The position numbers and the translations under genes were made by a program. Below are positions 1-64,000 of a stretch of DNA of 64,000 nucleotides, piece by piece. Source of the DNA: Haliotis cracherodii (Eukaryota); the NCBI RefSeq assembly GCF_022045235.1, contig NW_027266271.1, positions 24,180,001 through 24,244,000 on the forward strand, read 5' to 3'. Positions within the stretch are counted from its first letter, which is position 1. Every line of letters starts with the position of its first letter. The notes under the pieces were generated by a model. That model was not told the DNA's origin and made no database searches. It worked only from the letters and a program-made list of their open reading frames with translations.

Positions 1-1054
1 ATTTTTTCAGGATTAGACAAATATTAAAAATATTTAATACGTTCATCCTATCCTATTTAACCTGTGTCAAATCATACGATGCCCGTCCGAACTTGCTAGC
101 GACATTTGAAATCATTGACTTTATGTTTGTGTCAAAACAAAAGTTTCGTCAATTTCAAATGGTCGTAAATTGAAATGAGTTTTCAAGAAAATGAAGACAT
201 GACTAATTGACAAACAACTGTCTATTCCTGAAAGGTAATAGATCGTTTAAACAGTTATAGAATGGCGCCACATATATATGTCGATCACGCAGTTTAATAT
301 TACCTTAGTTGAACAAAGGATGTCTCTCGATGCTTTTTCACAACGCTAATTACAAGCGCATTGTTGTACCTATGTGTTCGGCGTACAACTCGTGCACCCT
401 TCATCGGAAGTTTCTTTTAATGCTATTATCGTGTTCCCCCGATCGTAGTTACTCGTTTTAAATGCAGAGTTTACAGTCCTTTTCTAGAAACGGGAATACA
501 AACATCCAAATCTGGCTGAAACAAAAGAAATCACAAAACCCATTTTTAACTATTTGCAATGATCAGCAAAAATGTAATGCATTCTGTTCCAATATTTCCT
601 CGCTATAAGTCAATATTTGCAACAGAAAACATGATATATAAATTCAACACACACTCGCTTAACATTTTATGTGTTAAAGTCTCACTATAACACCTGTATT
701 TATTATTACGATGTATGTATCACTGTACACTTCTTAAAATGTATGAATGTGGGTAGATAAGTATTTTAACACCTTTTATACGTTGAATAGGCATGAGCGC
801 AAAACGGTTCAGTTCCGTGTATGAATGTGTGTATAAATGTGGAGAAATAATTGAGTCAAACGGCTTCTTACTGTGTAATATTGGGGACTGTAAAAGACTA
901 CTTAATAATACAACTTCCCTGTCGTATTCCCCTGTGTAAATGTAACTAATCAGGGTAGTGCCGCCATGGTCTCGGACGTTTGGATTGTAGCACTACATCC
1001 ATGACATACATCAAACATCAGTTGATCCAACATACCATGGTATATGGATGTCGG

Positions 1055-1290
1055 CCCCGTGAAGATCCGGGTTTGAACAGGTCTTCAGCAACCCATGCCA
1101 CTCGTAAGAGGCGACTAACATTTGGTGGTCAGGCTTGCTGACTTGGTTTGATGCATCGTATCCCAATTGCATGGTCGATGCTTATGATATCAATAGCTGT
1201 ATTATCTGGTCCAGACTCGATTATTTACAGACTGACGTCATATAGTTTGAATTTTTCTGAGTGCGGCGTTAAACAACAAACAAACAAACA
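1055..1290 (+). mobile_element. SINE-like repeat, (caaa)n-tail family
   Basis: Aligns end to end with 58078-58341. Confidence 0.8.
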
Positions 1291-2788
1291 TGTATGTCGA
1301 AAGTGTGTGCTTCGTCGACACTGCTTGGGTCTTCTTCTAGGACATTCAACAGCACTCGGTCAAACGGTTTATGACTGAATGGTCCCCAAGCGAAGACGAC
1401 CCCGGTAAACTATCTCATAGTTCAGAATTTCAAATGCAACTTAAAGACTTTTGAGCACAGTTTGTACCTTCACCCGATCAAACCAAATAACTCAGATTCA
1501 TTTGGTTGTGTGTCCTTGACATTGACCGATACTTTGGCGTAATTAATCTTGGGGAACCAGCCATTACATATACTTAGTTCACAATACTTAACGCATCGTT
1601 TCGAGATTGATGGCTTTATCATCTACAACGCCGAGTTTCTTCATAGCTGAGGTGTGAGGTGTAATGGGGTTTAACGTTGTCGACGTTCAGGATCATTGCA
1701 CGTATATAGCGACGTAAACGCAGATGGAGTATACTGATTCCGAACCCACCAATACTCATTTTATGCTAGGCAGGGTGACGGCATGTACAATATGTTAACT
1801 TGTCTACTTGTACTGTGCGACCAAGGATCGAACCACTAACCAACCGTTCTCCGGTAAGACCCTCTATGCACTAGACCACACAAGCCTCTTGATTGCTTGA
1901 GGATCCGCTGGTTTTGTGTTCGAATTCTAGATTCATGCTGCCTTAATTGGACAACACAATATCCGTGCGCGACTTCAAAGTGGAAAACTACGAACGTTAA
2001 GCAAACCTCACTGATTGAACTGCAATACTGGGTCACTGAAAATCAGTGATGACACCAGGGAATCGCGAAAAGTGTATTCATATAAAAAAGTAACATTCCT
2101 GGCATACGACGACGGCATGTTAACCCAAATCACTCACCCATGTATCGGGTTCATAACGTCTAATATTCGGAATGATACGAAACAGAATCCTTTACAGTCG
2201 TTATTCCAAAACAAAACTAATTACGAGATCACCCTGCTGTGTTTTGTAATTGAAGGTAGTCTAACTGTAGATTAGATACCCCTTTTTGTCAATTTGGAGC
2301 GGAGCGCTTTAGAAACCTGCTGACACAACCTCATTGCCAACGGAACCACCCTGTAGATGATGAATGCGGCCTCTCATGAACTGAAGGCGACTGAGAAATG
2401 AGACACTGCTCTTTTTTTTAACTTAAATTCTACGGCTTTTATAAACGTTTGTCATTTGTAAGCTATGGGTATTAGTTGAGGTGGTACCATCTCATTTCAG
2501 TCAAGGTTAAGATCAAAGACGTCGCCAAAATTCTGATAATGTTCAGATAGCGATTGTAAGCAGTTCTAATAAGTTATTGGCAGTCATTGTTATATGCATC
2601 GATATGTGGGTTATCAATTGATCGATGTATTCATATGCAATGTTTTTGTGTTAAAGGTTTGTTAATTTTGAGGTATCTGATGGAATGAGATATCTGATTT
2701 GAATCTTATTTTATTATCTAGAATCACGCATGTTTCAGTGTTATGGTAGAATAACCATAAACATATCACCTGTTCATTCTCCTTACAG

Positions 2789-5700
2789 GTATTGTGACGG
2801 TTACTCCAGAAATAGAGGCTCTCACGACAAACCTGCTGTGTTCGAACCAAACTGCCGTGCTTGCAGCTCAACAACAATGCTTGAGTTTGCACAATCTTCC
2901 GCTCAGTATTCAGAACCCTCTGAGTCTGACCACTGGGGACCACAATGCTGTCATAGCGGCCAACACTCTTCTAATAAGCAACACTGTATTAGTGTGCCAG
3001 TGAGTATGCTGTGTCTGTCTGATTGTTTGTTTGTTCTTTAACGTCGTACTCAGTCATATTACAGCTATATGATGGTGGTCTGTAAATAATCGAGTCCGAA
3101 GCAGACATTCCAGTGATTGATGCCATGTGTTCGATCTGCCCAATTGGGATACGATGACATGCATCAACCAAGTTAGTGGGCCTGACCACCCGATCCCGTT
3201 AGTCGTCTGTCACGACAATTCTGGGGCACTGAAGATCAAGTGTAACCCGGATCTTCCCAGGGGCAGTATACTGTGCAGTGGCAGTAAGCTCTAAAGTAAC
3301 TCAGATGGTCATGTGGACCAGGTAACATGTTTAAGTGATTAGACAAATGGAATGTGTACATGAACCGTAAACCCTCGCTTGAAATAACATTTGTTTGTTT
3401 GTTTATATATTTGTAACGCCTCACTCGGCAATACTCAAGCTATATATTATGGTGGCCTGTAAATAATCGATTCTGGACAATCCAGTGATTGATATATATT
3501 CAATCAATCAATCTTTATTCGAGCACTTGAAAGGCCACAGAGCCAAAGGCCCATAGTACATATGGCAGACGTGTTAGGCACAATGTGAACTATTATATAT
3601 ATATGGCCAAGTTTTGTCGGAATTGTCGGAATTTAACAATAGATTGATCTTTGATCATTAAAGTAGAATACAGGAAAATATTTTTTCTGGCAGTGGAGTA
3701 CAATGGACATACAAGTACAAAACCCTTTACCTTGACTATTTCACATTTGAAGGTTTTGTATATCTTTCACTCTCGATGCAAAATCATGGGATAACATCGA
3801 AATATTACCAAGGAATGAGGAAAATTTACATAAAACAGATAGAGTTCAGTGTACATATGCATTTTCAAAATTCTTTTATATAAGAATTTGTTCGATAATG
3901 TCAAGGAAAATGACCATGATTGCAAATAAATGTCTATAACACTCTGTAGAAAAGAACTGATATATTCACTTTCAGATTGTACAATCAGAAATTTCCCAAA
4001 CCACTATTGAATAACAATATTTGCACATCGGTTACCCAGTTATTCTTTCCATTCGTATTCTATAACATCATCATGTTGTAACATTTCACAGAGTACCTCG
4101 ATGAATTCATTTTAAGGAGTTTCAGTCAGTACTTAATAACGTTTAGCTGTGAATATATAAATAGAGGAAATCTACCACATTCTCCATAAACCATTGCTCT
4201 AGATGTGTTGGTTTTTACACCAAGAAACCTTTCACATTTCACATTAAATTGTTTTAATTCCCATATTTCAGCACCATAAAGTAAAATTGGATTAAATTTA
4301 ATATAAAAATTATATATAAAGAATGACTATGATATTGCGAATAACGACCCACGCCTTCGGGTGCAATGACACTCTCTTAACCAAGTCACCGATTCTAACC
4401 ACTCGATCCATTTGGTCGCCTCTTACGGCCAGCATAGGTTGCTGGAAACGTACACCCTTCAAAAAAAGAAACGCACAGGTAGTATGTATTTCATTGAACC
4501 TGACTACACAAATGATCCGGTATATAAATTGGATATATGTTGGAAAATTTTGGTTGCCTGATATTCGACAAACGATACGTCAAAACGCAGCCATTGTCGA
4601 TTTGCAATGTATTAAACGGCATTGTTTTCACACTTGTTCAAAAGTGTCATGGAGGAAAATAGTAAAGCAAAACGGAGGTGCAAGTTATGGCATTCGGGTG
4701 TCAACAGGACAACGCTCCACTGCAAACATCAACGGCTAGCCCTGGCCGTCGACATATCCATATCTCAACCCAATCGAACACCTCTAGGATGAACTCGATC
4801 GACGTGTGCGTCAACGTCAGAACACGCAGAAGACACTCCCACAAATGGCCAACACCTTACTAGCAGACTGGTGCAGAATTGTGCAGGACATAATACGTAC
4901 AATTATCAAGTCAGTGCCGAGTAAATGCACAGCCGCGATTGCTGCCCGGGGCGGTCACACTGAGTTTAGCGTCACCTTGCGGCATTATGTGACATGACAA
5001 TGAACAGTTTTCAATTCCTTTGTACAACGACAACATGTGACTATCGAGCTCAAACATTTCATATTTGTATCTATGATATTAAATTAGATATATCGATTTC
5101 ATTAGGTACAATGAATTTACTAAAAATCTGTGCGTTTCTTTTTTCTATGGAGAACGTATTCTATTCCAAAATCGCAGGGCCCTGAAATATCAAAGATGTT
5201 GCACTTTTCATATTGTATTATTTTGTGTGAGTCAGGGCCAACGTGGACAAATAGATCTTAGTACAGCATTGTGGTACCATGTTAAAATATAGGAATGACA
5301 ATAATGAAAGAAACCGTTCCAGAATCAAAAATATCGAAAAGAAACTGTCCAATGCAGCTGAGATAACACCGGCCTAGAGCTAATTTTTATAAGTTAATGT
5401 CATGACATTTTTCTCGTCCTTTTTTCCCACAAGAAATACTGAGGCTTACTCCAAAGTTGTTCGCTGCCTCCAGTACATCATATACAGCTGCGATGATAAC
5501 AGGAGTATACCCATTGCGGCCTACAGTACATCGGATAACTCGCAGCAGCTGAATGCAACGTGTTCGTTTCTATCAAGTGAGATTTTAGTGTGGCGTGAAG
5601 ACGATCAAATGATTCTTAATCCCTTTTAACCTGACGAATTAAAGTAAGAATTAAGAGAATATTTGGACATTCGCCTGATCAAAGTGTTATCATGACAAAT

Positions 5701-8700
5701 TCATTGACACCTGGAGACATGAAACAGAGCGACACGCCCTTAAAGAGGCAATACATTAAGAATATCAATATCGGGTGTGACCACCATTTGCGTTGATACA
5801 GACGAGGAGGTGCATTGAATACACCAGATGAGTGAAAACAGCATGGGAGACTTTGTTCCAAATTTCAGTCAATAATTCTGACCAACTGAGCTAGCGTTAT
5901 CGGCTGGTTCTGGTCCTGTCGTAGGTGTCTCACTATCTCATCCAAAACACGTTTATGGTCGAGAGGTCTGGAGAAACATCCGGCCATGGAAGTACAACAA
6001 TTTATGTGCCAGGTTCTCCTTACCGCATGTAGTCCCATGCACGACCATCCAAGTTTTCCTGGAAACTTATCTGTGGAATAGTTTACTGTCACAGTCTTTT
6101 GAACCTCAGCTGTTCCAAGTTAGGCGTGCCGGACGGTGACAGGGAAGCAAAATTGGGCGTATCGATGGACGTCGGGGTCGGATGTTGAGCTCCCTCAACC
6201 GGTTGCGTACGGTTCTGCCATAAATTGATCTCAACCGAGATGTGGCAGTTTGGTATCAATTCCATAATGCACCAACAAAATATGGTTGTCTTGTTGACGT
6301 GACGTCACACGTAGATGAATGACACCTTGGCGAGTGTTGACCGCCTATAGATAACGCCACCAAAGAGATGATATTGTGTTGCGATGAACATTAAGATGTC
6401 TGGCAACTTCGTTTTGCGCCATTCCTGTATGGCCCAGCAGTTTAAGGCGCCGCGATTCGCTGTGCAGAGTTGCGCCGCGATATAACTGTAATACTGTTAA
6501 AAGCGGCGTCAAACCCAACTCACTCACTCACTCATACGTTGAGTTTCAGCAAGCCATGGTATTGCATAAAGGTTATCAATTTTAAAGAGAAGTATCTTGA
6601 TGAGGATCTGATAGTTAAACAAACTTTACATGATATTCACGTTAAAAATACACGTGTAGCAGTATCATGCAAACAAACACACAAACATCCAAATTGTGCG
6701 CCGTACATTAATATGCACTTGCAAACTGTGTATCACGACCTTCAAGTCGAGGAGATATCTTAATGAATATGTATTGAAAGATTTTGAATAAATTAATTCT
6801 TTTGAACTTTATATGAAGCACAGTTACTTTTTCTGTTAGTATAGTATACCACTGAGAGACACAAATAATAAATGCAAAAAAAATGGAATATGATTATTTA
6901 TGACTGATTATGTCTACGTTGTATCAGTAATCCCTGTCTCCCGTCTTAGATTTTTGCTTTCGTTGCAGGTAGTCCTGTCGCCTGTGTATACTCTATATTT
7001 ACTCAACTTAATGAGTGTTCACGACAAGCCGTGCAAGAATTTGGTGGAAGTGAAACAGATACGTGTTTGTAAGTTGACAGTTGACAGTTGACTGTCAGGT
7101 GTTGCATTAACTATACATTATTAAGCACATAATGCTTCGAACATTGCATGTAATGGACCATATGACCACACTCCTTAGGCGTGTATTCCCGTTCAGACTG
7201 ACCTGAACTGATCTAATCCCTAACACAGTCACTCCCATATAGTTGAAACACTCAAATCATTTACAGCTAACAAATAAACAAGTGTGCGTGTGCGTGCGTG
7301 TGTGTGTAAGTTTGTGCATGTGTGCGTGTGCGCGCGCGTGTGTGTGTGTCTGTGTGTGTGAACATCATCAATTGTTTTCGGGGATTCATTCATATTTTTA
7401 TAACCGCTATTTTGTTTTTTTAAGCCCAATTCAATCTGTTTTGACGGATAATCAAGACTGATTACTTTCTGATTGTAACGTTTGATATTTCGCTACGTTA
7501 CTAGCAATACTAGCAATAAAAAGGCCCGCAGTACCTTACCTTACGCCTTACTAAATTCGGAAAGGTGGTCATCTATGACTTGTCTTATTGCTTCATCGCA
7601 ACCCGGAGTTGTAGATCTTTGGTCATGCTTTCACTCCTTTGTTAGCTTGGTCCGGGCTCAGTATTACTTGCAGGCCCTCGCGACATAGCTGTGACACTGA
7701 CTGCGGAGTTAACTAAATTCACTTACTCAATCGCTGTATTTCACAAAAACGTTATCTTTATATTTTCAAGTATACTTCAAGTGTAAGTATAGAGTAGGCT
7801 CTGATAGGTTTCGATGCATATGTAATGTATCTATCAAAGGTAAACAATAAAAGGTTCACTCCCTACTCCCCTGTTGGTCTTCCAATACTGCAAGGGGCAT
7901 AAGTAGCCCAGTGGTTTAAGGAGCGGCTCAATGTGCCACGCTGCGTCTCTCATCCGTGACAGCCAGATCCGCGGATCAAGGGTTCGAATCCCAGAATCTC
8001 CTGATCAAGAGCTGTGTTCTGTATCCGATTGTCTCAAAACTATATCCGCGATCATGGGTTTTACCAAAGTGCTAAACGTCTAAGATCTGCATCACTTTGT
8101 GCTTTCCTCACACATTAATGTAATATGCCATAAAATACTGTCCAAAGCTGCGTTGAAAAGTAACTCACTCAATTCACTTATTCCTAGGATGCAGGCTAAG
8201 ACTGATGTTTGTTCATATCCACTGCTGCGGTTATGTGGCGATGCTGCAGTACGCATCTACGAAGATCAAACGAGGAATGATACCGGCTGCAAAAATGAAC
8301 CAGGTATGTTGTTCTTTGTTAATATATATACATTGTTAATCTCATGGTATAAGGTAAGACATAGGTAAGACATAATGAGTTACATCTGTTTCACTGAGAA
8401 TGTCATGAAAAGCGTTTGAATTTGCCCTCAAAATATTTATTTAATATGCTTATCAGTAAGCTACGGCTCAGAATAGTTACCTTAAAATGCGTGGACGTAA
8501 CATGTGTGCGCGTCATACGTAACTCCAGAGCAAGACATCATTCGTTGAAAGCATATAATCAAACGGGGCTGTGGAACCAGCATTTCTCTTTGCGAAAGGA
8601 AGGTGAGGTTACAATTGTCATATTGTTTCTACTGATTGCACATTGTATCATTAGTATTTTACTTATGTGTTCCTTACATAATGTACCTGTTGGTTCCGAA

Positions 8701-11700
8701 CTTAGGTCCTGTATTAAAATACGGAATATAAAGCAAATGTTGGAACCAAAACCAAATTCTTAATTCTTAACCTTGCAGCACTGACAAGGTTGCGGTAGAA
8801 CTGTCAGAACTGACAGATGGTAATCCTTGCGTGTGGGCTCTGTTTCCTTATCACTTATCGTGAAGTAAGAATTACCGGCAGCTTGATGTGTCGTAGTCTG
8901 AAACAACACCCCACAATTCACAAGATAGGCATATGTAATTAAGTACATACACACGAAAACAAAGATAAGTAAGGACTGTCGTTATCATCGAAATATCTCA
9001 TCGCTCCTGGAAGTTGTGCAAAGGTGTTGGACCACTTTGATTAGAGAGTTCAAGAAATGTTACACAGCCAGCGCGTACGATTTCAATATTTTGTGGTAAA
9101 GTCAAGATAATGTCCAGACATGCATGTTCTTTTCTTTGTGTGCGTCACAAATAATCTGCATCATTTATGAGTGTTTTCAAACAATTATGAGCTGTTTCAC
9201 AAATTAAATCAAAAGAAATCTGAAGTTTAGACACTTAGGCATCCCCTTCTCGGGATAGATGAAGCAAAATCGCGGCCTTTTGTCGGTATTTGTGAATGTT
9301 ACACTTGTAAGCATTTGAATAATTATTCCTTGCGATCTATGACCACAGATACAACAGTCGAACTCTCAAATGGACATACGCACCGCGTTGACTGTTCAAC
9401 GACTAAAGGGATACAGGACGGAGCTCTTGACTGCTTATTGTACCATGGTATTTACCTTGAAGTGCCTCAGTTGTCATCACCGGAAGAAACGACGGATTAC
9501 ATACTGAAACGTCTCACAGTGTCCCAATATAGAGACATGTGCAGGTAAAAGTCACATTGTCATGTTGAAAATACAAAATAATAATACTCAAAGAACACAG
9601 TGGGTTCGTTATGAACGACATTTTCTTAATCCGATTTTTATATATCTTTTATATAATAGGGTTTGAAAGCATTTAATGAAACTGGTATTGCATGCTTGCA
9701 CTACGGGGTGCCTTTAATGGTTTCTGGTTTCTTTCTTATGATAATTTTATAGTTTCTACCGACCGATTAGTGAAATGTGTGCGTGTGTGTGCTTGAGTGT
9801 GTGGGTGCGTGCGTGCGTGTGAGTGCGTGTGGGGGCATTCTGTTCACGTTTGCTCCTGTAACATTGTTTATTCGCCTTCTCAGCAACATTTCGGCCTTCC
9901 ATAACGCTGTCAGATGTACCCTTGCTGTCCTGACCCGGTGCAGTCCGTCCAAGCGACACCTGTTTGCTGACCCCCATTCTGCCACTCTCGGAATGACCTC
10001 CTTCTGCGAACACAAGGATTTTAATAGTAGGTGTAATACAAACGCTAAAACACAAATGTTCATTGTTTTAGCATGAAGATTTAGATATGCCTCGGTAGAT
10101 ATTCGAGACTGGTTATTCTCTGGCGTTGACCTTTTGAATTATGTTTTCTTTCAACTTTGGCTTTGGTTGCACACCAGCAATATATGACATTTCTGAGACA
10201 TGTTTTTCCTGAAAATGCAAAGCTTTTCTCCTTTCTCTTGTGTTGCTGATTGTCTTTTTCAGAATTAGTATTTTAAACACATGTATCATTGACATGAGAA
10301 AATGATAATACTGCACATTCTTTTGCAAATCGTGTCAGTGGCGGCTGCTACCGGTAAAGCAGGGCAAAGCAACCATATTGAAAAATCTATTCACGGCCAT
10401 TACTCGGTCCTTTTTGTACTAAATGTAATTAAATGTTGTAATTGTCTAGTCTGTGGCGACCTGCAATAGTTCATATGTTGACCTTGTTTTTACCATGCTC
10501 TTAAAATCTCTCAAAATGCACATCTGGTTCCGTAAACTCCGTCTCTTCTAAAATCGCCAGGCAGGTAGCTTATCTTTGACATACACTTTTTTCCATAGGA
10601 TTCTGTTTAAAACAATATTTATGCAGAGTTTAGAATTTAAGCAGAAAATGTATAAATATTAATTTTTAGTGGCTGTCCTTGTTGGCATCATAAATTACAT
10701 ATCCAGGTGAGCTACAGTGCAGTGGCACTTTTCATTTGGTAGCTCAATTATCAGTTGTTCAGATTTTAGTTTGTATATTTCTTTAAGAAAGACATCAATC
10801 AAGGAAAAAAAACTTTAAATTGATTGTACAATAATTACAATGATTTGGACCTCGAGTTAAGAGTTTATCGTATGTTGTTTTTCTAGAGTTTGCCTCCAGT
10901 TGTGTGATGAACGCCGACCAGAGCACCTGTGAGAAAAGGATGTTTAATTCCAGCACGCCCGAGCAAATATGCAGGTAGATAGATAAAATGTTGATTGAGG
11001 ATATGTCTGACCATTGCATTATTAAAACATGTGCTGCTTTGTAGCTGTTTGATTGGCATTCTAGAAGTTGGTGTGTAAGAAAGTAAACGAACAACTCTAT
11101 GTATAACATTTTTAAGTTGTACGTTTTCTTACTGCGTTGTAGTTATGTGAATATGGGTAATAATTTACTGTTAGTGCTTCGATAAAACAGACCCGTGGTT
11201 ATTCCATTGCAAGATTGGTCCTCTAGTGTCCTAAAGGATGGCCAGACTCTATGACTTGAATATGAGTGTGTAACAGTGCTCCGTGTCCCGTTCCTAATGC
11301 TTTCAAACCCGGGATTCGAACACACAACGACCGGTTTCTGGCAGCTATAGTGTGTCGTCGTAAAGCACCGAGCTGCTGTAATACCTGTTCTTGGATCTAT
11401 CCCCTGACAAGTGATATACCAAAAGTTGTCAAGAATCAGGCAGAACTCGGGGTATTTGTACATGTATATTGATTTACAACTGATTTCGGAGTAACATAAA
11501 TATGTATATTTCTGATGTACGTACAATCTCCTTTAACCTCACGACAGTGACAAGCCAGTGATTGACATCATGAGAATCGATTTACGCAGGATAGGATACG
11601 ATGGCATGCGACAACCAAGGCAGCGAGCCTAACAACCAGATCCCGATAGTCCTACGAAAAGCCCAAATTCTAACCATGAACTTCACGGGGACCCGAGATT

Positions 11701-11986
11701 GGAATAAGGTGTTGAAAGTTTATGAACCTAATTTACTTTTTTTGTACCCCCCAACAGTATCATCCAAACCTTCACCGACTGCATGAAAGCCTCTGTGGAA
11801 TCCTGTGGTCCAAGCACTGCTGAACTGTACACGCACCTGCTGTCATCCCAGGTCCCCGCCCCCTGTGCGCAGGGGGGAAGGACGACCACACCCATCCCCA
11901 AGAGCCGGGCTGGCAAACGTGTGGCTTCAATGTTAATGACAGTACTCGCATTTATATATTCGAGAGTTGGAGTATCTCAGGGGTAA
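2789..11986 (+). CDS. Gene A: 24-Cys, four-module extracellular glycoprotein with C-terminal hydrophobic (GPI-signal-like) tail; 5' signal exon not located
   Basis: Eight GT-AG exons splice into one open frame of ~408 aa: 2789-2999 (IVTVTPEIEALTTNLLCSNQTAVLAAQQQC...VLVC), 5434-5576 (NTEAYSKVVRCLQYIIYSC...NATCSFLS), 6969-7068 (SPVACVYSIFTQLNEC...TDTC), 8188-8303 (MQAKTDVCSYPLLRLCGDAA...TGCKNEP), 9349-9544 (TTVELSNGHTHRVDCSTT...LDC...RDMC), 9884-10026 (NISAFHNAVRCTLAVLTRC...SFCEHKDFN), 10887-10974 (FASSCVMNADQSTC...EQIC), 11758-11986 (IIQTFTDCMKASVESC...APCAQGGRTTTPIPKSRAGKRVASMLMTVLAFIYSRVGVSQG*). Phases 1,2,1,2,1,2,1,2. Three Cys per exon. Sequons NQT, NRS, NAT, NDT, NIS, NSS. Same architecture as B, B' and C. 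Confidence 0.85.
3021..3262 (-). mobile_element. SINE-like repeat, (caaa)n-tail family
   Basis: Reverse complement aligns with 58078-58341. Sits ~20 nt after the exon 2 donor of A. Confidence 0.75.
3500..4320 (-). mobile_element. Degenerate LINE 3' fragment
   Basis: Minus strand gives PILLYGAEIW (~4262-4291) and other decayed post-RT segments. Ends in aataaagattgattgattga. Confidence 0.55.
4451..5158 (+). mobile_element. Internally deleted Tc1/mariner DNA transposon inserted into a SINE
   Basis: Imperfect inverted ends (aaaaaaagaaacgcacag ... ctgtgcgtttcttttttc). Decayed DDE motifs QQDNAP and WPS-x3-LNPIEHL*DELDRRVRQR. The SINE sequence resumes on the other side at a TA. Confidence 0.75.
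5690..6845 (-). mobile_element. Degenerate Tc1-like transposon
   Basis: N-terminal HTH GMAQNEVARHLNVHRNTISSLW (~6360-6425), LDEIVRHLRQ...PITLAQL, and terminal GGHTRY* (~5766-5786). Interrupted by a SINE piece at ~6431-6535. Confidence 0.7.
7282..7359. repeat. Compound (GT)n/(GTGC)n microsatellite; similar tracts at ~9775-9831, 25373-25414, 41014-41066, 46824-46878, 60172-60200, 63158-63184
   Basis: Direct inspection. Confidence 0.9.
7894..8170 (+). mobile_element. Old tRNA-headed SINE carrying the duplication breakpoint
   Basis: A box gtagcccagtggtttaagg, B box ggttcgaatccc, body aaacgtctaagatctgcatcactt...ctttcctcacacatt, and aactcactc tail ending just before the exon 5 acceptor of A. Confidence 0.7.
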
Positions 11987-12672
11987 AACCCGAACAACCT
12001 GAATGTGGACTTTCTTTTGTACTATTTTCTTTTAGTTTCTTAAAATACGTTACAAACTCCACACATACAAATTTCACAACGGGTCAAGGGGCTTTCATGG
12101 CATTTTCGAGCTGTGACGTAATAATATATTTTGATCGAACTTACACATTGAGTTGCTTTTGCATGTGTTTGTGACAGGTGCCACCGGTTGGGCAGGATAT
12201 GCTCACCTTTTCGCGAACACCTGGTATCATTACTATTTAATTGTGATTCATCAACACATGCTCATGATATGATCGGAATTGTATAATCGACTCTGCTTTA
12301 AGCAGAAAGTTCTATTGGATTTGGAAAGGGTTCTGTCGCCCTTATTTACAAACCTCATATTAATATTTGTTTGTGTTATCAGCTAGCACAGAACCCGATC
12401 AGAGACTGAATTCTTGTTCTGTGGTTATCTTAAGTCAAACTACAGCCAATAATTATTTATAATATATAACTCTCGGGTATTTTTATTGATTTTTATCCTC
12501 AGAAGGTCATGTTTGAAAAATATTACACTTCTAAACATGGGTTAGCATTGCAAAATACCTGGACAAACCAGGAAAACACAGGAATAACAAACCTTAAATC
12601 AACTTTGATGTAAATATTTGAACATATTTAATCTCCCTTTAAGCTACGTGAAGCTGTAACTGACAATCTTCA

Positions 12673-12736
12673 TCAGCCAATTACGACTGATCCAGCGGTC
12701 AGACACATAGACGGCGATTGGCTACGCAGGAGGTCT
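12673..12736 (-). pseudogene. Displaced 3' half of the original B-type last exon
   Basis: Translates DLLRSQSPSMCLTAGSVVIG*, matching the B' C-terminus (28269-28333). Lies ~100 bp downstream of the current B stop codon. Confidence 0.8.
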
Positions 12737-12837
12737 TGCGCATGTAATTTATATATTTATATATGCATATATGTATGGTTGAATCATTGGTTAACTGCAG
12801 TACAATCGCGTATTTATACTGTCATGTAGGATTTTTG

Positions 12838-15800
12838 TCAGCCAATCAGCGCCGACGTTGATCCAATCTTTGTCTTCAGACACATAGACGGGGATTGGCT
12901 GAGCAGGACATCTTTGTACATGCTGACAGTCGTCTTGCTGCAGCCGCTCACTGCAGACACCAGACACTTCTGGGTGGCATTAGTGTCACTGAAAACAAGC
13001 AAAAACACTTCCAGAGTTACCATGTACAATTCTGAGTAGCTTGGTGATTAAGAAAACGTTAATACCAGGTAATAACCAGTCTGGATTACGGACATATTCC
13101 ATAAAGCGCAAAAGGCAAAAAGTGAAACTTATTTGAAATCATCATACTGAGTCAGAGATGACACAATGTGTTCGCGTAAAGGGAACACAAGGTGTTCCCG
13201 TAAAGGGAACACATGTCCTGTGTTACCGGTAGTACACGTTTTACAGAAGCTGGTCCATCTCCTTCGTTTGAAGATTGAATAAAGGTTCATACACCTACAC
13301 ATCAGGGTAACAACATTCAAGGCATAAGTAAAGCTTTTAAAAAGTGTATGCTAACGCTTTCGTTCGAAAATTCAATAAATCTTCATACGACTCATGCATA
13401 TAAGTTGTTCCATCAGGGTTGCAACATTAAAGACCTTAGTAAAGCTATTAAAATGTGTTTGATAGACTTGTGGAAGACATTTCCGAAACAATTCAGCTCA
13501 ACCATTGACTTTCCATTGCACGTGTTTGTGACGGGTGTCATTGGTGGAACAGATACGATCACATCGGGAACAACTGTCATCATCACTAGTTATTCATAAC
13601 CATATCACAATGGACATTACTTTTAAAAGAGAATTCGTATGGTTATCCATAGGGTCGCTTTTATTTGTTTTGCTACAATATATACTATGGGTGTCAGAAA
13701 CTTAATGAACATCTGGTGGTTCTAGTGTGTCACCTGGGTGATTGTGCTTCATCATGCACTCCAGGCGTGGATCTTTATTCATGCTATCAACCACTGGTCT
13801 GACTGACCACCACTATTTATAGGTCCCCGGTTAATGCATCTAGATGGAATATTACTGAGTTAGCTTGATTAAAGTTGCGTTCAGTCATACTGTGATATCC
13901 TTTTGGACTACCAGTGACACTTTAGGACAAGTCCATTGTTTGTGGGTTGTAAACAGGGTAGAGCCTGTTATATTGTTTGCAGCTTAACACGTGCATGTAA
14001 CTACTTTACCTATTATCCACGTGCATACACCATTGATCTAACATAGAAATATTTAATAAAGTAGTGAGCATTCTTCAGACCGTCACGGTGTCTTTGAACC
14101 GAAAGATCTTTGATGTAATTTACTTACGCGCACAGGTGTCCTGGGCTAGTTGAATCCAAAGCGTGGAGTCCATGGCCACTGCCGCATGCTGCTTTAGGTG
14201 CATTCTGTACACACTGAGAGTCGAAATCTAAGAACAGACAATTATAAGAAAGATTCACTATGTCATTCTTAAATAAAAAACATACAACTTTGAATTAAAT
14301 AAAAATGAATGCCTTTTCTAAAATATACATAGTTCTTCATTTTTAAATTTAAACGTCGCCGTTTTAAAAATTCCACCTTCAAGACGTCTAAATATCGAAG
14401 ACATGTATGACTTTATATCCCGGATTTAAATTAATATATACAAGTTTGAAATAAAATAAATATACAGTATCCATGCGCTGTATACTTTCAAAATGACTTT
14501 CAAATCTCACCGGGTTTTAAAAAAAATGAAAATGCCAACCTCTACACAAGTATAATAATGGAACTTGAATGTTGCGTCTCGAGTCTCAACAAAGACATAC
14601 ACGTATAAATAAAGGATGGACATTTTGCCGTATATCTCACCCCCAATGTGGCCGCAGAGTTTAGCCAAGCCGTTCTGCACTGTCTGGGAGTCGGCCACCG
14701 CGGACTTCATCACGTGGTCACTGCACTGCTCCTGTACCCACAGAGTACAATTCACTGCCAGCTGGTAGTTCTTCAGATTACTGTATGATATAGAACGTAA
14801 CTTATGGAGCTCGCTGTATGTTTATGTATATTCTGTGTATGTAACACGTACTATTTAGTCATTTATAATTCATGCTGGGATAGTTGCTTCTGAAATAAGT
14901 TCACGTTCCCTTTAATGTGCCCTTTTTGAAAATCATTTCATATCGGTCAACTGTGCCTGGTGTAAAAATGTTCAATAGTATCGTCTCATAAAAACGTAGC
15001 CTGCTTGTTTGGTCATACATTTTCTAAAATGTCTAAAATGCTTGCATCAGTTCTACATAAGAAAATTCGGAAGATAGTAAATGGAAGCAAAATGATTTTA
15101 AAAGTTCTCAAAATAAGTATTTCCGAAGCATGAATTAGATGTACATTCGAATAATACAATTCTTAAAGTTTTGTAATTACATACAATTGACAAATAATGT
15201 TACTGGTTGATAAAAGATTAAGATATTTATTTTTCTATATAGGTAAATTTAAAAGGAACCCTGAAAATGGAGAAATATATTTTGGAGACTATAAGGTCTA
15301 TGCCGCGCTATTTTCATCTTCCCGAGGCAAGAGGGTTAACTGGCTTTAAAAGTGGAAACTGGACTTTTATAGTCAGTTAACTCTCTTGCCTCGGGAGGAT
15401 GCGCTATTTTCTGTGCGCATATGAAATTCCGCTTCTTTACGGATGGATAACCATGCCCTAAATTCTTGGTACACTTTCAGGCAACAATTGAAGCAACATC
15501 AAGAAAATGTTTATGGATAATGTCGAAGACGGCGACAGATAACAGACGCCAGAGAGCAGATTGCACATAAGTAAACAGAACTTTACTTTTCTCACGTCTA
15601 CTGTCTAAATTTGTAAAACTGTTAATATTGATCAATCCCTTACCCGCGATGTCTGATTTTCCGTGATCCATTCATATAATTTCAACTGCTATCTGGGGCG
15701 GTCGGGTAGCTCAGTGGTTAAAGCGTTCGCTCGTCACGCCGAAGGCCCGGGTTCGATTCCAGACATGGGTACAATGTGTGAAGCCCATTTCTGGTGTCCC

Positions 15801-18800
15801 CCGCCGTGATATTGCTGGAATATTGCTAAAAGCGGCGTAAAACCATACTCACTCACTCACTCAACTGCTATCTTGCCTTTTTTGTCCAATGGATACTCGA
15901 GACTGGTTATTCTTTGGCTTTGATGTTTTATATTAATATTCAAACAGACACTTGTAACTACAGGAGTTCGAGGTGGTAGTAAGCGATATCTTAAAAATAC
16001 ATATACCTGCACATCGTCTTGCTTTCACTCATTGCCATAGCGTTCATAATGTAATGGCTTGTGCCTTCACTTGTTAGTTGCTTTGGGACATCTAGCAATA
16101 CACTGTTGTACATTAAGCATTGATAGTAGCTGCCTCGGATGTTTTCAGTGGTGGAACAGTCCACGCTGGTGATGTCTGGGCCTGACGGAAGTCAATGAAT
16201 TAATATCAAGTCTCAGGAATATGCCATGGTACATGGTACATGTATTTATAAATGATTCCCAAACGTACTCGATGAAACGACCAGAAAATGTGTATGCACA
16301 TTGCAAATACCAGTGATCTGACTTACTTAATTTGTTTATTTCAGAATATATTGCTTGTTTGTTTGTTTGTTTATTGTTGTTTAACGCCGCACTCAGAATA
16401 TTCCAGCTTTACGATGGCGGTCTGTAACAAATCGATTCTCGAACAGATAATCCACCGACTGACATCATGATCATCGATCTAAAAGCTCTTGCAACAATAA
16501 ATGAATAAGAATGTTTTACAGTCAAACAACACCAAAATGATATGACAGTTAGGTTTTGAGAAATGTTGAATATATAATGGTCCGTCGCCAGCATCCCTAT
16601 GAGTATGACAGGTACAGTTTAACGTTCGGGCTGTAGATCGTATATACTAGTAACTATATTTAATTATTTACACCTTTACTCAACTCACAACAGAGTTAAT
16701 ATAATGTTCATTAATAGCCTTTTCACACAACTACATTTCCTTAATCCATCTGCTGTTTTACTGTTCATATATGTGTGATGATGTCTGTCAGTCCTGTTGT
16801 GACGAACCTGTAGCAATTGACGAGCAGTCTGTGTTGTTTGGCACGTTTGCTTCATAGATATGGAGTGCGGCCTCGCCACAGGCTGGTATGTACTTTCGGG
16901 CACATAGCGACGACATCTGTGCTGACCTGACATAGATAATTCAAATGAAATCAACCAATTAAGATTTTGATTAGATTGTGAGGGGTTATAGCTCTGTTTC
17001 ATGTATAAGACACATCAAATTAATTTTCAACGGATTTGTTATTAATGTAATGTATTTCATGTAAAGACTAAATGAGGTTGATATCTTCTAGTTGCTAATG
17101 ATGGAATGTCAAAGATTCGATGTTTTATAGTTTTTGGAAAAAGTAAATATCGGAAGAACCTGTTCATGGATATCAATCAGCCTTTCTATGATACCATGTA
17201 CGACTATTGGGGAAAAAAGGAAAGCAAGAATCTAATAATCTTTTAATCAGGCCTGATGTGAATTACACAATTCCTGCCTGTGAACTTCCATAAAAAACTA
17301 AGAATGGTGGTCATGAGACAAATACACGCACTCACACACACGGTTTGTATCATTTTAAAGAAGGATACAAGTATTTGACGACAAGTTACTCACAAACAAT
17401 CTATCTTGTGCATCAACTCAGTAAAGTTGAGGTGAAGGTAATCGTTGGTGGTCATGTAACTGTTGACATCGGGACAGTCCCCCATTTTAGACGTCACTTC
17501 GACCATGCAGGTCATGTTGAGCTCTTGAGGAACAATGACGTACTTAATAGTTAAACAACTTGATAGCCGGTGATTATAAAAACAGTACTGTTTTATTAAT
17601 GAACTGGTGTAAGTTCTTACGGATGCTTATGCTAAAGTTAAAAATGATAGCAAGTTTCTTAACATCTAAGGTGGAAACCAAATTGACTTCAATAAAATGA
17701 ATTAGTGCACCGAGAAACCTCATTTCTCGAAGTACTATATATAGCTGGTTGTAGTTTCGAGTGATTTGATTTCACAGATTTCACAGAGCCAGAGCCAAAA
17801 GGACTTGTACATCCCCTTGAACAATTTATTCAGTTTATGAAGGCCGAGTTATCGAGGTTTATCAATAAACAATATATTTCAGCCAAGTATGTCGAACATT
17901 TTTCTTTCGAACACATCTTACGTGGTTCAAAAATTAAAAAACTAATCCTGAATTCAATCCAACTGTACATCTAATACATCCTGCACAAAACGTTTTGAAG
18001 ACTTGACATTTCGAACTAAAAACGCATCTGTGGCTTTCAATGTCCCTTTAATGGCTAGAAATATGTTGGAGAGATACAACAGTAACTTTCGACACGAGTT
18101 ACTCAGCTTACAACAGAATTTTGTATGGTAACCAGCAAGGAAAGAGGACGGCTTTGGAAAGCTTGAATGTTATATGTGGCCTTGAATGTTGTAGCCTTGA
18201 TCAAACAATTTTGCACAAGGGTCGCAGAACGTTCCTTGAAGGAAAGAGTATGCTCGATTGTACAACTAAAGTTGTGAAATGTAGACACCAAAGGCTGGAG
18301 CTGCTGGAATATTGCTCAACAAAAGGTGACTATTGAAAGGTTGAAGTCATCCCTCATATCATAAAAGGGAATTGACTCTTTAAACTTGAGTAACATTCTC
18401 AGTCAAACATATATTTCCCTAAAAATTCCAGAATATTACACATTTCAGGAACCACAAACAGTTTCATTTTCCAAGTTGTTATTGGACTTTAATTTTGTTG
18501 TCCTTACATATATATATATATACATAAGGAAAATAATATATATATTCTTTTCCTTATGTGTATCACATAAAAATGCCTTTCAGAGACATAGAGTTACCCC
18601 TTGGTTGTTTACAAACATGACAGTCTTGAGCATTCGAGAAGTTTCAGGATTGGACAGTTTCTAAAAGGGTGGTTGTACCTATATAAGAGCGACAAGAGTG
18701 CGATTCGATGTCTTTTACAACTTGTCTTGCATTTCATCTACCTATCAAGTACAGACGGGATACCTATCTGAAATTACCGAATTCCAAAACCATTTTGAAT

Positions 18801-21144
18801 TCTAAAATAGAGGCAGCATTGTTTAACGACATTCGACTGAAATTTTCTGGACATTCGTGAGTCCTCGGAAATATATTGTGAGGCTTGATACTTACTGCTA
18901 TTGCCATTTGTTTGACTATTGTACTGCCTGTTTTGATTGTAAACATAAAACTGTATTTTTGAATAAAATACATTAATCATGTTTGGTCATTTACTTATTT
19001 CACAATTTTAACTTGTACAAATCCATTTCTAGGATTAGCTTTGCGTTTCAAGTTTGAAATTCGTAACACTGATACATGTCACATTATCAGAGGTGATTTA
19101 AGACCAATTGAATTTGTTTGAGCAGATAATCAAGACTGTTTATTCTCTGGCGTTTACTATTGTCTATTACTGACATAACGGATAGGATCCGGTGACAATT
19201 GTGTCCAATTCCTTTGTCAGTGGTTAAAAATTATGCTATACTCACTGTCCTTGTTGGCGCAGGCATATTCTTGCCACTTCTTTATCTTGTCTGACGTCGT
19301 ATACGTATCGGTCTGTTTTAAACACTTCTTGTTTATGTTACCAACACAATCAGCGGCCTTCCCATAACCGTCAAGATTCCTGAACGTTTCGTCAAATGAC
19401 AATGTTTTTACATGGACAACGTGAACGAGAATCATTTCGTATGTTTTGCAACAATGTTATAAAAAGGTTGAATGTATCATATATTCTGTTTCATATAATC
19501 AAGAGATACGCAATTGCAGAAACATAGCCCCAACACAACCATACTGTTGTTCGAGCAGGGTTAATGTCAAATACTACTCTGTTTCTTTGTTTGTTGATTA
19601 GCACCACACTTAGCATTATAGCAACCGCTAAACAGAGCCCTCAGGTCATCCCATTAATTGTCAAGTACTTCCTACGGGCTATAGTCAATTCTCTTCTGTT
19701 AAAGTCACTTTCAAATGTTTATTATCCTTTAAAGCGAGACGAAGACGATCCTTTATGGTATCAGTCGTACAGCCCTTTACTGTCGTTCGGAATACCTCGT
19801 ATTAACCATTTCGAGTTTGCATGATCAGAAAACACTTTCCAACTGTCACTTTCCCGATCTGGTTAACTGATTGATGGGATGAAAGGTCGTTCTGACATGA
19901 ACCTATTGGGATGTCTGATTTTATTGAGATTTGCAATATTCCAGCTTTAGGGTGGCAGTCTTCAAATAATCGAGTCTAAACCATCAAGCCGATTTACAGC
20001 ATGAGCAATTGGGATTCGATGACATGCATCAAAAACGCCAGTCACCAGATTGCCCGATCAATATTCGACTTCATACATTGATAATAAGGCATCCTTGACT
20101 GCGGCGTAAAACATCAGTCACTGCACTAAAATCATAATGGTAGTATTTCAATTATCATTATCATTTGATCTTGTTTTTCTTTATTCCAATGCCACAAGCA
20201 TCATTAATAGTAGCATGAAGTATGAATGTTGATGTTATTAAAGTGTTATTAAAGGAATTGTTCATACTAACCTACACATGTCATCTAAATAACCTGGGGT
20301 TATCGAAGACAATACTGCAGCTCCGGACGAGTTGGTGATTTCGCTTAAGGATGGTATTTTGAAGGTGACGCCGTATTCGTCAAAACACTTCTGTTCAATT
20401 AACAACATAGATTGTAGATCGCTGCAGTTTACTTGCTGGGAGAAATCGATCACATCTGAGGTTCCATTCTTCCCTGGAAAATTATTCAATGAGTTCTTCT
20501 AATTTGTTCTCGCTTATTGCTAAATCAACATCCTCGCATTGAAAATTTAGCTTTCACAGGAAGAAACAGATATATTAGTGCTCAAGAGATTTGCAAATTT
20601 GTATCACGTTTTGCGATGGTACAGGGTGTGCTGGGTTACGCAAGAAATTGGTAGGGTTCGAGTTTCAGTCGCCATAACACCAAAGATGTTTTCAGTATAA
20701 CACGAATAAGATGAGTGGGTGAATACGTTTGGTTTTACGCTACTTTTAGCAATATTCCAGCAATATCATGGCGAGGGACACCAGAAATGGGCTTCACATA
20801 TTGTACCCATGTGATGAATCAGACCCGGATCTTCGGCTAATCCACCGCCCCAAATAAAACGAGAAATATATGTTACAATTACACTCATAAATCATAGTGT
20901 TCGTGTTTGCATGATCCATTATTTCAGCAGAATCAAAATCCTATAGGCTCTCCAAGCACCCCCAGGACCCAGTATCTAGCGAATAGTAACAACAGATTAA
21001 TGATACTTGATGACACCACGTCGTCCCGGTTTATGGAGTGAATAGCCCATTTAACCATTCTACTATTCAAAAGGCAGAGACGTAAATAAACTTACCGGAA
21101 ACCATCGAAAACAGCAGGAACACGAATAGGAACAAGAGCCTCAT
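12838..21144 (-). CDS. Gene B: secreted 24-Cys four-module glycoprotein (399 aa), chimeric last exon
   Basis: Nine exons totalling 1200 nt, open frame: 21144-21096 (MRLLFLFVFLLFSMVS, signal peptide), 20473-20272, 19379-19246, 17523-17394 (LNMTCMVEVTSKMGDC...KIDC), 16926-16808 (SAQMSSLCARKYIPACGEAA...TDCSSIAT), 16181-16007, 14780-14641, 14227-14128 (FDSQCVQNAPKAAC...GHLC), 12988-12838 (DTNATQKCLVSAVSGC...SMCLKTKIGSTSALIG*). All introns GT-AG. Three Cys in each of exons 2-9. ATG context accATG. Confidence 0.9.
15695..15860 (+). mobile_element. Young tRNA-derived SINE with 13-bp target-site duplication, in intron 6 of B
   Basis: A box gtagctcagtggttaaagc, B box ggttcgattcc, (cact)n tail. TSD tcaactgctatct at 15682-15694 and 15861-15873. 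Empty site at ~31210-31222. Other copies at ~20711-20850(-), 37146-37313(-), 53530-53645(-). Confidence 0.9.
18100..18490 (-). mobile_element. Penelope-like RT C-terminal fragment (paralogue at ~34680-35068)
   Basis: RDDFNLSIV...SNIPAAPAFGVYISQL motif. Confidence 0.65.
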
Positions 21145-21149
21145 GGTTG

Positions 21150-21350
21150 CCAGCGCTTATAATGAGCATACACGTTTCCCTGCACATATATTATATGCAG
21201 GGCTTGATACACACCCACGTGGGAATCCGTGTCGCCTGTAACATCTGCCTGAATACAATCATGGCATACTCTCAAAATAGATAAAAGGTATTGTGCAAGA
21301 CAGTGTGCGTTGAACTAGAAACATTTGTTTCCGTACAAAGAGAGATATAT
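21150..21350 (-). promoter_or_regulatory. Putative core and proximal promoter of gene B
   Basis: TATA-like TATAATATA about 40-50 nt upstream of the ATG. Blocks conserved with the gene C upstream region: gtaacatctg (21238-21247), agataa (21279-21284), ggtattgtgcaa (21287-21298). Duplicated upstream of B' (~37610-37810). Confidence 0.5.
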
Positions 21351-21479
21351 CTCTGGGTATAGCAAATGTACCACCAAATTTCTGTCTTGAAGATTAACCA
21401 CTATCCTTAAAACAATAAGGAAGTGGAATTATTAATGTGGATTCTCTAAAACGCAGAGGATTTGCTTGACTTTTTACAA

Positions 21480-22150
21480 TCTCAGATAAGAATCAAGTTT
21501 AATTCTGTCAAAACTTAGGAAAACTTCATTCCTTGATCCATAGGGGTTTTGTTACAAAACATGTTGACCATTGATAGAATTGCATATCTATCTTTTGAGG
21601 TGAGCACAATTTGTCAAAAATGACAGCAAATGTCATCTGAAATTTCCTGAGAAAACAATATGGGAAAAGGTGGACATCATCATTATTGAAATCTATGTAA
21701 AATGTGGGGGTAAGACATTTTAGGCAAGAAGTAGGCATCTCCCCTTCTTGCGGATCTGTTTCTTTATGCACATCAATAGGGATTTCTCCTCCGAATTCAT
21801 CTTAAGCTTCAGGTATATCAATGATCAACGAAGTATATATGAATTTTCTCCGACTTTGCATTTCAATGTACACTAAACGGATGATCCGAAAAAGTTTCAA
21901 ATGACAAAAATAACAAAATTTCACTTCCCCAAATACAAACTTGACTGATGACTATACTGTCGGAATTGTACGACTCCTTAAAGCAAGGAAACAGTTGAAA
22001 GAAAACATGTCAATAGGCTTAGCAGATGACGACATTAAAGCAAAGGCTATTCTAATTAATCGTCTCAAGACCCATCCCCTGATCGAGAACGTTTGATATT
22101 TCAATGGCAGGGTTTACGGACACACAACAAAGAAATACAAATTCTATCGA
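21480..22150 (+). mobile_element. Degenerate LINE ORF1-like fragment (second family), present only in unit 1
   Basis: LLKARKQLKENMSIGLADDD...LINRLKTHPLIENV*YFNGRVYG resembles the C-terminus of LINE ORF1 proteins. Absent at the paralogous site ~37868. Confidence 0.45.
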
Positions 22151-22251
22151 ATCTGCTGAATCTGTCATTACTAATGACTATAAAATACCCCTAACTTTTT
22201 GTGGCTGAATGTGTATATCTCTCTCTACAGCCAAAACAGTGAAATACAAGA

Positions 22252-23536
22252 AACAGCTCAAGTTGACAACGGGTCAGGAATGTGAAACTTCAGACTTTGA
22301 AAAGCTTCTATCCGAGATAAAGAATGTATCTGCCAAAGTCGATTAACTCTCTTACTAGCAACGTTAACGTCCTGTCTGTGAGATGTGACAAATTCGAGGA
22401 AGAAAACGTCACCCTAAAATCAACACTGTCTTCAGTCACAGACAAACTGGACTATATAGAAAACAAAAGCCGTAGAAATAATCTGCTATTCCACGGTGTT
22501 GTGAAAGAGAAACAATCAAAGACATGGACAGATATGTGAAGATATAGTACGTAAAATCATTAAGGACAATCTGGAAATGGATGATTCAGATATGGCAATT
22601 GAACTTTGTCATAGATTGAATAACAGTAAAACTCCCAATATCAAATTTAGAGACTTAGGTACGAAAGAGTCTATCCTTAGAAATGCTAAACGACTCAAAG
22701 GTACTTCATACAGTATTTCGGAGTATTTCATAAAACGTTAGAAATAAGCATAAAATGTTAAAAACAATAATGGATGATTCAAAGGCAGTTAGATTTGATT
22801 AACTGATTTATGAAAAAGGAAAGGTTCACACATAAGACCTTGAAAATGAGATTAATAGAAAGGTATTCAGCGCAGGTGGCGACCGTCCCGCGTTTCGTTC
22901 ACGTGAAGGTCATGGTGGGGGCGGATCCGCACGTGGCGCTTACAGCTAGGATCTCTGCTGGGCCTTGGATTGTAACGGTAAATGAAGAATCTTTTCGTTT
23001 ATGTCATGGAGCGTTAACGGTTTGAATCGCAAGTTGAAGGACAATTCCTTCGTTGGGTTTTGCTCTTCATTTGAATTGTCTTGTTTAACAGAAATTTGGA
23101 GCAACTGTTCTGAAGAAGATATGAAACAAAGCTTCCCCAATCACAATATTATGATAAATTTTCGTGAATACAATACCAGAGGTGGTGTCGCTCTTTTCGT
23201 CAAATATGAACTTCTTAAAGACGTTAAACATGTTGATTTAACTTGTACCGACTGTATATTTATATTTCTTGATCACTTATTTTTTGGTTTACCACGTGAT
23301 ACTTTACTTTTGTTTTCTTACGTACATCCTGAAACTACGTCAACAAAGTCTGATATCCATGATGTTAGAGGTATTGATTATCTTGAGCAATGTTTACTTA
23401 AGAAACTTTGTAAATTTGAAGATCTTTCTATTATACATGCAGGAGATTTAAATGCAAGAACTGGTATTTTGCAAGATTTTATTATATCTGACGATGATGA
23501 GAGTGAAACAGATATCTTAACATTAAATGAAATGGA
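22252..23536 (+). mobile_element. Copy of the same LINE 5' region (ORF1 N-terminus deleted)
   Basis: Near identical to ~38555-39854. Contains ENKSRRNNLLFHGV and the APE ORF starting at 23001, truncated at the duplication junction. Confidence 0.85.
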
Positions 23537-23730
23537 TCATGGGTTCGAATCCAAGAATCTCCTGATCAAGAGCTGTGTTCTGTATCTGATTGTCTCAAAA
23601 CTATATCCGGTTTTACCAAAATGGTAAACGTCTAGGATCTGCATCACTTTGTGCTTTCCTCACAAATTTATGTGATATGCCATAAAACACTGTCCAATTC
23701 TGCATTGAAAGTTAACTCACTTAACCCTAG

Positions 23731-26700
23731 GATGCAGGCTAAGACTGATGCTTGATCATATCCACTGCTGCGGTTATGTGGCGATGCTGCAGTACGCATC
23801 TACGAAGATCAAACGAGGAATGATACCGGCTGCAAAAATGAACCAGGTATGTTGTTCTTTGTTAATATATATATATATATAATCTCATGGCATAAGGTAA
23901 GACATAATGAGTTACATCTGTTTAACTGAAAATGTCTCGAAAAGCGTTTGAATTTTCGCACAAAATATTTATTTATGATAATCAGTTAGCTACGGCTCAG
24001 AATAGTTACCTTAAAATGCGTGGACGTTACATGTGTGCGCGTCATACGTAACTCCAGAGCAAGACATCATTCGTTGAAAGCATATAATCAAACGGGGCTG
24101 TGGAACCAGCATTTCGCTTTGCGAAAGGAAGGTGAGGTTACAATTGTCATATTGTTTCTACTGATTGCACATTGTATCATTAGTATTTAACTTATGTGTT
24201 CCTTACATAATGTACCTGTTGGTTCCGAACTTAGGTCCAGTATTAAAATACGGAATATAAAGCAAATGTTGGATGTTCGGAAACCAAATTCTGAACCTTG
24301 TAGCACTGACGCGGTTGCGAGTAGAACTGTTAGAACTGACAGATAGTAATCCTTGCGTGTGTGCTCTGTTTCCTATTCACTTATCGTGAAGTAAGAATTA
24401 CCGGCAGGGTGATGTGTCGTAGTCTGAAACAACACCCCGCAATTCACAAGATAGGCATATGTAATTAAGTACATACACACGAAAACAAAGATAAATACGG
24501 ACTGTTTCTTCGTTATCATCGAAATACCTCATTGCTCCTGGAAGTTGTGCAAAGGTGTTGGACCACTTTGATAAGAGAGTTCAAGAAATGTTACACAGCC
24601 AGCGCGTACGATTTCAACATTTTGTAGTAAAGTCAAGATAATGTCCAGACATGCATGTTCTTTTCTTGGTGTGCGTCACAAATAATCTGCATCATTTATG
24701 AGTCTTTTCAAACAATTATGAGCCGTTTCACAAATTAAATCAAAAGAAATCTGAGGTTTACAGAGAAAATAATATGAAATGCATCAATCGCCTTATATAA
24801 AACATCATAGTGATATTTAGGGATAGGACACTTAGGCATCCCCTTCTCGGGATAGATGAAGCAAAATCGCGTCGTTTTGTCGGTATTTGTGAAGGTTAAA
24901 CTTGTAAGCATTTGAATAATTATTCCTTGCGATCTATGACCACAGATACAACAGTTGAACTCTCAAATGGACATACGCACCGTGTTGACTGTTCAACGAC
25001 TAAAGGGATACAGGACGGAGCTCTTGACTGCTTATTGTACCATGGTATTTACCTTGAAGTGCCTCAGTTGTCATCACCGGAAGAAACGACGGATTACATA
25101 CTGAAACGTCTCACAGTGTCCCAATATAGAGACATGTGCAGGTAAAAGTCACTTTGTCATGTTGAAAATACAAAATATAATAATACTCAAAGAACACAGT
25201 GGGTTCGTAATGAACGACATTTTCTTAATCCGATTTTTATATATCTTTTATATAATAGGGTTTGAAAACATTTAATGCAACTGGTATTGCATGCTTGCAC
25301 TACGAGGTGCTTTTCATGGTTTCTGGTTTCTTTCTTATGACAATTTTATAGTTTCTACCTACCGATTAGTGTAGTGTGTGTGTGTGCTTGAGTGCGTGCG
25401 TGTGAGTGCGTGTGGGGGCATTCTGTTCACGGTTTCTCATGTAACATTGTTTATTCGCCTTCTCAGCAACATTTCGGCCTTCCATAACGCTGTCAGCTGT
25501 ATCCTTGCTGTCCTGACACAGTGCAGTCCGTCCAAGCGACACCTGTTTGCTGACCCCCATTCTACCTCTCTCGGAATGACCTCATTTTGCCAACACAAGG
25601 ATTTTGATAGTAGGTGTAATACAAACGCTAAAACACAAATGTTCATTGTTTTGGCATGAAGATTTAGATATGCTTCGCTAGATATTCGAGACTGGTTATT
25701 CTCTGGCGTTGACCTTTTGAATTACATTTTCTTTCAACTTTGGCATTGGTTGCACACCAGCAATATATGACATTTCTGAGACATTTTTTGCTGACGATGC
25801 ACAACTTTTCTCCTTTCTCTTGTGTCACTGATTGTCTTTTTCAGAATTAGTATTTTGAACACATGTATCATTGACATGAAAAAATGATAATACGGCAAGT
25901 GTGAGACACATTCTTTTGCAAATCGTGTCAGTGGCGGCTGCTACCGGTAGAGCAGGGCAAAGCAACCATATTGAAAAATCTATTCACGGCCATTACTCGG
26001 TCATTTGTGTACAAAATGTAATGAAATGTTGTAATTGTTTAGTTTGTGGCGTCCTGCAATTGTTCATATGTTGACCTTTCTTTTACCATGCTCTTAAAAT
26101 CTCTCAAAATTCATATCTGGTTCCGTAAACTTCGTCTCTTCTAAAATCGCCAGGCAGGTATCTTATCTTTGACATACACCTTTTTCCTTAGGATTCTGTT
26201 TAAATCAGTATTTATGCAGAGTTTAGAATTTAAGCAGAAAATATTTAAAACTAATTTTTGTTAAGTGTCTGTCTTTGTTGGCATCATAAATTACATATCC
26301 AGGTGAGCTACAGTGCAGTGGCACTTTTCATATGGTAGCTCAATTTTCAGTTGTTCAGATTTTAGTTTGTATATTACTTTAAGAAAGACATTTCAATCAA
26401 GGTAATAAACCTTTAAAAATGATTGAACAATAATGACATAGATTTGGACCTCGAGTTAGTGTTTATCGTATGTTGTTTTTCTAGATTTTGCCTCCAGTTG
26501 TGTGATGAACGCCGACCAGAGCACCTGTGGGAAAAGGATGTTTAATTCCAGCACGCCCGAGCAAATATGCGGGTAGATAGATAAAATGTTGATTGAGGAT
26601 ATGTCTGACCATTGCATTATTAAAACATGTGCTGCTTTGTAGCTGTTTGATTGGTATTCTAGAAGTTGGTGTGTAAGAAAGTAAACGAACAACTCTAAGG

Positions 26701-27594
26701 ATAACATTTTTAAGTTGTACGTTTTCTTACTGCGTTGTAGTTATGTGAATATGGGTATTAATTTACTGTAAGTGCTTCGATAAAACAGACCCGTGGTGAT
26801 TCCATTGCAAGATTGGTCCTCTATTGTCCTAAAGGGTGGCCAGACTCTATGACTTGAATATGAGTGTGTAACAGTGCTCCGTGTCCCGTTCCTAATGCTT
26901 TCAAACCCGGGATTCGAACACACAACGACCGGATTCTGGCAGCTATAGTGTGTCGACGTAAACCACCGAGCTGCCGTAATACCTGTTCTTGGATCTATCC
27001 CCTGGCATGTGATATACCAAAAGTTGTCAACAATTAGACAGAACTCGGGGTATTTAGCAAGAGAATGTACATTGATTTACAACTGATTTCGGAGTAACAT
27101 GAATATGTATATTTCTGATGTACGTACAATCTCCTTTAACGTCACGACAGTGACAAGCCAGTGATTGACATCATGAGAATCGACTTACGCAGGATAGGAT
27201 ACGATGGCATGCGACAACCAAGGCAGCAAGCCTAACAACCAGATCCCGATAGTCCTACGAAAAGCCCAAATTCTAACCATGAACTTCACGGGGACCCGAG
27301 ATTGGAACATGGAGCAAGGTGTTGAAAGTGTATGAACTTAATTTACTTTTTTTTGTACCCAACAGTATCATCCAAACCTTCACCGACTGCATGAAAGCCT
27401 CTGTTGAATCCTGTGGTCCAAGCACTGCTGAACTGTACACGCACCTGCTGTCATCCCAGGTCCCCGCCCCCTGTGTGCAGGGGGGAAGGACGACCACACC
27501 CATCCCCAAGAGCCCGGCTGGCAAACGTGTGGCTTCAATGTTAATGACATTACTGGCATTTATATATTCGAGAGTTGGAATATCTCAGGGGTAA
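23731..27594 (+). pseudogene. A': 5'-truncated duplicate of gene A (exons 5-9 only)
   Basis: Exon copies at 23731-23846, 24946-25141, 25467-25609, 26485-26572, 27366-27594. The first Cys codon of exon 5 is TGA (gat gct TGA vs gat gtt TGT in A). Exons 1-4 are absent because the duplication breakpoint lies in intron 4. Confidence 0.85.
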
Positions 27595-28268
27595 AACCCG
27601 AACAACATGAATGTGGACTTTTTTTTGTACTATTTTCTTTTAGTTTCTTAAAATACGTTACAAACTCCACACATACAAATTTCACAACGGGTCAAGGGGC
27701 TTTCACGGCATTTTCGAGCTGTGACGTCATAATACATTTTGATCGAACTTACAAATTGAGTTGCCTTTGCATGTGTTTGTGACGGGTGCCACCGGTGGGG
27801 CAAGATATGCTCACCTTTTCGCGAATACCTGGTATCATAACTTTTTTATAGTGATTCATAAATACATGCTCATGATATGATCGGATTTGTATAATCGACT
27901 CTGCTTTAAGCAGAAAGTTCTATTGGATATGGAAAGGGTTCTGTCGCTTTATTTACAAACCTCATATTAATATTTGTTTGTGTTATCAGCTAGCACAGAA
28001 CCCGATCAGAGATTTAATTCTTGTTCTGTGGTTATCTTAAGTCAAACTACAGCCAATAATTATTTATAATATATAACTCTCGGGTATGTTCTTTGATTTC
28101 TATCCTCAGAAATATTACACTTCTAAATACACTGTCAATAACATAGGTTTTCATTGCAAAATACCTGGACAAACCAGGAATAACAAACCATAAAACAACT
28201 TTGATGTACATATTTGAACATATTTAATCTCCCTTTAAGCTACGTGAAGCTGTAACTGATAATCTACA

Positions 28269-31200
28269 TCAGCCAATTACGACTGACCCAGCGGTCAGAC
28301 ACATAGACGGCGATTGGCTACGAAGGAAGTCTTCGTACATACTGACAGTCTTCTTGCTGCAGCCGCTCACTGCCGACACCAGACACTTCTGGGTGGAACT
28401 AGTGGCACTGGAAACAAGCAAAAACACTTCCAGAGTTACCATATCATTTCTGAGTAGAAATATCATATATAAAAAAGTGCAAGGAATCTGAAAACTCTTG
28501 ACACTTATTCAAAGCTTGGTGAATAAGAAAACGTTAATACCAGGTAATAACCAGTCTGGATTACGGACATATTCCATAAAGCGCAAAAGGCAAAAAGTGA
28601 AACTTTTTTGAAATTATCATACTGAGTCAGGGATGACAAAAGGTGTTCGCGTAAAGGAAACACATGTCCTGTTTTACCGTTAGTACACGTTTTACAGAAG
28701 CTGGTCCATCTCCTTCGTTTGAAGATTGAATAAAGATTCATACTCCTACACATCAGGGTGACAACATTCAAGGCCTAAGTAAAGATTTTAGAATGTTTAT
28801 GATAGACTTGTGGAAGACATTTCCAAAACAATTCAGCTCAACCATTGATAGAGAGATGACACAAGGTGTTCGCCTTGTTTTACCCTTAGTACACGTTTCA
28901 CAAAAGCTGGTCTAACGCTTTCGTTCGAAGATTCAATAAATCTTCATACGACTCATGCACATAAGTTGTTTCATCAGGGTTGCAACATTGAAGACCTTAG
29001 TAAAACTATTAAAATGTGTTTGATAGACTTGTGGAAGACATTTCCGAAACAATTCAGCTCAACCATTGACTTTCCATTGCACGTGTTTGAGACGGGTGTC
29101 ATTGGTGGAACAGATACGATCACATCGGGAACAACTGTCATCATCACTAGTTATTCATAACCATATCACAATGGACATTACTTTTAATAGAGAATTCGTA
29201 TGGTTATCCATAGGGTTTTGTCGCTTTTATTTGTTTTGCTACAATATATACTATGGGTGTCAGAAACTTAATGAACATCTGGTGGTTACAGTGTGTCACC
29301 TCATCTTTATTCATGCTATCAACCACTGGTCTGACTGACCACGGCTATTGATACGTCCCCGGTTAATGCATCTAGATGGAATATTACTGAGTTCAGTCTG
29401 ATTAAAGTTGCGCTCAGTCATACTGTGATATCCTTTTGGACTACCAGTGACACTTTAGGACAAGTCCATTGTTTGTGGGTTGTAAACAGGGTAGAGCCTG
29501 CTATATTGTTTGCAGCTTAACACGTGCATGTAACTACTTTACCCATTATCCACGTGAATACACCATTGATCTAACATAGAAATATTTAATAAAGTAGTGA
29601 GCATTCTTCAGACCGGTGTCTTTGAACCGAAAGATCTCTGATGAAGTTTACTTACGCGCACAGGTGTCCTGGGCTAGTTGAATCCAAAGCGTGGAGTCCA
29701 TGGCCACTGCCGCATGCTGCTTTAGGTGCATTCTGTACACACTGAGTGTCGAAATCTAAGAACAGACAATTATAAGAAAGATTCACTATATCATTCTTAA
29801 ATAAAAAACATACAACTTTGAATTAAATAAAAATGAATGCCTTTTCTAAAATATACATAGTTCTTCATTTTTAAATTTAGATATCGCCGTTTCAAAAATT
29901 ACACCTTCAACACTTCTAAATATCAAAGACATGTATGACTCTATGTCCCGGATTAAGATTCATATGTACAAGTTTGAAATAAAATAAATATACAGTATCC
30001 ATGCGCTGTATACTTTCAAAATGACTTTCAAATTTCACCGGGTTTAAAAAAAAATGAAAATACCAACCTCTACACAAGTATAATTATGGAACTTAAATGT
30101 TGTGTGCGTCTCGAGTCTCAAAAAAGACATACACGTATGAATAAAGGATGGACATTTTGCCGTATATCTCACCCTGCATGTGGCCGCAGAGGTTAGCCAA
30201 TCCGTCCTGCACTGTCTGGGAGTCGGCCACCATCGGCTTTGTCACGTGGTCACTGCACTGCTCCTGTACCCACAGAGTACAGTTCACTGCCAGCTGGTAG
30301 TTCTTCAGATTACTGTATGATATAGGACGTAACTTATGAAGCACGCTGTATGTTTATGTATATTCTGTGTATGTTACACACAGTTCACTGTCAGCTGGTA
30401 GTGCTTCAGATTACTGTATGATATAGAACGTAACTTATGAAGCACGCTGTATGTTTATGTATATTCTGTGTATGTAACATGTACTATTTAGTCATTCTAT
30501 AATTCATCCTGGGATAGTTGCTTCTGAAATAAGTTCATTGTCCCTTTAATGTGCCCAGTTCTACATAAGAAAATTCGGAAGATAGTAAATGGAAGCAAAG
30601 TGATTTTAAAAGTTCTCAAAATAAGTATTTCCGAAGCATGAATTAGATGTGCATTCCAATAATACAATTCTTAAAGTTTTGTAATTACATACAATTGACA
30701 AATAATGTTACTGGTTGATAAAAGATTAAGATATATGTTTTTCTATATACGTAAATTTAAAAGGAACCCTGAAAATGGAGAAATATATTTTGGAGACTTT
30801 AAGATCTATGCCGCGCTATTTTCATCTTCCCGAGGCAAGAGGGTTAACTGGCTTTAAAAGTGGAAACTGGACTTTTATAGTCAGTTAACTCTCTTGCCTC
30901 GGGAAGATGAAAATAGCGCGGCATAGATCTTGAATTTTCTGTACGCATAAGAAATTCCGCTTCTTTACGGATGGATAACCATGCCCTAAATTCTTGGTAC
31001 ACTTTCAGGCAACAATTGAAGCAACATCAAGAAAATGTTTATGGATAATGTCGAAGACGGCGACAGATAACAGACGCCAGAGAGCAGATTGCACATTAGT
31101 AAACAGAACTCTACTTTTTTCACGTCTACTGTCTAAATTTGTAAAACTGTTAATATTGATCAATCCCTTACCCGCGATGTCTGATTTTCCATGGTCCATT

Positions 31201-34200
31201 CATATAATTTCAACTGCTATCTTGCCTTTTTGGTCCAATGGATACTCGAGACTGGTTATTTTTTAGCTTTGATGTTTTATATTAATATTGAAAACAGACA
31301 CTTGTAACTACAGGAGTTCGAGGTGGTAATAAGCGATTATTTAAAATTGCATATACCTGCACATCGTCTTGCTTTCACTCATTGCCATAGCGTTCATAAT
31401 GTAATGGCTAGTGGCTTCACTTGTTAGTTGCTTCGGGACATCTAGCAATACACTGTTGTACATTAAGCATTGATAGTAGCTGCTTCGGATGTTTTCAGTG
31501 GTGGAACAGTCCACGCTGGTGATGTCTGGGCCTGACGGAAGTGAATGAATTAATATCAAGTCGTAGGAATGTGCCATGGTACATGGTACATGTATTTACA
31601 GGAAGGCTTGTTTATAAATGATTCCCAAACCTACTCGATGAAACGACCAGAAAATGTGTATGCACATGGCAAATACCAGAAATTGCTTGTGTGTCTGTCT
31701 GTTTGTTTATTGTTGTTTAACGCCGCACTCAGAATATTCCAGCTATACTATGGCGGTCTGTAAATAATCGATTCTCGAACAGATAATCCATCGATTGACA
31801 TCATGAGCATCGATCTAAAAGCTCTTGCAACAATAAATGAATAAGAATGTTTTACAGTCAAATAACACCAAAATGATATGACAGTTAGGTTTTGAGAAAT
31901 GTTGAATATATAATGGTCCGTCACCAGCATCCCTATAAGTATGACAGGTACAGTTCAACGTTTGGGCTGTAGATCGTATATACTAGTAACTATGTTTAAT
32001 TATTTACAACTTTACTCAACACACAACAGAGTTAATATAATGTTCATTAATAGCCTTTGCACACAACTACATTTCCTTAATCCATCTGCTGTTTTACTGA
32101 TCATATATGTGTGAAGATGTCTGTCAGTCCTGTTGTGACGAACCTGTAGCAATTGACGAGCAGTCTGTGTTGTTTGGTACGTTTGGCACGTTTGCTTCAT
32201 ACATATGGAGTGCGGCCTCGCCACAGGCTGGTATGTACTTTCGGGCACATAGCGATGACATCTGTGCTGACCTGACATAGATAATTCAAATGAAATCAAC
32301 TTTTAATATAATTAAGAAATTAGATTGTGAGGGGGTATAGCTCTGTTTCATGTACAAGACACTTTCAACGGATTTGGTATTGTAATGTAATGTATTTCAT
32401 GTAAAGACTTAATGAGGTTGATATCTTCTAGTTGCTAATGATGGAATGTCAAAGATTCGATGTTTTATAGTTTTGGGGAAAAGTAAATATCGGAAGAACC
32501 TGTTCATGGATATCAATCAGCCTTTCCATGATACCATGTACGACTATTGGGGAAAAATGGATAGCAAGAATCTAATAATCTTTTAATCAGGCCTGATGTG
32601 AATTACACAAATGTTTTCCTGCCTGTGAACTTCCATAAAGACTAAGAATGGTGGTCATGAGACAAATACACGCACTCACGCACACGGGTTGTATCATTTT
32701 AACTCTTTCAACACCGTCGGCCGGTTATCCGGCCAAGAAGCATCGAGTCCCCAGTCATCCGGCCAAGCCCTAGTCACGTCAAAATAGTATATATTTTTAT
32801 GGACCTACCTGTAATATCATTCATTTATTAAATCTATCACATTTCACAATGTCTGAAATACATATTCCATTTCAATTTATCATTTTTTATCGATAAATTA
32901 AAAAATTATTCACTATTTCCCGCAATGTTATTGAAAATAGAATTCTCGGACACACATTTCGACAACGGGTCCACATCGAACATGTCAAAGAGGAAAATAA
33001 AGACGTTTTAAAAAAATCTTTAAATATATATACAAAGTAATAAGTAAAACCAACAAAAATATATCTAAAAGTAATCAAACTTACATCTAAGTTATTATTT
33101 CCATCTTTTCGTGCGATCGCGTGTAATGTAAGTCAAATGACATCTCGGCTTTCGTCGCCTTGAATTCTCGGCTCGGACACGATGTTTAATGCAAAAATAT
33201 ATGCATGAATTTTTTTTGTCACAGGTCGTAACCTAGCACGATACATTCACGAAGTTCCATATTTTGAATATATATCCTGCTCAAAACGTTCAGAATAACA
33301 CAATTTAACAAAATTCTTTCCTCACCTTTTGTAATTTATCGAACACGAGCTTGGTATCACAGCTGTAATGTGATTGGCTGCCTTAGGTCAAGTGCTCAAA
33401 ATTGACCAATCACGAAACTTGTAGCAGATTTCGGCAAGAAAGCGTCGTTAGAAACCAATTTTAAATCCAATGAAATCGCTTGTTATAACTACGAATAAAA
33501 ACGATGGCGAGCGTGTAGATGAAGGAATAAGCTTTCCAGCGATGTGTCATATGCCATTCATCGACGAACGTGTTATTCATACGAAACCTCGAAAACGGGG
33601 GTATTTCTTCATTTTACTGAGCGAACAGTCGCTGTTATCGGGAAATGGGTGATGACAGAAAGTATTTATAATTCTTTTTAAAATGATTTTCCAATTACGT
33701 AAACAATGAAAATAAAACAGAAATAGGTACGTGGATATTATGAAATCATATATTTGCCGAAAATCGTCAAGTTTTCGCTTCCTTGGTCCTTACTCTGGAT
33801 GTTAACAACGTGTTTGCGTACATTTCTTATTTACAACGAATTTAATTAAGTTGTAAATGCATTATTTTAAATAATGTGAAAAACATAATTTTCATATTTA
33901 TAAACCATATGATCAGACCTTTCAAATGGTGTATAACATGTAGTAGCAAATATATCTTACAAGCAGGTATTTTCTTTGATAAATGTTGGCTTCATCTATC
34001 ACACAAGAGTCTCTGGGAACTCTGTGTCCCAGCAGTAAACACTTCTGATTGACTGGTGTTGAAAGAGTTAAAGAAGGATACTAGTATTTGACGACAAGTT
34101 ACTCACAAACAATCTCTCTTGTGCATCAACTCAGTAAAGTTGAGGTGAAGGTAATCGTTGGTGGTTATGTAACTGCTGACATCGGCACAGTCCCCCATTT

Positions 34201-37200
34201 TAGACGTCACTTCGACCATGCAGGTCATGTTGATCTCTTGAGGAACAATGACGTACTTAATAGTTAAACAAGATAGCCGGGGATTATAAAAACAGTACTG
34301 TTTTATTTATGTACTGGTATCAGTTCTTACGGATGCCTATGGTTAAGTGAAAGAAGATAGCAAGTTTCTTAACATCTAAGGTGGAAACCAAATTGACATC
34401 AATAAAATGAATTAGTGCACCGAGAAACCTCATTTCTCGAAGTACTGGAGTAAATCAACAATATATAGAGCTGGTTATAGTTTCGAGTGATTTGATTTCA
34501 CAGAGCCAAAAGGACTTGTACATCCCCTTTAACAATTTATTCAGTTTATGAAGGTCGAGTTATCGAGGTTTATCAATAAACAATATATTTCAGACAAGCA
34601 TGTCGAACATTTTTCTTTCGAACACATCTTACGTGGTTCAAAAATTTAAAAACATATCCTGTTTTGATAACTAGTCCTGAATTCAGCTTACAACAGAATC
34701 TTTTATGGTAACCAGAAAGGAAAGAGGACGGCTTTGGAAAGCTTTAATGAGGCCTTGAATGTTGTAACCTTGATCAAACAATTTTGCACAAGGGTCGCAG
34801 AACGTTCTTTGAAGGAAATAGTATGTTTGTACATACTATGTACAACAAGTTGTGAAATGTAGACACCAAAGGCTGGAGCTGCTGGAATATTGCTCAACAA
34901 AAGGAGACTATTGAAAGGTTGAAGTCATCCCTCATATCATAAAAGGGAATTGACTCTTTAAACTTGAGTAACATTCTCAGACAAACATATATTTCCCTAA
35001 AAAATCCAGAATATTACGCATTTCAGGAACAACAAACAGTTTCATTTTCCAAGTTGTTATTGGACTTTNNNNNNNNNNNNNNNNNNNNNNNNNNNNNNNN
35101 NNNNNNNNNNNNNNNNNNNNNNNNNNNNNNNNNNNNNNNNNNNNNNNNNNNNNNNNNNNNNNNNNNNNNNNNNNNNNNNNNNNNNNNNNNNNNNNNNCTA
35201 TCTGAAATTACCGAATTCCAAAACCATTTTGAATTCTAAAATAGAGGCAGCATTGTTTAACGACATTCGACTGAAATTTTCTGGACATTCGTGAGTGCTC
35301 GGAAATATATTGTGAGGCCTGATACTTACTGCTATTGCCATTTGTTTGACCATTGAACTGCCTGTTTTGATTGTAAACATAAAACTGTATTTTTGAATAA
35401 AATATATTAATCATGTTTGGTCATTTACTTATTTCACAATTTTAGCTTGTAGAAATCCATTTCTAGGATTAGCTTTGCGTTTCATGTTGGAAACTTCGTA
35501 ACACTGATACATGTCACATTATCAGAGGTGATTTAAGACCAGTTGAATCTGTTTGAGCAGATAATCAAGACTGTTTATTCTCTGGCGTTTACTATTGTCT
35601 ATTACTGACATAACGGATAGGATCCGGTGACAATTGTCCAATTCCTTTGTCAGTGGTTAACAATTACGCTATACTCACTGTCCTTGTTGGCGCAGGCATA
35701 TTCTTGCCACTTCTTTATCTTGTCTGCCGTCGTATACGTATCGGTCTGTTTTAAACACTTCTTGTTTATGTTACCAACACAATCAGCGGCCTTCCCATAA
35801 CCGTCAAGATTCCTGAACGTTTCGTCAAATGACAATGTTATTACATGGACAACGTGAACGAATATCATTTCGTATGTTTTGCAACAATGTTATAAAAAAG
35901 TTGAATGTATCATATAGTCTGTATCATATAATCAAGAGATACGCAATTGCAGAAACATAGCCCCAACACAACCATACTGTTGTTCGAGCAGGGTTAATGT
36001 CAAATACTACTCTGTTTCTTTGTTTGTTGTTTAGCACCACACTTAGCAATATACCAACCGCTAAACAGAGCTCTCAGGTCATCCCATTAATTGTCAAGTA
36101 CTTCCTACGGGCTATAGTCAATTCTCTTCTGTTAGAGTCACTTTCAAATGTTTATTATCCTTTAAAGCGAGACGAAGACGATCTTTTTATGGAATCAGTC
36201 GTACAGCCCTTTACTGTCGTTCAGAATACCTCGTATTAACCATTTCGAGTTTGCATGATCAGAAAACACTTTCCAACTGTCACTTTCCCGATCTGGTTAA
36301 CTGATTGATGGGATGAAAGGTCGTTCTGACATGAACCTATTGGGATGTCTGATTTTATTGAGATTTGCAATATTCCAGCTTTAGGGTGGCAGACTTCAAA
36401 TAATCGAGTCTAAACCATCAAGCTGATTTACAGCATTATCAATTGGGATTCGATGACATGCATCAAAAACGCCAGTCACCAGATTGCCCGGTCAATATTC
36501 GACTTCATACATTGATAATAAAGCATCCTTGACTGCGGCGTAAAACATCAGTCACTGCACTAAAATCATAATGGTAGTATTTCAATTATCATTATCATTT
36601 GATCTTGTTTTTCGCTATTCCAATGCCACAAGCATCATTAATAGTACCATGAAGTATGATTGTTGATGTTATTAAGTGTTATTGAAGGAATTGTTCATAC
36701 TAACCTACACATGTCATCTAAATAACCTGGGGTTATCGAAGACAATACTGCACCTCCGGACGAGTTGGTGATTTCGCTTAAGGATGGCATTTTGAAAGTG
36801 ACGCCGTATTCTTCAAGACACTTTTGTCCAAATAACAACACAGATTGTAGATCGCTGCAGTTTACTTGATGGGAGAAATCGATCACATCTGAGGTTCCAT
36901 TCTTCCCTGGAAAATTATTCAATGAGTTCTTCTAATTTGTTCTCGCTAATTGCTAAATCAACATCCTCGCATTTAAAATTTAGCTTTCACAGGAAGAAAC
37001 AGATATATTAGTGCTCAAGAGATTTGCAAATTTGTATCACGTTTTGCGATGGTACAGGGTGTGCTGGGTTACGCAAGAAATTGGTAGGGTTCGAGTTTCA
37101 GTCGCCATAACACCAAAGATGTTTTCAGTATAACACGAATAAGATGAGTGGGTGAGTACGTTTGGTTTTACGCTGCTTTTAGCAATATTCCAGCAATATC

Positions 37201-37605
37201 ATGGCGAGGGACACCAGAAATGGGCTTCACATATTGTACCCATGTGATGAATCAGACCCGGGTCTTCGGCGTGACGAGCGAACGCTTCAATCACTAGGCT
37301 ACTCCACCGCCCCAAATTAGATGAGAAAGATATGTTACAATTACCCTCATAAATCATAGTGTTCATGTTTGCATGATCCATTATTTCAGCAGAATCAAAA
37401 TTCTATAGGCTCTCCAAGCACCCCAGGACCCAGTATCTAGCGAATAGTAACAACAGATTAATGATACTTGATGACACCACGTCGTCCCAGTTTATGGAGT
37501 GAATATCCCATTTAACAATTTTACTATTCAAAAGGCAGAGACGTAAATAAACTTACCGGAAACCATCGAAAACAGCAGGAACACGAATAGGAACAAGAGC
37601 CTCAT
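28269..37605 (-). CDS. Gene B': duplicate of gene B, secreted 24-Cys glycoprotein (398 aa)
   Basis: Exons 37605-37557, 36906-36705, 35812-35679, 34236-34107, 32271-32144 (in-frame 9-nt NVP duplication), 31531-31357, 30312-30173, 29755-29656, 28407-28269 (...SMCLTAGSVVIG*). Total 1197 nt, no stops, all 24 Cys and splice sites kept. Confidence 0.88.
30801..30931. repeat. 131-bp near-perfect palindrome (61-bp arms, 9-nt loop) in intron 6 of B'
   Basis: aagatctatgccgcgctattttcatcttcccgaggcaaga...tcttgcctcgggaagatgaaaatagcgcggcatagatctt, with 3 mismatches. Damaged copy at ~15293-15401. Confidence 0.9.
32703..34067 (+). mobile_element. Non-autonomous piggyBac-like DNA transposon (1365 bp) in intron 4 of B'
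   Basis: TTAA|ctctttcaacacc ... ggtgttgaaagag|TTAA: 13-bp perfect TIR and TTAA duplication. The paralogous empty site cattTTAAagaagg is at ~17351-17364. No transposase ORF. Confidence 0.85.
35069..35197. other. Assembly gap (129 N) in intron 3 of B'
   Basis: N run. The paralogous interval in B (~18491-18763) is longer and contains a (TA)n tract. Confidence 0.95.
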
Positions 37606-37959
37606 GGTTGCCAGCGCTTATAATGAACATACACGTTTCCCTGTACATATATTATATACAGGGCTTGATACACACCCACGTGGGAATTTGTGTCGCCTGT
37701 AACATCTGCCTGAATACAATCATGGCATACTCTCAAAATAGATATAAGGTATTGTGCAAAAACAGTGTGTGTTGAACTAGAAACATTTGTTTCCGTACAA
37801 AGAGAGATATATCTCTGGGTATAGCAAATGTACCACCAAATTCCTGTCTTGAAGATTAACCATTATCCATAATCAGTCATTACTAAATGACAACAAAATA
37901 TCCCTAACTTTTTGTGGCTGAATGTGTATATCTCTCCACAGCCAAAACAGTGAAATACA

Positions 37960-39853
37960 AGAACTGTTTCTGTAAGTCAAAGATGGATTTCTGAAGAGAA
38001 AGGAAAGGTTCTGACCACTTTTAGTTTCTGTATTTTCCCTCTTTCAAGACAAGTCTTTGTCACCAAGAGGGAAAAAACAGAAAAGTAAACTCCTTCCCTA
38101 TGACCCCAATTCAAAGTGGACGCCATTTGCAGACCTGGCTTACCGAGTGACGCTCACGACGGTGTTACTCACTTCATTATGGGTCATATCAACAACACTT
38201 TCAACCGCAATACTATCACTTGTCGACTCGTTCCCATTCCACACAGAACCACATCACCAGACCCCATATCCATTCCCCAAAACGGATACCTCGACTTTGT
38301 TTACATGTCACGAATTTAGGATACACTTCTCCCAATTTTTTTCTCTCTGTTCCGGATACGTCGTATTATCTGGTCCAGAGAGCATCAGGATTACTACCTC
38401 AACACCCTGCAGATTTATCAAAAGCTACAATAAGTACACTAGAGATGATGTTTCGACTTCATATAAAGTGTTGAGTATCATATCGATGTTACTGCTGCGT
38501 TCTGGCGTCGAACTTAACCCAGGACCTGAAACACCTAACAGTACAACAAACACGAAACAGCTCAAGTTGACAACGGGTCAGGAATGTGAAACTTCAGACT
38601 TTGAAAAGCTTCTATCCGAGATAAAGAATGTATCTGCCAAAGTCGATTAACTCTTTTACTAGCAACGTTAACGTCCTGTCTGTGAGATGTGACAAACTCG
38701 AGGAAGAAAACCTCACCCTAAAATCAACACTGTCTTCAGTCACAGACAAACTGGACTACATAGAAAACCAAAGCCGTAGAAATAATCTGCTATTCCACGG
38801 TGTTGTGAAAGAGAAACAATCAAAGACATGGACAGATTGTGAAGATATAGTACATAAAATCATTAAGGACAATCTGGAAATGGGTGATTCAGATATGGCA
38901 ATTGAACGTTGTCATAGATTGAATAACAGTAAATCTCTCAATATCAAATTTAGAGACTTAGGTACGAAAGAGTCTATCCTTAGAAATGCTAAACGACTCA
39001 AAGGTACTTCATACAGTATTTGGGAAGACTCTTCATAAAACGTTAGAAATAAGCATAAAATGTTAAAAACAATAATGGATGATTCAAAGGCAGTTAGATT
39101 TGATAAACTGATTTATGAAAATGGAAAGGTTCACACATAAGACCTTGAAAATGAAATACCAGTTGAGATTAATAGAACGGTATTCAGCGCTGGTCGCGAC
39201 CGCCCCGCGTTTCGTTCACGTGGAGGTCATGGTGGGGGCGGATCCGCACGTGGCGCTTACAGCTAGGATCTCTACTGGGCCTTGGATTGTAACGGTAAAT
39301 GAAGAATCTTTTCGTTCATGTCATGGAGCGTTAACGGTTTGAATCGCAAGTTGAAGGACAATTCCTTCGTTGGGTTTTGCTCTTCATTTGAATTGTTTTG
39401 TTTAACAGAAATTTGGAGCAACTGTTCTGAAGAAGATATGAAACAAAGCTTCCCCAATCAAAATATTATGATAAACTTTCGTGAATACAATACCAGAGAT
39501 GGTGTCGCTCTTTTCGTCAAATATGAACTTCTTAAAGACGTTAAACATGTTGATTTAACTTGTACCGACTGTATATTTATAACACTTGATCACTTATTTT
39601 TTGGTTTACCACGTGATACTTTAATTTTGTTTTCTTACGTACATCCTGAAACTACGTCAACAAAGACTGATATCCATGATGTTAGAGGTATTGATTATCT
39701 TGAGCAATGTTTACTTAAGAAACTTTGTAAAATTTGAAGATCTTTCTATTATACATACAGGAGATTTAAATGCAAGAACTGGCATTTTGCAAGATTTTAT
39801 TATATCTGACGATGATGAGAGTGAAACATATATGTTAACATTAAATGAAATGG
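37960..39853 (+). mobile_element. 5' part of an APE-type non-LTR retrotransposon (ORF1 plus start of ORF2 endonuclease), frameshifted
   Basis: ORF1: LLLRSGVELNPGP, coiled-coil-like stretch, then ENQSRRNNLLFHGV...IERCHRL (L1-type ORF1 RRM signature). ORF2: MSWSVNGL...LTEIW...GVALFV...GDLNARTG (APE motifs). Confidence 0.85.
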
Positions 39854-40048
39854 ATCATGGGTTCGAATCCAAGAATCTCCTGATCAAGAGCTGTGTTCTG
39901 TATCTGATTGTCTCAAAACCATATCCGGTTTTACCAAAATGGTAAACGTCTAGGATCTGCATCACTTTGTGCTTTCCTCACAAATTTATGTGATATGCCA
40001 TAAAACACTGTCCAATTCTGCATTGAAAGTTAACTCACTTAACCCTAG

Positions 40049-43012
40049 GATGCAGGCTAAGACTGATGCTTGATCATATCCACTGCTGCGGTTATTATTA
40101 TTTATATAATTTAGTACATACACACGAAAACGAAGATAAATACTGACTGTTTCTTCGTTATCATCGAAATATCTCATCGCTCCTGGAAGTTGTGCAAAGG
40201 TGTTGGACCACTTTGATAAGAGAGTTCAAGAAATGTTACACAGCCACCGCGTACGACATCAAAATTTTGTGGTAAAGTCAAGATAATGTCCAGACATGCA
40301 TGTTCTTTTCTTTGTGGGCGTCACAAATCTGCATCATTCATGAGTCTTTTCAAACAATTATGAGCCGTTTCACAAATTAAATCAAAAGAAATCTGAGGTT
40401 TACGGAGAAAATAATATGAAATGCATCAATCGCCTTATATAAAACATCAGAGTTATATTTAGGGATAGAACACTTAGGCATCCCCTTCTCGGGATAGATG
40501 AAGCAAAATCGCGGCGTTTTGTCGGTATTTGTGAAGGTTAAATTTGTAAGCATTTGAATAATTATTCCTTGCGATCTATGACCACAGATACAAACAGTTG
40601 AACTCTCAAATGGACATACGCACCGCGTTGACTGTTCAACGACTAAAGGTATACAGGACGGAGCTCTTGACTGCTTATTGTACCATGGTATTTACCTTGA
40701 AGTGCCTCAGTTGTCATCACCGGAAGAAACGACGGATTACATACTAAAACGTCTCACAGTGTCCCAATATAGAGACATGTGCAGGTAAAAGTCACATTGT
40801 CATGTTGAAAATACAAAATAATAATACTCAAAGAACACAGTGGGTTCGTAATGAACGACATTTTCTTAATCCGATTTGTATATATATTTTATATAATAGG
40901 GTTTGAAAGCATTTAATGCAACTGGTATTGCATGCTTGCACTACGAGGTGCTTTTAATGGTTTCTGGTTTCTTCCTTATGACAATTTTATAGTTTCTACC
41001 TACCGATTAGTGTAGTGTGTGTGTGTGTGCTTGAGTGCGTGCGTGCGTGCGTGTGAGTGCGTGTGGGGGCATTCTGTTCACGGTTTCTCATGTAACATTG
41101 TTTATTCGCCTTCTCAGCAACATGTCGGCCTTCCATAACGCTGTCAGATGTACCCTTGCTGTCCTGACCCGGTGCAGTCCGTCCAAGCGACACCTGTTTG
41201 CTGACCCCTATTCTACCTCTCTCGGAATGACCTCATTGTGCGAACACAAGGATTTTTATAGTAGGTGTAATACAAACGCTAAAACACAAATGTTCATTGT
41301 TTTGGCATGAAGATTTAGATATGCTTCGCTAGATATTCGAGACTGGTTATTCTCTGGCGTTGACCTTTTGAATTACATTTTCTTTCAACTTTGGCATTGG
41401 TTGCACACCAGCAATATATGACATTTCTGAGACATTTTTTGCTGACGATGCACAACTTTTCTCCTTTCTCTTGAGTCGCTGATTGTCTTTTTCAGAATTA
41501 GTATTTTGAACACATGTATCATTGACATGAAAAAATGATAATACGGCAAGTGTGAGACACCATAAGGAAGCACATTCTTTTGCGAATCGTGTCAGTGGCG
41601 GCTGCTACCGGTAGAGCAGCCATATTGAAAAATCTATTCACGGCCATTACTCGGTCATTTTTGTACAAAATGTAATGAAATGTTGTAATTGTTTAGTTTG
41701 TGGCGTCCTGCAATTGTTCATATGTTGACCTTTCTTTTACCATGCTCTTAAAATCTCTCAAAATTCATATCTGGTTCCGTAAACTTCGTCTCTTCTAAAA
41801 TCGCCAGGCAGGTAGCTTATCTTTGACATACACTTTTTTCCGTAGGATTCTGTTTAAATCAGTATTTATGCAGGGTTTAGAATTTAAGCAGAAAATATTT
41901 CAAACTAATTTTTGTTAAGTGGCTGTCTTTAATGGCATCATAAATTACATATCCAGGTGAGCTACAGTACAGTGGCACTTTTCATATGGTCAATTTTCAG
42001 TTGTTCAGATTTTAGTTTGTATATTTCTTTAAGAAAGACATTTCAATCAAGGTAATAAACCTTTAAAATTAATTGAACAATAATGACATAGATTTGGACC
42101 TCGAGTTAGAGTTTATCGTATGTTGTTTTTCTAGATTTTGCCTCCGGTTTTGTGATGAACGCCGACCAGAGCACCTGTGGGAAAAGGATGGTTAATTCCA
42201 GCACGCCCGAGCAAATATGCAGGCAGATTGCATTATTAATACATGTGCTGCTTTGAAGCTGTTTGATTGTATTCTAGAAGTTGGTGTGTAAGAAAGTAAA
42301 CGAACAACTCTATGGATAACATATAAAGTGTACGTTTTCTTAGTGCGTTGTAGTTATGTGAATATGGGTAATAATTTACAGTTAGTGCTTCGATAAAACA
42401 GACCCATGGTGATTCCATTGTAAGATTGGTCCACCATTGTCCTAAAGGGTGGCCAGACTATTTCAAGTGAATATGAATGTGTAACAGTGCTCCGTGTCCC
42501 GTTCCTAATGCTTTCAAACCCGGGATTCGAACACACAACGACCGGATTCTGGCAGCTATAGTGTGTCGTCGTAAACCACTGAGCTGCCGTAAGAGAATCG
42601 ATTTCAGCAATTAGGATACGATGGCATGCGACAACCAAGGCAGCGAGCCTAACAACCAGATCCCGATAGTCCTACGAAAAGCCCAAATTCAAACCTGGAA
42701 CTTCATGGGGACCCGAGATTGGAACATGGAGCAAGAAGGTGAAAGTGTATGAACTTAATTTACTTTTTTTGTACCCCCCAACAGTAGCATCCAAACCTTC
42801 ACCGACTGCATGAAAGCCTCTGTGGAATCCTGTGGTCCAAGCACTGCTGAACTGTACACGCACCTGCTGTCAACCCAGGTCCCCGCCCCCTGTGTGCAGG
42901 GGGGAAGGACGGCCACACCCATCCCAAGAGCCGGGCTGGCAAACGTGTGGCTTCAATGTTAATGACAGTACTCGCATTTATATATTCGAAAGTTGGAGTA
43001 AATCAGGGGTAA
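40049..43012 (+). pseudogene. A'': second truncated, decayed duplicate of gene A
   Basis: Same TGA in exon 5 as A'. A deletion removes the 3' part of exon 5 after ~40095. 1-nt insertion at the start of exon 6 (gatacaaacagttg). Exon 8 donor altered (gcag-gcagat). 1-nt deletion in the last exon (atcccaagag vs atccccaagag). Confidence 0.85.
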
Positions 43013-43581
43013 AACCCGAACAACATGAATGTGGACTTTCTTTTGTACTATTTTCTTTTAGTTTCTTGAAATACGTTACAATCTCCACACATACAAATTT
43101 CACAACGGGTCAAGGGGCTTTCACGGCATTTTCGAGCTGTGACGTCATAATACATTTTGATCGAACTTACAAATTGAGTTGCCTTTGCATGTGTTTGTGA
43201 CAGGTGCCACCGGTGGGGCAAGATATGCTCACCTTTTCGCGAACACCTGGTATCATAACTTTTTTATAGTGATTCATAAACACATGCTCATGATATGATC
43301 GGATTTGTATAATCGACTCTGCTTTAAGCAGAAAGTTCTATTGGATATGGAAAGGGTTCTGTCCTTTTATTTACAAACCTCATATTAATATTTGTTTGTG
43401 TTATCAGCTAGCACAGAACCCGATCAGAGATTGAATTCTTGTTCTGTGGTTATCTTAAGTCAAACTACAGCCATTAATTATTTATAATATATAACTCTCG
43501 GGTATGTTCTTTGATTTCTATCCTCAGAAATATTACACTTCTAAATACACTGTCAATAACATAGGTTTTCATTGCAAAATA

Positions 43582-43624
43582 CTGGGTGGCACTAGTGGCA
43601 CTGAAAACAAGCAAAAACACTTCC
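43582..43624 (-). pseudogene. Remnant of a third B-type gene (acceptor plus first codons of last exon)
   Basis: ctgggtggcactagtggcactgaaaacaagcaaaaacacttcc matches B' ~28389-28431. It is followed directly by LINE ORF1 sequence, so the rest of the gene has been deleted. Confidence 0.7.
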
Positions 43625-45560
43625 GTCTTCAGTCACAGACAAACTGGACTATATAGAAAGCCAAAGCCGTAGAAATAATCTGCTATTCCACGGTGTTTTG
43701 AAAGAGAAACAATCCAAGATATGGACAGATTGTGAAGATATAGTACGTAAAATCATTAAGGACAATCTGGAAATGGGTGATTCAGATATGGCAATTGAAC
43801 GTTGTCATAGATTGAATAACAGTAAATCTCTTATTATCAAATTTAGAGACTTAGGTACGAAAGAGTCTATCCTTAGAAATGCTAAACGACTCAAAGGTAC
43901 TTCATACAGTATTTGGGAAGACTCTTCATAAAACGTTAGAAATAAGCATAAAATGTTAAAAACAATAATGGATGATTCAAAGGCAGTTAGATTTGATAAA
44001 CTGATTTATGAAAATGGAAAGGTTCTCACATAAGACCTTGAAAATGAAAGACCAGTTGAGATTAATAGAACGGTATTCAGCGCAGGTCGCTGCGTTCACG
44101 TGGAGGTCATGGTGGGAGCAGATCCGCACGTGGCGCTTACAGCTAGGATCTCTGCTGGGCCTTGGATTGTAACGGTAAATGAAGAATCTTTTCGTTCATG
44201 TCATGGAGCGTTAACGGTTTGAATCGCAAGTTGACGGACAATTCCTTCGTTGGGTTTTGCTCTTCATTTGAATTGTTTTGTTTAACAGAATTTGGAGCAA
44301 CTGTTCTGAAGAAGATATGAAACAAAGCTTCCCCAATCACAATATTATGATAAACTTTCGTGAATAAAATACCAGAGATGGTGTCGCTCTTTTCGTCAAA
44401 TATGAACTTCTTAAAGACGTTAAACATGTTGATTTAACTTGTACCGACTGTATATTTATATTATTTGATCACGTAATTTTTGGTTTACCACGTGATACTT
44501 TACTTTTGTTTTCTTACGTACATCCTGAAACTACGTCAACAAAGTCTGATATCCATGATGTTAGAGGTATTGATTATCTTGAGCAATGTTTACTTAAGAA
44601 ACTTTGTAAATTTGAAGATCTTTCTATTATACATGCAGGAGATTTAAATGCAAGAACTGGCATTTTGCAAGATTTTATTATAGCTGACGATGATGAGAGT
44701 GAAACATATATGTTAACATTAAATGAAATGGAGTATTCAGGTGATACATTCAATACTCCGAGGTTCTCTCAAGACACTGTTATTAATGAATATGGTAAAG
44801 ATCATATCGGTCTATGCTGTACATTTGATATGCATATTCTTAACGGTCGTTTTCCAGGAGATATAAATGGCTCTAAATTACCTGTTTTGCCAATAACGGT
44901 GCCAGTTTAGTTGATTATATTGTCTGTTCAACGACATTGTTCGGTTCTATTGAGGATTTTTGTGTTCATACACGTGCAGAGTCTGATCATTTTCCTATAT
45001 CATGTTCCTTAGTTGGTGATTCTCCATCGCTTCAACATTCAGAATCAGAGACTATACCAAGCAAGTTTGATAAATATGTCTGGAAGGAATCTCGGGCAGC
45101 AGATTGTATTGATACATTGAATGTGAATATTCAAAAAGTAGATGTAGACTATTTTAGTTCTCTTTGTAATCATGACACTTCAGAGGCAGCAGAACTGTTA
45201 TCTACTACCATTCAGCAGTGTGCAGGTTAAAATAATATGAAAGTAAAATGTCGAACTTCGAATATGTGCACAAATGAAGCTAGGTATGATGACGAATGTC
45301 ACTCATTAAAAACTGAGAAGTATATGTACCTTGATAAGTTTAGATCGTCAGGAAATCTTAATTTTTGGCATAGTTTTAGACGTACAAGAAATAAGTATAG
45401 AGAGGTTTGTCGTTCTAAATCATCCGTCTATGCAAATACACTTGCTGTAGATATTGTCAACTCTAGTAAACAAAATCCCAAAGCTTTTTGGTCTTATGTA
45501 AAGTCCATTATTAGAAATCCTAGTAATAAAATTAAATATCAAAAAGATATTGATCAATAG
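43625..45560 (+). mobile_element. Longest copy of the LINE: ORF1 3' half, full APE endonuclease, linker; RT missing
   Basis: GDLNARTG...INEYG...ILNGRFPGD...SLVDY...ESDHFPI...NPKAFWSYVK. Several stops and frameshifts. Confidence 0.85.
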
Positions 45561-45839
45561 GTATCAGCTATAAATCTGATCTTTCATATATTTCACTTGA
45601 AATGTCATTACAACCTATTGCGAGAGGTCCTTGCTGCTGGAAATTCAATACCTCACCATTACACATTACGTTACACTTTCATAGAGATACTATTCATGAT
45701 ACTATAAATGAGTGAATCGTATCCAGCGATGCAAAACCCTTTCCATATTCATTAGAAATCTCTGCCAAAAGCAGAGTCGATTGTATTATTCTGACTATAT
45801 TATGAGCATGTGTTTATGAATCCCTATCAAATAGTGATG

Positions 45840-46500
45840 ACACAAGGGGTTCACGAAATGTTTTGCGTAATTGTATCGAACATCATGCTTGTCACTGTTG
45901 CGTCAAATTTGGAAATGTCCTCCAAATGTCTGCCGTTAAGCATTTTGAAAGCTTCTCTGATGCCTTGAATATTATAAACTTGATCAAATAGTTTTTGAGC
46001 AAGAGTCCTATTACGCTCTTTGAAATCTTTGTAGAAAGAGCATGCTGTTGACTGTTGGGAAGTTGAAGTAATTCCTTTTGTCACTCAGTCTTGTGGGCAG
46101 CGTTTTGTCACTCTGAATCTTTAGTTGCAGACCTAAATATGAAACAGATGAGGCGGTCTCACTGGTCTCCTTTATTTCTAGTTCAGGTGGGTAAAGCAGT
46201 GGAATGATATTGGCTATTTGATGGTTATTAAACGATATAAGATCATCGATATACCTAAAGCTTAAGTTAACCTTCTTGGACAAATTACATTCTTTTGACT
46301 TTGCCAATCCGAGCAGAAATTTCGATTCCTATGAATAAAGAAACAGATCTTCAAGAAGGGGAGAACAATTGGTGCCCATGGGGATGCCTACGTCTTGCCT
46401 AAATGTCTTACCCTCAAATTTTACATAGATGTTATCAATGAGGAAGTCCAACATGTCCCATATTTTTCTCAGTAACCTTCAGATGACATTTGCTTTCATT
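45840..46500 (-). mobile_element. Penelope-like retroelement RT fragment
   Basis: DNIYVKFEGKTFRQDVGIPMGTNCSPLLEDLFLYS...FRYIDDLISFNN...YPPELEIKET...SYLGL...DKRNYFNFPTVN. Confidence 0.8.
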
Positions 46501-46838
46501 TTTAACAAATTGTCCTGAATGTCTTTCCCCAACATTTAACGTGTAGGTTAGAGCACGAGGACCAGGTGTCTAATCGTTGAAATGGTTTGTTTGAGTCCGA
46601 GGCGTGATACATTTGAATGCAATTAATTTTCCGTTTATTACAGATCAATTGCACGTTTTGAGTTATTTCTTGAAACAATCTCATAATCACAATTCTTTCT
46701 TTCATTGAATAAAGAATAAACCTGGCCCTGCACATCAATAGCTTCATGGTCGGACTTGTGTCGGGTATACGAGCCTAAATACAACAACGTCAACTAGGAT
46801 ACGAATGTCCATGCACGCATAAATACACACACACACCT

Positions 46839-46877
<39 letters not shown>

Positions 46878-47337
46878 GAGCACACAGGCAGGCACACTCA
46901 CTCACTGGAGTTTTTATTGTTATACTCAAAATTAGACAAACCTTTCACAGTCCTTGGGAACCCAGCTCCCTAATGCTTGACGTGAGAGGTAATTACATTG
47001 ATTGAATGCTAAGGTTCAGTCAGAAGGGTTGGTAGGGTGTCACCGTACCCCGACTGCATATGAAGTTACTCATGATATCAACCACATGTTTGTCTGGCCC
47101 TACCTTGATTATTTACTGACATATATATTTACTGTCATATGAGGAATAACATTGCTGATTGCAGCGTTGCACAACCACAAAATATTCACTGCAATTAGAC
47201 TGGGCAAATGCAAAAGAAAACGAAACAGCATATGTTTGCGCATGTAATTTATATATTCATATATGCATATAGGTATGGTTGAATCATTGGTTAACTGCAG
47301 TACAATCGCGTATTTAAACTGTCATGTAGGATTTTTG

Positions 47338-50300
47338 TTAGCCAATCAGCGCCGACGTTGATCCAATCTTTGTCTTCAGACACATAGACGGGGATTGGCT
47401 GAGCAGGACATCTTTGTACATGCTGACGGTCGTCTTGCTGCAGCCGCTCACTGCCGACACCAGACACTTCTGGGTGGCATTAGTGTCACTGAAAACAAGC
47501 AAACGCACTTCCAGAGTTACCATATACAATCCTGAGTAGAAATATCATATGAAAACATTTGCATAAAAAACTCTTAAAATAGTTCCCGTTTTACAGAAGC
47601 GTGTCTCTCTCCGTCGGTATATTCCTTGTAGCTTGTCGGTACGTTTAATTAACACCTGGCAGTTCCAATGTCTGACTGGAAATAGTGTCACCACGTCACC
47701 GTGGTATGGATCGTTCCTAATGCCTGACCACGTGGAGATTATTATTAAGTTGTCTAAATATTTTTGTAATATTTGTAACACATTATGAAGAGTACATCGT
47801 TATATTCTATGCTGCTTCACACGAGCATTGACTCCTTTACCTATTATCTACGTGAATACAACTTTGAGATGACAAAACATGATTTAGCAACTGCAGTGGG
47901 AATTCATCCGAATGGTGAAGTTTACTTACTCGCACAGATGTCTCAGGATAATTGAAGCCAAAGAGCGTCGTTTACTGCCGCACGCTGCTTTAGGTGCATT
48001 TTGAACACACTTGGTGTCGAAATCTAAGAACAGATCATCGTAAGGATGGTTCAGTGTATTATTCCGAAATTAAAGCAAGTTCCAATTAATTGCAGGTAAC
48101 CCCTCTCCTCAAATATACATGGCTTCTGTTTCTGTTTTGATGCTTAATTCATTTTAAAAATGTCAAATTTTACCGTCTAAATATCAACAGGTAAGCCATA
48201 TACGTTTCCTTTTCCGAAAAGATACACATATAAATAACAGATCGACATCATGTCGCATATCTCACCCCCAATGTGGCCGCAGAGTTTAGCCAAGCCGTCC
48301 TGCACTGTCTGGGAGTCGGCCACCGTGGGCTGCATCACGTGGTCACTGCACTGCTTCTGTACCCACAGAGTACAGTTCACAGCCAGCTGGTAGTTCTTCA
48401 GATTACTGTACGATATAGAACGTAAATCTATGTTTACTTTTTAGATCTATGCATAAAAATTCAGAGTGACAAAACACTCTCAGGAATACTGTATGACAAG
48501 AGGGATGACTTCAACTTTTCATCAGTCAACTTTCCATTCATGTCGAGCAATATTCCAGCAGCTTTCTACCTAGATTTCAAAGAGAGTTATACGACTCTTT
48601 CTCAGAAGTTGTTTGATCAAGGTTACAACATTCAAGGCCTCAGTAAAGCATTCAAACAGTTATATGGCAGACGTGATGAGGCCATTCCAAATTTGACGCA
48701 TCAGTGACAAAAATGATGTCCGATGCAATTCACTATTTTGACTTGTGCCATATGTTCCCGTGTTTTGGCAGATGAACATGTGACTTGCTTTTGCATTTGT
48801 TTGTGACGGGTGCCACCGGTGGGACAGGATACGCTCACTGTTTCGCAAACACCTGGTATCATCAATATTCCATAGTGATTCATAAACGCATGCTGATGAT
48901 ATATTAAGAATCGAGGAAGCGCTGCCTAGTCGAACCCATCGAGAACTTTTCGGAGAATGTGAAGACTCTCCAACACTGCATTACCCAGTTTGTCAGAAGG
49001 GCTGTATTCCTGGCAGTAAACCCGGGTACTCTCCCAATGTCAGTCAACAGATTGGAGGGTACCAAACCTAAGGCACGGAGAACAATGGAGAGTCGGACAA
49101 CTTGGTACTTGGGATGCAAGCGTGACATTTCGAAAGCGAGGTCTGCATATTTGCCATGTTATTTCTGAATCTTGTCAATCATATTAGTGCCAAAAAGGAC
49201 AGAAAATTCAATGATATAAATGATTTCATTGGATTTATCAAAAAGGACAAGATCAGGTTTGTTGGCCTGGGTATGTCTGAGGCTGTATACGGGCCTACTC
49301 CAAAGAATTTTGTATTTATCATTTTCCATGATGCCCTCTACATATTCAGGGTCTTACCATGGATGGATCTCTGTGTCAAAACAAAAGTATTGCAAAGACG
49401 GTAATAAAATGATCGGGCCATTCCATTATGTCGCTTAAGACACTGTGTTTTTTCCAAAGCTGGGCATCCACTGACAATGTGTTGGACAGTCTCATTAAAT
49501 TCATTGCACATTCTACATTTCATATCTAAATTTTGAGTCCAAATCACACAGTGGCGGTTTCAAGTGGGAAGTGACTGGTCCTGAGCAGCAAACAGAAAGG
49601 CTGCTGTTTCTGTTTCACTTTTCAGGCCAGTCGACCTCATCCAGGCGAAGGACTCTGCAGGGTTGCTGATCATAAACTGCACATAAACTCGATGCAGTGG
49701 TCGTTCAGATAGCCTTTCCTTGAAAACCTGATTTGATATGGCACTTCGCTTAATTGACACTCATTTCTGTACCGTCCGGCAGTACAGAACTATCAACAAA
49801 ATCAACACTGACATTGAGATTATGTCCCGCATCCTTAGCTCGTTTACGTAAACTGTTGAATGCCTTGTTTTCATCATGAGTCTTGACATGCTTCACGAGA
49901 GGATCATCATCAGACAAATATATGTGTGCAAAAGTGCACAAAACAATTCTATTATGAAGAGCCTCCACGTTGATCAAACCACGTCCTCAAATTGTGATTG
50001 GTAAATATAACCGATTGAGAGAAGAGCGAGGTTGGTGGGATCTATTGTCTGTAGTCCGGATCATCCAAACCCTCTTTGCTGCATTTTCGGCGACAGTGTT
50101 AGCAAGGAAGTATGTACCTGCACAGCTGTAAGCTGTTGAATCGGTGACAGGTTTAGCAAGGAAACCTGTTCCTGCACAGCTGTAAGCTGTTGAATCGGTG
50201 ACAGTGTTAGCAAGGAAACATGTTCCTGCAGAGCTGTAAGCTGTTGAATCGGTGACGGGGTTAGCAAGGAAGTATGTACCTGCACAGCTGTAAGCTGTTG

Positions 50301-53300
50301 AATCGGTGACAGGGTTAGCAAGGAAACATGTTCCTGCACAGCTGTAAGGTGTTGAATCGGTGACAGGGATAGCAAGGAAACTTGTTCCTGCACAGCTGTA
50401 AGCTATTGAGTCGATGACAGGGTTAGCAAGGAAACTTGTTCCTGCAGAGCTGTAAGCTGTTGAATCGGTGACGGGGTTAGCAAGGAAACTTGTCCCTGCA
50501 CAGCTGTAAGCTGTTGAATCGGTGACAGGGTTAGCAAGGAAACATGTTCCTGCACAGCTGTAAGCTGTTGAATCGGTGACAGGGTTAGCAAGGAAACATG
50601 TTCCTGCACAGCTGTAAGCTGTTGAATGAATAACAGGGTTAGCAAGGAAACTTGTACCTGCACAGCTGTAAGCTGTTGAATCGGTGATAGGGATAGCAAG
50701 GAAGTATGTACCTGCACAGCTGTAAGCTGTTGAATCGGTGACAGGGTTAGCAAGGTAGTATGTACCTGCATAGCTGTAAGCTGTTGAATCGGTGACAGGG
50801 TTCGCAAGGAAACTTGTACCTGCACAGCTGTAAGCTGTTGAATCGGTGACAGGGTCAGCAAGGAAACCTGTTCCTGCACAGCTGTAAGCTGTTGAATCGG
50901 TGATAGGGATAGCAAGGAAGTATGTACCGGCTTAACTGTAAGCTGTTGAATCAATAAGTGTCAGCAAGGAAACATGTACCTGCACAGCTGTAAGCTGTTG
51001 AATCGATGACAGGGTTAGCAAGGAAACTTGTACCTGCACAGCTTCTTGTTTTCGTCCAATGTCATTGCGTTCAAGATATATTGACTTGTGGCATCACTGG
51101 ATGGTTGTTCTGGGACAAGGAGCGTTATCCCGTTGTTCATTAAGCATTGAAGGTAGCCCTTTCGGATGGTTTGATCGCTGGAACAGTCCACCTGGACTGT
51201 ATCTACACCGGTAGCGTTGACATCTGATGAAGGTAATATATAACATCAATATGGAGATCACAGGCTTACATTACGTAACTTCGCAAACAGGCAGAGATGG
51301 GTTGAAAGGGTTCCCAATTAATTAAGAAAGTTAATGAAAATGTAAATCTCTTGTCTTATGTTTCTTTAATAGTATTTTGTGAATTAAGTGAAGTAAAAGG
51401 GACAATTTATAACGGGCAATATATTTATGATATGACGTGGTTGAGTAGATCAAGGGTGCCAAAACATTTCGAATCCCGGTTGGCCCTGATTATGTTTCTA
51501 AGCATGTCTAAACCCGTCTCGTGGCTTTCACCACGGTGGTAAACGTCTATGACCTGCATCTCCCACATTCAGCTAATACGCCGAGATACAACGGGAATAC
51601 TATTAAAAGCGGCGCTAAACCAAACTTACTCACTCACTCACTCTTATCTTACGAACGTGTAGAGATTGAAGTGCAGCTGCTTGTGTCTGGCTGTGATGCT
51701 TCGAACATCTGCATGCTGAGTTGACCACAAGCAGGCATGAATCTTCGGCCACATACCATCATCAACTGTGTTGACCTGCCATGCATATAGCAATACATCA
51801 TTTAAATGATGACTCAAGAACACTTCCAAAATTGAAATCACGTAAAGTTAATGATTTCCTTGACGCAATGGCATCAGAATTGAGCAGCTATTTCCTGCAA
51901 TTTGTCAATGTCCTTTGCTCTACCAATGAATATTAAAAGTGAAGGAAATTTAAGTCCACTTTGTGGTAGATTGGTTTATGTGAAAGAAATTCTACTTGAA
52001 TTCAACACGTCCTGCAAGGGAGATCACCTATTTTCATATCCACCCGAACACAAATTAACATTAAATAACCAAAAACGAGGGTAATTTAAGGATATATTTC
52101 ATTTTCGGTTGTAACTTAAATGACAACCTTCTTGCTCTCAAAGACTAAAACATTTCCACATTTTCGTCAGTAAGTGTGTCATCAAGTGATGGAATTCAAA
52201 GAATATACATTAACCTGTTTCGATGTTATGACGTTTGCCTCCTTATCATGGTCCTTAACCTTTGATATCATTAATCTGTTTGCAAAGTTAGCAGCATGTT
52301 TGTTCTGTAACCTGTTCATGGATAGAATATCGCTAACAAAATACTATGAGGAAATACGATGAAGAGAAACCGAACAGGTAGCATGTGCTTGTCATGCACT
52401 AAGGGAATTGTCGTTGACGTGGACGTGGACGTGGATGTGGATGCGGATGTGGATGTGGATGTTAACGTGGCGTGGAGGTGGACGTGGACGTGCGTGGAGG
52501 TGGACGTGGACATCGGTGTGTGGACGTGGGTGTTTGGATGTGGATGTGGACGTGGATGTGGACGTGGGTGTGTAGACGTTGGTGTGGACGTGGATGTGTG
52601 GACGATAACGTGCGCGTGGACATGGACGTGAATGTGGAAGTGGACGAGAACGTGTAAAGTGGGCGGCGTGTTTATGGATGTGGACGTGGTTATGGACGTG
52701 GACATGGTTATGGATGTGGACGTGGCTATGGACGTGGACGTGGTTATGGACGTGGATGTGGTTATGGACGTAGACATGGACGTGGACTTGGTTATGGACG
52801 TGGACTTGGTTATGGACGTGGACGTTGTTATGGACGTGGACTTGGTTATGGACGTGGACGTGGTTATGGGCGTGGACTTGGTTGTGGACGTGGACGTGGA
52901 CATGGTTATTGACGTGGACGTGGTTAATGACGTGGACTTGGTTATGGACGTGGACTTGGTTATGGACGTGGACTTGGTTATGGACGTAGCCGGGGATGTG
53001 GGCGTGGTTATGGACGTGGTCGTGGTTATGGACCTGGGCGCGTGGGTGCATTAGTAAAAGAAATGAATTTGTCCTTCTGGCAAAGAAGAATTTGAATGCC
53101 GAAGTTGGATTTTATATTTGTTGTTATTCCTAATGACCGTTTAATCTGACCTTTGGTACAGTAATGTTTTCAACGTATGCTCGTTCCTCAACGACAGAGC
53201 AACACTAAGAATGCCGCAATCATAACGCACACACATACCTGTGTTATCTGAAGGATTAATATCTGATAGAAGTATCGTAACTTACGCACAAAACGTCCTC

Positions 53301-56300
53301 TGCATTAAATCGGTTATGTTAATACTGAGTGGATCGCTGATGCTGATGGCGCCGGTGATGTTGGCACAATCAACGATTTTCGGCAAAACTTCCTTCAGGC
53401 AGGTTTGGTTGACCTCTTTAGAATCAATCACACGCATAAGGTTATGCAACGAAACCACAACACTAATCAGTTGAACAGACATCTAGTCTGGCGTTTATGT
53501 GTTGTACATATGAGAACTAAATTGTGTATGTGCGAGTGAGTCTGTTTCTACGCCGCAATATCACGGCTGGGGAGACCAGAAGTAGACGTCACACGTTGTA
53601 TCCAAGAGGGAAACCGAACCCAAGCCTTCGGTGCGACGAGCGAACGTTGTCGTCAGTTGTCTTCCCAATCGCCCTGTTGCTCTTTAGACAACGAAAGGGA
53701 TGATATGACTGGAATCGAGAGTACTTAATGATGGTGAAGGAAGGTCTGGCTCGATACTCTTTTTGAAACACAAGACAGAAATCAACTGGAGCAAATGGTT
53801 CTGCTATGTCGAATATAACATCCTCTGGCTAAAAAACGTATCCCGTAAGGTGACATTTGTACTTCGTTCTGCCAATCAAGGCACGTTTTGATACATACTA
53901 CAATAAAAGGATAAAGCGTCACATTGGATGGAGATATATTTCTATGCGGTTCAGTAAATGATAAATATTGTTCTTGTAACTACTTATTTTTAAAAAAAAA
54001 CATACAACATTTCTTAGTTGAATGTTCAATCAAAATTCAAATTATATTAACTAATTTATGAATATAAATACTTCAAAGACTCGGTTCCTATAGACATTTC
54101 TGGATGACGTTTGTATTGTTTTGGTCAAATCCAGTTTTAAAGTGGATACTTAATTTTGCCCGGAATTTCTAAAAGTTATTTTTAACTTAAACCCTGTGTA
54201 TCATGTTTGATCCTACACTTCTATCAAGGTACATAATAAAACAAGAAGACAGCATAGGCTTTTCACAACATATGTCCAGTCCATTTGTCTTTTAGACAAA
54301 GAAATGTATTAAAAACCATACATACTGCCCACGTTTGCGCAGGAATACTCTTCTGTCTTCCGTATTTTGTCTGCCGATGGAAACATATCCTTCAAGAAGG
54401 GTACATCCAGTAAACACTTTCTGGATACCCGACTGCTACACACGCTCGCTTTCACATAACTGTCAATATCACTGAAAATACACAATTGTATACGACACCG
54501 TTATTGCATGAACAATTTGCAAAATCTTAAACTGAATTCTACCAAAAGTTTTGAAAATACTGAGTGAAAATATTTAGACTCATAGTTAAAATTAAAAGGA
54601 AATATCTGGTTGTGATCTGTACCTGAAACATTATCTACTCCACAAACAAAATCTTGACCCAGCTTCCTGAGAGACGTGGTCATGTTCCACGCATTGTTCA
54701 TACACACCTACAAACTTTAGCTGCTGAAGTGGGGTCAAACGTGCTCAACAGGTTTTTCACTAATTCAGTTGGTGATTGTGACAGGTTGCGAAGCATGCTC
54801 GCGGCTGGCAGTTTGAGGGGTACACCGTACACATCAAAACACTTCTGATTCACTGTCATTATACTTGATGAATCGTTGCAGTTTACGAGGTCGGTGAGAT
54901 CGATGACATCGATGGTTCCATTATTCCCTGAAATTGTATGTAATGAGATCAATAAAGACTGCATGCAGTACGGAGAGCTACAAGCTTTCGTTCAATCGGT
55001 TTTACAGAAAATTAGTTAGCACAACATATGATTTTAGCGATAATTGTTCAGCAAGTAGAATGTACCCTTGGTTTAAACAATTTGGTCGACATGGTAAGAC
55101 AAAAAGAAGAAACAATATAAGCTTATCTAGTGATTTGCGTATTGTCTTCACATTTCGAAGTGATGATGATGATGAGTGAGTGAGTGAGTTGGGTTTAACA
55201 CCACTTTGTACAGTATTCCAGTTATATCCCGGCGTGTCAGCTTAATGTGGGAGGAAAGCCCGAAGTGATGCAGGCCTCAGACGTTTACCACTTCCGTCAG
55301 ACCGACGAGCACGGGTATGGTGCTGACAAACCTAGAAACATAATTGGGGCGAACCGGGATTCGAACCCCCAATCATAGGTTTCTGGTGTGGCCAAGGGAT
55401 GCAACTCTGCACTGCGACTTGCGGCGACTTAGGCGACTGGGCCACCCTTGCCCCCTGACATTATGACCCCGATCAGTAGGTCCAAGTGTGCCCTCCAGCT
55501 CAAACATCTGCTCATATCCATAGTTCGTAGATTGTGTTATCTATTGAGAATTGCCCAGGAGCGCGGAAAGATTCAATATATTATCGTCAGAAAATTCAAC
55601 TGTTTACAAGAAAATTCAGCTCGTGGTAAGATTGTTGTCATATGCTTGTCTGCAAAGACGACTTCCGAATTCATAATAGTTTTTCACTTGTCAGTCACAT
55701 ACACGTGCGCGCACTCACATGGTCNNNNNNNNNNNNNNNNNNNNNNNNNNNNNNNNNNNNNNNNNNNNNNNNNNNNNNNNNNNNNNNNNNNNNNNNNNNN
55801 NNNNNNNNNNNNNNNNNNNNNNNNNNNNNNNNNNNNNNNNNNNNNNNNNNNNNNNNNNNNNNNNNNNNNNNNNNNNNNNNNNNNNNNNNNNNNNNNNNNN
55901 NNNNNNTAAGAGTACAATGTCACACTGTTGGTCACACACATATATGGTCGGTTATTCATAAATACACTGTCACACACAGAGACGCGCACACACGTGGTCG
56001 GTTTATCAAGAATAAAATGAAATGTCACACACTCGGCAACACACACGCACGCGCGAGCGCGTACTCATGTGGTCTGTTATTCAAAATACACAGTCCACTA
56101 GTTGGATGTGTCCAGTAGTGCATAACGTTCCACGTTGGCTGACATCATTTCTGCTATTGTAATATAATTGTTATTAAATACAATTATCGTAAATACGATA
56201 TGACGGCTGTTTCTTCCTTTACCTTGGAAGACAATATTTACATAACTATGGTTAGTAATTATTATCAGGACATTTATGCCATTAACTCTTTTGTTGAACT

Positions 56301-58615
56301 AAAATTGTCTCAATCGGACGTTCATTATTGCGTGAATCAGACTGTTTCTTGATTATGAACAGTGTATGGACAATAGACTCGTTTTAGCATATCGGGCTTA
56401 AGAAGACAGTTATATGAAATTCGTTAAGTTCAAACTGTTAGTTTGTAGGAGCATGTTCAATGTGAAAAGTTACAGTCGGAATTTGTTTTCTCATCATGCA
56501 ACCTGGAAAAGGTTAACTCGGGGTATTCAGAACGACATTTCCGACTGTACGACTGATTCCGTAAAAATCCTCGTCTATCTCTCGCTTCGATGGGATAAAC
56601 ATTTGAACGGAAAAGACATTACATAACCCGTGGGAAGTACTGCCATACAAGCCATCTATTAGACATTCCAGAATGTTCCTTTGTTCAGTTTTCATTTTTT
56701 TAATTGAAAATTTCAAAATATTTTTTAAAGCGTAGTTTGGAATGGACGTCCCCAGTTGAGAACAGTGCTGCATAACACGAGAAAGCTGCTTTCTGATTGG
56801 CCAATGTCGTCTTTTTGTTAGTTATTTCATTGGTCGGTCAAAGTTTGCGAAAGGTCGCTCTGACGTGACCCGTAATGGGATGTCCTCAGATCTTTTGCCT
56901 AGCGGTAGGAAGAACTAAGAGCCGCGTTTAATGAAATTGTTAAACGCCACCTACAACATTATTTCACCTTCATCACGGCGGACAGTAAAACATCGAGCTC
57001 TGTCAAGTGAAACCAGCGGTTGGGCAATGATCGACGATGTCGATGTACAGTGACATACAATCAACAATCACAAGTCGAACTCTGTAACCGCCCGGTCCTC
57101 ATAATCGGCTGCTAACGAACCTAATCTTGCGTTGGTGTTCACTAAAGGTTGGGCGGGGGTGAGAATATGTCCCCAGTACACCATTGCTAGGCTTACGAGG
57201 CAACTTAATTGGGAACATGTGAATAATGCGCGTGGGAAATGGTCTTAAGAGGTTATTAAATGTGTTGGGTGGTCAGGTTTTAATGGCTTCGTTGATGGCG
57301 TGTCAACGTACCACGACGAATCGGATCGTTTCTCATAATATCTATCACTGGTCTGTCTGGTCCAGACTCGATTAGGTACAGGCCGCCGTCATATAGACTG
57401 AATATTGCCGATTGAGGCGTTAAATACACAGACGCACGCACGCACACGCAGCAAATTCTGCCTGAGGACGTTCAGTGAACAGCAACGCAAAATTAGTTTT
57501 AATACTTATAGAAACCAAACCGGTTTCCACAATATTTGAGAAATTAAATCATACTTATAGACTATACTTGTAAGTTAAGTTTGATCGATATTTGCAAAGG
57601 AACCTGGCAACGCAGTAAAGTCACGTGAAACTATCCTGGAGAGTTCGCAGTGTCAAGAGATACTAACTCAAGATAGCTTAAGCTGACACTTACTGCGACG
57701 GGTATATAAACCAGTGTTGATGACACAATGCACCTGTTGACAATGTGGGTCTATGCAGAGAGTAATGGGAGTTCCCGGCTTTTAACCGACAGGGATGTTT
57801 GCAAGTTTTTCATACATTAGCAACAGAACAGATGTTTGGGCACACGAATGACTTCTACAGTACCAATGAATCGTCTTTTACATGTTTTGGTGCTGCTTGT
57901 GTCTGCTACCTTCTGAAACCGCCAGTTATTCAACGTGGTAAGTAACATCTGATCATACTGTTTTTCCTTCATTGGATTAAATCTATTTAATGAATCTGTG
58001 GTTAAGTCTTGTGAGTGCACGTGACATGGTGCTTTAGGAGAACTGAGTCATTCAACTGTACTTACTTGTATGCGAAGGACCCGTGAGGATCCGGGGTAGA
58101 ATAGGTCTTCAGCAACCCATGCTTGCTGTAAAAAGCGACCATGCTTGTCGTAAGAGACGACTAACGGGATCGGGTAGTCAGGCTCGCTGACTTGGTTGAT
58201 GCATGTCATCGTATCCAAATCGCGTGGATCGATGCTCATGATGTCAATCACTGGATTGTCTGGTCCAAACTCGATTATTTACAGACCGCCGTCATATAGC
58301 TGGAATATTGCTGAGTTCGGCGTTAAACAACAAACAAACAAATGTAAGCGAAGTTTTATCGAGATTCTCGAAGGCATCATAGAACAATTCAGGTCACGTG
58401 TTTCACCACCCCTATTATTTGATTTAGACCCTCTATCCTATTAAATGGATAATTCCTCAATACCATTGCCGTGAAGAGTTTGTGCAGCGTTAAGCAGTAA
58501 TCACTCACTCGCTTTCACCACACGCGAGACATTTTTAGTGACAGTTTGACAGACATAAAAACGTACCTGAAACCGTCGAAAACAACATAAAAACGAATAG
58601 GCACAAAAGCTCCAT
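47338..58615 (-). CDS. Gene C: diverged paralogue, secreted 24-Cys four-module glycoprotein (412 aa)
   Basis: Exons 58615-58567 (MELLCLFVFMLFSTVS), 54927-54708, 54471-54326 (DIDSYVKASVCSSRVSRKC...YSCANVG), 53415-53286, 51775-51657 (STQLMMVCGRRFMPAC...SSCTSIST), 51223-51034 (VNATGVDTVQVDCSSDQTIRKGYLQC...KKLC), 48405-48266, 48023-47930, 47488-47338. Total 1239 nt open frame. Intron phases identical to B. The unusual GTTCGT donor after exon 5 is shared with B and B'. Confidence 0.88.
48430..48900 (+). mobile_element. Penelope-like 3' fragment; related pieces at ~12100-12300, 13170-13610, 27700-27900, 28620-29160, 43120-43320
   Basis: YDKRDDFNFS...NFPFMSSNIPA, followed by the shared terminal motif ttgtgacgggtgccaccggtgggacaggatacgctcac. 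Confidence 0.65.
48905..50085 (-). mobile_element. R4/Dong-like (restriction-like endonuclease) non-LTR retrotransposon 3' fragment
   Basis: RLYLP...GRGLIN; LKSETE...LFAAQDQSL; CRMC-x7-H-x4-C followed by KRHN; ANKPDLVLFDK; KYADLAFEMSRL...SIVLRALG. Confidence 0.75.
50089..51043 (-). repeat. 54-bp minisatellite, 18 copies, starting at the exon 6/intron 6 junction of gene C
   Basis: Unit (minus strand) ctgtgcag-gtacaagtttccttgctaaccctgtcaccgattcaacagcttacag. Period 54, with one 52-bp unit. Confidence 0.95.
52410..53045. repeat. (GTGGAC)n-derived 6/18-bp tandem repeat in intron 4 of C
   Basis: gtggac/gtggat hexamers, grading into an 18-bp unit gtggttatggacgtggac from ~52670. Confidence 0.9.
55173..55454 (-). 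mobile_element. SINE, same family as 61482-61760
   Basis: Reverse complement aligns over the full length. B box ggttcgaatccc. Confidence 0.8.
55725..55906. other. Assembly gap (182 N) inside a degenerate CA-rich tandem repeat in intron 1 of C
   Basis: N run flanked by repeated gtcacac...tggtc units (~55690-56095). Confidence 0.9.
58078..58341 (+). mobile_element. SINE-like dispersed repeat with (caaa)n tail
   Basis: cccgtgaggatccggg...gtcgtaagagacgactaacgggatcggg...ctggaatattgctgagttcggcgttaaacaacaaac. Near-perfect TSD tgta(t/a)gcgaag. Partial copies at ~3391-3495, 4330-4450, 11545-11697, 16354-16480, 27150-27295, 31685-31815, 57255-57425, 60393-60490. Confidence 0.8.
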
Positions 58616-58619
58616 GGTT

Positions 58620-58850
58620 CCATATGTCCACAACCAAGAAAGTTCCTCTATATTTATATTGTGCTTGAAATAGACATTGTTATCATCGAGAGAGTAACAT
58701 CTGGTAGACTACAAGGACACCTTTGTGTACGCGACACACGCCGTTACATTTTTTAACTTCTATGACAAAAGATAACGGTATTGTGAAATAGTGTCCATGG
58801 GAACAACAGGGTTTGTTTCTAGAAGCGTTTTTTTCCACGAATATATGTTA
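58620..58850 (-). promoter_or_regulatory. Putative core and proximal promoter of gene C
   Basis: TATAAATA on the minus strand at 58651-58658, 36 nt upstream of the ATG. gtaacatctg 58694-58703, agataa 58770-58775 and ggtattgtgaaat 58777-58789 occur in the same order as upstream of B. Confidence 0.55.
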
Positions 58851-59198
58851 CAGGCCAGGTGTAAAATCCCTCATTGTGTAAAGTAACTTTTCACTTGGGC
58901 AATTTTCAAAAAGCCTCAACGTTTCAGTTCTTGTTCAAATAGACTGAAAATGTATATTGGGTTTTTTCTAGCTTCTGATCCAAGCATAATTAGTCTGTGG
59001 TGATGTTTTTACGTCCTTTTGACCTTCTTAATGTTTGTAGGCAATCTGTCAACTAAATGAGCAAATAGTTCAGTCAATTTGTCAATCAGATTCTACACAT
59101 CGACTGTAACATATATACTATGTATAAATAAAAACTATTTCTGATAATTCGTTTTTAATGATACTAGTAACTGAATGAAAGGTTTGATGATAATGAAG

Positions 59199-59454
59199 CC
59201 CCTGAAGATTCGGTGTAGAATAGGTCTTCAGTAACCCATGCTTGCCGTAAAAGGCGACTATGCTTGTGGTGAGAGGCGACTAACGGGATCGGGTGGTCAG
59301 ACTCGCTAACTTGGTTGATGAATGTCATCGATCCCAATTGTGTGGATCGATGCTCATGTTGGCAATCACTGAATTGTCCGGTCCAGATCCGTTTATTTAC
59401 AGACCGCCGTCATATTGCTGAGTGCGGCGGTAAACAACAAACAAACAAACAAAC
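59199..59454 (+). mobile_element. SINE-like repeat, (caaa)n-tail family
   Basis: 12-bp TSD tgatgataatga at 59185-59196 and 59456-59467. Confidence 0.8.
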
Positions 59455-61481
59455 GTGATGATAATGACTATATTGTGGTCACGATTTGTAAGCCAGCATA
59501 TTCTGTACATAATAAAACAGTTGCCAGGATTGGACAATGTCCCTTGTAGTTTCCTTCGCTTTGTTTCTGTAAATAAAATGGACATTTCATTTGAAATATC
59601 TACTTAAGGGAGAACCCATTTTACGATTGTTTTTACGCATGTGTTTACGAGTCTCTATTAGCTAGTGTTGACACGGGTGCTCGCAAAAAGAGAGCGTATC
59701 CTGCCGGATCAGTGGCACCAGTGCACTAATCGTGAACGAAGTTAAACGTTAAACCCTGATTCCCCTCACCTCACCTCACGTTGACGGGGTTTCATTGTGT
59801 GTTTTATTTGATAACAACAATATTTGCGTTCACAATTTTATTTAGAAGGAAATAAATCAAACAACTACATTGTTCATTGTCCAACTAAACAATGGATGTA
59901 ATGCCCCGAAAGTAATTCTTCATCAAGACACGATGGGATACATAAATAACTGCGATCCCCGACCTCGTTTAAAGATGGTACTTAAGTGGAGTGCGTCTGA
60001 GTGGAGTATTCATGTTAATCTGCGGCATATAAATCGGTATTTGTCCGGACTAGTACAAGCAGCCACACACACTCACTCACACACACACGCTATATAATTG
60101 CAATAATCTTGGACGCGACGTTTAAACCCCATTTCACCTCACTTCACCTTGAATAACTGACCCTTATCTCTGTGTGTGCGTGTGCGTGTGCGTGTGCGTG
60201 CAAGCCAGAGAATCGGTTGTGCACGTAACATATAGTTACAAATATAACTGAAGATGTCTAGACCCTTCAATTTACATTGTCATACGATCATTTTCTTACT
60301 GTCAAATATGACGAGACATATATCCCCCATAGCGCTTTTGTTACACATTAATTCTGCACAACTACTCTAGAGTATTAGATCGGAGGCATACCACACTGGT
60401 CCGGACTCGATTATTAACAGACCGCCGTCATATAGCTGGAGTATGGCGGAATATAGCTGGAGTGCCGCGTTAAACAAGAAACAAACAACACAGCCTCCTT
60501 TCGTTGACTTCTATAATTTTATGATACAAAATGTCATGTATCAATCGCGTCAAGATATGTTGTGGAGACGTTATGGTACTGTAAAGGTCAAAATGTACAC
60601 CAAAAGCTCAGAAAATGTTAACAAATTCATGAAGGCTACCGTCGCGATTACATCGATGCTGTGATTGCTTTGTGATACTGAAGTGAGACACAATGAAGGG
60701 AATCGATAGCGTGTGACAAAACGGTCACTATTTCTCTGTAATTTTCCGATTATGACACCTTCGGGAGTTCATGGCCTGGGTTATTCTCACATCGCCTACA
60801 CATCAATTCGCCTACGCTTCAATGTGCCTACAAGTACTATGTAGGCGATTTTAACCAATCAAAATGATGTCTCAAGGCAAGTCCGGCTCGAACACTTTAA
60901 AATATTTTCTCATGTTTAAGTGAGCAGTGTGAGTTTTAACAGTGAAGTTGATCGAGTCGAACCGCGGCCGCTTCAGGTAATGTGAGGGAAGCCTCAAAGT
61001 GAAGCAGGTCGTACACGTTTATCACTTCAAACCCACGAGCACAGGTTTGGTGCAGAAAAACCCAGATACATGATCAGGGCGAACCTGGATTCTGGCCTGC
61101 ATAGGAGACGCAAATCTGCACAGTGAACTGCATCGCCTGAGACGACTGGACCACCCGTGACGTTTCTTCCGTAACATACAGATTCATAAATGAGACATAA
61201 ATTCTTGAGTAGTGAAAAGATATACAAGGAAAAAGTATACAAATAATTACTTTTGACGAGATCAATACGCGAAAACAAGGACCCGAGGACCCGACCCCTG
61301 AGGTAGTCTGACTTGTACGAGGCAGCCAGGGGGTGTCCGGTCAGACCGCCTAAGGGATGGGGTCCGATGGTCCTTGTTTTCACATATTTACCTTGTCAAG
61401 AATAATCATTCGTTTCGTTACACCGAAATTTACTGTAAAGTTCATGAAGTCTTTAGGCAGTCCTCTTTCATTACAGTAGCT

Positions 61482-61760
61482 GGGGGGCACGGGTGGCCCA
61501 GTTGTCTAAGGCGGCGCGATTCGCTGTGCAGAGTTGTGTCCCATGGGCATGCCAAAAACCTATGATTGTGGGTACGAATCCCGGTTCGCCCCGATTATGT
61601 TTCTAGGTTTGTCAGCACCATACCCGTGCTCGTGGGTTTCAACGAAGTGGTAAACGTCTGAGGCCTGCATCACTTCGGGCTTTCCTCTCACATTAAGCTG
61701 ACACGCCGCGATATAACTGTAATACTGTTAAAAGTAGTGTTAAACCCAACTCACTCACTC
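61482..61760 (+). mobile_element. Longer tRNA-headed SINE family with (cact)n tail
   Basis: TSD tcattacagta on both sides. Near-identical inverted copy at ~55173-55454. Degenerate copies at ~60920-61156(-), 51437-51643(+), 6431-6535(+). Confidence 0.8.
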
Positions 61761-62148
61761 ATTACAGTAAGTCAGATGCAAACCATGAAGTGTTCGTACG
61801 AGACGCCATCTTGTTTTCTAGCAGACGAGTCAATATTCACCACGTGACATGTCAATACTGATCATGTGACGAGTCAATACTCGAGATCAATGCCAGTCAC
61901 ATGATTTCGGGGTCTACATTGAAACGTATTATTTCGTCACGTGGTACGGATTTACCAATGGAATTGCAAGATTCTTAATAGAGGTTTTAAAATCTGAAAT
62001 ACTTGTTAAGAACAGCGTGAAACATCTTCACAGAAAGATAATTGTTACATGGTGGCATCTACACACATCGTCATTCCACGCATTACCAAACCATTCGTGA
62101 CACAACTTCATGCTCATGTGTAACAGCGTTTGAAGAAGGATGTGAAGT

Positions 62149-62925
62149 TTATTTCTTGCAATCCTTCTTGTGACCTGGCCAATCCTTTCGCTGGCATTCC
62201 CTGTTGCAGTAAGCCACCTTCAAACATCCTACGCATCTTTTGCACTGACTGGACACCTTGCCACAGCTGCTGCAGCTATTATCCGAAGCTTCCTGCCTGG
62301 ACGTGCCGCTCTGACAGGGGGCTGCTCCCCCTTGTCTAGGGGTTACTGTCTTTGGATATCCGCTGTAGCCAGGGAAGTGTTTCCTCATTTCTTCGTACAA
62401 CTCGTCCACTGTTTCCTTTGAGACTTCTCTATCGTGCATATCAGTCAGCATCCTATGAATTTGTTCTTTTGCATCTGAACAATATTTAAAGATAGTAATA
62501 ATGGTTAGCATGTTTATCATCATAATTATACTGATGGAAGGAATTAAGGAACACTCAAATTAATGCCTTCATAGAAGTGCGATGACTGGATGTCATTACG
62601 GCATCAACTGTGTTCACTATTTGGCCGAATAATGTGACTTGTGACTTATCGAAGGCAGACAAAGCAAGAAGTAGATATACGTCATCGGGTCCGACACACA
62701 ATTCTCATATGTACTGGCTGCAGGTTTTAAATACTTACTGTCTTGGTCTGCAGGAAAATCCCCATATTTCGCACTCAGATTCACTTCATTCACTAATAAC
62801 CGGAATGCGAGATAGTTGTAGCGAGGTCGTACGTAGGTTCTGAACATCCAGCGGACCTCGTCGCGGCCTTCCTGTTGAAGACGTGAGCTGTTCAGTCTCA
62901 GTATCCTGGACAATATCTCATAACC
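62149..62925 (-). CDS. Last two exons of a protein with a C-terminal MYND-type zinc finger (5' part outside the window or not found)
   Basis: Exon 62925-62739 (ctccag|GGT TAT GAG...GAC A|gtaagt) splices in phase 1 to 62474-62149 (ttcag|AT GCA...). It ends CSSC-x10-CVGC-x4-YCNREC-QRKD-W-x2-H-x3-CKK*, the zf-MYND pattern. Confidence 0.85.
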
Positions 62926-62999
62926 CTGGAGAACAAATATCTAACATACAGTGGAACTCAGAAGCAGGACAGTACCCTTCACAAAGAAATCGTCATTCA

Positions 63000-64000
63000 A
63001 CAAGTTTCTAAAAAATAGAAAGAAAGAAATATATTGTGGTTTCACCGATTTCAAAAAAACAACTTTTGGCAATGTTTGGCTTATAGGTTTATAAGCACAA
63101 GGTATTGATGGGAAACGTATTCGTATTATTGTTAGTATGTACGATGGCATTAAATCATGTGTGTGTGTGTGTGTGTGTGTGTGTACAAAAGGTGTATGTT
63201 CTGAACAATTCCCTTGTCTTGGTGGTGTTCGACAAGGGGAAAATGTGTCTCCAATGTTGTTTTCATTGTTTCTATACGATCTGGAAGCATTATTTTATTC
63301 TCAAAACTGTCGTAGTTTTTTATATAATCTTAGTCACTTAATTGTCTGTTAGATCCCTCCGTTGTGTTTTTCGCATTGCTATATGCAGATGATACTGTTT
63401 TGTCAGCTTTTAATCATCAAAATTTGGATTTACTGTAAAATATGGAGGTTGCATATATCAATACTAGTAAAAGATAAATAGGAGTTTTTGGTGGTACAAA
63501 AAGAGACAAGACTAAACATATATTAATAAATGTCTCACCAATCGAATGTGTTAACGATTATAAATATCTTGGTATTCATTTCACAAACAATAAATCTATT
63601 CAAACCTTTACAAATGCAAATTGTGAATCTGCCACTAAGGTCATGTACTTTGTATTACATACATGAAGAAACTTAATCTATCAATAAAGCTATATCTCTT
63701 CGGTTCTATGGTAAAACCAATTCTATAATTTGGTTGTGAATATTGAATCTGTTTATGTTAATGTTTGACGTAAATTACTTCCCATAAACAAAACTACACC
63801 TTTATACATGTTAAAAGGAGAACTTTGAAGAGTACCTTTAATAAACTCTAGTAAATGTCGAATCGTATGTTTTGAGGCCGAGCTCCTATCTAGCAAGGAA
63901 TAAAAATTAACAAGAATCCGATATCAAATGTTATATAATGAATAGGTACAAACAATAGCTGTCATAAATGGATAGAATGTTTGGAAAGTATTTTAAAGAG
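63000..64000 (+). mobile_element. Degenerate LINE reverse transcriptase fragment
   Basis: FTDFKK, GIDGK, GVRQGENVSPMLFSLFLYDLE, LLYADDTVL, YCKIWRLHINTSK and YKYLGIHF motifs, with frameshifts and a (GT)n insertion. Confidence 0.85.

What the first reader, a model, noticed from the sequence alone, without database searches (positions are those of the whole stretch)
2789..58615. Hidden cluster of an uncharacterised 24-cysteine protein family with a strict three-Cys-per-exon architecture
Seen in sequence: four apparently intact genes (A, B, B', C) that the ORF track shows only as fragments. In all four, each of the 8 exons after the signal exon encodes exactly three Cys and intron phases alternate 1/2. 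An exon pair is therefore a symmetric phase-1-1 module with 6 Cys (C-x~8-12-C...C | C-x7-C...C), repeated four times. Modules 1/3 and 2/4 resemble each other most (V(N/D)C, MC|xN starts), implying a 1-to-2-to-4 doubling. The Cys grid and phases survive although A and B share little other sequence. Inference: the spacing recalls small disulfide-rich helical bundles such as neuritin/CPG15, the RGM N-terminal domain and DUF19-type domains, but I cannot assign the family. Tandem birth-and-death of secreted and surface glycoproteins is typical of immune, recognition, mucus or gamete proteins.
Basis: partly seen in the sequence, partly recalled or inferred. Interest (0 to 1): 0.9.

Follow-up and report, generated by a model that had tools for sequence, protein, structure and literature searches.

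The report
Abalone three-cysteine-per-exon secreted protein family
The window holds a real, transcribed cluster of abalone genes for secreted or membrane-tethered, cysteine-rich, all-helical glycoproteins in which every coding exon carries exactly three cysteines; databases list the family only as "uncharacterized" and its function is unknown.

Summary
B, B' and C (minus strand) each have a 49-nt signal exon plus 8 exons with exactly 3 Cys. All introns are GT-AG and their phases run 1,2,1,2,1,2,1,2. Transcript contigs from four runs of four organisms splice B at five predicted junctions to the base. A loose end supports a sixth.

Gene A (plus strand) has its 8 three-Cys exons in the window but no signal exon. 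A further module-1 exon pair and a 49-nt candidate signal exon lie 7.4-12.5 kb upstream, outside the window. A is therefore probably a 5-module, 30-Cys protein.

Both assembly gaps fall in introns.

The family has at least 7 intact-looking genes at three loci of one contig. The other loci hold D at 26.69 Mb and E1/E2 at 10.78 Mb. All use the same exon and cysteine layout. Protein searches found only Haliotis "uncharacterized" RefSeq entries.

Modules 1 and 3 are homologous (E about 1e-9). Modules 2 and 4 share only their cysteine spacing.

Earlier notes of this scan on the same window agree with this reading.

The parts
21096..21144 (-). Gene B exon 1 (signal peptide, 16 codons + 1 nt)
   Evidence: ATG plus hydrophobic core, GTAAGT donor in phase 1. 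RNA joint 20473/21096 in 2 runs.
20272..20473 (-). Gene B exon 2 (module 1, first half, 3 Cys)
   Evidence: RNA joints on both sides.
19246..19379 (-). Gene B exon 3 (module 1, second half, 3 Cys)
   Evidence: RNA joints 19379/20272 and 17523/19246 in 4 runs.
17394..17523 (-). Gene B exon 4 (module 2, first half, 3 Cys)
   Evidence: RNA joints in 4 runs.
16808..16926 (-). Gene B exon 5 (module 2, second half, 3 Cys)
   Evidence: RNA joints in 4 runs.
16007..16181 (-). Gene B exon 6 (module 3, first half, 3 Cys)
   Evidence: RNA joint 16181/16808. The loose end at 16007 spells the start of exon 7.
14641..14780 (-). Gene B exon 7 (module 3, second half, 3 Cys)
   Evidence: Its first 23-27 nt are seen as a loose end in 3 runs.
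14128..14227 (-). Gene B exon 8 (module 4, first half, 3 Cys)
   Evidence: Splice sites and frame. No RNA was laid here.
12838..12988 (-). Gene B exon 9 (module 4, second half, 3 Cys, stop); C-like in sequence
12667..12740 (-). Remnant of a B'-type terminal exon stranded downstream of B
   Evidence: Its translation ends like B', and it is 95.5% identical to the B' exon 9 region.
37557..37605 (-). Gene B' exon 1 (signal)
36705..36906 (-). Gene B' exon 2 (3 Cys)
35679..35812 (-). Gene B' exon 3 (3 Cys)
35069..35197 (.). Assembly gap inside the B' intron between exons 3 and 4
   Evidence: The flanks are collinear with B's intron 17524-19245.
34107..34236 (-). Gene B' exon 4 (3 Cys)
32144..32271 (-). 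Gene B' exon 5 (3 Cys, 9 nt longer than in B)
31357..31531 (-). Gene B' exon 6 (3 Cys)
30173..30312 (-). Gene B' exon 7 (3 Cys)
29656..29755 (-). Gene B' exon 8 (3 Cys)
28269..28407 (-). Gene B' exon 9 (3 Cys, stop)
58567..58615 (-). Gene C exon 1 (signal), with a TATA-like box about 35 nt upstream of the ATG
55725..55906 (.). Assembly gap inside C intron 1
   Evidence: Continuity across it was not tested.
54708..54927 (-). Gene C exon 2 (3 Cys)
54326..54471 (-). Gene C exon 3 (3 Cys)
53286..53415 (-). Gene C exon 4 (3 Cys)
51657..51775 (-). Gene C exon 5 (3 Cys)
51034..51223 (-). Gene C exon 6 (3 Cys). The acceptor is chosen among three in-phase AGs; its donor abuts the 54-bp minisatellite.
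48266..48405 (-). Gene C exon 7 (3 Cys)
47930..48023 (-). Gene C exon 8 (3 Cys)
47338..47488 (-). Gene C exon 9 (3 Cys, stop)
2789..2999 (+). Gene A, first three-Cys exon in the window (a second module-1 copy, first half)
   Evidence: Splice sites and frame. Profile hit E 4e-13. No RNA or RefSeq support.
5434..5576 (+). Gene A, module-1 copy, second half (3 Cys)
6969..7068 (+). Gene A module 2, first half (3 Cys)
8188..8303 (+). Gene A module 2, second half (3 Cys); the RefSeq model P0011 starts here
9349..9544 (+). Gene A module 3, first half (3 Cys)
9884..10026 (+). Gene A module 3, second half (3 Cys)
10887..10974 (+). Gene A module 4, first half (3 Cys)
11758..11986 (+). Gene A last exon (3 Cys, hydrophobic GPI-like tail, stop)
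23719..27606 (+). A' : 5'-truncated copy of A exons 5-9; the first Cys codon of exon 5 is a stop
40576..43024 (+). A'' : copy of A exons 6-9, with a Cys-to-Phe change and a GT-to-GC donor in exon 8 and a 1-nt insertion at the exon 6 acceptor

Best explanation
This is a tandem cluster of an abalone-restricted family of extracellular glycoproteins. No relative outside Haliotis was detectable here.

Architecture. Each protein is a signal peptide followed by four or five modules of about 70-110 residues. Each module is encoded by an exon pair. The pair is flanked by phase-1 introns and split by a phase-2 intron two bases after the third cysteine. A module therefore carries 6 cysteines, which I infer form three disulfides stapling a small helical bundle.

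Module types. Long modules have the spacing C-12-C-about 35-C-11-C-7-C-about 21-C. Short modules have C-8/10-C-about 20-C-8-C-7-C-about 18-C. The two types alternate.

Evolution. Modules 1 and 3 are demonstrably homologous, so the four-module protein arose by doubling a long+short, 12-Cys unit. Because every module is a symmetric phase 1-1 unit, module number can change without breaking the frame. B, B', C and D have 4 modules; A (inferred) and E1 have 5 in the order long-long-short-long-short. The cluster itself grew by a 15.5-16.4 kb tandem duplication. That duplication gave B and B', which are both intact, and two decaying 3' fragments of A.

Fate of the proteins. B, B' and C end about 10 residues after the last cysteine and should be released. 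A and D end in a hydrophobic tail typical of a GPI-anchor signal and should stay on the cell surface.

Function (inferred, not shown). These are abundant extracellular binding or coating proteins that come in soluble and membrane-tethered forms of one fold. This resembles the secreted cysteine-rich helical DUF19/DUF1397/CPG4 proteins of nematodes and arthropods.
For: Gene models, cysteine layout and phases. They were reproduced independently by the RefSeq protein of paralogue D and at the E1/E2 locus.

Transcription and splicing of B. Five exact joints with CT..AC ends on the plus strand, a loose end for a sixth, zero mismatches to B in the same-species run, and exon depth about 100 times intron depth.

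Selection. All 24 Cys and all splice sites are kept in genes that share only 24-33% identity. The duplicated fragments A' and A'' have already lost a Cys codon or a donor. dN/dS is 0.5-0.7.

Helical fold.

Module 1 versus module 3 homology.

Five-module A. The same long-long-short-long-short order occurs in E1.

Taxonomic range. Only Haliotis proteins were found among 1.84 billion representatives and in the 5.8-billion-sequence set. In this genome the family sits at only three loci on contig C8.

Hydrophobic C-terminal tails of A and D against the short tails of B and C.

DUF19/DUF1397/CPG4 as nearest feature-space neighbours of both the B and D types. DUF19 is a large secreted family in C. 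elegans, with 14 of 51 genes induced by infection (PMC3534327).
Against: - Function is pure inference. No tissue, ligand or phenotype is known, because run names are coded.
- Disulfide pairing and the GPI anchor were not computed with dedicated tools.
- Model confidence is moderate, from alignments of only 8-9 sequences.
- No HMM-level link to DUF19, DUF1397 or CPG4 exists. Language-model scores of 0.89-0.91 occur by chance for 4-10% of shuffled proteins.
- RNA evidence covers only B exons 1-7.
- A's exons 2-4 and its upstream exons, C's junctions and B' expression are untested.
- RefSeq starts A at exon 5.
- Restriction to Haliotis rests on searches of limited sensitivity: a 58-position exon profile and word-indexed searches.
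Confidence: 0.6

Rival explanations
1. The family is a divergent lophotrochozoan branch of the DUF19 / DUF1397 / CPG4 superfamily. It would then be a new member of a known, though functionally obscure, domain family. One long+short 12-Cys unit would correspond to one 12-Cys DUF19 domain.
For: Both the D type and the B type, which share 31% identity, independently have DUF19, DUF1397 and CPG4 clusters as nearest neighbours. Scores are 0.89-0.91 with 181-190 of 256 shared features. An oyster protein is annotated as DUF19-containing (PMC10058639), so the domain exists in molluscs. From memory of the Pfam entry (a lead, not a test), DUF19 has 12 conserved Cys and occurs in one or two copies.
Against: Pfam profiles give nothing significant. 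DUF1397 scores E 1.9 in 2 of 9 members and DUF19 is absent. Six-frame searches of the genome with PF01579 and PF07165 do not touch the window. Only 3 of the ten best named atlas hits share a family or clan, which the tool flags as weak.
Confidence: 0.3
2. The proteins are relatives of vertebrate-type helical cysteine-rich signalling modules (neuritin/CPG15, RGM N-terminal domain, GFR-alpha/GAS1). They would act as a GPI-anchored co-receptor with soluble ligands.
For: The architecture is analogous: repeated all-helical Cys-rich modules, a GPI-like tail in A and D, and soluble paralogues. There is a weak RGM_N hit at E 0.63-0.87 in 2 members.
Confidence: 0.05
3. The family serves a fast-evolving recognition task, such as gamete recognition or immune defence, and is kept diverse by birth-and-death evolution. 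It would not be a housekeeping binding protein.
For: The cluster shows tandem duplication, pseudogene fragments and exon exchange between B and C. B is only 85% identical to its best H. rufescens match, while A is 94.5% identical to its match. dN/dS is 0.5-0.7. The family appears restricted to Haliotis.
Against: No pair shows dN/dS above 1. The 85% figure may compare paralogues. Many RNA runs from 8 studies hold a share of the stretch close to its exon share, which suggests broad and high expression rather than gonad-limited expression. That share is confounded by an abundant intronic repeat.
Confidence: 0.2
4. The regular exon pattern is an artefact of choosing reading frames by eye, or the genes are dead copies.
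For: None beyond the general risk of hand-built models. A' and A'' are indeed dead fragments.
Against: There are exact spliced transcript contigs in four runs. A's exons 5-9 are 100% identical to a RefSeq protein. Full-length RefSeq orthologues exist in three other Haliotis species. All frames are open.
Confidence: 0.02

Closest known systems
RefSeq 'uncharacterized protein' models in Haliotis (H. rufescens LOC124135834 and LOC124135886, H. rubra LOC124286785, unnamed H. asinina and H. cracherodii entries)
   Same: These are the same family. P0009 is 85% identical to B. P0011 is 100% identical to A exons 5-9. P0013 is gene D.
   Different: The database entries carry no name, domain or literature. 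A-type models are truncated to 256 or 155 aa without a signal peptide. Whether B, B' and C of H. cracherodii are annotated could not be looked up.
DUF19 (PF01579), DUF1397 (PF07165, 27 kDa hemolymph glycoprotein) and CPG4 (PF15481)
   Same: They are secreted, cysteine-rich and of similar size per unit, and form expanded gene families. They are the nearest neighbours in language-model feature space for two distant paralogues.
   Different: There is no significant HMM match. They are ecdysozoan-centred families. Exon structure and disulfide maps were not compared.
GFR-alpha / GAS1 and other GPI-anchored proteins built of helical Cys-rich repeats
   Same: The works-like analogy holds: tandem all-helical disulfide-rich domains, a GPI tail and soluble relatives.
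   Different: There are 10 Cys per domain rather than 6. No sequence or fold match was found.
Prosaposin (four 6-Cys helical saposin domains, 24 Cys)
   Same: It also has four helical 6-Cys modules in one secreted precursor.
   Different: From general knowledge, saposin spacing is C-x2-C at the start and C-x5-C at the end, which differs from the spacing here. There is no Pfam SapB hit and no saposin among the fold matches.

Membership tests
The Haliotis 'three-Cys-per-exon' family itself (B/C, A, D, E types) | Every coding exon after the signal exon has exactly 3 Cys, and intron phases alternate 1/2 | tested here: met
   Met for B, B', C and A. Met for D through an exact RefSeq mapping. Met for E1 and E2, except for one missing GT donor in E1.
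The Haliotis 'three-Cys-per-exon' family itself (B/C, A, D, E types) | Conserved Cys spacing of long and short modules | tested here: met
   Spacings are 12/33-42/11-13/7/18-24 for long modules and 8-10/12-25/8/7/17-20 for short modules, in 9 proteins.
DUF19 (PF01579) | Match to the Pfam profile above the 23.2-bit cut-off | tested here: not met
   No hit at E <= 10 in 9 family proteins or in exons. The genome-wide six-frame search misses the window.
DUF19 (PF01579) | 12 conserved Cys per domain of about 130-157 residues, secreted (recalled from Pfam) | tested here: inconclusive
   A long+short unit has 12 Cys but spans about 190 residues. No DUF19 sequence was available to align.
DUF1397 (PF07165) | Match to the Pfam profile above the 25.7-bit cut-off | tested here: not met
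   Best E is 1.9, in 2 of 9 members. The genome search misses the window.
RGM N-terminal domain (PF06535) | Match above the 24.2-bit cut-off | tested here: not met
   10.3 bits, E 0.63-0.87.
Neuritin/CPG15 and GFR-alpha (GDNF receptor) domains | Pfam match or structural similarity to solved GFR-alpha or RGM structures | tested here: not met
   No Pfam hit. None appears among the top matches of Foldseek or VIA-align for two models. The structural test is weak because the models have only moderate confidence.
GPI-anchored proteins (A and D only) | C-terminal signal: small residues, a polar spacer, and a hydrophobic stretch at the extreme C-terminus | tested here: inconclusive
   Tails were read by eye. 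D is canonical-looking and A less so. No predictor was available.

The most novel reading that the evidence does not exclude
The exon-pair module is a previously unrecognised extracellular helical domain and the lophotrochozoan counterpart of the ecdysozoan DUF19/DUF1397/CPG4 proteins. Its GPI-tethered forms (A, D) and highly expressed soluble forms (B, B', C) would work together as a surface receptor with soluble decoy or ligand-carrier partners. Module number would be tuned by frame-neutral gain and loss of phase 1-1 exon pairs.
Probability: 0.2. Interest if true: 0.65.

Novelty: new variant of a known kind. Interest (0 to 1): 0.5.

Why it matters
The family gives a clean, RNA-verified example of a protein built entirely from frame-neutral exon-pair modules, with one disulfide-rich half-module per exon. 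Module gain (4 versus 5 modules), tandem gene duplication, exon exchange and pseudogene decay are all visible in one locus.

It also defines a highly expressed family that seems specific to abalone, with secreted and probably GPI-anchored members, and that no domain database covers. If the hinted link to DUF19/DUF1397/CPG4 is real, it would join large orphan families of nematodes, arthropods and molluscs into one extracellular superfamily. It would also offer a tractable entry to their unknown function.

In practice, the A-type RefSeq models appear truncated and could be corrected.

Tried and rejected
- Pfam on single exons of B, A and E1 gave nothing.
- Pfam on 9 full-length relatives gave only noise: RGM_N E 0.6-0.9, DUF1397 E 1.9, pectate lyase E 0.016.
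- A PDB sequence search with the family profile gave only ROR-beta at E 0.12, which I reject as chance.
- Foldseek against the PDB gave no match at E <= 0.001.
- Genome-wide searches with PF01579 and PF07165 did not touch the window.
- hhalign between modules 2 and 4, and between long and short modules, was not significant.
- A signal exon for A inside the window was not found.
- Literature searches by locus and accession names returned 0 papers.
- Earlier-findings searches by words returned nothing relevant.
The H. rufescens genomic locus could therefore not be fetched for orthologue dN/dS or synteny.
- The spliced (joined) models of A, B, B' and C were used only inside local scripts for translation, alignment and dN/dS. 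They were not sent to any search or folding tool. Searches were done exon by exon by reference, or with RefSeq relatives that a tool had returned.
- The N stretches were not filled or looked up.

Full report
WHAT IS THERE

The window is eukaryotic DNA with 35-44% GC. It has two N runs, at 35069-35197 and 55725-55906. Earlier notes of this scan name the genome as black abalone. I confirmed this: a Haliotis cracherodii RefSeq protein (P0011) is 100% identical to part of my model of gene A.

A self-comparison shows a tandem duplication with a 15.5-16.4 kb unit. The copies lie at 7973-23777, at 23534-40095, and as a partial third copy at 40103-44732.

GENE MODELS

A regular-expression scan for C-x7-13-C-x12-50-C in open frames found four collinear series of eight hits. 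Three are on the minus strand and one on the plus strand.

I listed the AG and GT sites around each hit. In all four series there is a consistent path with intron phases 1,2,1,2,1,2,1,2. The splice sites sit at almost fixed distances from the cysteines.

Signal exons of exactly 49 nt were found for B, B' and C. Each has 16 hydrophobic-core codons plus one base, followed by GTAAGT or GTACGT.

Joined in a local script only, the models give the following:
- B: 399 aa, 24 Cys.
- B': 398 aa, 24 Cys.
- C: 412 aa, 24 mature Cys plus one in the signal peptide.
- A (window part): 407 aa, 24 Cys.

Every exon after the signal exon has exactly three Cys. Pairwise identities are A-B 27%, B-B' 91% and B-C 58%. 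Each protein has 6-9 N-glycosylation sequons.

TRANSCRIPTION

I laid the contigs of four runs from four coded organisms on 15150-21149. All four show joints that fit the predicted exon ends 16181/16808, 16926/17394, 17523/19246 and 19379/20272. Two runs also show 20473/21096. The skipped DNA ends in CT..AC on the plus strand, which is GT..AG on the gene strand.

A loose end at 16007 spells the first 23-27 bases of exon 7.

The spliced contig of run X1 matches B without a single difference. Exon depth is 350-4200 against 5-50 in introns.

The runs are labelled only 'RNA?'. The joints and the depth contrast show that they are transcript assemblies. B is therefore a real, highly expressed gene with the predicted structure. 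B', C and the 5' part of A were not covered.

THE GAPS

Gap 35069-35197 lies in the B' intron between exons 3 and 4. Its two flanks align collinearly to B's uninterrupted intron, and RNA splices straight across that intron in B.

Gap 55725-55906 lies in the 3.6-kb first intron of C. No exon or reading frame crosses either gap. That C's signal exon (58567-58615) belongs with exon 2 across the gap rests on homology to B's signal exon only.

GENE A IS CUT BY THE WINDOW

No signal exon exists in 1-2788. A whole-genome profile search found an exon-2-type match 5 kb upstream of the window. I fetched the flank and found two exons on the plus strand:
- window -5281..-5071, spacing C-12-C-38-C, phase-1 acceptor, AG|GTATGA donor.
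- window -4783..-4638, spacing C-7-C-24-C, phase-2 acceptor, GTGAGT donor.

I also found a 49-nt candidate signal exon at -9715..-9667 with an AAG|GTGAGA donor.

This upstream pair is a bona fide module 1. Its blastp E-values are 3e-15 to 1e-9 against other module 1 copies and 6e-13 against A's own first module in the window.

All of these exons join in frame to a 543-aa protein with 30 mature Cys. Its modules run long, long, short, long, short. The E1 gene at another locus has the same order, which supports a 5-module A.

RefSeq annotates only exons 5-9 of A, as a 256-aa protein without a signal peptide. H. rufescens has equivalent 256- and 155-aa models.

The duplicated copies A' and A'' hold only exons 5-9 and 6-9, and they are decaying. 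A' has a stop at the first Cys codon of exon 5. A'' has a Cys-to-Phe change and a GT-to-GC donor change in exon 8. By contrast, all window exons of A keep their frame, cysteines and consensus splice sites.

THE FAMILY

A profile of exon 6 was searched against 1.84 billion representative proteins. It found only three true relatives, all from Haliotis. Word-indexed searches added H. rubra, H. cracherodii and H. asinina entries, all 'uncharacterized'.

In the abalone genome the family sits only on contig C8:
- this cluster;
- gene D at 26,684,113-26,693,835;
- two further genes, E1 and E2, at 10.77-10.80 Mb.

The RefSeq protein of D (P0013) maps exactly onto 9 GT-AG exons with 3 Cys each and phases 1,2,1,2,1,2,1,2. 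E1 and E2 follow the same rules, with one missing GT donor in E1.

Cys spacing is nearly invariant across nine proteins.

INTERNAL REPEATS

Profile-profile comparison shows that modules 1 and 3 are homologous over 93-98 columns, with probability 96% and E 1e-9 to 2e-9.

Modules 2 and 4 share the spacing C-8-C-7-C-17/19-C, but their similarity is not significant. Long versus short modules is not significant either.

The supported history is a doubling of a long+short 12-Cys unit. An earlier single-module ancestor is conjecture.

WHAT KIND OF PROTEIN

There is no Pfam match for exons or for full-length relatives and no PDB sequence match.

AlphaFold2 on the H. rufescens B orthologue gives pLDDT 70.9 and pTM 0.65. 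On the A-type protein it gives pLDDT 61.1. Both models are entirely helical.

The ESM Atlas search places both the D-type and the B-type proteins next to DUF19, DUF1397 and CPG4 clusters of nematodes and arthropods, at scores of 0.89-0.91. The matching Pfam profiles do not detect the family. This remains a lead.

DUF19 is a 51-gene secreted family in C. elegans, partly induced by infection (PMC3534327). DUF1397 proteins occur in centipede venom (PMC6878950) and, going by the titles of two papers listed, in insect peritrophic-matrix proteomes. An oyster DUF19 protein has been reported (PMC10058639).

EVOLUTIONARY RATES

dN/dS is 0.53 for B-B' and 0.68 for B-C.

Between B and C, dS is 0.66 in exons 1-6 but 0.14 in exons 7-9. 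This fits sequence exchange at the 3' end.

B's terminal exon is C-like. The 3' half of a B'-type terminal exon lies stranded at 12667-12740.

B is only 85% identical to its best H. rufescens match.

MECHANISM

Shown: the genes, their splicing (for B), the cysteine and phase layout, the homology of modules 1 and 3, and the duplication history.

Inferred: secretion, three disulfides per module, a GPI anchor on A and D, and an extracellular binding or coating function with soluble and tethered forms.

LIMITS

- The joined models were not sent to any search or folding tool.
- Restriction to Haliotis rests on searches of limited reach.

Noticed in passing
G000:C8:10771140-10801570 (loci L018, L019, L021, L022), minus strand: A second locus holds two tandem, more divergent family genes (E1, E2). 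They show the same three-Cys exons and phase pattern. E1 has five modules in the order long-long-short-long-short. Their 5' and 3' ends and expression were not worked out.
   Followed up: partly
G000:C8:26684113-26693835 (loci L012, L013), minus strand: Gene D is a fifth four-module member with a GPI-like hydrophobic tail. It lies 2.4 Mb from the window and is annotated in RefSeq as an uncharacterized 431-aa protein.
   Followed up: yes
window 15550-15950: An intronic repeat has enormous depth in all four RNA runs (mean word depth up to about 1,000,000) and hundreds of loose ends at 15857-15863. It is probably an abundant transcribed SINE-like element. Similar ORF fragments recur at about 31000, 55335 and 61457.
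   Followed up: no
window 50087-51043: A minisatellite with a 54-bp period and about 18 units starts exactly at the donor of C exon 6 and repeats the exon end plus donor. It may offer competing donors for C.
   Followed up: partly
window 12667-12740 and 12838-12988: B's terminal exon is C-like (97% identical to the C region). The 3' half of a B'-type terminal exon lies stranded just downstream, which suggests an exon replacement or gene-conversion event.
   Followed up: partly
window 52350-53130: A G-rich, strongly GC-skewed tandem repeat (77% self-identity at an offset of about 130 bp) lies inside the intron between C exons 4 and 5.
   Followed up: no
window 62152-62559, minus strand: A 136-aa open frame ends in a cysteine pattern that looks like a MYND-type zinc finger. 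It is an unrelated neighbouring gene or exon.
   Followed up: no
window 23082-23246, 39399-39563 and 44925-45410: Open frames that resemble LINE endonuclease or reverse-transcriptase fragments (read by eye) lie near the boundaries of the tandem duplication units.
   Followed up: no
P0001 versus P0009 (H. rufescens LOC124135834 isoforms): The two RefSeq isoforms differ by four residues exactly at the exon 2/exon 3 junction. This suggests an alternative acceptor 12 nt into exon 3 in that species.
   Followed up: no

What the first reader, a model, noticed from the sequence alone, without database searches (positions are those of the whole stretch)
11758..12988. Membrane-anchored and secreted paralogues arranged tail-to-tail
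Seen: A ends with a T/P spacer (RTTTPIPK), small residues (S-R-A-G) and a hydrophobic stretch (VASMLMTVLAFIY). B, B' and C stop 10-13 aa after the last Cys. The A and B stop codons converge only ~850 bp apart (~675 bp for A'/B'), and I found no clear canonical AATAAA between them. Inference: a GPI-anchored receptor plus soluble ligand or decoy set built from one fold, with possibly overlapping 3' UTRs allowing antisense co-regulation.
Basis: partly seen in the sequence, partly recalled or inferred. Interest (0 to 1): 0.7.

Follow-up and report, generated by a model that had tools for sequence, protein, structure and literature searches.

The report
Abalone anchored and secreted paralogue cluster
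This is an abalone cluster of related cysteine-rich genes in which one gene with a weak, predicted membrane-anchor tail faces tail-less, likely secreted relatives; such mixtures are common in this snail protein family, so the layout is likely an ordinary product of gene duplication, not a receptor-ligand switch.

Summary
The anatomy is real; the special reading is mostly not supported. A (+ strand) and B (- strand) are paralogues (32% identical) of an uncharacterised gastropod family of disulfide-rich helical repeats, DUF1397/DUF19-like but below Pfam cut-offs. A reads as a 668-aa, six-domain gene starting 9.7 kb before the window; its tail fits the GPI layout only weakly (polar last eight residues). 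B, B' and C have signal peptides and no tail. Tailed and tail-less forms are both common among relatives (7 and 5 of 15), and a closer paralogue with a textbook GPI tail lies 2.5 Mb away. The second 'pair' is a copy within a 15.6-kb duplication whose A' is a headless fragment with a stop codon. A canonical AATAAA does lie on B's strand (12482), and an RNA contig of B ends in poly(A) at 12480, 494 nt short of A's stop. A's own 3' end is unmapped, and one contig from another organism bridges both last exons, so some overlap remains possible. Nothing shows that A binds B. Interest 0.2.

The parts
2789..11986 (+). Gene A, last 8 of 13 modelled exons (2789-2999, 5434-5576, 6969-7068, 8188-8303, 9349-9544, 9884-10026, 10887-10974, 11758-11986); five more exons, including a predicted signal-peptide exon, lie before the window (L001: 273-333, 4719-4929, 5217-5362, 6662-6881, 8321-8463)
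   Evidence: Open 668-aa frame, intron phases 1,2,1,2..., 36 Cys in six domains; spliced contigs over 8188-10026 in run X8 and one GT..AG joint in X1; joins upstream of 8188 are modelled, only partly backed (P0012)
11867..11983 (+). A's 39-aa tail: Thr/Pro linker, candidate omega Ser (11903-11905), spacer with Lys-Arg, 13-aa hydrophobic stretch (11921-11959), polar last 8 residues; predicted weak GPI signal
   Evidence: same tail in H. rufescens model P0002
11987..12837 (.). 851-nt gap between the stop codons of A and B, holding both 3' UTRs
   Evidence: A-type contig of X8 reaches 12181; B contig of X1 reaches 12480
12149..12335 (.). Dispersed repeat fragment inside the gap; breaks RNA contigs
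   Evidence: Copies at 45732-45869 (inverted) and 48781-48911; many short contigs here in all runs
12480..12497 (-). 3' end of B RNA: poly(A) begins at 12480, next to AATAAA (12487-12482) and GATAAA (12497-12492)
   Evidence: 20 untemplated T before 12480 on the X1 contig 12480-12988; hexamers; priming on the A-rich stretch is not excluded
12673..12737 (-). Leftover of the older B'-type coding end (ends ...AGSVVIG, stop), now in B's 3' UTR
   Evidence: Translation; same end in B' and in 5 of 5 H. rufescens B-type proteins
12736..13039 (-). Tract nearly identical to C's last exon and flanks; likely copied from C by ectopic recombination, which lengthened the gap from about 686 to 851 nt
   Evidence: 96.7% identical to 47236-47539; last exon 98% B-C against 87% B-B'
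12838..21144 (-). Gene B, 9 exons, 399 aa: signal peptide, four 6-Cys domains, 8 N-glycosylation sequons, no tail
   Evidence: Identical to RefSeq XP_071101539.1; 8 of 8 introns joined in X1 contigs
23534..27594 (+). A': 5'-truncated copy of A (last five exons only), TGA in place of a Cys codon in its first kept exon
   Evidence: A's 5' exons tested are single-copy in G000
28269..37605 (-). Gene B', intact, 398 aa, no tail
   Evidence: Identical to XP_071101544.1
39852..43012 (+). A'': second truncated copy of A with a deletion, a lost Cys, a GC donor and a frameshift in the last exon
47338..58615 (-). Gene C, 9 exons, 412 aa, signal peptide, four domains, no tail; 58% identical to B
   Evidence: a C-type exon 8 joined to the last exon in X1 (loose end at 12988)

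Best explanation
A and B are paralogous abalone genes for disulfide-rich, predicted helical repeat proteins, where A is likely held on the cell surface by a weak predicted GPI signal and B, B' and C are likely secreted because their lineage likely lost that tail, and they face each other likely through an old inverted duplication that later tandem duplication copied. Shown: gene anatomy, paralogy, splicing of B and of A's 3' half, B's poly(A) at 12480, the broken state of A' and A''. Inferred: GPI attachment of A (about 0.6), secretion of B/B'/C (about 0.9), tail loss in the B/C lineage, and the working role: surface-bound and released versions of one glycosylated binding scaffold that act side by side in a secretory epithelium or body fluid, on the same kind of outside ligand and not on each other. 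B's main RNA end likely does not reach A's coding sequence in this species; any overlap would come from A's unmapped 3' end or minor read-through and would be incidental.
For: Tail state varies through the family: of 15 relatives that are not A- or B-type, 7 have a GPI-like tail, 5 have none, 1 is weak, 2 are doubtful models. Paralogue D, 2.5 Mb away on the same contig, has B's four-domain plan and a textbook tail. A, B/C and D form one abalone clade (99/100), with tailed A and D and tail-less B/C inside it. The unit was copied at about 15.6-kb spacing; copies keep whole B but only A's 3' half, broken, so duplication multiplied secreted genes, not pairs; H. rufescens has four B-type loci. B RNA carries poly(A) at 12480, 494 nt from A's stop. 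The gap is not conserved: 851 nt here, 674 nt in the copy, about 231 nt in organism C. dN/dS among B, B' and C is 0.53-0.68, no overall sign of an arms race.
Against: A's tail is at the weak end: mean hydropathy of the last 20 residues 1.08 against 1.5-2.45 for six strong tails (D and five relatives), and the hydrophobic stretch stops short of the end; no GPI predictor was run. RefSeq models of A in two species start at 8189 without a signal peptide; the 13-exon model is mine. One X4 contig runs from B's last exon 140 nt into A's coding sequence, X2 and X7 have contigs that continue to 12342, and X1 has unspliced contigs of unknown strand across A's last exons: all fit some 3' overlap. The next canonical signal on A's strand is at 13278, inside B's last intron. 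The branching order inside the abalone clade is weak (80/80) and long branches meet in the tree. The ligand and tissue are unknown.
Confidence: 0.65

Rival explanations
1. One reading: A is a GPI-anchored receptor or co-receptor, B/B'/C are its soluble ligands or decoys, and overlapping 3' UTRs couple their expression by antisense pairing or transcriptional interference.
For: A has a GPI-like layout; B-type genes have signal peptides and no tail; a contig of organism C bridges both last exons; no canonical signal on A's strand before 13278; A and B contigs occur in the same runs X1, X4, X8.
Against: B's RNA is polyadenylated at 12480 in the window's own species; the gap length and content differ between copies and species; the duplicated partners A' and A'' are broken; mixed tails are a family-wide trait, with D unlinked.
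Confidence: 0.1
2. A is not GPI-anchored: its tail is a decaying anchor signal, or is cut off at the G-K-R motif, so all members of the cluster are secreted.
For: Polar last eight residues with an Arg; 13-residue stretch too short for a membrane span (best 19-residue hydropathy 1.57); G-K-R precedes the stretch (that this is a convertase/amidation motif is recalled, not tested); Cys256 of the H. rufescens model is Arg here.
Against: The tail is identical in the H. rufescens model P0002 apart from one linker residue; two snail relatives have equally polar ends (P0024, P0025); omega, spacer and tail fall at the spacing given in PMC2571997.
Confidence: 0.2
3. A is itself decaying or split, its RNA mostly unspliced, and the locus is in effect a set of secreted B-type genes with A remnants.
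For: RefSeq splits A into partial models; X1 contigs over A are largely unspliced; a lost Cys in domain 2.
Against: 668 codons open over 13 exons with canonical splice sites and regular phases; 94.5-96% identity to H. rufescens models; spliced A contigs in X8 and X4 that continue upstream of 8188.
Confidence: 0.08

Closest known systems
DUF1397 (PF07165) proteins of arthropods
   Same: Nearest named cluster by language-model features for A's last unit (0.91, 178 of 256 features); weak Pfam hits in three relatives (best E 0.0047, 16.8 bits); secreted, Cys-rich, about 200-aa unit; one was listed in a fly peritrophic matrix proteome (PMC8035744, table passage).
   Different: A, B and B' give no DUF1397 hit at E 10; the best relative is under the 25.7-bit cut-off; B has two such units and A two plus two extra long domains.
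DUF19 (PF01579) / CPG4 (PF15481) proteins of nematodes
   Same: Feature-search neighbours of B (0.84-0.89, leads only); large family of Cys-rich secreted proteins, 51 genes in C. elegans, 14 raised on infection (PMC3534327, table passage).
   Different: No Pfam hit for any of 23 family proteins scanned; no link to immunity tested here.
GPI-anchored co-receptors with soluble forms, RGM and GFR-alpha (recalled)
   Same: Disulfide-rich helical ectodomain plus GPI signal; RGM_N touches A's last domain at E 0.63-0.87.
   Different: That hit is far below the cut-off (10.8 against 24.2 bits); no signalling partner is known for A; their ligands are of another fold (recalled).
Convergent gene pairs with overlapping 3' UTRs
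   Same: Tail-to-tail layout with a short gap; over 20% of yeast genes are so arranged (PMC3900390, search listing and start of abstract only).
   Different: Here B's mapped end falls 494 nt short of A's stop and overlap is not shown in this species.

Membership tests
GPI-anchored protein (A) | N-terminal signal peptide | tested here: inconclusive
   Candidate exon L001:273-333 with a hydrophobic core (best 9-residue hydropathy 2.99) and a phase-1 donor like B's; no RNA laid there; RefSeq models lack it
GPI-anchored protein (A) | Unstructured linker, small residues at omega to omega+2, spacer omega+3 to +9 (PMC2571997, passage) | tested here: met
   Omega Ser 26 residues from the end, S-R-A, spacer GKRVASM; residues 220-256 of the model have pLDDT under 50
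GPI-anchored protein (A) | Hydrophobic tail from omega+10 to the C-terminus | tested here: inconclusive
   Mean hydropathy 1.11 with one charge; hydrophobic core followed by a polar end; between the tail-less (0.58 or less) and strong tails (1.5-2.45) on the last-20 measure
GPI-anchored protein (A) | Stop codon used, no further exon | tested here: met
   X8 contig runs unbroken 11755-12181 through the stop; three RefSeq models end at the same place
GPI-anchored protein (A) | Anchor attached, released by PI-PLC; PredGPI/NetGPI score | not testable with these tools
   No predictor or assay available
Secreted protein (B, B', C) | Signal peptide and no membrane or GPI segment | tested here: met
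   N-terminal 9-residue hydropathy 3.3-3.5; 9-13 residues after the last Cys; last-20 hydropathy 0.18-0.58; by hydropathy, not by SignalP
DUF1397 (PF07165) | Pfam score at or above 25.7 bits | tested here: not met
   No hit for P0002, P0003, P0004, P0006, P0007, P0012; best relative 16.8 bits
DUF19 (PF01579) / CPG4 (PF15481) | Pfam gathering score | tested here: not met
   0 of 23 proteins and 0 of 16 single exons hit
RGM or GFR-alpha fold | Structural match to solved domains | tested here: inconclusive
   Model pLDDT 74; best Z 5.3 to unrelated helical bundles; not listed is not excluded
Natural antisense pair | Mature transcripts overlap | tested here: inconclusive
   B end at 12480; A reaches at least 12181; one bridging contig in organism C; contigs carry no strand
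Receptor-ligand or receptor-decoy pair | Physical binding and signalling | not testable with these tools
   Needs a binding assay

The most novel reading that the evidence does not exclude
A is a six-domain GPI-anchored surface receptor of an unsolved helical fold, B/B'/C are tail-less decoys that arose from it and were amplified, and read-through from the strongly spliced B genes across A (and across the broken A' and A'' copies) silences A in the cells that secrete the decoy, a built-in switch between surface and secreted forms.
Probability: 0.07. Interest if true: 0.6.

Novelty: new member of a known kind. Interest (0 to 1): 0.2.

Why it matters
As it stands it mends an annotation (A is split and headless in RefSeq; A' and A'' are fragments) and adds an uncharacterised gastropod family, with no clear solved fold, in which anchored and secreted forms interchange by gain or loss of a short tail. 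If A-B binding or antisense coupling were shown, it would be a compact model for how decoys arise from receptors; the evidence here does not point that way.

Tried and rejected
Complex prediction of B (28-388) with A's last unit (50-219 of P0006): no answer, score 0.00 in two runs, alignments not used; no evidence either way. Structure of B from a shallow 7-row alignment: pLDDT 32, not used. Fold searches with the A model: no Foldseek match at E 0.001, best VIA Z 5.3, none at 8 or more; PDB sequence search with A2: 0 hits at E 10; Atlas structure rows all TM under 0.5. Run search: no RNA holder listed on record; the runs are 'RNA?' guesses, though spliced joints and poly(T) show RNA in them. 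X1 has no contig over 12423-12479 (bin mean 1233.1 equals 1896.2 x 106/163): a hole proves nothing. Contig depths (B about 1,600-3,400 against A about 4-12 in X1) were not used to rank expression: the runs were found through this stretch and depth is one figure per contig. 7 of 21 listed runs were laid (X1, X2, X3, X4, X7, X8, X21); the tables were cut (15 of 399 and 15 of 24 joints shown). The 455-nt skip in X4 was considered as an intron and rejected: ends TG..TA fit neither strand. A donor at 11982 (splice to a further exon) was considered and rejected on the X8 contig. Variants in X1's unspliced contigs could not be assigned to A or A' (7 of 11 match A'). Earlier findings of the scan: nothing. 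Literature: no paper names the locus ids tried (five id stems); DUF19 with GPI gave one unrelated paper; one search gave none; PMC6742230 passages have no DUF19 or DUF1397; PMC3527274 passages only label DUF19 as Cys-rich secreted. No supplements were read; abalone proteome tables there could name the tissue of B.
Full report
Setting. The window is G000:C8:24180001-24244000 in a 1.18-Gb genome. Proteins identical to my models of B, B' and A's 3' part are named Haliotis cracherodii in NCBI, so this is an abalone locus. A unit of about 15.6 kb is present three times, the third incomplete.

Gene anatomy. B (12838-21144, minus) has nine exons and 399 aa: signal peptide, four domains of six Cys, each coded by two exons with intron phases 1,2,1,2. 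All 8 of 8 introns are joined in contigs of run X1, one contig matching B letter for letter over three exons. B' (398 aa) and C (412 aa) have the same plan and are 91% and 58% identical to B. A (+) shares the plan (32% to B, E 1e-34). RefSeq gives only its last 256 aa, without a signal peptide, and H. rufescens has a separate partial model for the upstream exons (P0012). Joining five exons from L001 with eight in the window gives an open frame of 668 aa, six domains, 36 Cys and unbroken phase alternation. Contigs of X8 and X4 start exactly at the 8188 acceptor with 224 and 23 further letters in front, which fits splicing to upstream exons; those joins were not seen directly.

The tail of A. 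It has 39 residues after the last Cys. Against the four-part layout in PMC2571997 (passages read) it gives one candidate omega Ser 26 from the end, a spacer with Lys-Arg and a tail of mean hydropathy 1.11 that ends in eight mostly polar residues. The last-20 hydropathy, 1.08, lies between tail-less members (0.58 or less) and strong tails (1.5-2.45) and equals that of two snail relatives. It is too short for a membrane span. The stop is used: an X8 contig runs through it to 12181. I put GPI anchoring at about 0.6; no predictor was available.

The family. A phmmer search with B gave 19 hits; the named ones are all gastropods. Leaving out three A- or B-type models and one fragment, 7 of 15 have GPI-like tails, 5 have none, 1 is weak and 2 are doubtful models. 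Paralogue D, 2.5 Mb away on the same contig, has four domains like B and a textbook tail. In a tree of the last unit of 22 proteins, A, B/C and D form one clade (99/100); the order inside is weak (80/80) and the tool warns of long branches. One loss of the tail in the B/C line is the simplest reading. A profile from 12 relatives outside the A, B and D types finds two units in B and C and four matches in A. No Pfam family reaches its cut-off for this domain; the Atlas points to DUF1397 (0.91) and DUF19/CPG4 clusters (0.84-0.89) (one source of evidence). The model of A's last 256 aa is almost all helical, pLDDT 74.

The second pair. A' and A'' begin inside an intron of A, behind a broken LINE-like element, and hold only the last five exons; A's upstream exons are single-copy. 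A' has a TGA in its first exon; A'' has a deletion and a frameshift. So there is one A and three tail-less genes, and the 674-nt gap is a copy of the 851-nt gap. The difference comes from a tract 96.7% identical to C's last exon, placed ahead of B's older end, which survives at 12673-12737.

The 3' ends. AATAAA is present on B's strand at 12482-12487. An X1 contig covers 12480-12988 and carries 20 T before 12480: B's RNA ends there, or about 20 nt further if the T run came from priming on the A-rich stretch. Either way it is at least about 470 nt from A's stop. Absence of AATAAA on A's strand is unremarkable (59% of shuffles, 84 of 146 pieces). Against my reading: A's end is not mapped beyond 12181; the next canonical signal on its strand is at 13278; in organism C, where 455 nt of the gap are missing, one 480-nt contig runs from B's last exon to 11847, 140 nt inside A's coding sequence; X2 and X7 have contigs down to 12342; and X1 has unspliced contigs over 8476-12186, one with a plus-strand splice. 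Contigs have no strand and a contig across two genes shows no single transcript, so overlap or read-through is possible but not shown, and its extent would differ between species.

How it likely works. A and D likely sit on the cell surface; B, B' and C are likely released, glycosylated (8-9 sequons) versions of the same scaffold, amplified by unequal crossing-over and homogenised in part by exchange with C. I infer parallel action on an outside ligand in a secretory epithelium or fluid, by analogy with DUF19 and DUF1397 proteins (PMC3534327 and PMC8035744, table passages); that step is weak. dN/dS of 0.53-0.68 among B, B' and C (one 111-codon domain of B-B' gives 1.15 on 11 changes) fits relaxed purifying selection.

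Verdict. Real paralogue cluster, correctly spotted difference in tails, but an ordinary one for this family; receptor-ligand pairing and antisense control are unshown (about 0.1). New member of a known kind; interest 0.2.

Noticed in passing
L001:8321-8463 (G000:C8:24178321-24178463): A's domain 2 has five Cys: the last is Arg here but Cys in the H. rufescens model P0012, leaving one Cys unpaired.
   Followed up: partly
L009/L010 joined, 5100-12472, minus (G000:C8 about 26.684-26.691 Mb): Paralogue D, four domains with a textbook GPI signal; its loop in domain 4 holds R-K-R-R, like K-R-R in C; first exon not located.
   Followed up: partly
G000:C8:10.770-10.802 Mb: Two tandem family members in which an immunoglobulin domain is inserted between the Cys-rich domains (P0030, P0018, P0019). 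This fusion may be more interesting than the finding itself.
   Followed up: partly
window 50087-51043: 54-nt tandem array (17.8 copies) in an intron of C whose unit contains the end of exon 6 and its splice donor, so the intron opens with many spare donor-like sites.
   Followed up: no
window 14641-14780 and 12736-13039: B's exons 7 and 9 are closer to C (95%, 98%) than to B' (91%, 87%), while its other exons are 95-100% like B': patchy exchange between paralogues.
   Followed up: partly
window 22246-23777, 38015-39854, 43616-45230: Three broken copies of a LINE-like element (coiled-coil ORF and endonuclease-like ORF, Exo_endo_phos E 0.001) at the joints of the duplicated units.
   Followed up: partly
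window 52412-53037: G-rich 6/18-nt tandem repeat in an intron of C that causes the local GC skew.
   Followed up: no
window 30279-30479: 101-nt tandem duplication that repeats the acceptor and start of B' exon 7.
   Followed up: no
C-termini of B, B', C, P0018, P0023: Several tail-less members end in hydrophobic-Ile-Gly (LIG, VIG, IIG); meaning unknown.
   Followed up: no
window offset about -21400 and -26800 (L003): Exon-like stretches with EGF-like Cys spacing upstream of A, likely a neighbouring gene (the label is recalled).
   Followed up: no

What the first reader, a model, noticed from the sequence alone, without database searches (positions are those of the whole stretch)
12673..13040. 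Gene B captured the terminal exon of gene C, leaving its own C-terminus stranded downstream
Seen: 12737-12990 matches 47237-47490 of gene C (offset 34,500; 6 differences by hand count; identical peptide ...CLKTKIGSTSALIG), including ~100 bp of C's 3' flank. Immediately beyond it, at 12673-12736, is the 3' half of the B'-type exon (...CLTAGSVVIG*). Inference: a one-sided gene conversion or template switch from C into B, homologous at the acceptor end and non-homologous at the other. B is therefore a chimera with a swapped half-module and a new 3' UTR start.
Basis: partly seen in the sequence, partly recalled or inferred. Interest (0 to 1): 0.75.

Follow-up and report, generated by a model that had tools for sequence, protein, structure and literature searches.

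The report
Abalone gene borrowed its neighbour's last exon
One copy of a tandemly duplicated, abalone-only secreted-protein gene has had its last exon overwritten with a 303-base copy from a neighbouring relative, leaving its old ending in the untranslated tail of its messenger RNA; this is real but an ordinary kind of event.

Summary
It covers 51 nt of intron, the whole coding part of the last exon and 101 nt of gene C's 3' flank. Directly downstream, at 12673-12736, lies the stranded 3' half of B's original last exon.

It is not a mis-assembly. A DNA contig from one run and a spliced, poly(A)-tailed RNA contig from another study cross the 12736/12737 junction.

The window's exons translate identically to RefSeq proteins labelled Haliotis cracherodii. 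B's protein body is 92.9% identical to B' and 52.6% to C, but its last exon is 100% C. All four H. rufescens B-type genes and B' keep the ...TAGSVVIG ending, and the C orthologue keeps ...KTKIGSTSALIG. So the transfer ran from C into B, on B's own branch.

One refinement: the intron-side end of the patch also sits on a discontinuity, a 57-bp loss relative to B'. Both junctions show only 2-nt microhomology. That favours a microhomology-bounded templated patch over classical conversion.

The scan has logged gene conversion elsewhere in this genome. This is a new member of a known kind, of moderate to low interest.

The parts
12737..13039 (-). C-derived patch inside gene B (303 bp). It holds 51 nt of intron end with the acceptor (12989-13039), the coding part of the last exon (12841-12988), the stop TGA (12838-12840) and a 101-nt copy of C's 3' flank (12737-12837).
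   Evidence: 96.7% identical to 47236-47539. In the 155 three-way columns, B=C at 14 sites, B=B' at 4 and B'=C at 2. The splice joint 12988->14128 is seen in RNA contigs.
12673..12736 (-). Stranded 3' half of B's original last exon (DLLRSQSPSMCLTAGSVVIG, then two stops). It is now untranslated and lies inside B's 3' UTR.
   Evidence: Translation. Colinear with B' 28270-28333. Covered by RNA contig X10 record 11. The peptide is identical to the ending of H. rufescens B-type proteins P0015-P0017.
12480..12672 (-). B's native 3' UTR, running down to the mRNA 3' end at about 12480.
   Evidence: X10 record 11 ends at 12480 with a loose run of 20 T, which is a poly(A) tail on the minus strand. Depth is 0 in 12342-12448. 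AATAAA lies at 12482-12487.
47237..47539 (-). Donor: the last exon of gene C with 51 nt of its intron and 101 nt of its 3' flank. It is unchanged by the event.
   Evidence: Its translation is 100% identical to RefSeq proteins P0019 (H. cracherodii) and P0005 (H. rufescens C orthologue).
28272..28514 (-). B' counterpart that was never converted: a B-type last exon ending ...TAGSVVIG*, and the 57 bp of intron (about 28458-28514) that B lacks at the patch's upstream end.
   Evidence: Exon translation equals RefSeq P0014.
14128..14227 (-). Penultimate exon of gene B (B-type, not converted).
   Evidence: RNA joints 12988->14128 and 14227->14641 with CT..AC ends, which are GT..AG on the minus strand. 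B=B' at 29 informative sites and B=C at 0 in this region.
14641..14783 (-). Antepenultimate exon of gene B. The true 5' edge is probably 14780, after an AG.
   Evidence: X10 record 15. Translation. tblastn of P0004 covers 14642-14782 at 100%.
43582..43624 (-). 43-bp remnant of a B'-type last-exon acceptor in the truncated third repeat unit. It carries the B'-type diagnostic bases.

Best explanation
Gene B is one of two tandem copies (15.6-kb units) of an abalone-specific gene for a secreted protein with eight three-cysteine modules. At some point it suffered a break or a replication stall in its last intron or exon. The damage was repaired by copying 303 bp from the diverged paralogue C, which lies 34.5 kb away on the same strand. 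The copied stretch begins 51 nt inside C's last intron, runs through the whole coding part of C's last exon and its stop, and ends 101 nt into C's 3' flank. It replaced about 181 bp of B-type sequence, a net gain of 121 bp. Because copying overshot the end of the B/C homology, the new strand was rejoined to B in the middle of B's old exon, at a 2-nt microhomology (AA). That left the old exon's 3' half (…DLLRSQSPSMCLTAGSVVIG*) stranded. The intron-side junction also sits at a 2-nt microhomology (CT) and is accompanied by loss of 57 bp of B-type intron. I therefore think a single microhomology-bounded templated patch is the most likely mechanism, either a template switch or SDSA closed by end joining (about 55-60%). 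The alternative is classical conversion with one homologous end plus a separate deletion (about 30%). What is shown: B is a real, expressed chimera. Its mRNA splices into the C-type exon and stops at the C-type stop. Its 358-nt 3' UTR then runs through C's flank and through the stranded old coding end to B's own poly(A) site. The protein keeps all three cysteines of module 8. It gains an N-A-T sequon at N353 and a 4-residue-longer, lysine-richer tail. What is inferred: the repair pathway, and that the two junctions arose in one event.
For: Patch and junctions. Informative sites in the patch are B=C 14, B=B' 4, B'=C 2, against B=C 0, B=B' 29, B'=C 3 in the next exon's region. The 101-nt flank has no counterpart in B'. 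Direction and branch: B's body is 92.9% identical to B' and 52.6% to C, while its last exon is 100% identical to C of both species and 73% to B'. The other 5 B-type genes seen (B' and four H. rufescens loci, six sequences counting the two isoforms P0001 and P0018) end ...TAGSVVIG; B is the sixth gene and the only exception. Both C orthologues end ...KTKIGSTSALIG. In the body tree B and B' are sisters (82/89) inside a B-type clade, with the C-type clade at 100/100. C is continuous with B' beyond the patch's upstream end (ATATGATATTTCT is shared) while B is not, so B is the recipient. Reality and expression: X1 record 3 (12697-12945, 0 differences) and X1 record 4 (12987-13284) cross both junctions. 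X10 record 11 (12480-12988) carries a 20-T loose end. There are spliced joints 12988->14128 and 14227->14641 with CT..AC ends. X1, X6 and X10 all differ from the assembly at 12955, so they are not simply the assembled haplotype. RefSeq already models B with this ending (P0004). The event was not RNA-mediated, because the patch includes 51 nt of intron.
Against: The first diagnostic site inside the patch (13031) is B'-like rather than C-like. The conversion tract may therefore really begin between 13031 and 13029, inside an 8-10-bp stretch common to all three copies, with the 57-bp deletion being a separate event right beside it. Two-nucleotide microhomologies are weak evidence on their own. 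The donor and recipient are homologous over about 150 bp, so homology-driven invasion cannot be excluded. No long read spanning the whole 12.4-13.2 kb was seen, only contigs of 249-529 nt. X1 could be the assembly's own sample. The RNA nature of X10 is my inference from its splicing and poly(A), since its record is only a guess. The 3' end at 12480 abuts a genomic A-rich stretch, so the exact cleavage site is uncertain.
Confidence: 0.85

Rival explanations
1. Classical one-sided ectopic gene conversion. The upstream end resolved inside homology near the acceptor, the downstream end was closed by end joining, and the 57-bp intron deletion next to it is an unrelated later event.
For: Site 13031 is B'-like and the next diagnostic site, 13029, is C-like. 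CTACTCAG is common to all three copies. About 150 bp at 89% identity is available for strand invasion.
Against: It needs an independent deletion to land within 10 bp of the tract end in an intron of about 1.1 kb, roughly a 1-2% coincidence (my estimate). 13031 can equally be a later change in C.
Confidence: 0.3
2. B's arrangement (C-type exon, flank, then remnant) is ancestral for B-type genes, and B' and the others lost the middle by deletion between the two direct repeats (AGCCAATC.CCGTCTATGTGTCTGA at 12699-12725 and 12876-12902).
For: The two repeats exist in B and could mediate such a deletion.
Against: A repeat-mediated deletion would leave a C-type upstream half. B' and all four H. rufescens genes instead have a B-type upstream half (ATS.TQKC...YED.LR). 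Five genes would need the same loss. In the body tree B is sister to B'. The remnant in the third unit also carries B'-type bases.
Confidence: 0.02
3. The transfer ran from B to C.
For: Sequence identity alone does not give a direction.
Against: The H. rufescens C orthologue has the identical last exon, while none of that species' B-type genes has it. C is colinear with B' past the upstream end of the patch, whereas B is broken there. No stranded remnant lies downstream of C.
Confidence: 0.02
4. Assembly artefact: a chimeric join of reads from B and C.
For: Tandem paralogues at 90-97% identity are prone to mis-joins, and the window has two N gaps elsewhere.
Against: Contigs from a DNA run and from an RNA run of another study cross the junctions. 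These runs differ from the assembly at 12955. The B-specific structure has B-type sequence on both sides.
Confidence: 0.01
5. Unequal crossing-over, or RNA-mediated (retro) insertion of C's last exon.
For: Both are common routes to chimeric genes (general knowledge).
Against: A crossover would change copy number and would not leave B-type DNA on both sides. The patch carries 51 nt of intron, and it ends 101 nt past the stop without a poly(A) tract.
Confidence: 0.01

Closest known systems
Interlocus (ectopic, non-allelic) gene conversion between tandem paralogues
   Same: The transfer is non-reciprocal. A short tract (303 bp) came from a nearby paralogue in the same orientation, the donor is unchanged, and recipient-type DNA lies on both sides.
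   Different: The tract runs 101 nt beyond the end of the homology and ends at a 2-nt microhomology, duplicating half an exon. The other end is tied to a 57-bp loss. Classical conversion resolves both ends inside homology and leaves no length change.
One-sided invasion, or HR initiated and end joining completed, in double-strand-break repair (SDSA closed by NHEJ/MMEJ). Known from gene-targeting and plant, Drosophila and yeast break-repair work; recalled, not read here.
   Same: Copying from an ectopic homologous template overshoots into donor-specific sequence and is rejoined illegitimately. This yields donor flank plus a duplicated recipient segment.
   Different: This is a natural germ-line event seen in every black abalone sample laid here (three runs), not an induced break. 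The supposedly homologous end is itself discontinuous.
Microhomology-mediated template switching (FoSTeS/MMBIR) and templated-insertion repair. Recalled; only a search listing was seen.
   Same: A templated patch from a locus in cis, with 2-nt microhomology at both junctions and an associated small deletion.
   Different: The template is a true paralogue of the broken site, so homology may have guided the choice of template. There is one simple patch, not a complex rearrangement.
Abalone-restricted 'uncharacterized protein' family (RefSeq H. cracherodii XP_071101539.1, XP_071101544.1, XP_071101543.1; H. rufescens LOC124135832, LOC124135834, LOC124135835, LOC124135836, LOC124135887)
   Same: The window's genes B, B' and C are these proteins (100% exon identity).
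   Different: The family has no Pfam domain, no PDB sequence match (best E 0.23) and no fold match. Its function is unknown.

Membership tests
Interlocus gene conversion | Non-reciprocal: the donor keeps its own sequence | tested here: met
   C's last exon is identical in protein to the H. rufescens C orthologue. There is no B-type sequence in C.
Interlocus gene conversion | A tract of donor type embedded in recipient-type sequence on both sides | tested here: met
   B is B'-like at 9230-12737 (93.4%) and from 13038 upward.
Interlocus gene conversion | Both tract ends lie within donor-recipient homology, with no length change | tested here: not met
   The downstream end lies in C's flank, which has no homology to B'. 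The upstream end abuts a 57-bp loss. The net change is +121 bp.
Microhomology-bounded templated patch (template switch, or SDSA plus MMEJ) | Short microhomology at each junction | tested here: met
   There are 2-nt overlaps of the BLAST segments at 12736-12737 and at 13038-13039, read as AA and CT.
Microhomology-bounded templated patch (template switch, or SDSA plus MMEJ) | Both junctions arose in one event | tested here: inconclusive
   The coincidence within 10 bp argues for it, and the B'-like base at 13031 argues against. Orthologous DNA of other species is needed and could not be reached with these tools.
Retrocopy / RNA-mediated exon insertion | No intron sequence, and a poly(A) remnant at the 3' end | tested here: not met
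   The patch includes 51 nt of intron. It ends at ...GCGCAA with no A tract.
Unequal crossing-over chimera | A single switch point with gain or loss of the interval | tested here: not met
   There are two switch points 303 bp apart, and the 34.5-kb interval is intact.
Any curated protein family (Pfam) | A match above the gathering score | tested here: not met
   0 families for the exon peptides and 0 for full-length P0001.

The most novel reading that the evidence does not exclude
A single microhomology-primed template switch between tandem paralogues replaced a whole terminal exon in the germ line of one abalone species. It created, in one step, a new protein ending (an extra N-glycosylation sequon and a longer lysine-rich tail) and a composite 3' UTR in an abundantly transcribed, lineage-restricted secreted protein. 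This would be a natural, datable example of replicative 'exon capture' acting as a route of modular protein evolution, possibly retained by selection.
Probability: 0.3. Interest if true: 0.5.

Novelty: new member of a known kind. Interest (0 to 1): 0.35.

Why it matters
This is a clean natural footprint of break repair that began on a paralogous template and ended illegitimately. Donor, recipient, an unconverted sister copy and outgroup genes are all available, and the RNA shows the consequence: the old coding end now sits in the 3' UTR. It shows how tandem families can swap whole exons rather than merely homogenise. It also gives a species-specific marker (+121 bp) in an endangered abalone. 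It does not reveal a new mechanism or a function for the family.

Tried and rejected
Pfam on ten stop-to-stop peptides of the region matched only the LINE endonuclease ORF, and Pfam on full-length P0001 gave nothing.

An AlphaFold2 model of B, built from a 17-sequence alignment, was only moderate (mean pLDDT 64, pTM 0.47, all-helical). Foldseek against the PDB gave no match at E <= 0.001. A profile search of PDB sequences gave one hit at E 0.23. The fold and function of the family therefore stay unknown, and I did not lean on the model beyond noting helices at 352-362 and 368-380 and a low-confidence tail.

The representative search with the 49-aa exon peptide returned 3 proteins. Only P0001 is a relative. 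P0002 and P0003 are repeat-rich, unrelated hits; I fetched them and did not use them.

Paper searches found nothing on this family or this event. The searches were 'Haliotis cracherodii / genome / gene conversion' (listing only), 'abalone / gene conversion / tandem' (listing and abstract starts only) and six LOC numbers (0 papers). on repair mechanisms was seen as a listing only. No paper was read, supplements are closed, and the mechanism names in this report are recalled.

The relative species run X11 has depth 0 in 12770-12876 and 1.24 in 12877-12983, with depth on both sides. That fits absence of the patch in that species, but no contig piece was listed there and a hole proves nothing, so I do not count it as evidence.

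A cluster of B=C sites in the antepenultimate exon could be a second conversion tract or simply B'-specific changes (9 against 3 sites). It is not significant and I left it open.

I did not run GENECONV or RDP; the informative-site counts stand in for them.

Exons were translated and searched one by one, and full-length comparisons used the database's own named proteins.

Full report
WHAT IS THERE

The window is G000:C8:24180001-24244000 of a 1.18-Gb, 80-contig animal assembly. Self-BLAST shows a tandem array of units of about 15.6 kb:
- Unit 1, 7973-23536, carries gene B on the minus strand.
- Unit 2, 23534-39854, carries gene B'.
- Unit 3 is truncated (39852-43624, joined to a second copy of the unit end at 43625-44732).
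- Behind the array lies the more diverged paralogue, gene C, whose last exon is at about 47.4 kb.

B and B' are 93.4% identical over 9230-12737 against 24827-28333. At 12736/12737 that colinearity stops. From there to 13039, B matches C (47236-47539) at 96.7% over 304 bp, E 9e-144. The part of this stretch that B' also has (12876-13039) is only 89.6% identical to B', and B' is 89.1% identical to C there. No other copy of the stretch exists in the assembly.

ANATOMY ON THE CODING (MINUS) STRAND
- 13039-12989: the last 51 nt of the intron, with the acceptor.
- 12988-12841: codes DTNATQKCLVSAVSGCSKTTVSMYKDVLLSQSPSMCLKTKIGSTSALIG, identical to C.
- 12840-12838: the stop (TGA in B, TAA in C).
- 12837-12737: a copy of C's 3' flank with no counterpart in B'.
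- 12736-12673: resumes B-type sequence in mid-exon and reads DLLRSQSPSMCLTAGSVVIG followed by two stops. This is the 3' half of the exon that B' still uses (…MYEDFLRSQSPSMCLTAGSVVIG*).

All three coding differences between the patch and C are silent, since the peptides are identical.

IS IT REAL?

Four runs were laid on 11700-14900.
- X1 (a DNA run of the same organism label): record 3 lies on 12697-12945 with no difference, which puts 40 nt and 209 nt on either side of 12736/12737. Record 4 lies on 12987-13284 across 13039/13040.
- X10 (another study; recorded only as 'RNA?'): record 11 lies on 12480-12988 with one difference and carries a loose run of 20 T before 12480.
- X10 joints 12988->14128 and 14227->14641 have CT..AC ends, which are GT..AG on the minus strand.
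- X10 depth falls to 0 in the intron bins and below 12449.

So X10 behaves as spliced, polyadenylated RNA of the minus strand. X1, X6 and X10 all read C rather than A at 12955, so they are not copies of the assembled haplotype. At that site they are even more C-like, leaving 9 differences in 304. The mis-assembly reading is rejected.

B's mRNA therefore uses the C-type exon and stop. Its 358-nt 3' UTR (12837-12480) is made of three parts: C's flank, the stranded old coding end, and B's native UTR. The captured 101 nt of C flank holds no AATAAA or ATTAAA. C's first canonical signal lies 422 nt past its stop. That fits, by inference, with B still ending at its own site.

WHOSE GENE, AND WHICH DIRECTION?

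The 49-aa exon peptide found P0001. P0001 in turn found 11 proteins, all called 'uncharacterized protein' of Haliotis rufescens, H. cracherodii, H. asinina or H. rubra. Cluster look-up and tblastn show that the window's exons translate at 100% identity to three RefSeq proteins labelled H. cracherodii:
- P0004 = gene B
- P0014 = gene B'
- P0019 = gene C

Automated annotation therefore already models B with the C-type ending.

B's protein body (350 residues) is 92.9% identical to B', 85.5-91.4% to the H. rufescens B-type sequences, and 52.6% to C. Its last exon is 100% identical to C of both species and 71-76% to every B-type gene. B' and all four H. rufescens B-type loci end …TAGSVVIG, and both C orthologues end …KTKIGSTSALIG. 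In H. asinina and H. rubra the two classes also have distinct endings, …KQATGSPLIG against …KPKQ.LTSNLIG.

I built a maximum-likelihood tree of the bodies from 13 rows, leaving out the two N-terminally short proteins and one isoform. It puts B with B' (82/89) inside the B-type clade and separates the C-type clade at 100/100.

At the DNA level, C stays colinear with B' for at least 19 nt beyond the upstream end of the patch, whereas B does not.

Together these results fix the direction as C into B and place the event on B's own branch, after the B/B' duplication. Patch-to-donor divergence is 3.3%, against 6.6% between B and B'.

HOW IT HAPPENED

The downstream junction reads as follows:
- C flank: …ACATGCGCAA|ACATATG
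- B': …ATGTACGAA|GACTTCC
- B: …ACATGCGCAA|GACCTCC

This is a 2-nt overlap, seen as the 12736-12737 overlap of the two BLAST segments.

- B': …CACCAAGCT|TTGAATAAG…(57 nt)…ATATGATATTTCT|ACTCAG
- C: …ATATGATATTTCT|ACTCAG
- B: …CACCAAGCT|ACTCAG

So B lacks 57 bp that B' has and that C partly shares. The loss abuts the patch with a 2-nt overlap, CT.

About 181 bp of B-type sequence was thus replaced by about 302 bp of C-type sequence, a net +121 bp given by the difference of the two B/B' offsets. The patch contains intron and has no poly(A) remnant, so it was copied from DNA and not from spliced RNA. Two switch points with an intact 34.5-kb interval exclude a crossover.

I favour a single templated patch primed and closed at microhomologies (template switch, or SDSA finished by end joining). 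The paralogy between B and C probably guided the choice of template. The alternative is a conversion whose upstream end resolved in the 8-10 bp common to all copies, next to an unrelated 57-bp deletion. It stays alive because the first diagnostic site inside the patch (13031) is B'-like. DNA of other abalone species would settle this and could not be reached here.

THE PROTEIN

B has a signal peptide and 24 cysteines arranged as eight three-cysteine groups. The last exon encodes the eighth group (C358, C366, C386) and the tail. The swap keeps the C-x7-C-x19-C spacing. It adds an N-A-T sequon at N353 that B' lacks, changes YEDFLR to YKDVLL, and lengthens the tail by four residues.

The family has no Pfam domain, no PDB relative by sequence and none by fold. 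The AlphaFold2 model is all-helical but of modest confidence. What was swapped is a whole exon and module, not a half-module.

VERDICT

The kind of event, ectopic conversion or templated repair between tandem paralogues that yields a chimeric gene, is well known. Earlier notes of this scan report ordinary gene conversion at several other loci of the same genome. What is less common is the intact footprint: donor flank, stranded half exon, a discontinuity at both ends, transcript evidence and clear polarity from a sister species. I found no paper on the family or the event, but supplements and non-open literature were not searchable.

Noticed in passing
window 14643-14709: Inside B's antepenultimate exon, B agrees with C against B' at 9 sites, against 3 sites where B'=C and 1 where B=B'. 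This could be a second small C/B exchange or just changes specific to B'. It is not significant.
   Followed up: partly
window 12955: The assembly has A, but contigs of three runs (X1, X6, X10) have C, the base of gene C. It is a silent polymorphism inside the patch, and the assembled allele looks derived.
   Followed up: partly
window 12128-12341: Summed contig depth jumps to 36,000-132,000 in the DNA runs, with many loose ends and joints. This marks a very high-copy interspersed repeat between the two tail-to-tail genes. It also matches 45732-45858 and 48776-48902.
   Followed up: no
window 43582-43624: The truncated third repeat unit keeps only 43 bp of the B'-type last-exon acceptor, joined at 43624/43625 to a second copy of the LINE-bearing unit end (38732-39854).
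   Followed up: partly
window 11700-12186 (+ strand gene): The tail-to-tail neighbour gene's last exon (a three-cysteine module, …TDCMKASVESC…APC…) is covered by an X10 contig at depth 12.5, against about 1,900 for B's last exon. Contig depths are only a rough guide.
   Followed up: no
window 22986-23600 (+): ORF with an endonuclease/exonuclease/phosphatase domain (Pfam PF03372, E 1.6e-6). It is a LINE fragment at the boundary of the tandem units.
   Followed up: no
window 50087-51043 and 52412-53037: Long tandem arrays (period about 54 bp, and a more degenerate short-period array) inside the gene C region.
   Followed up: no
window 13160-13210 vs 28600-28700: B carries a 24-nt direct duplication in the last intron (…GTGTTCCCTTTACG… appears twice) that B' lacks.
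   Followed up: no
proteins P0004-P0019: The family appears restricted to Haliotis in a search of 5.8 billion proteins (11 hits, all abalone). It has several tandem loci per species (at least 5 named loci in H. rufescens, at least 6 on one H. rubra contig), 24-25 cysteines and no known domain or fold.
   Followed up: partly
window 12770-12983 in run X11: Contigs of a related organism (coded B) cover both flanks but give depth 0 and 1.24 over the patch at 95% likeness. This is compatible with that species lacking the patch, but it is not proof.
   Followed up: partly
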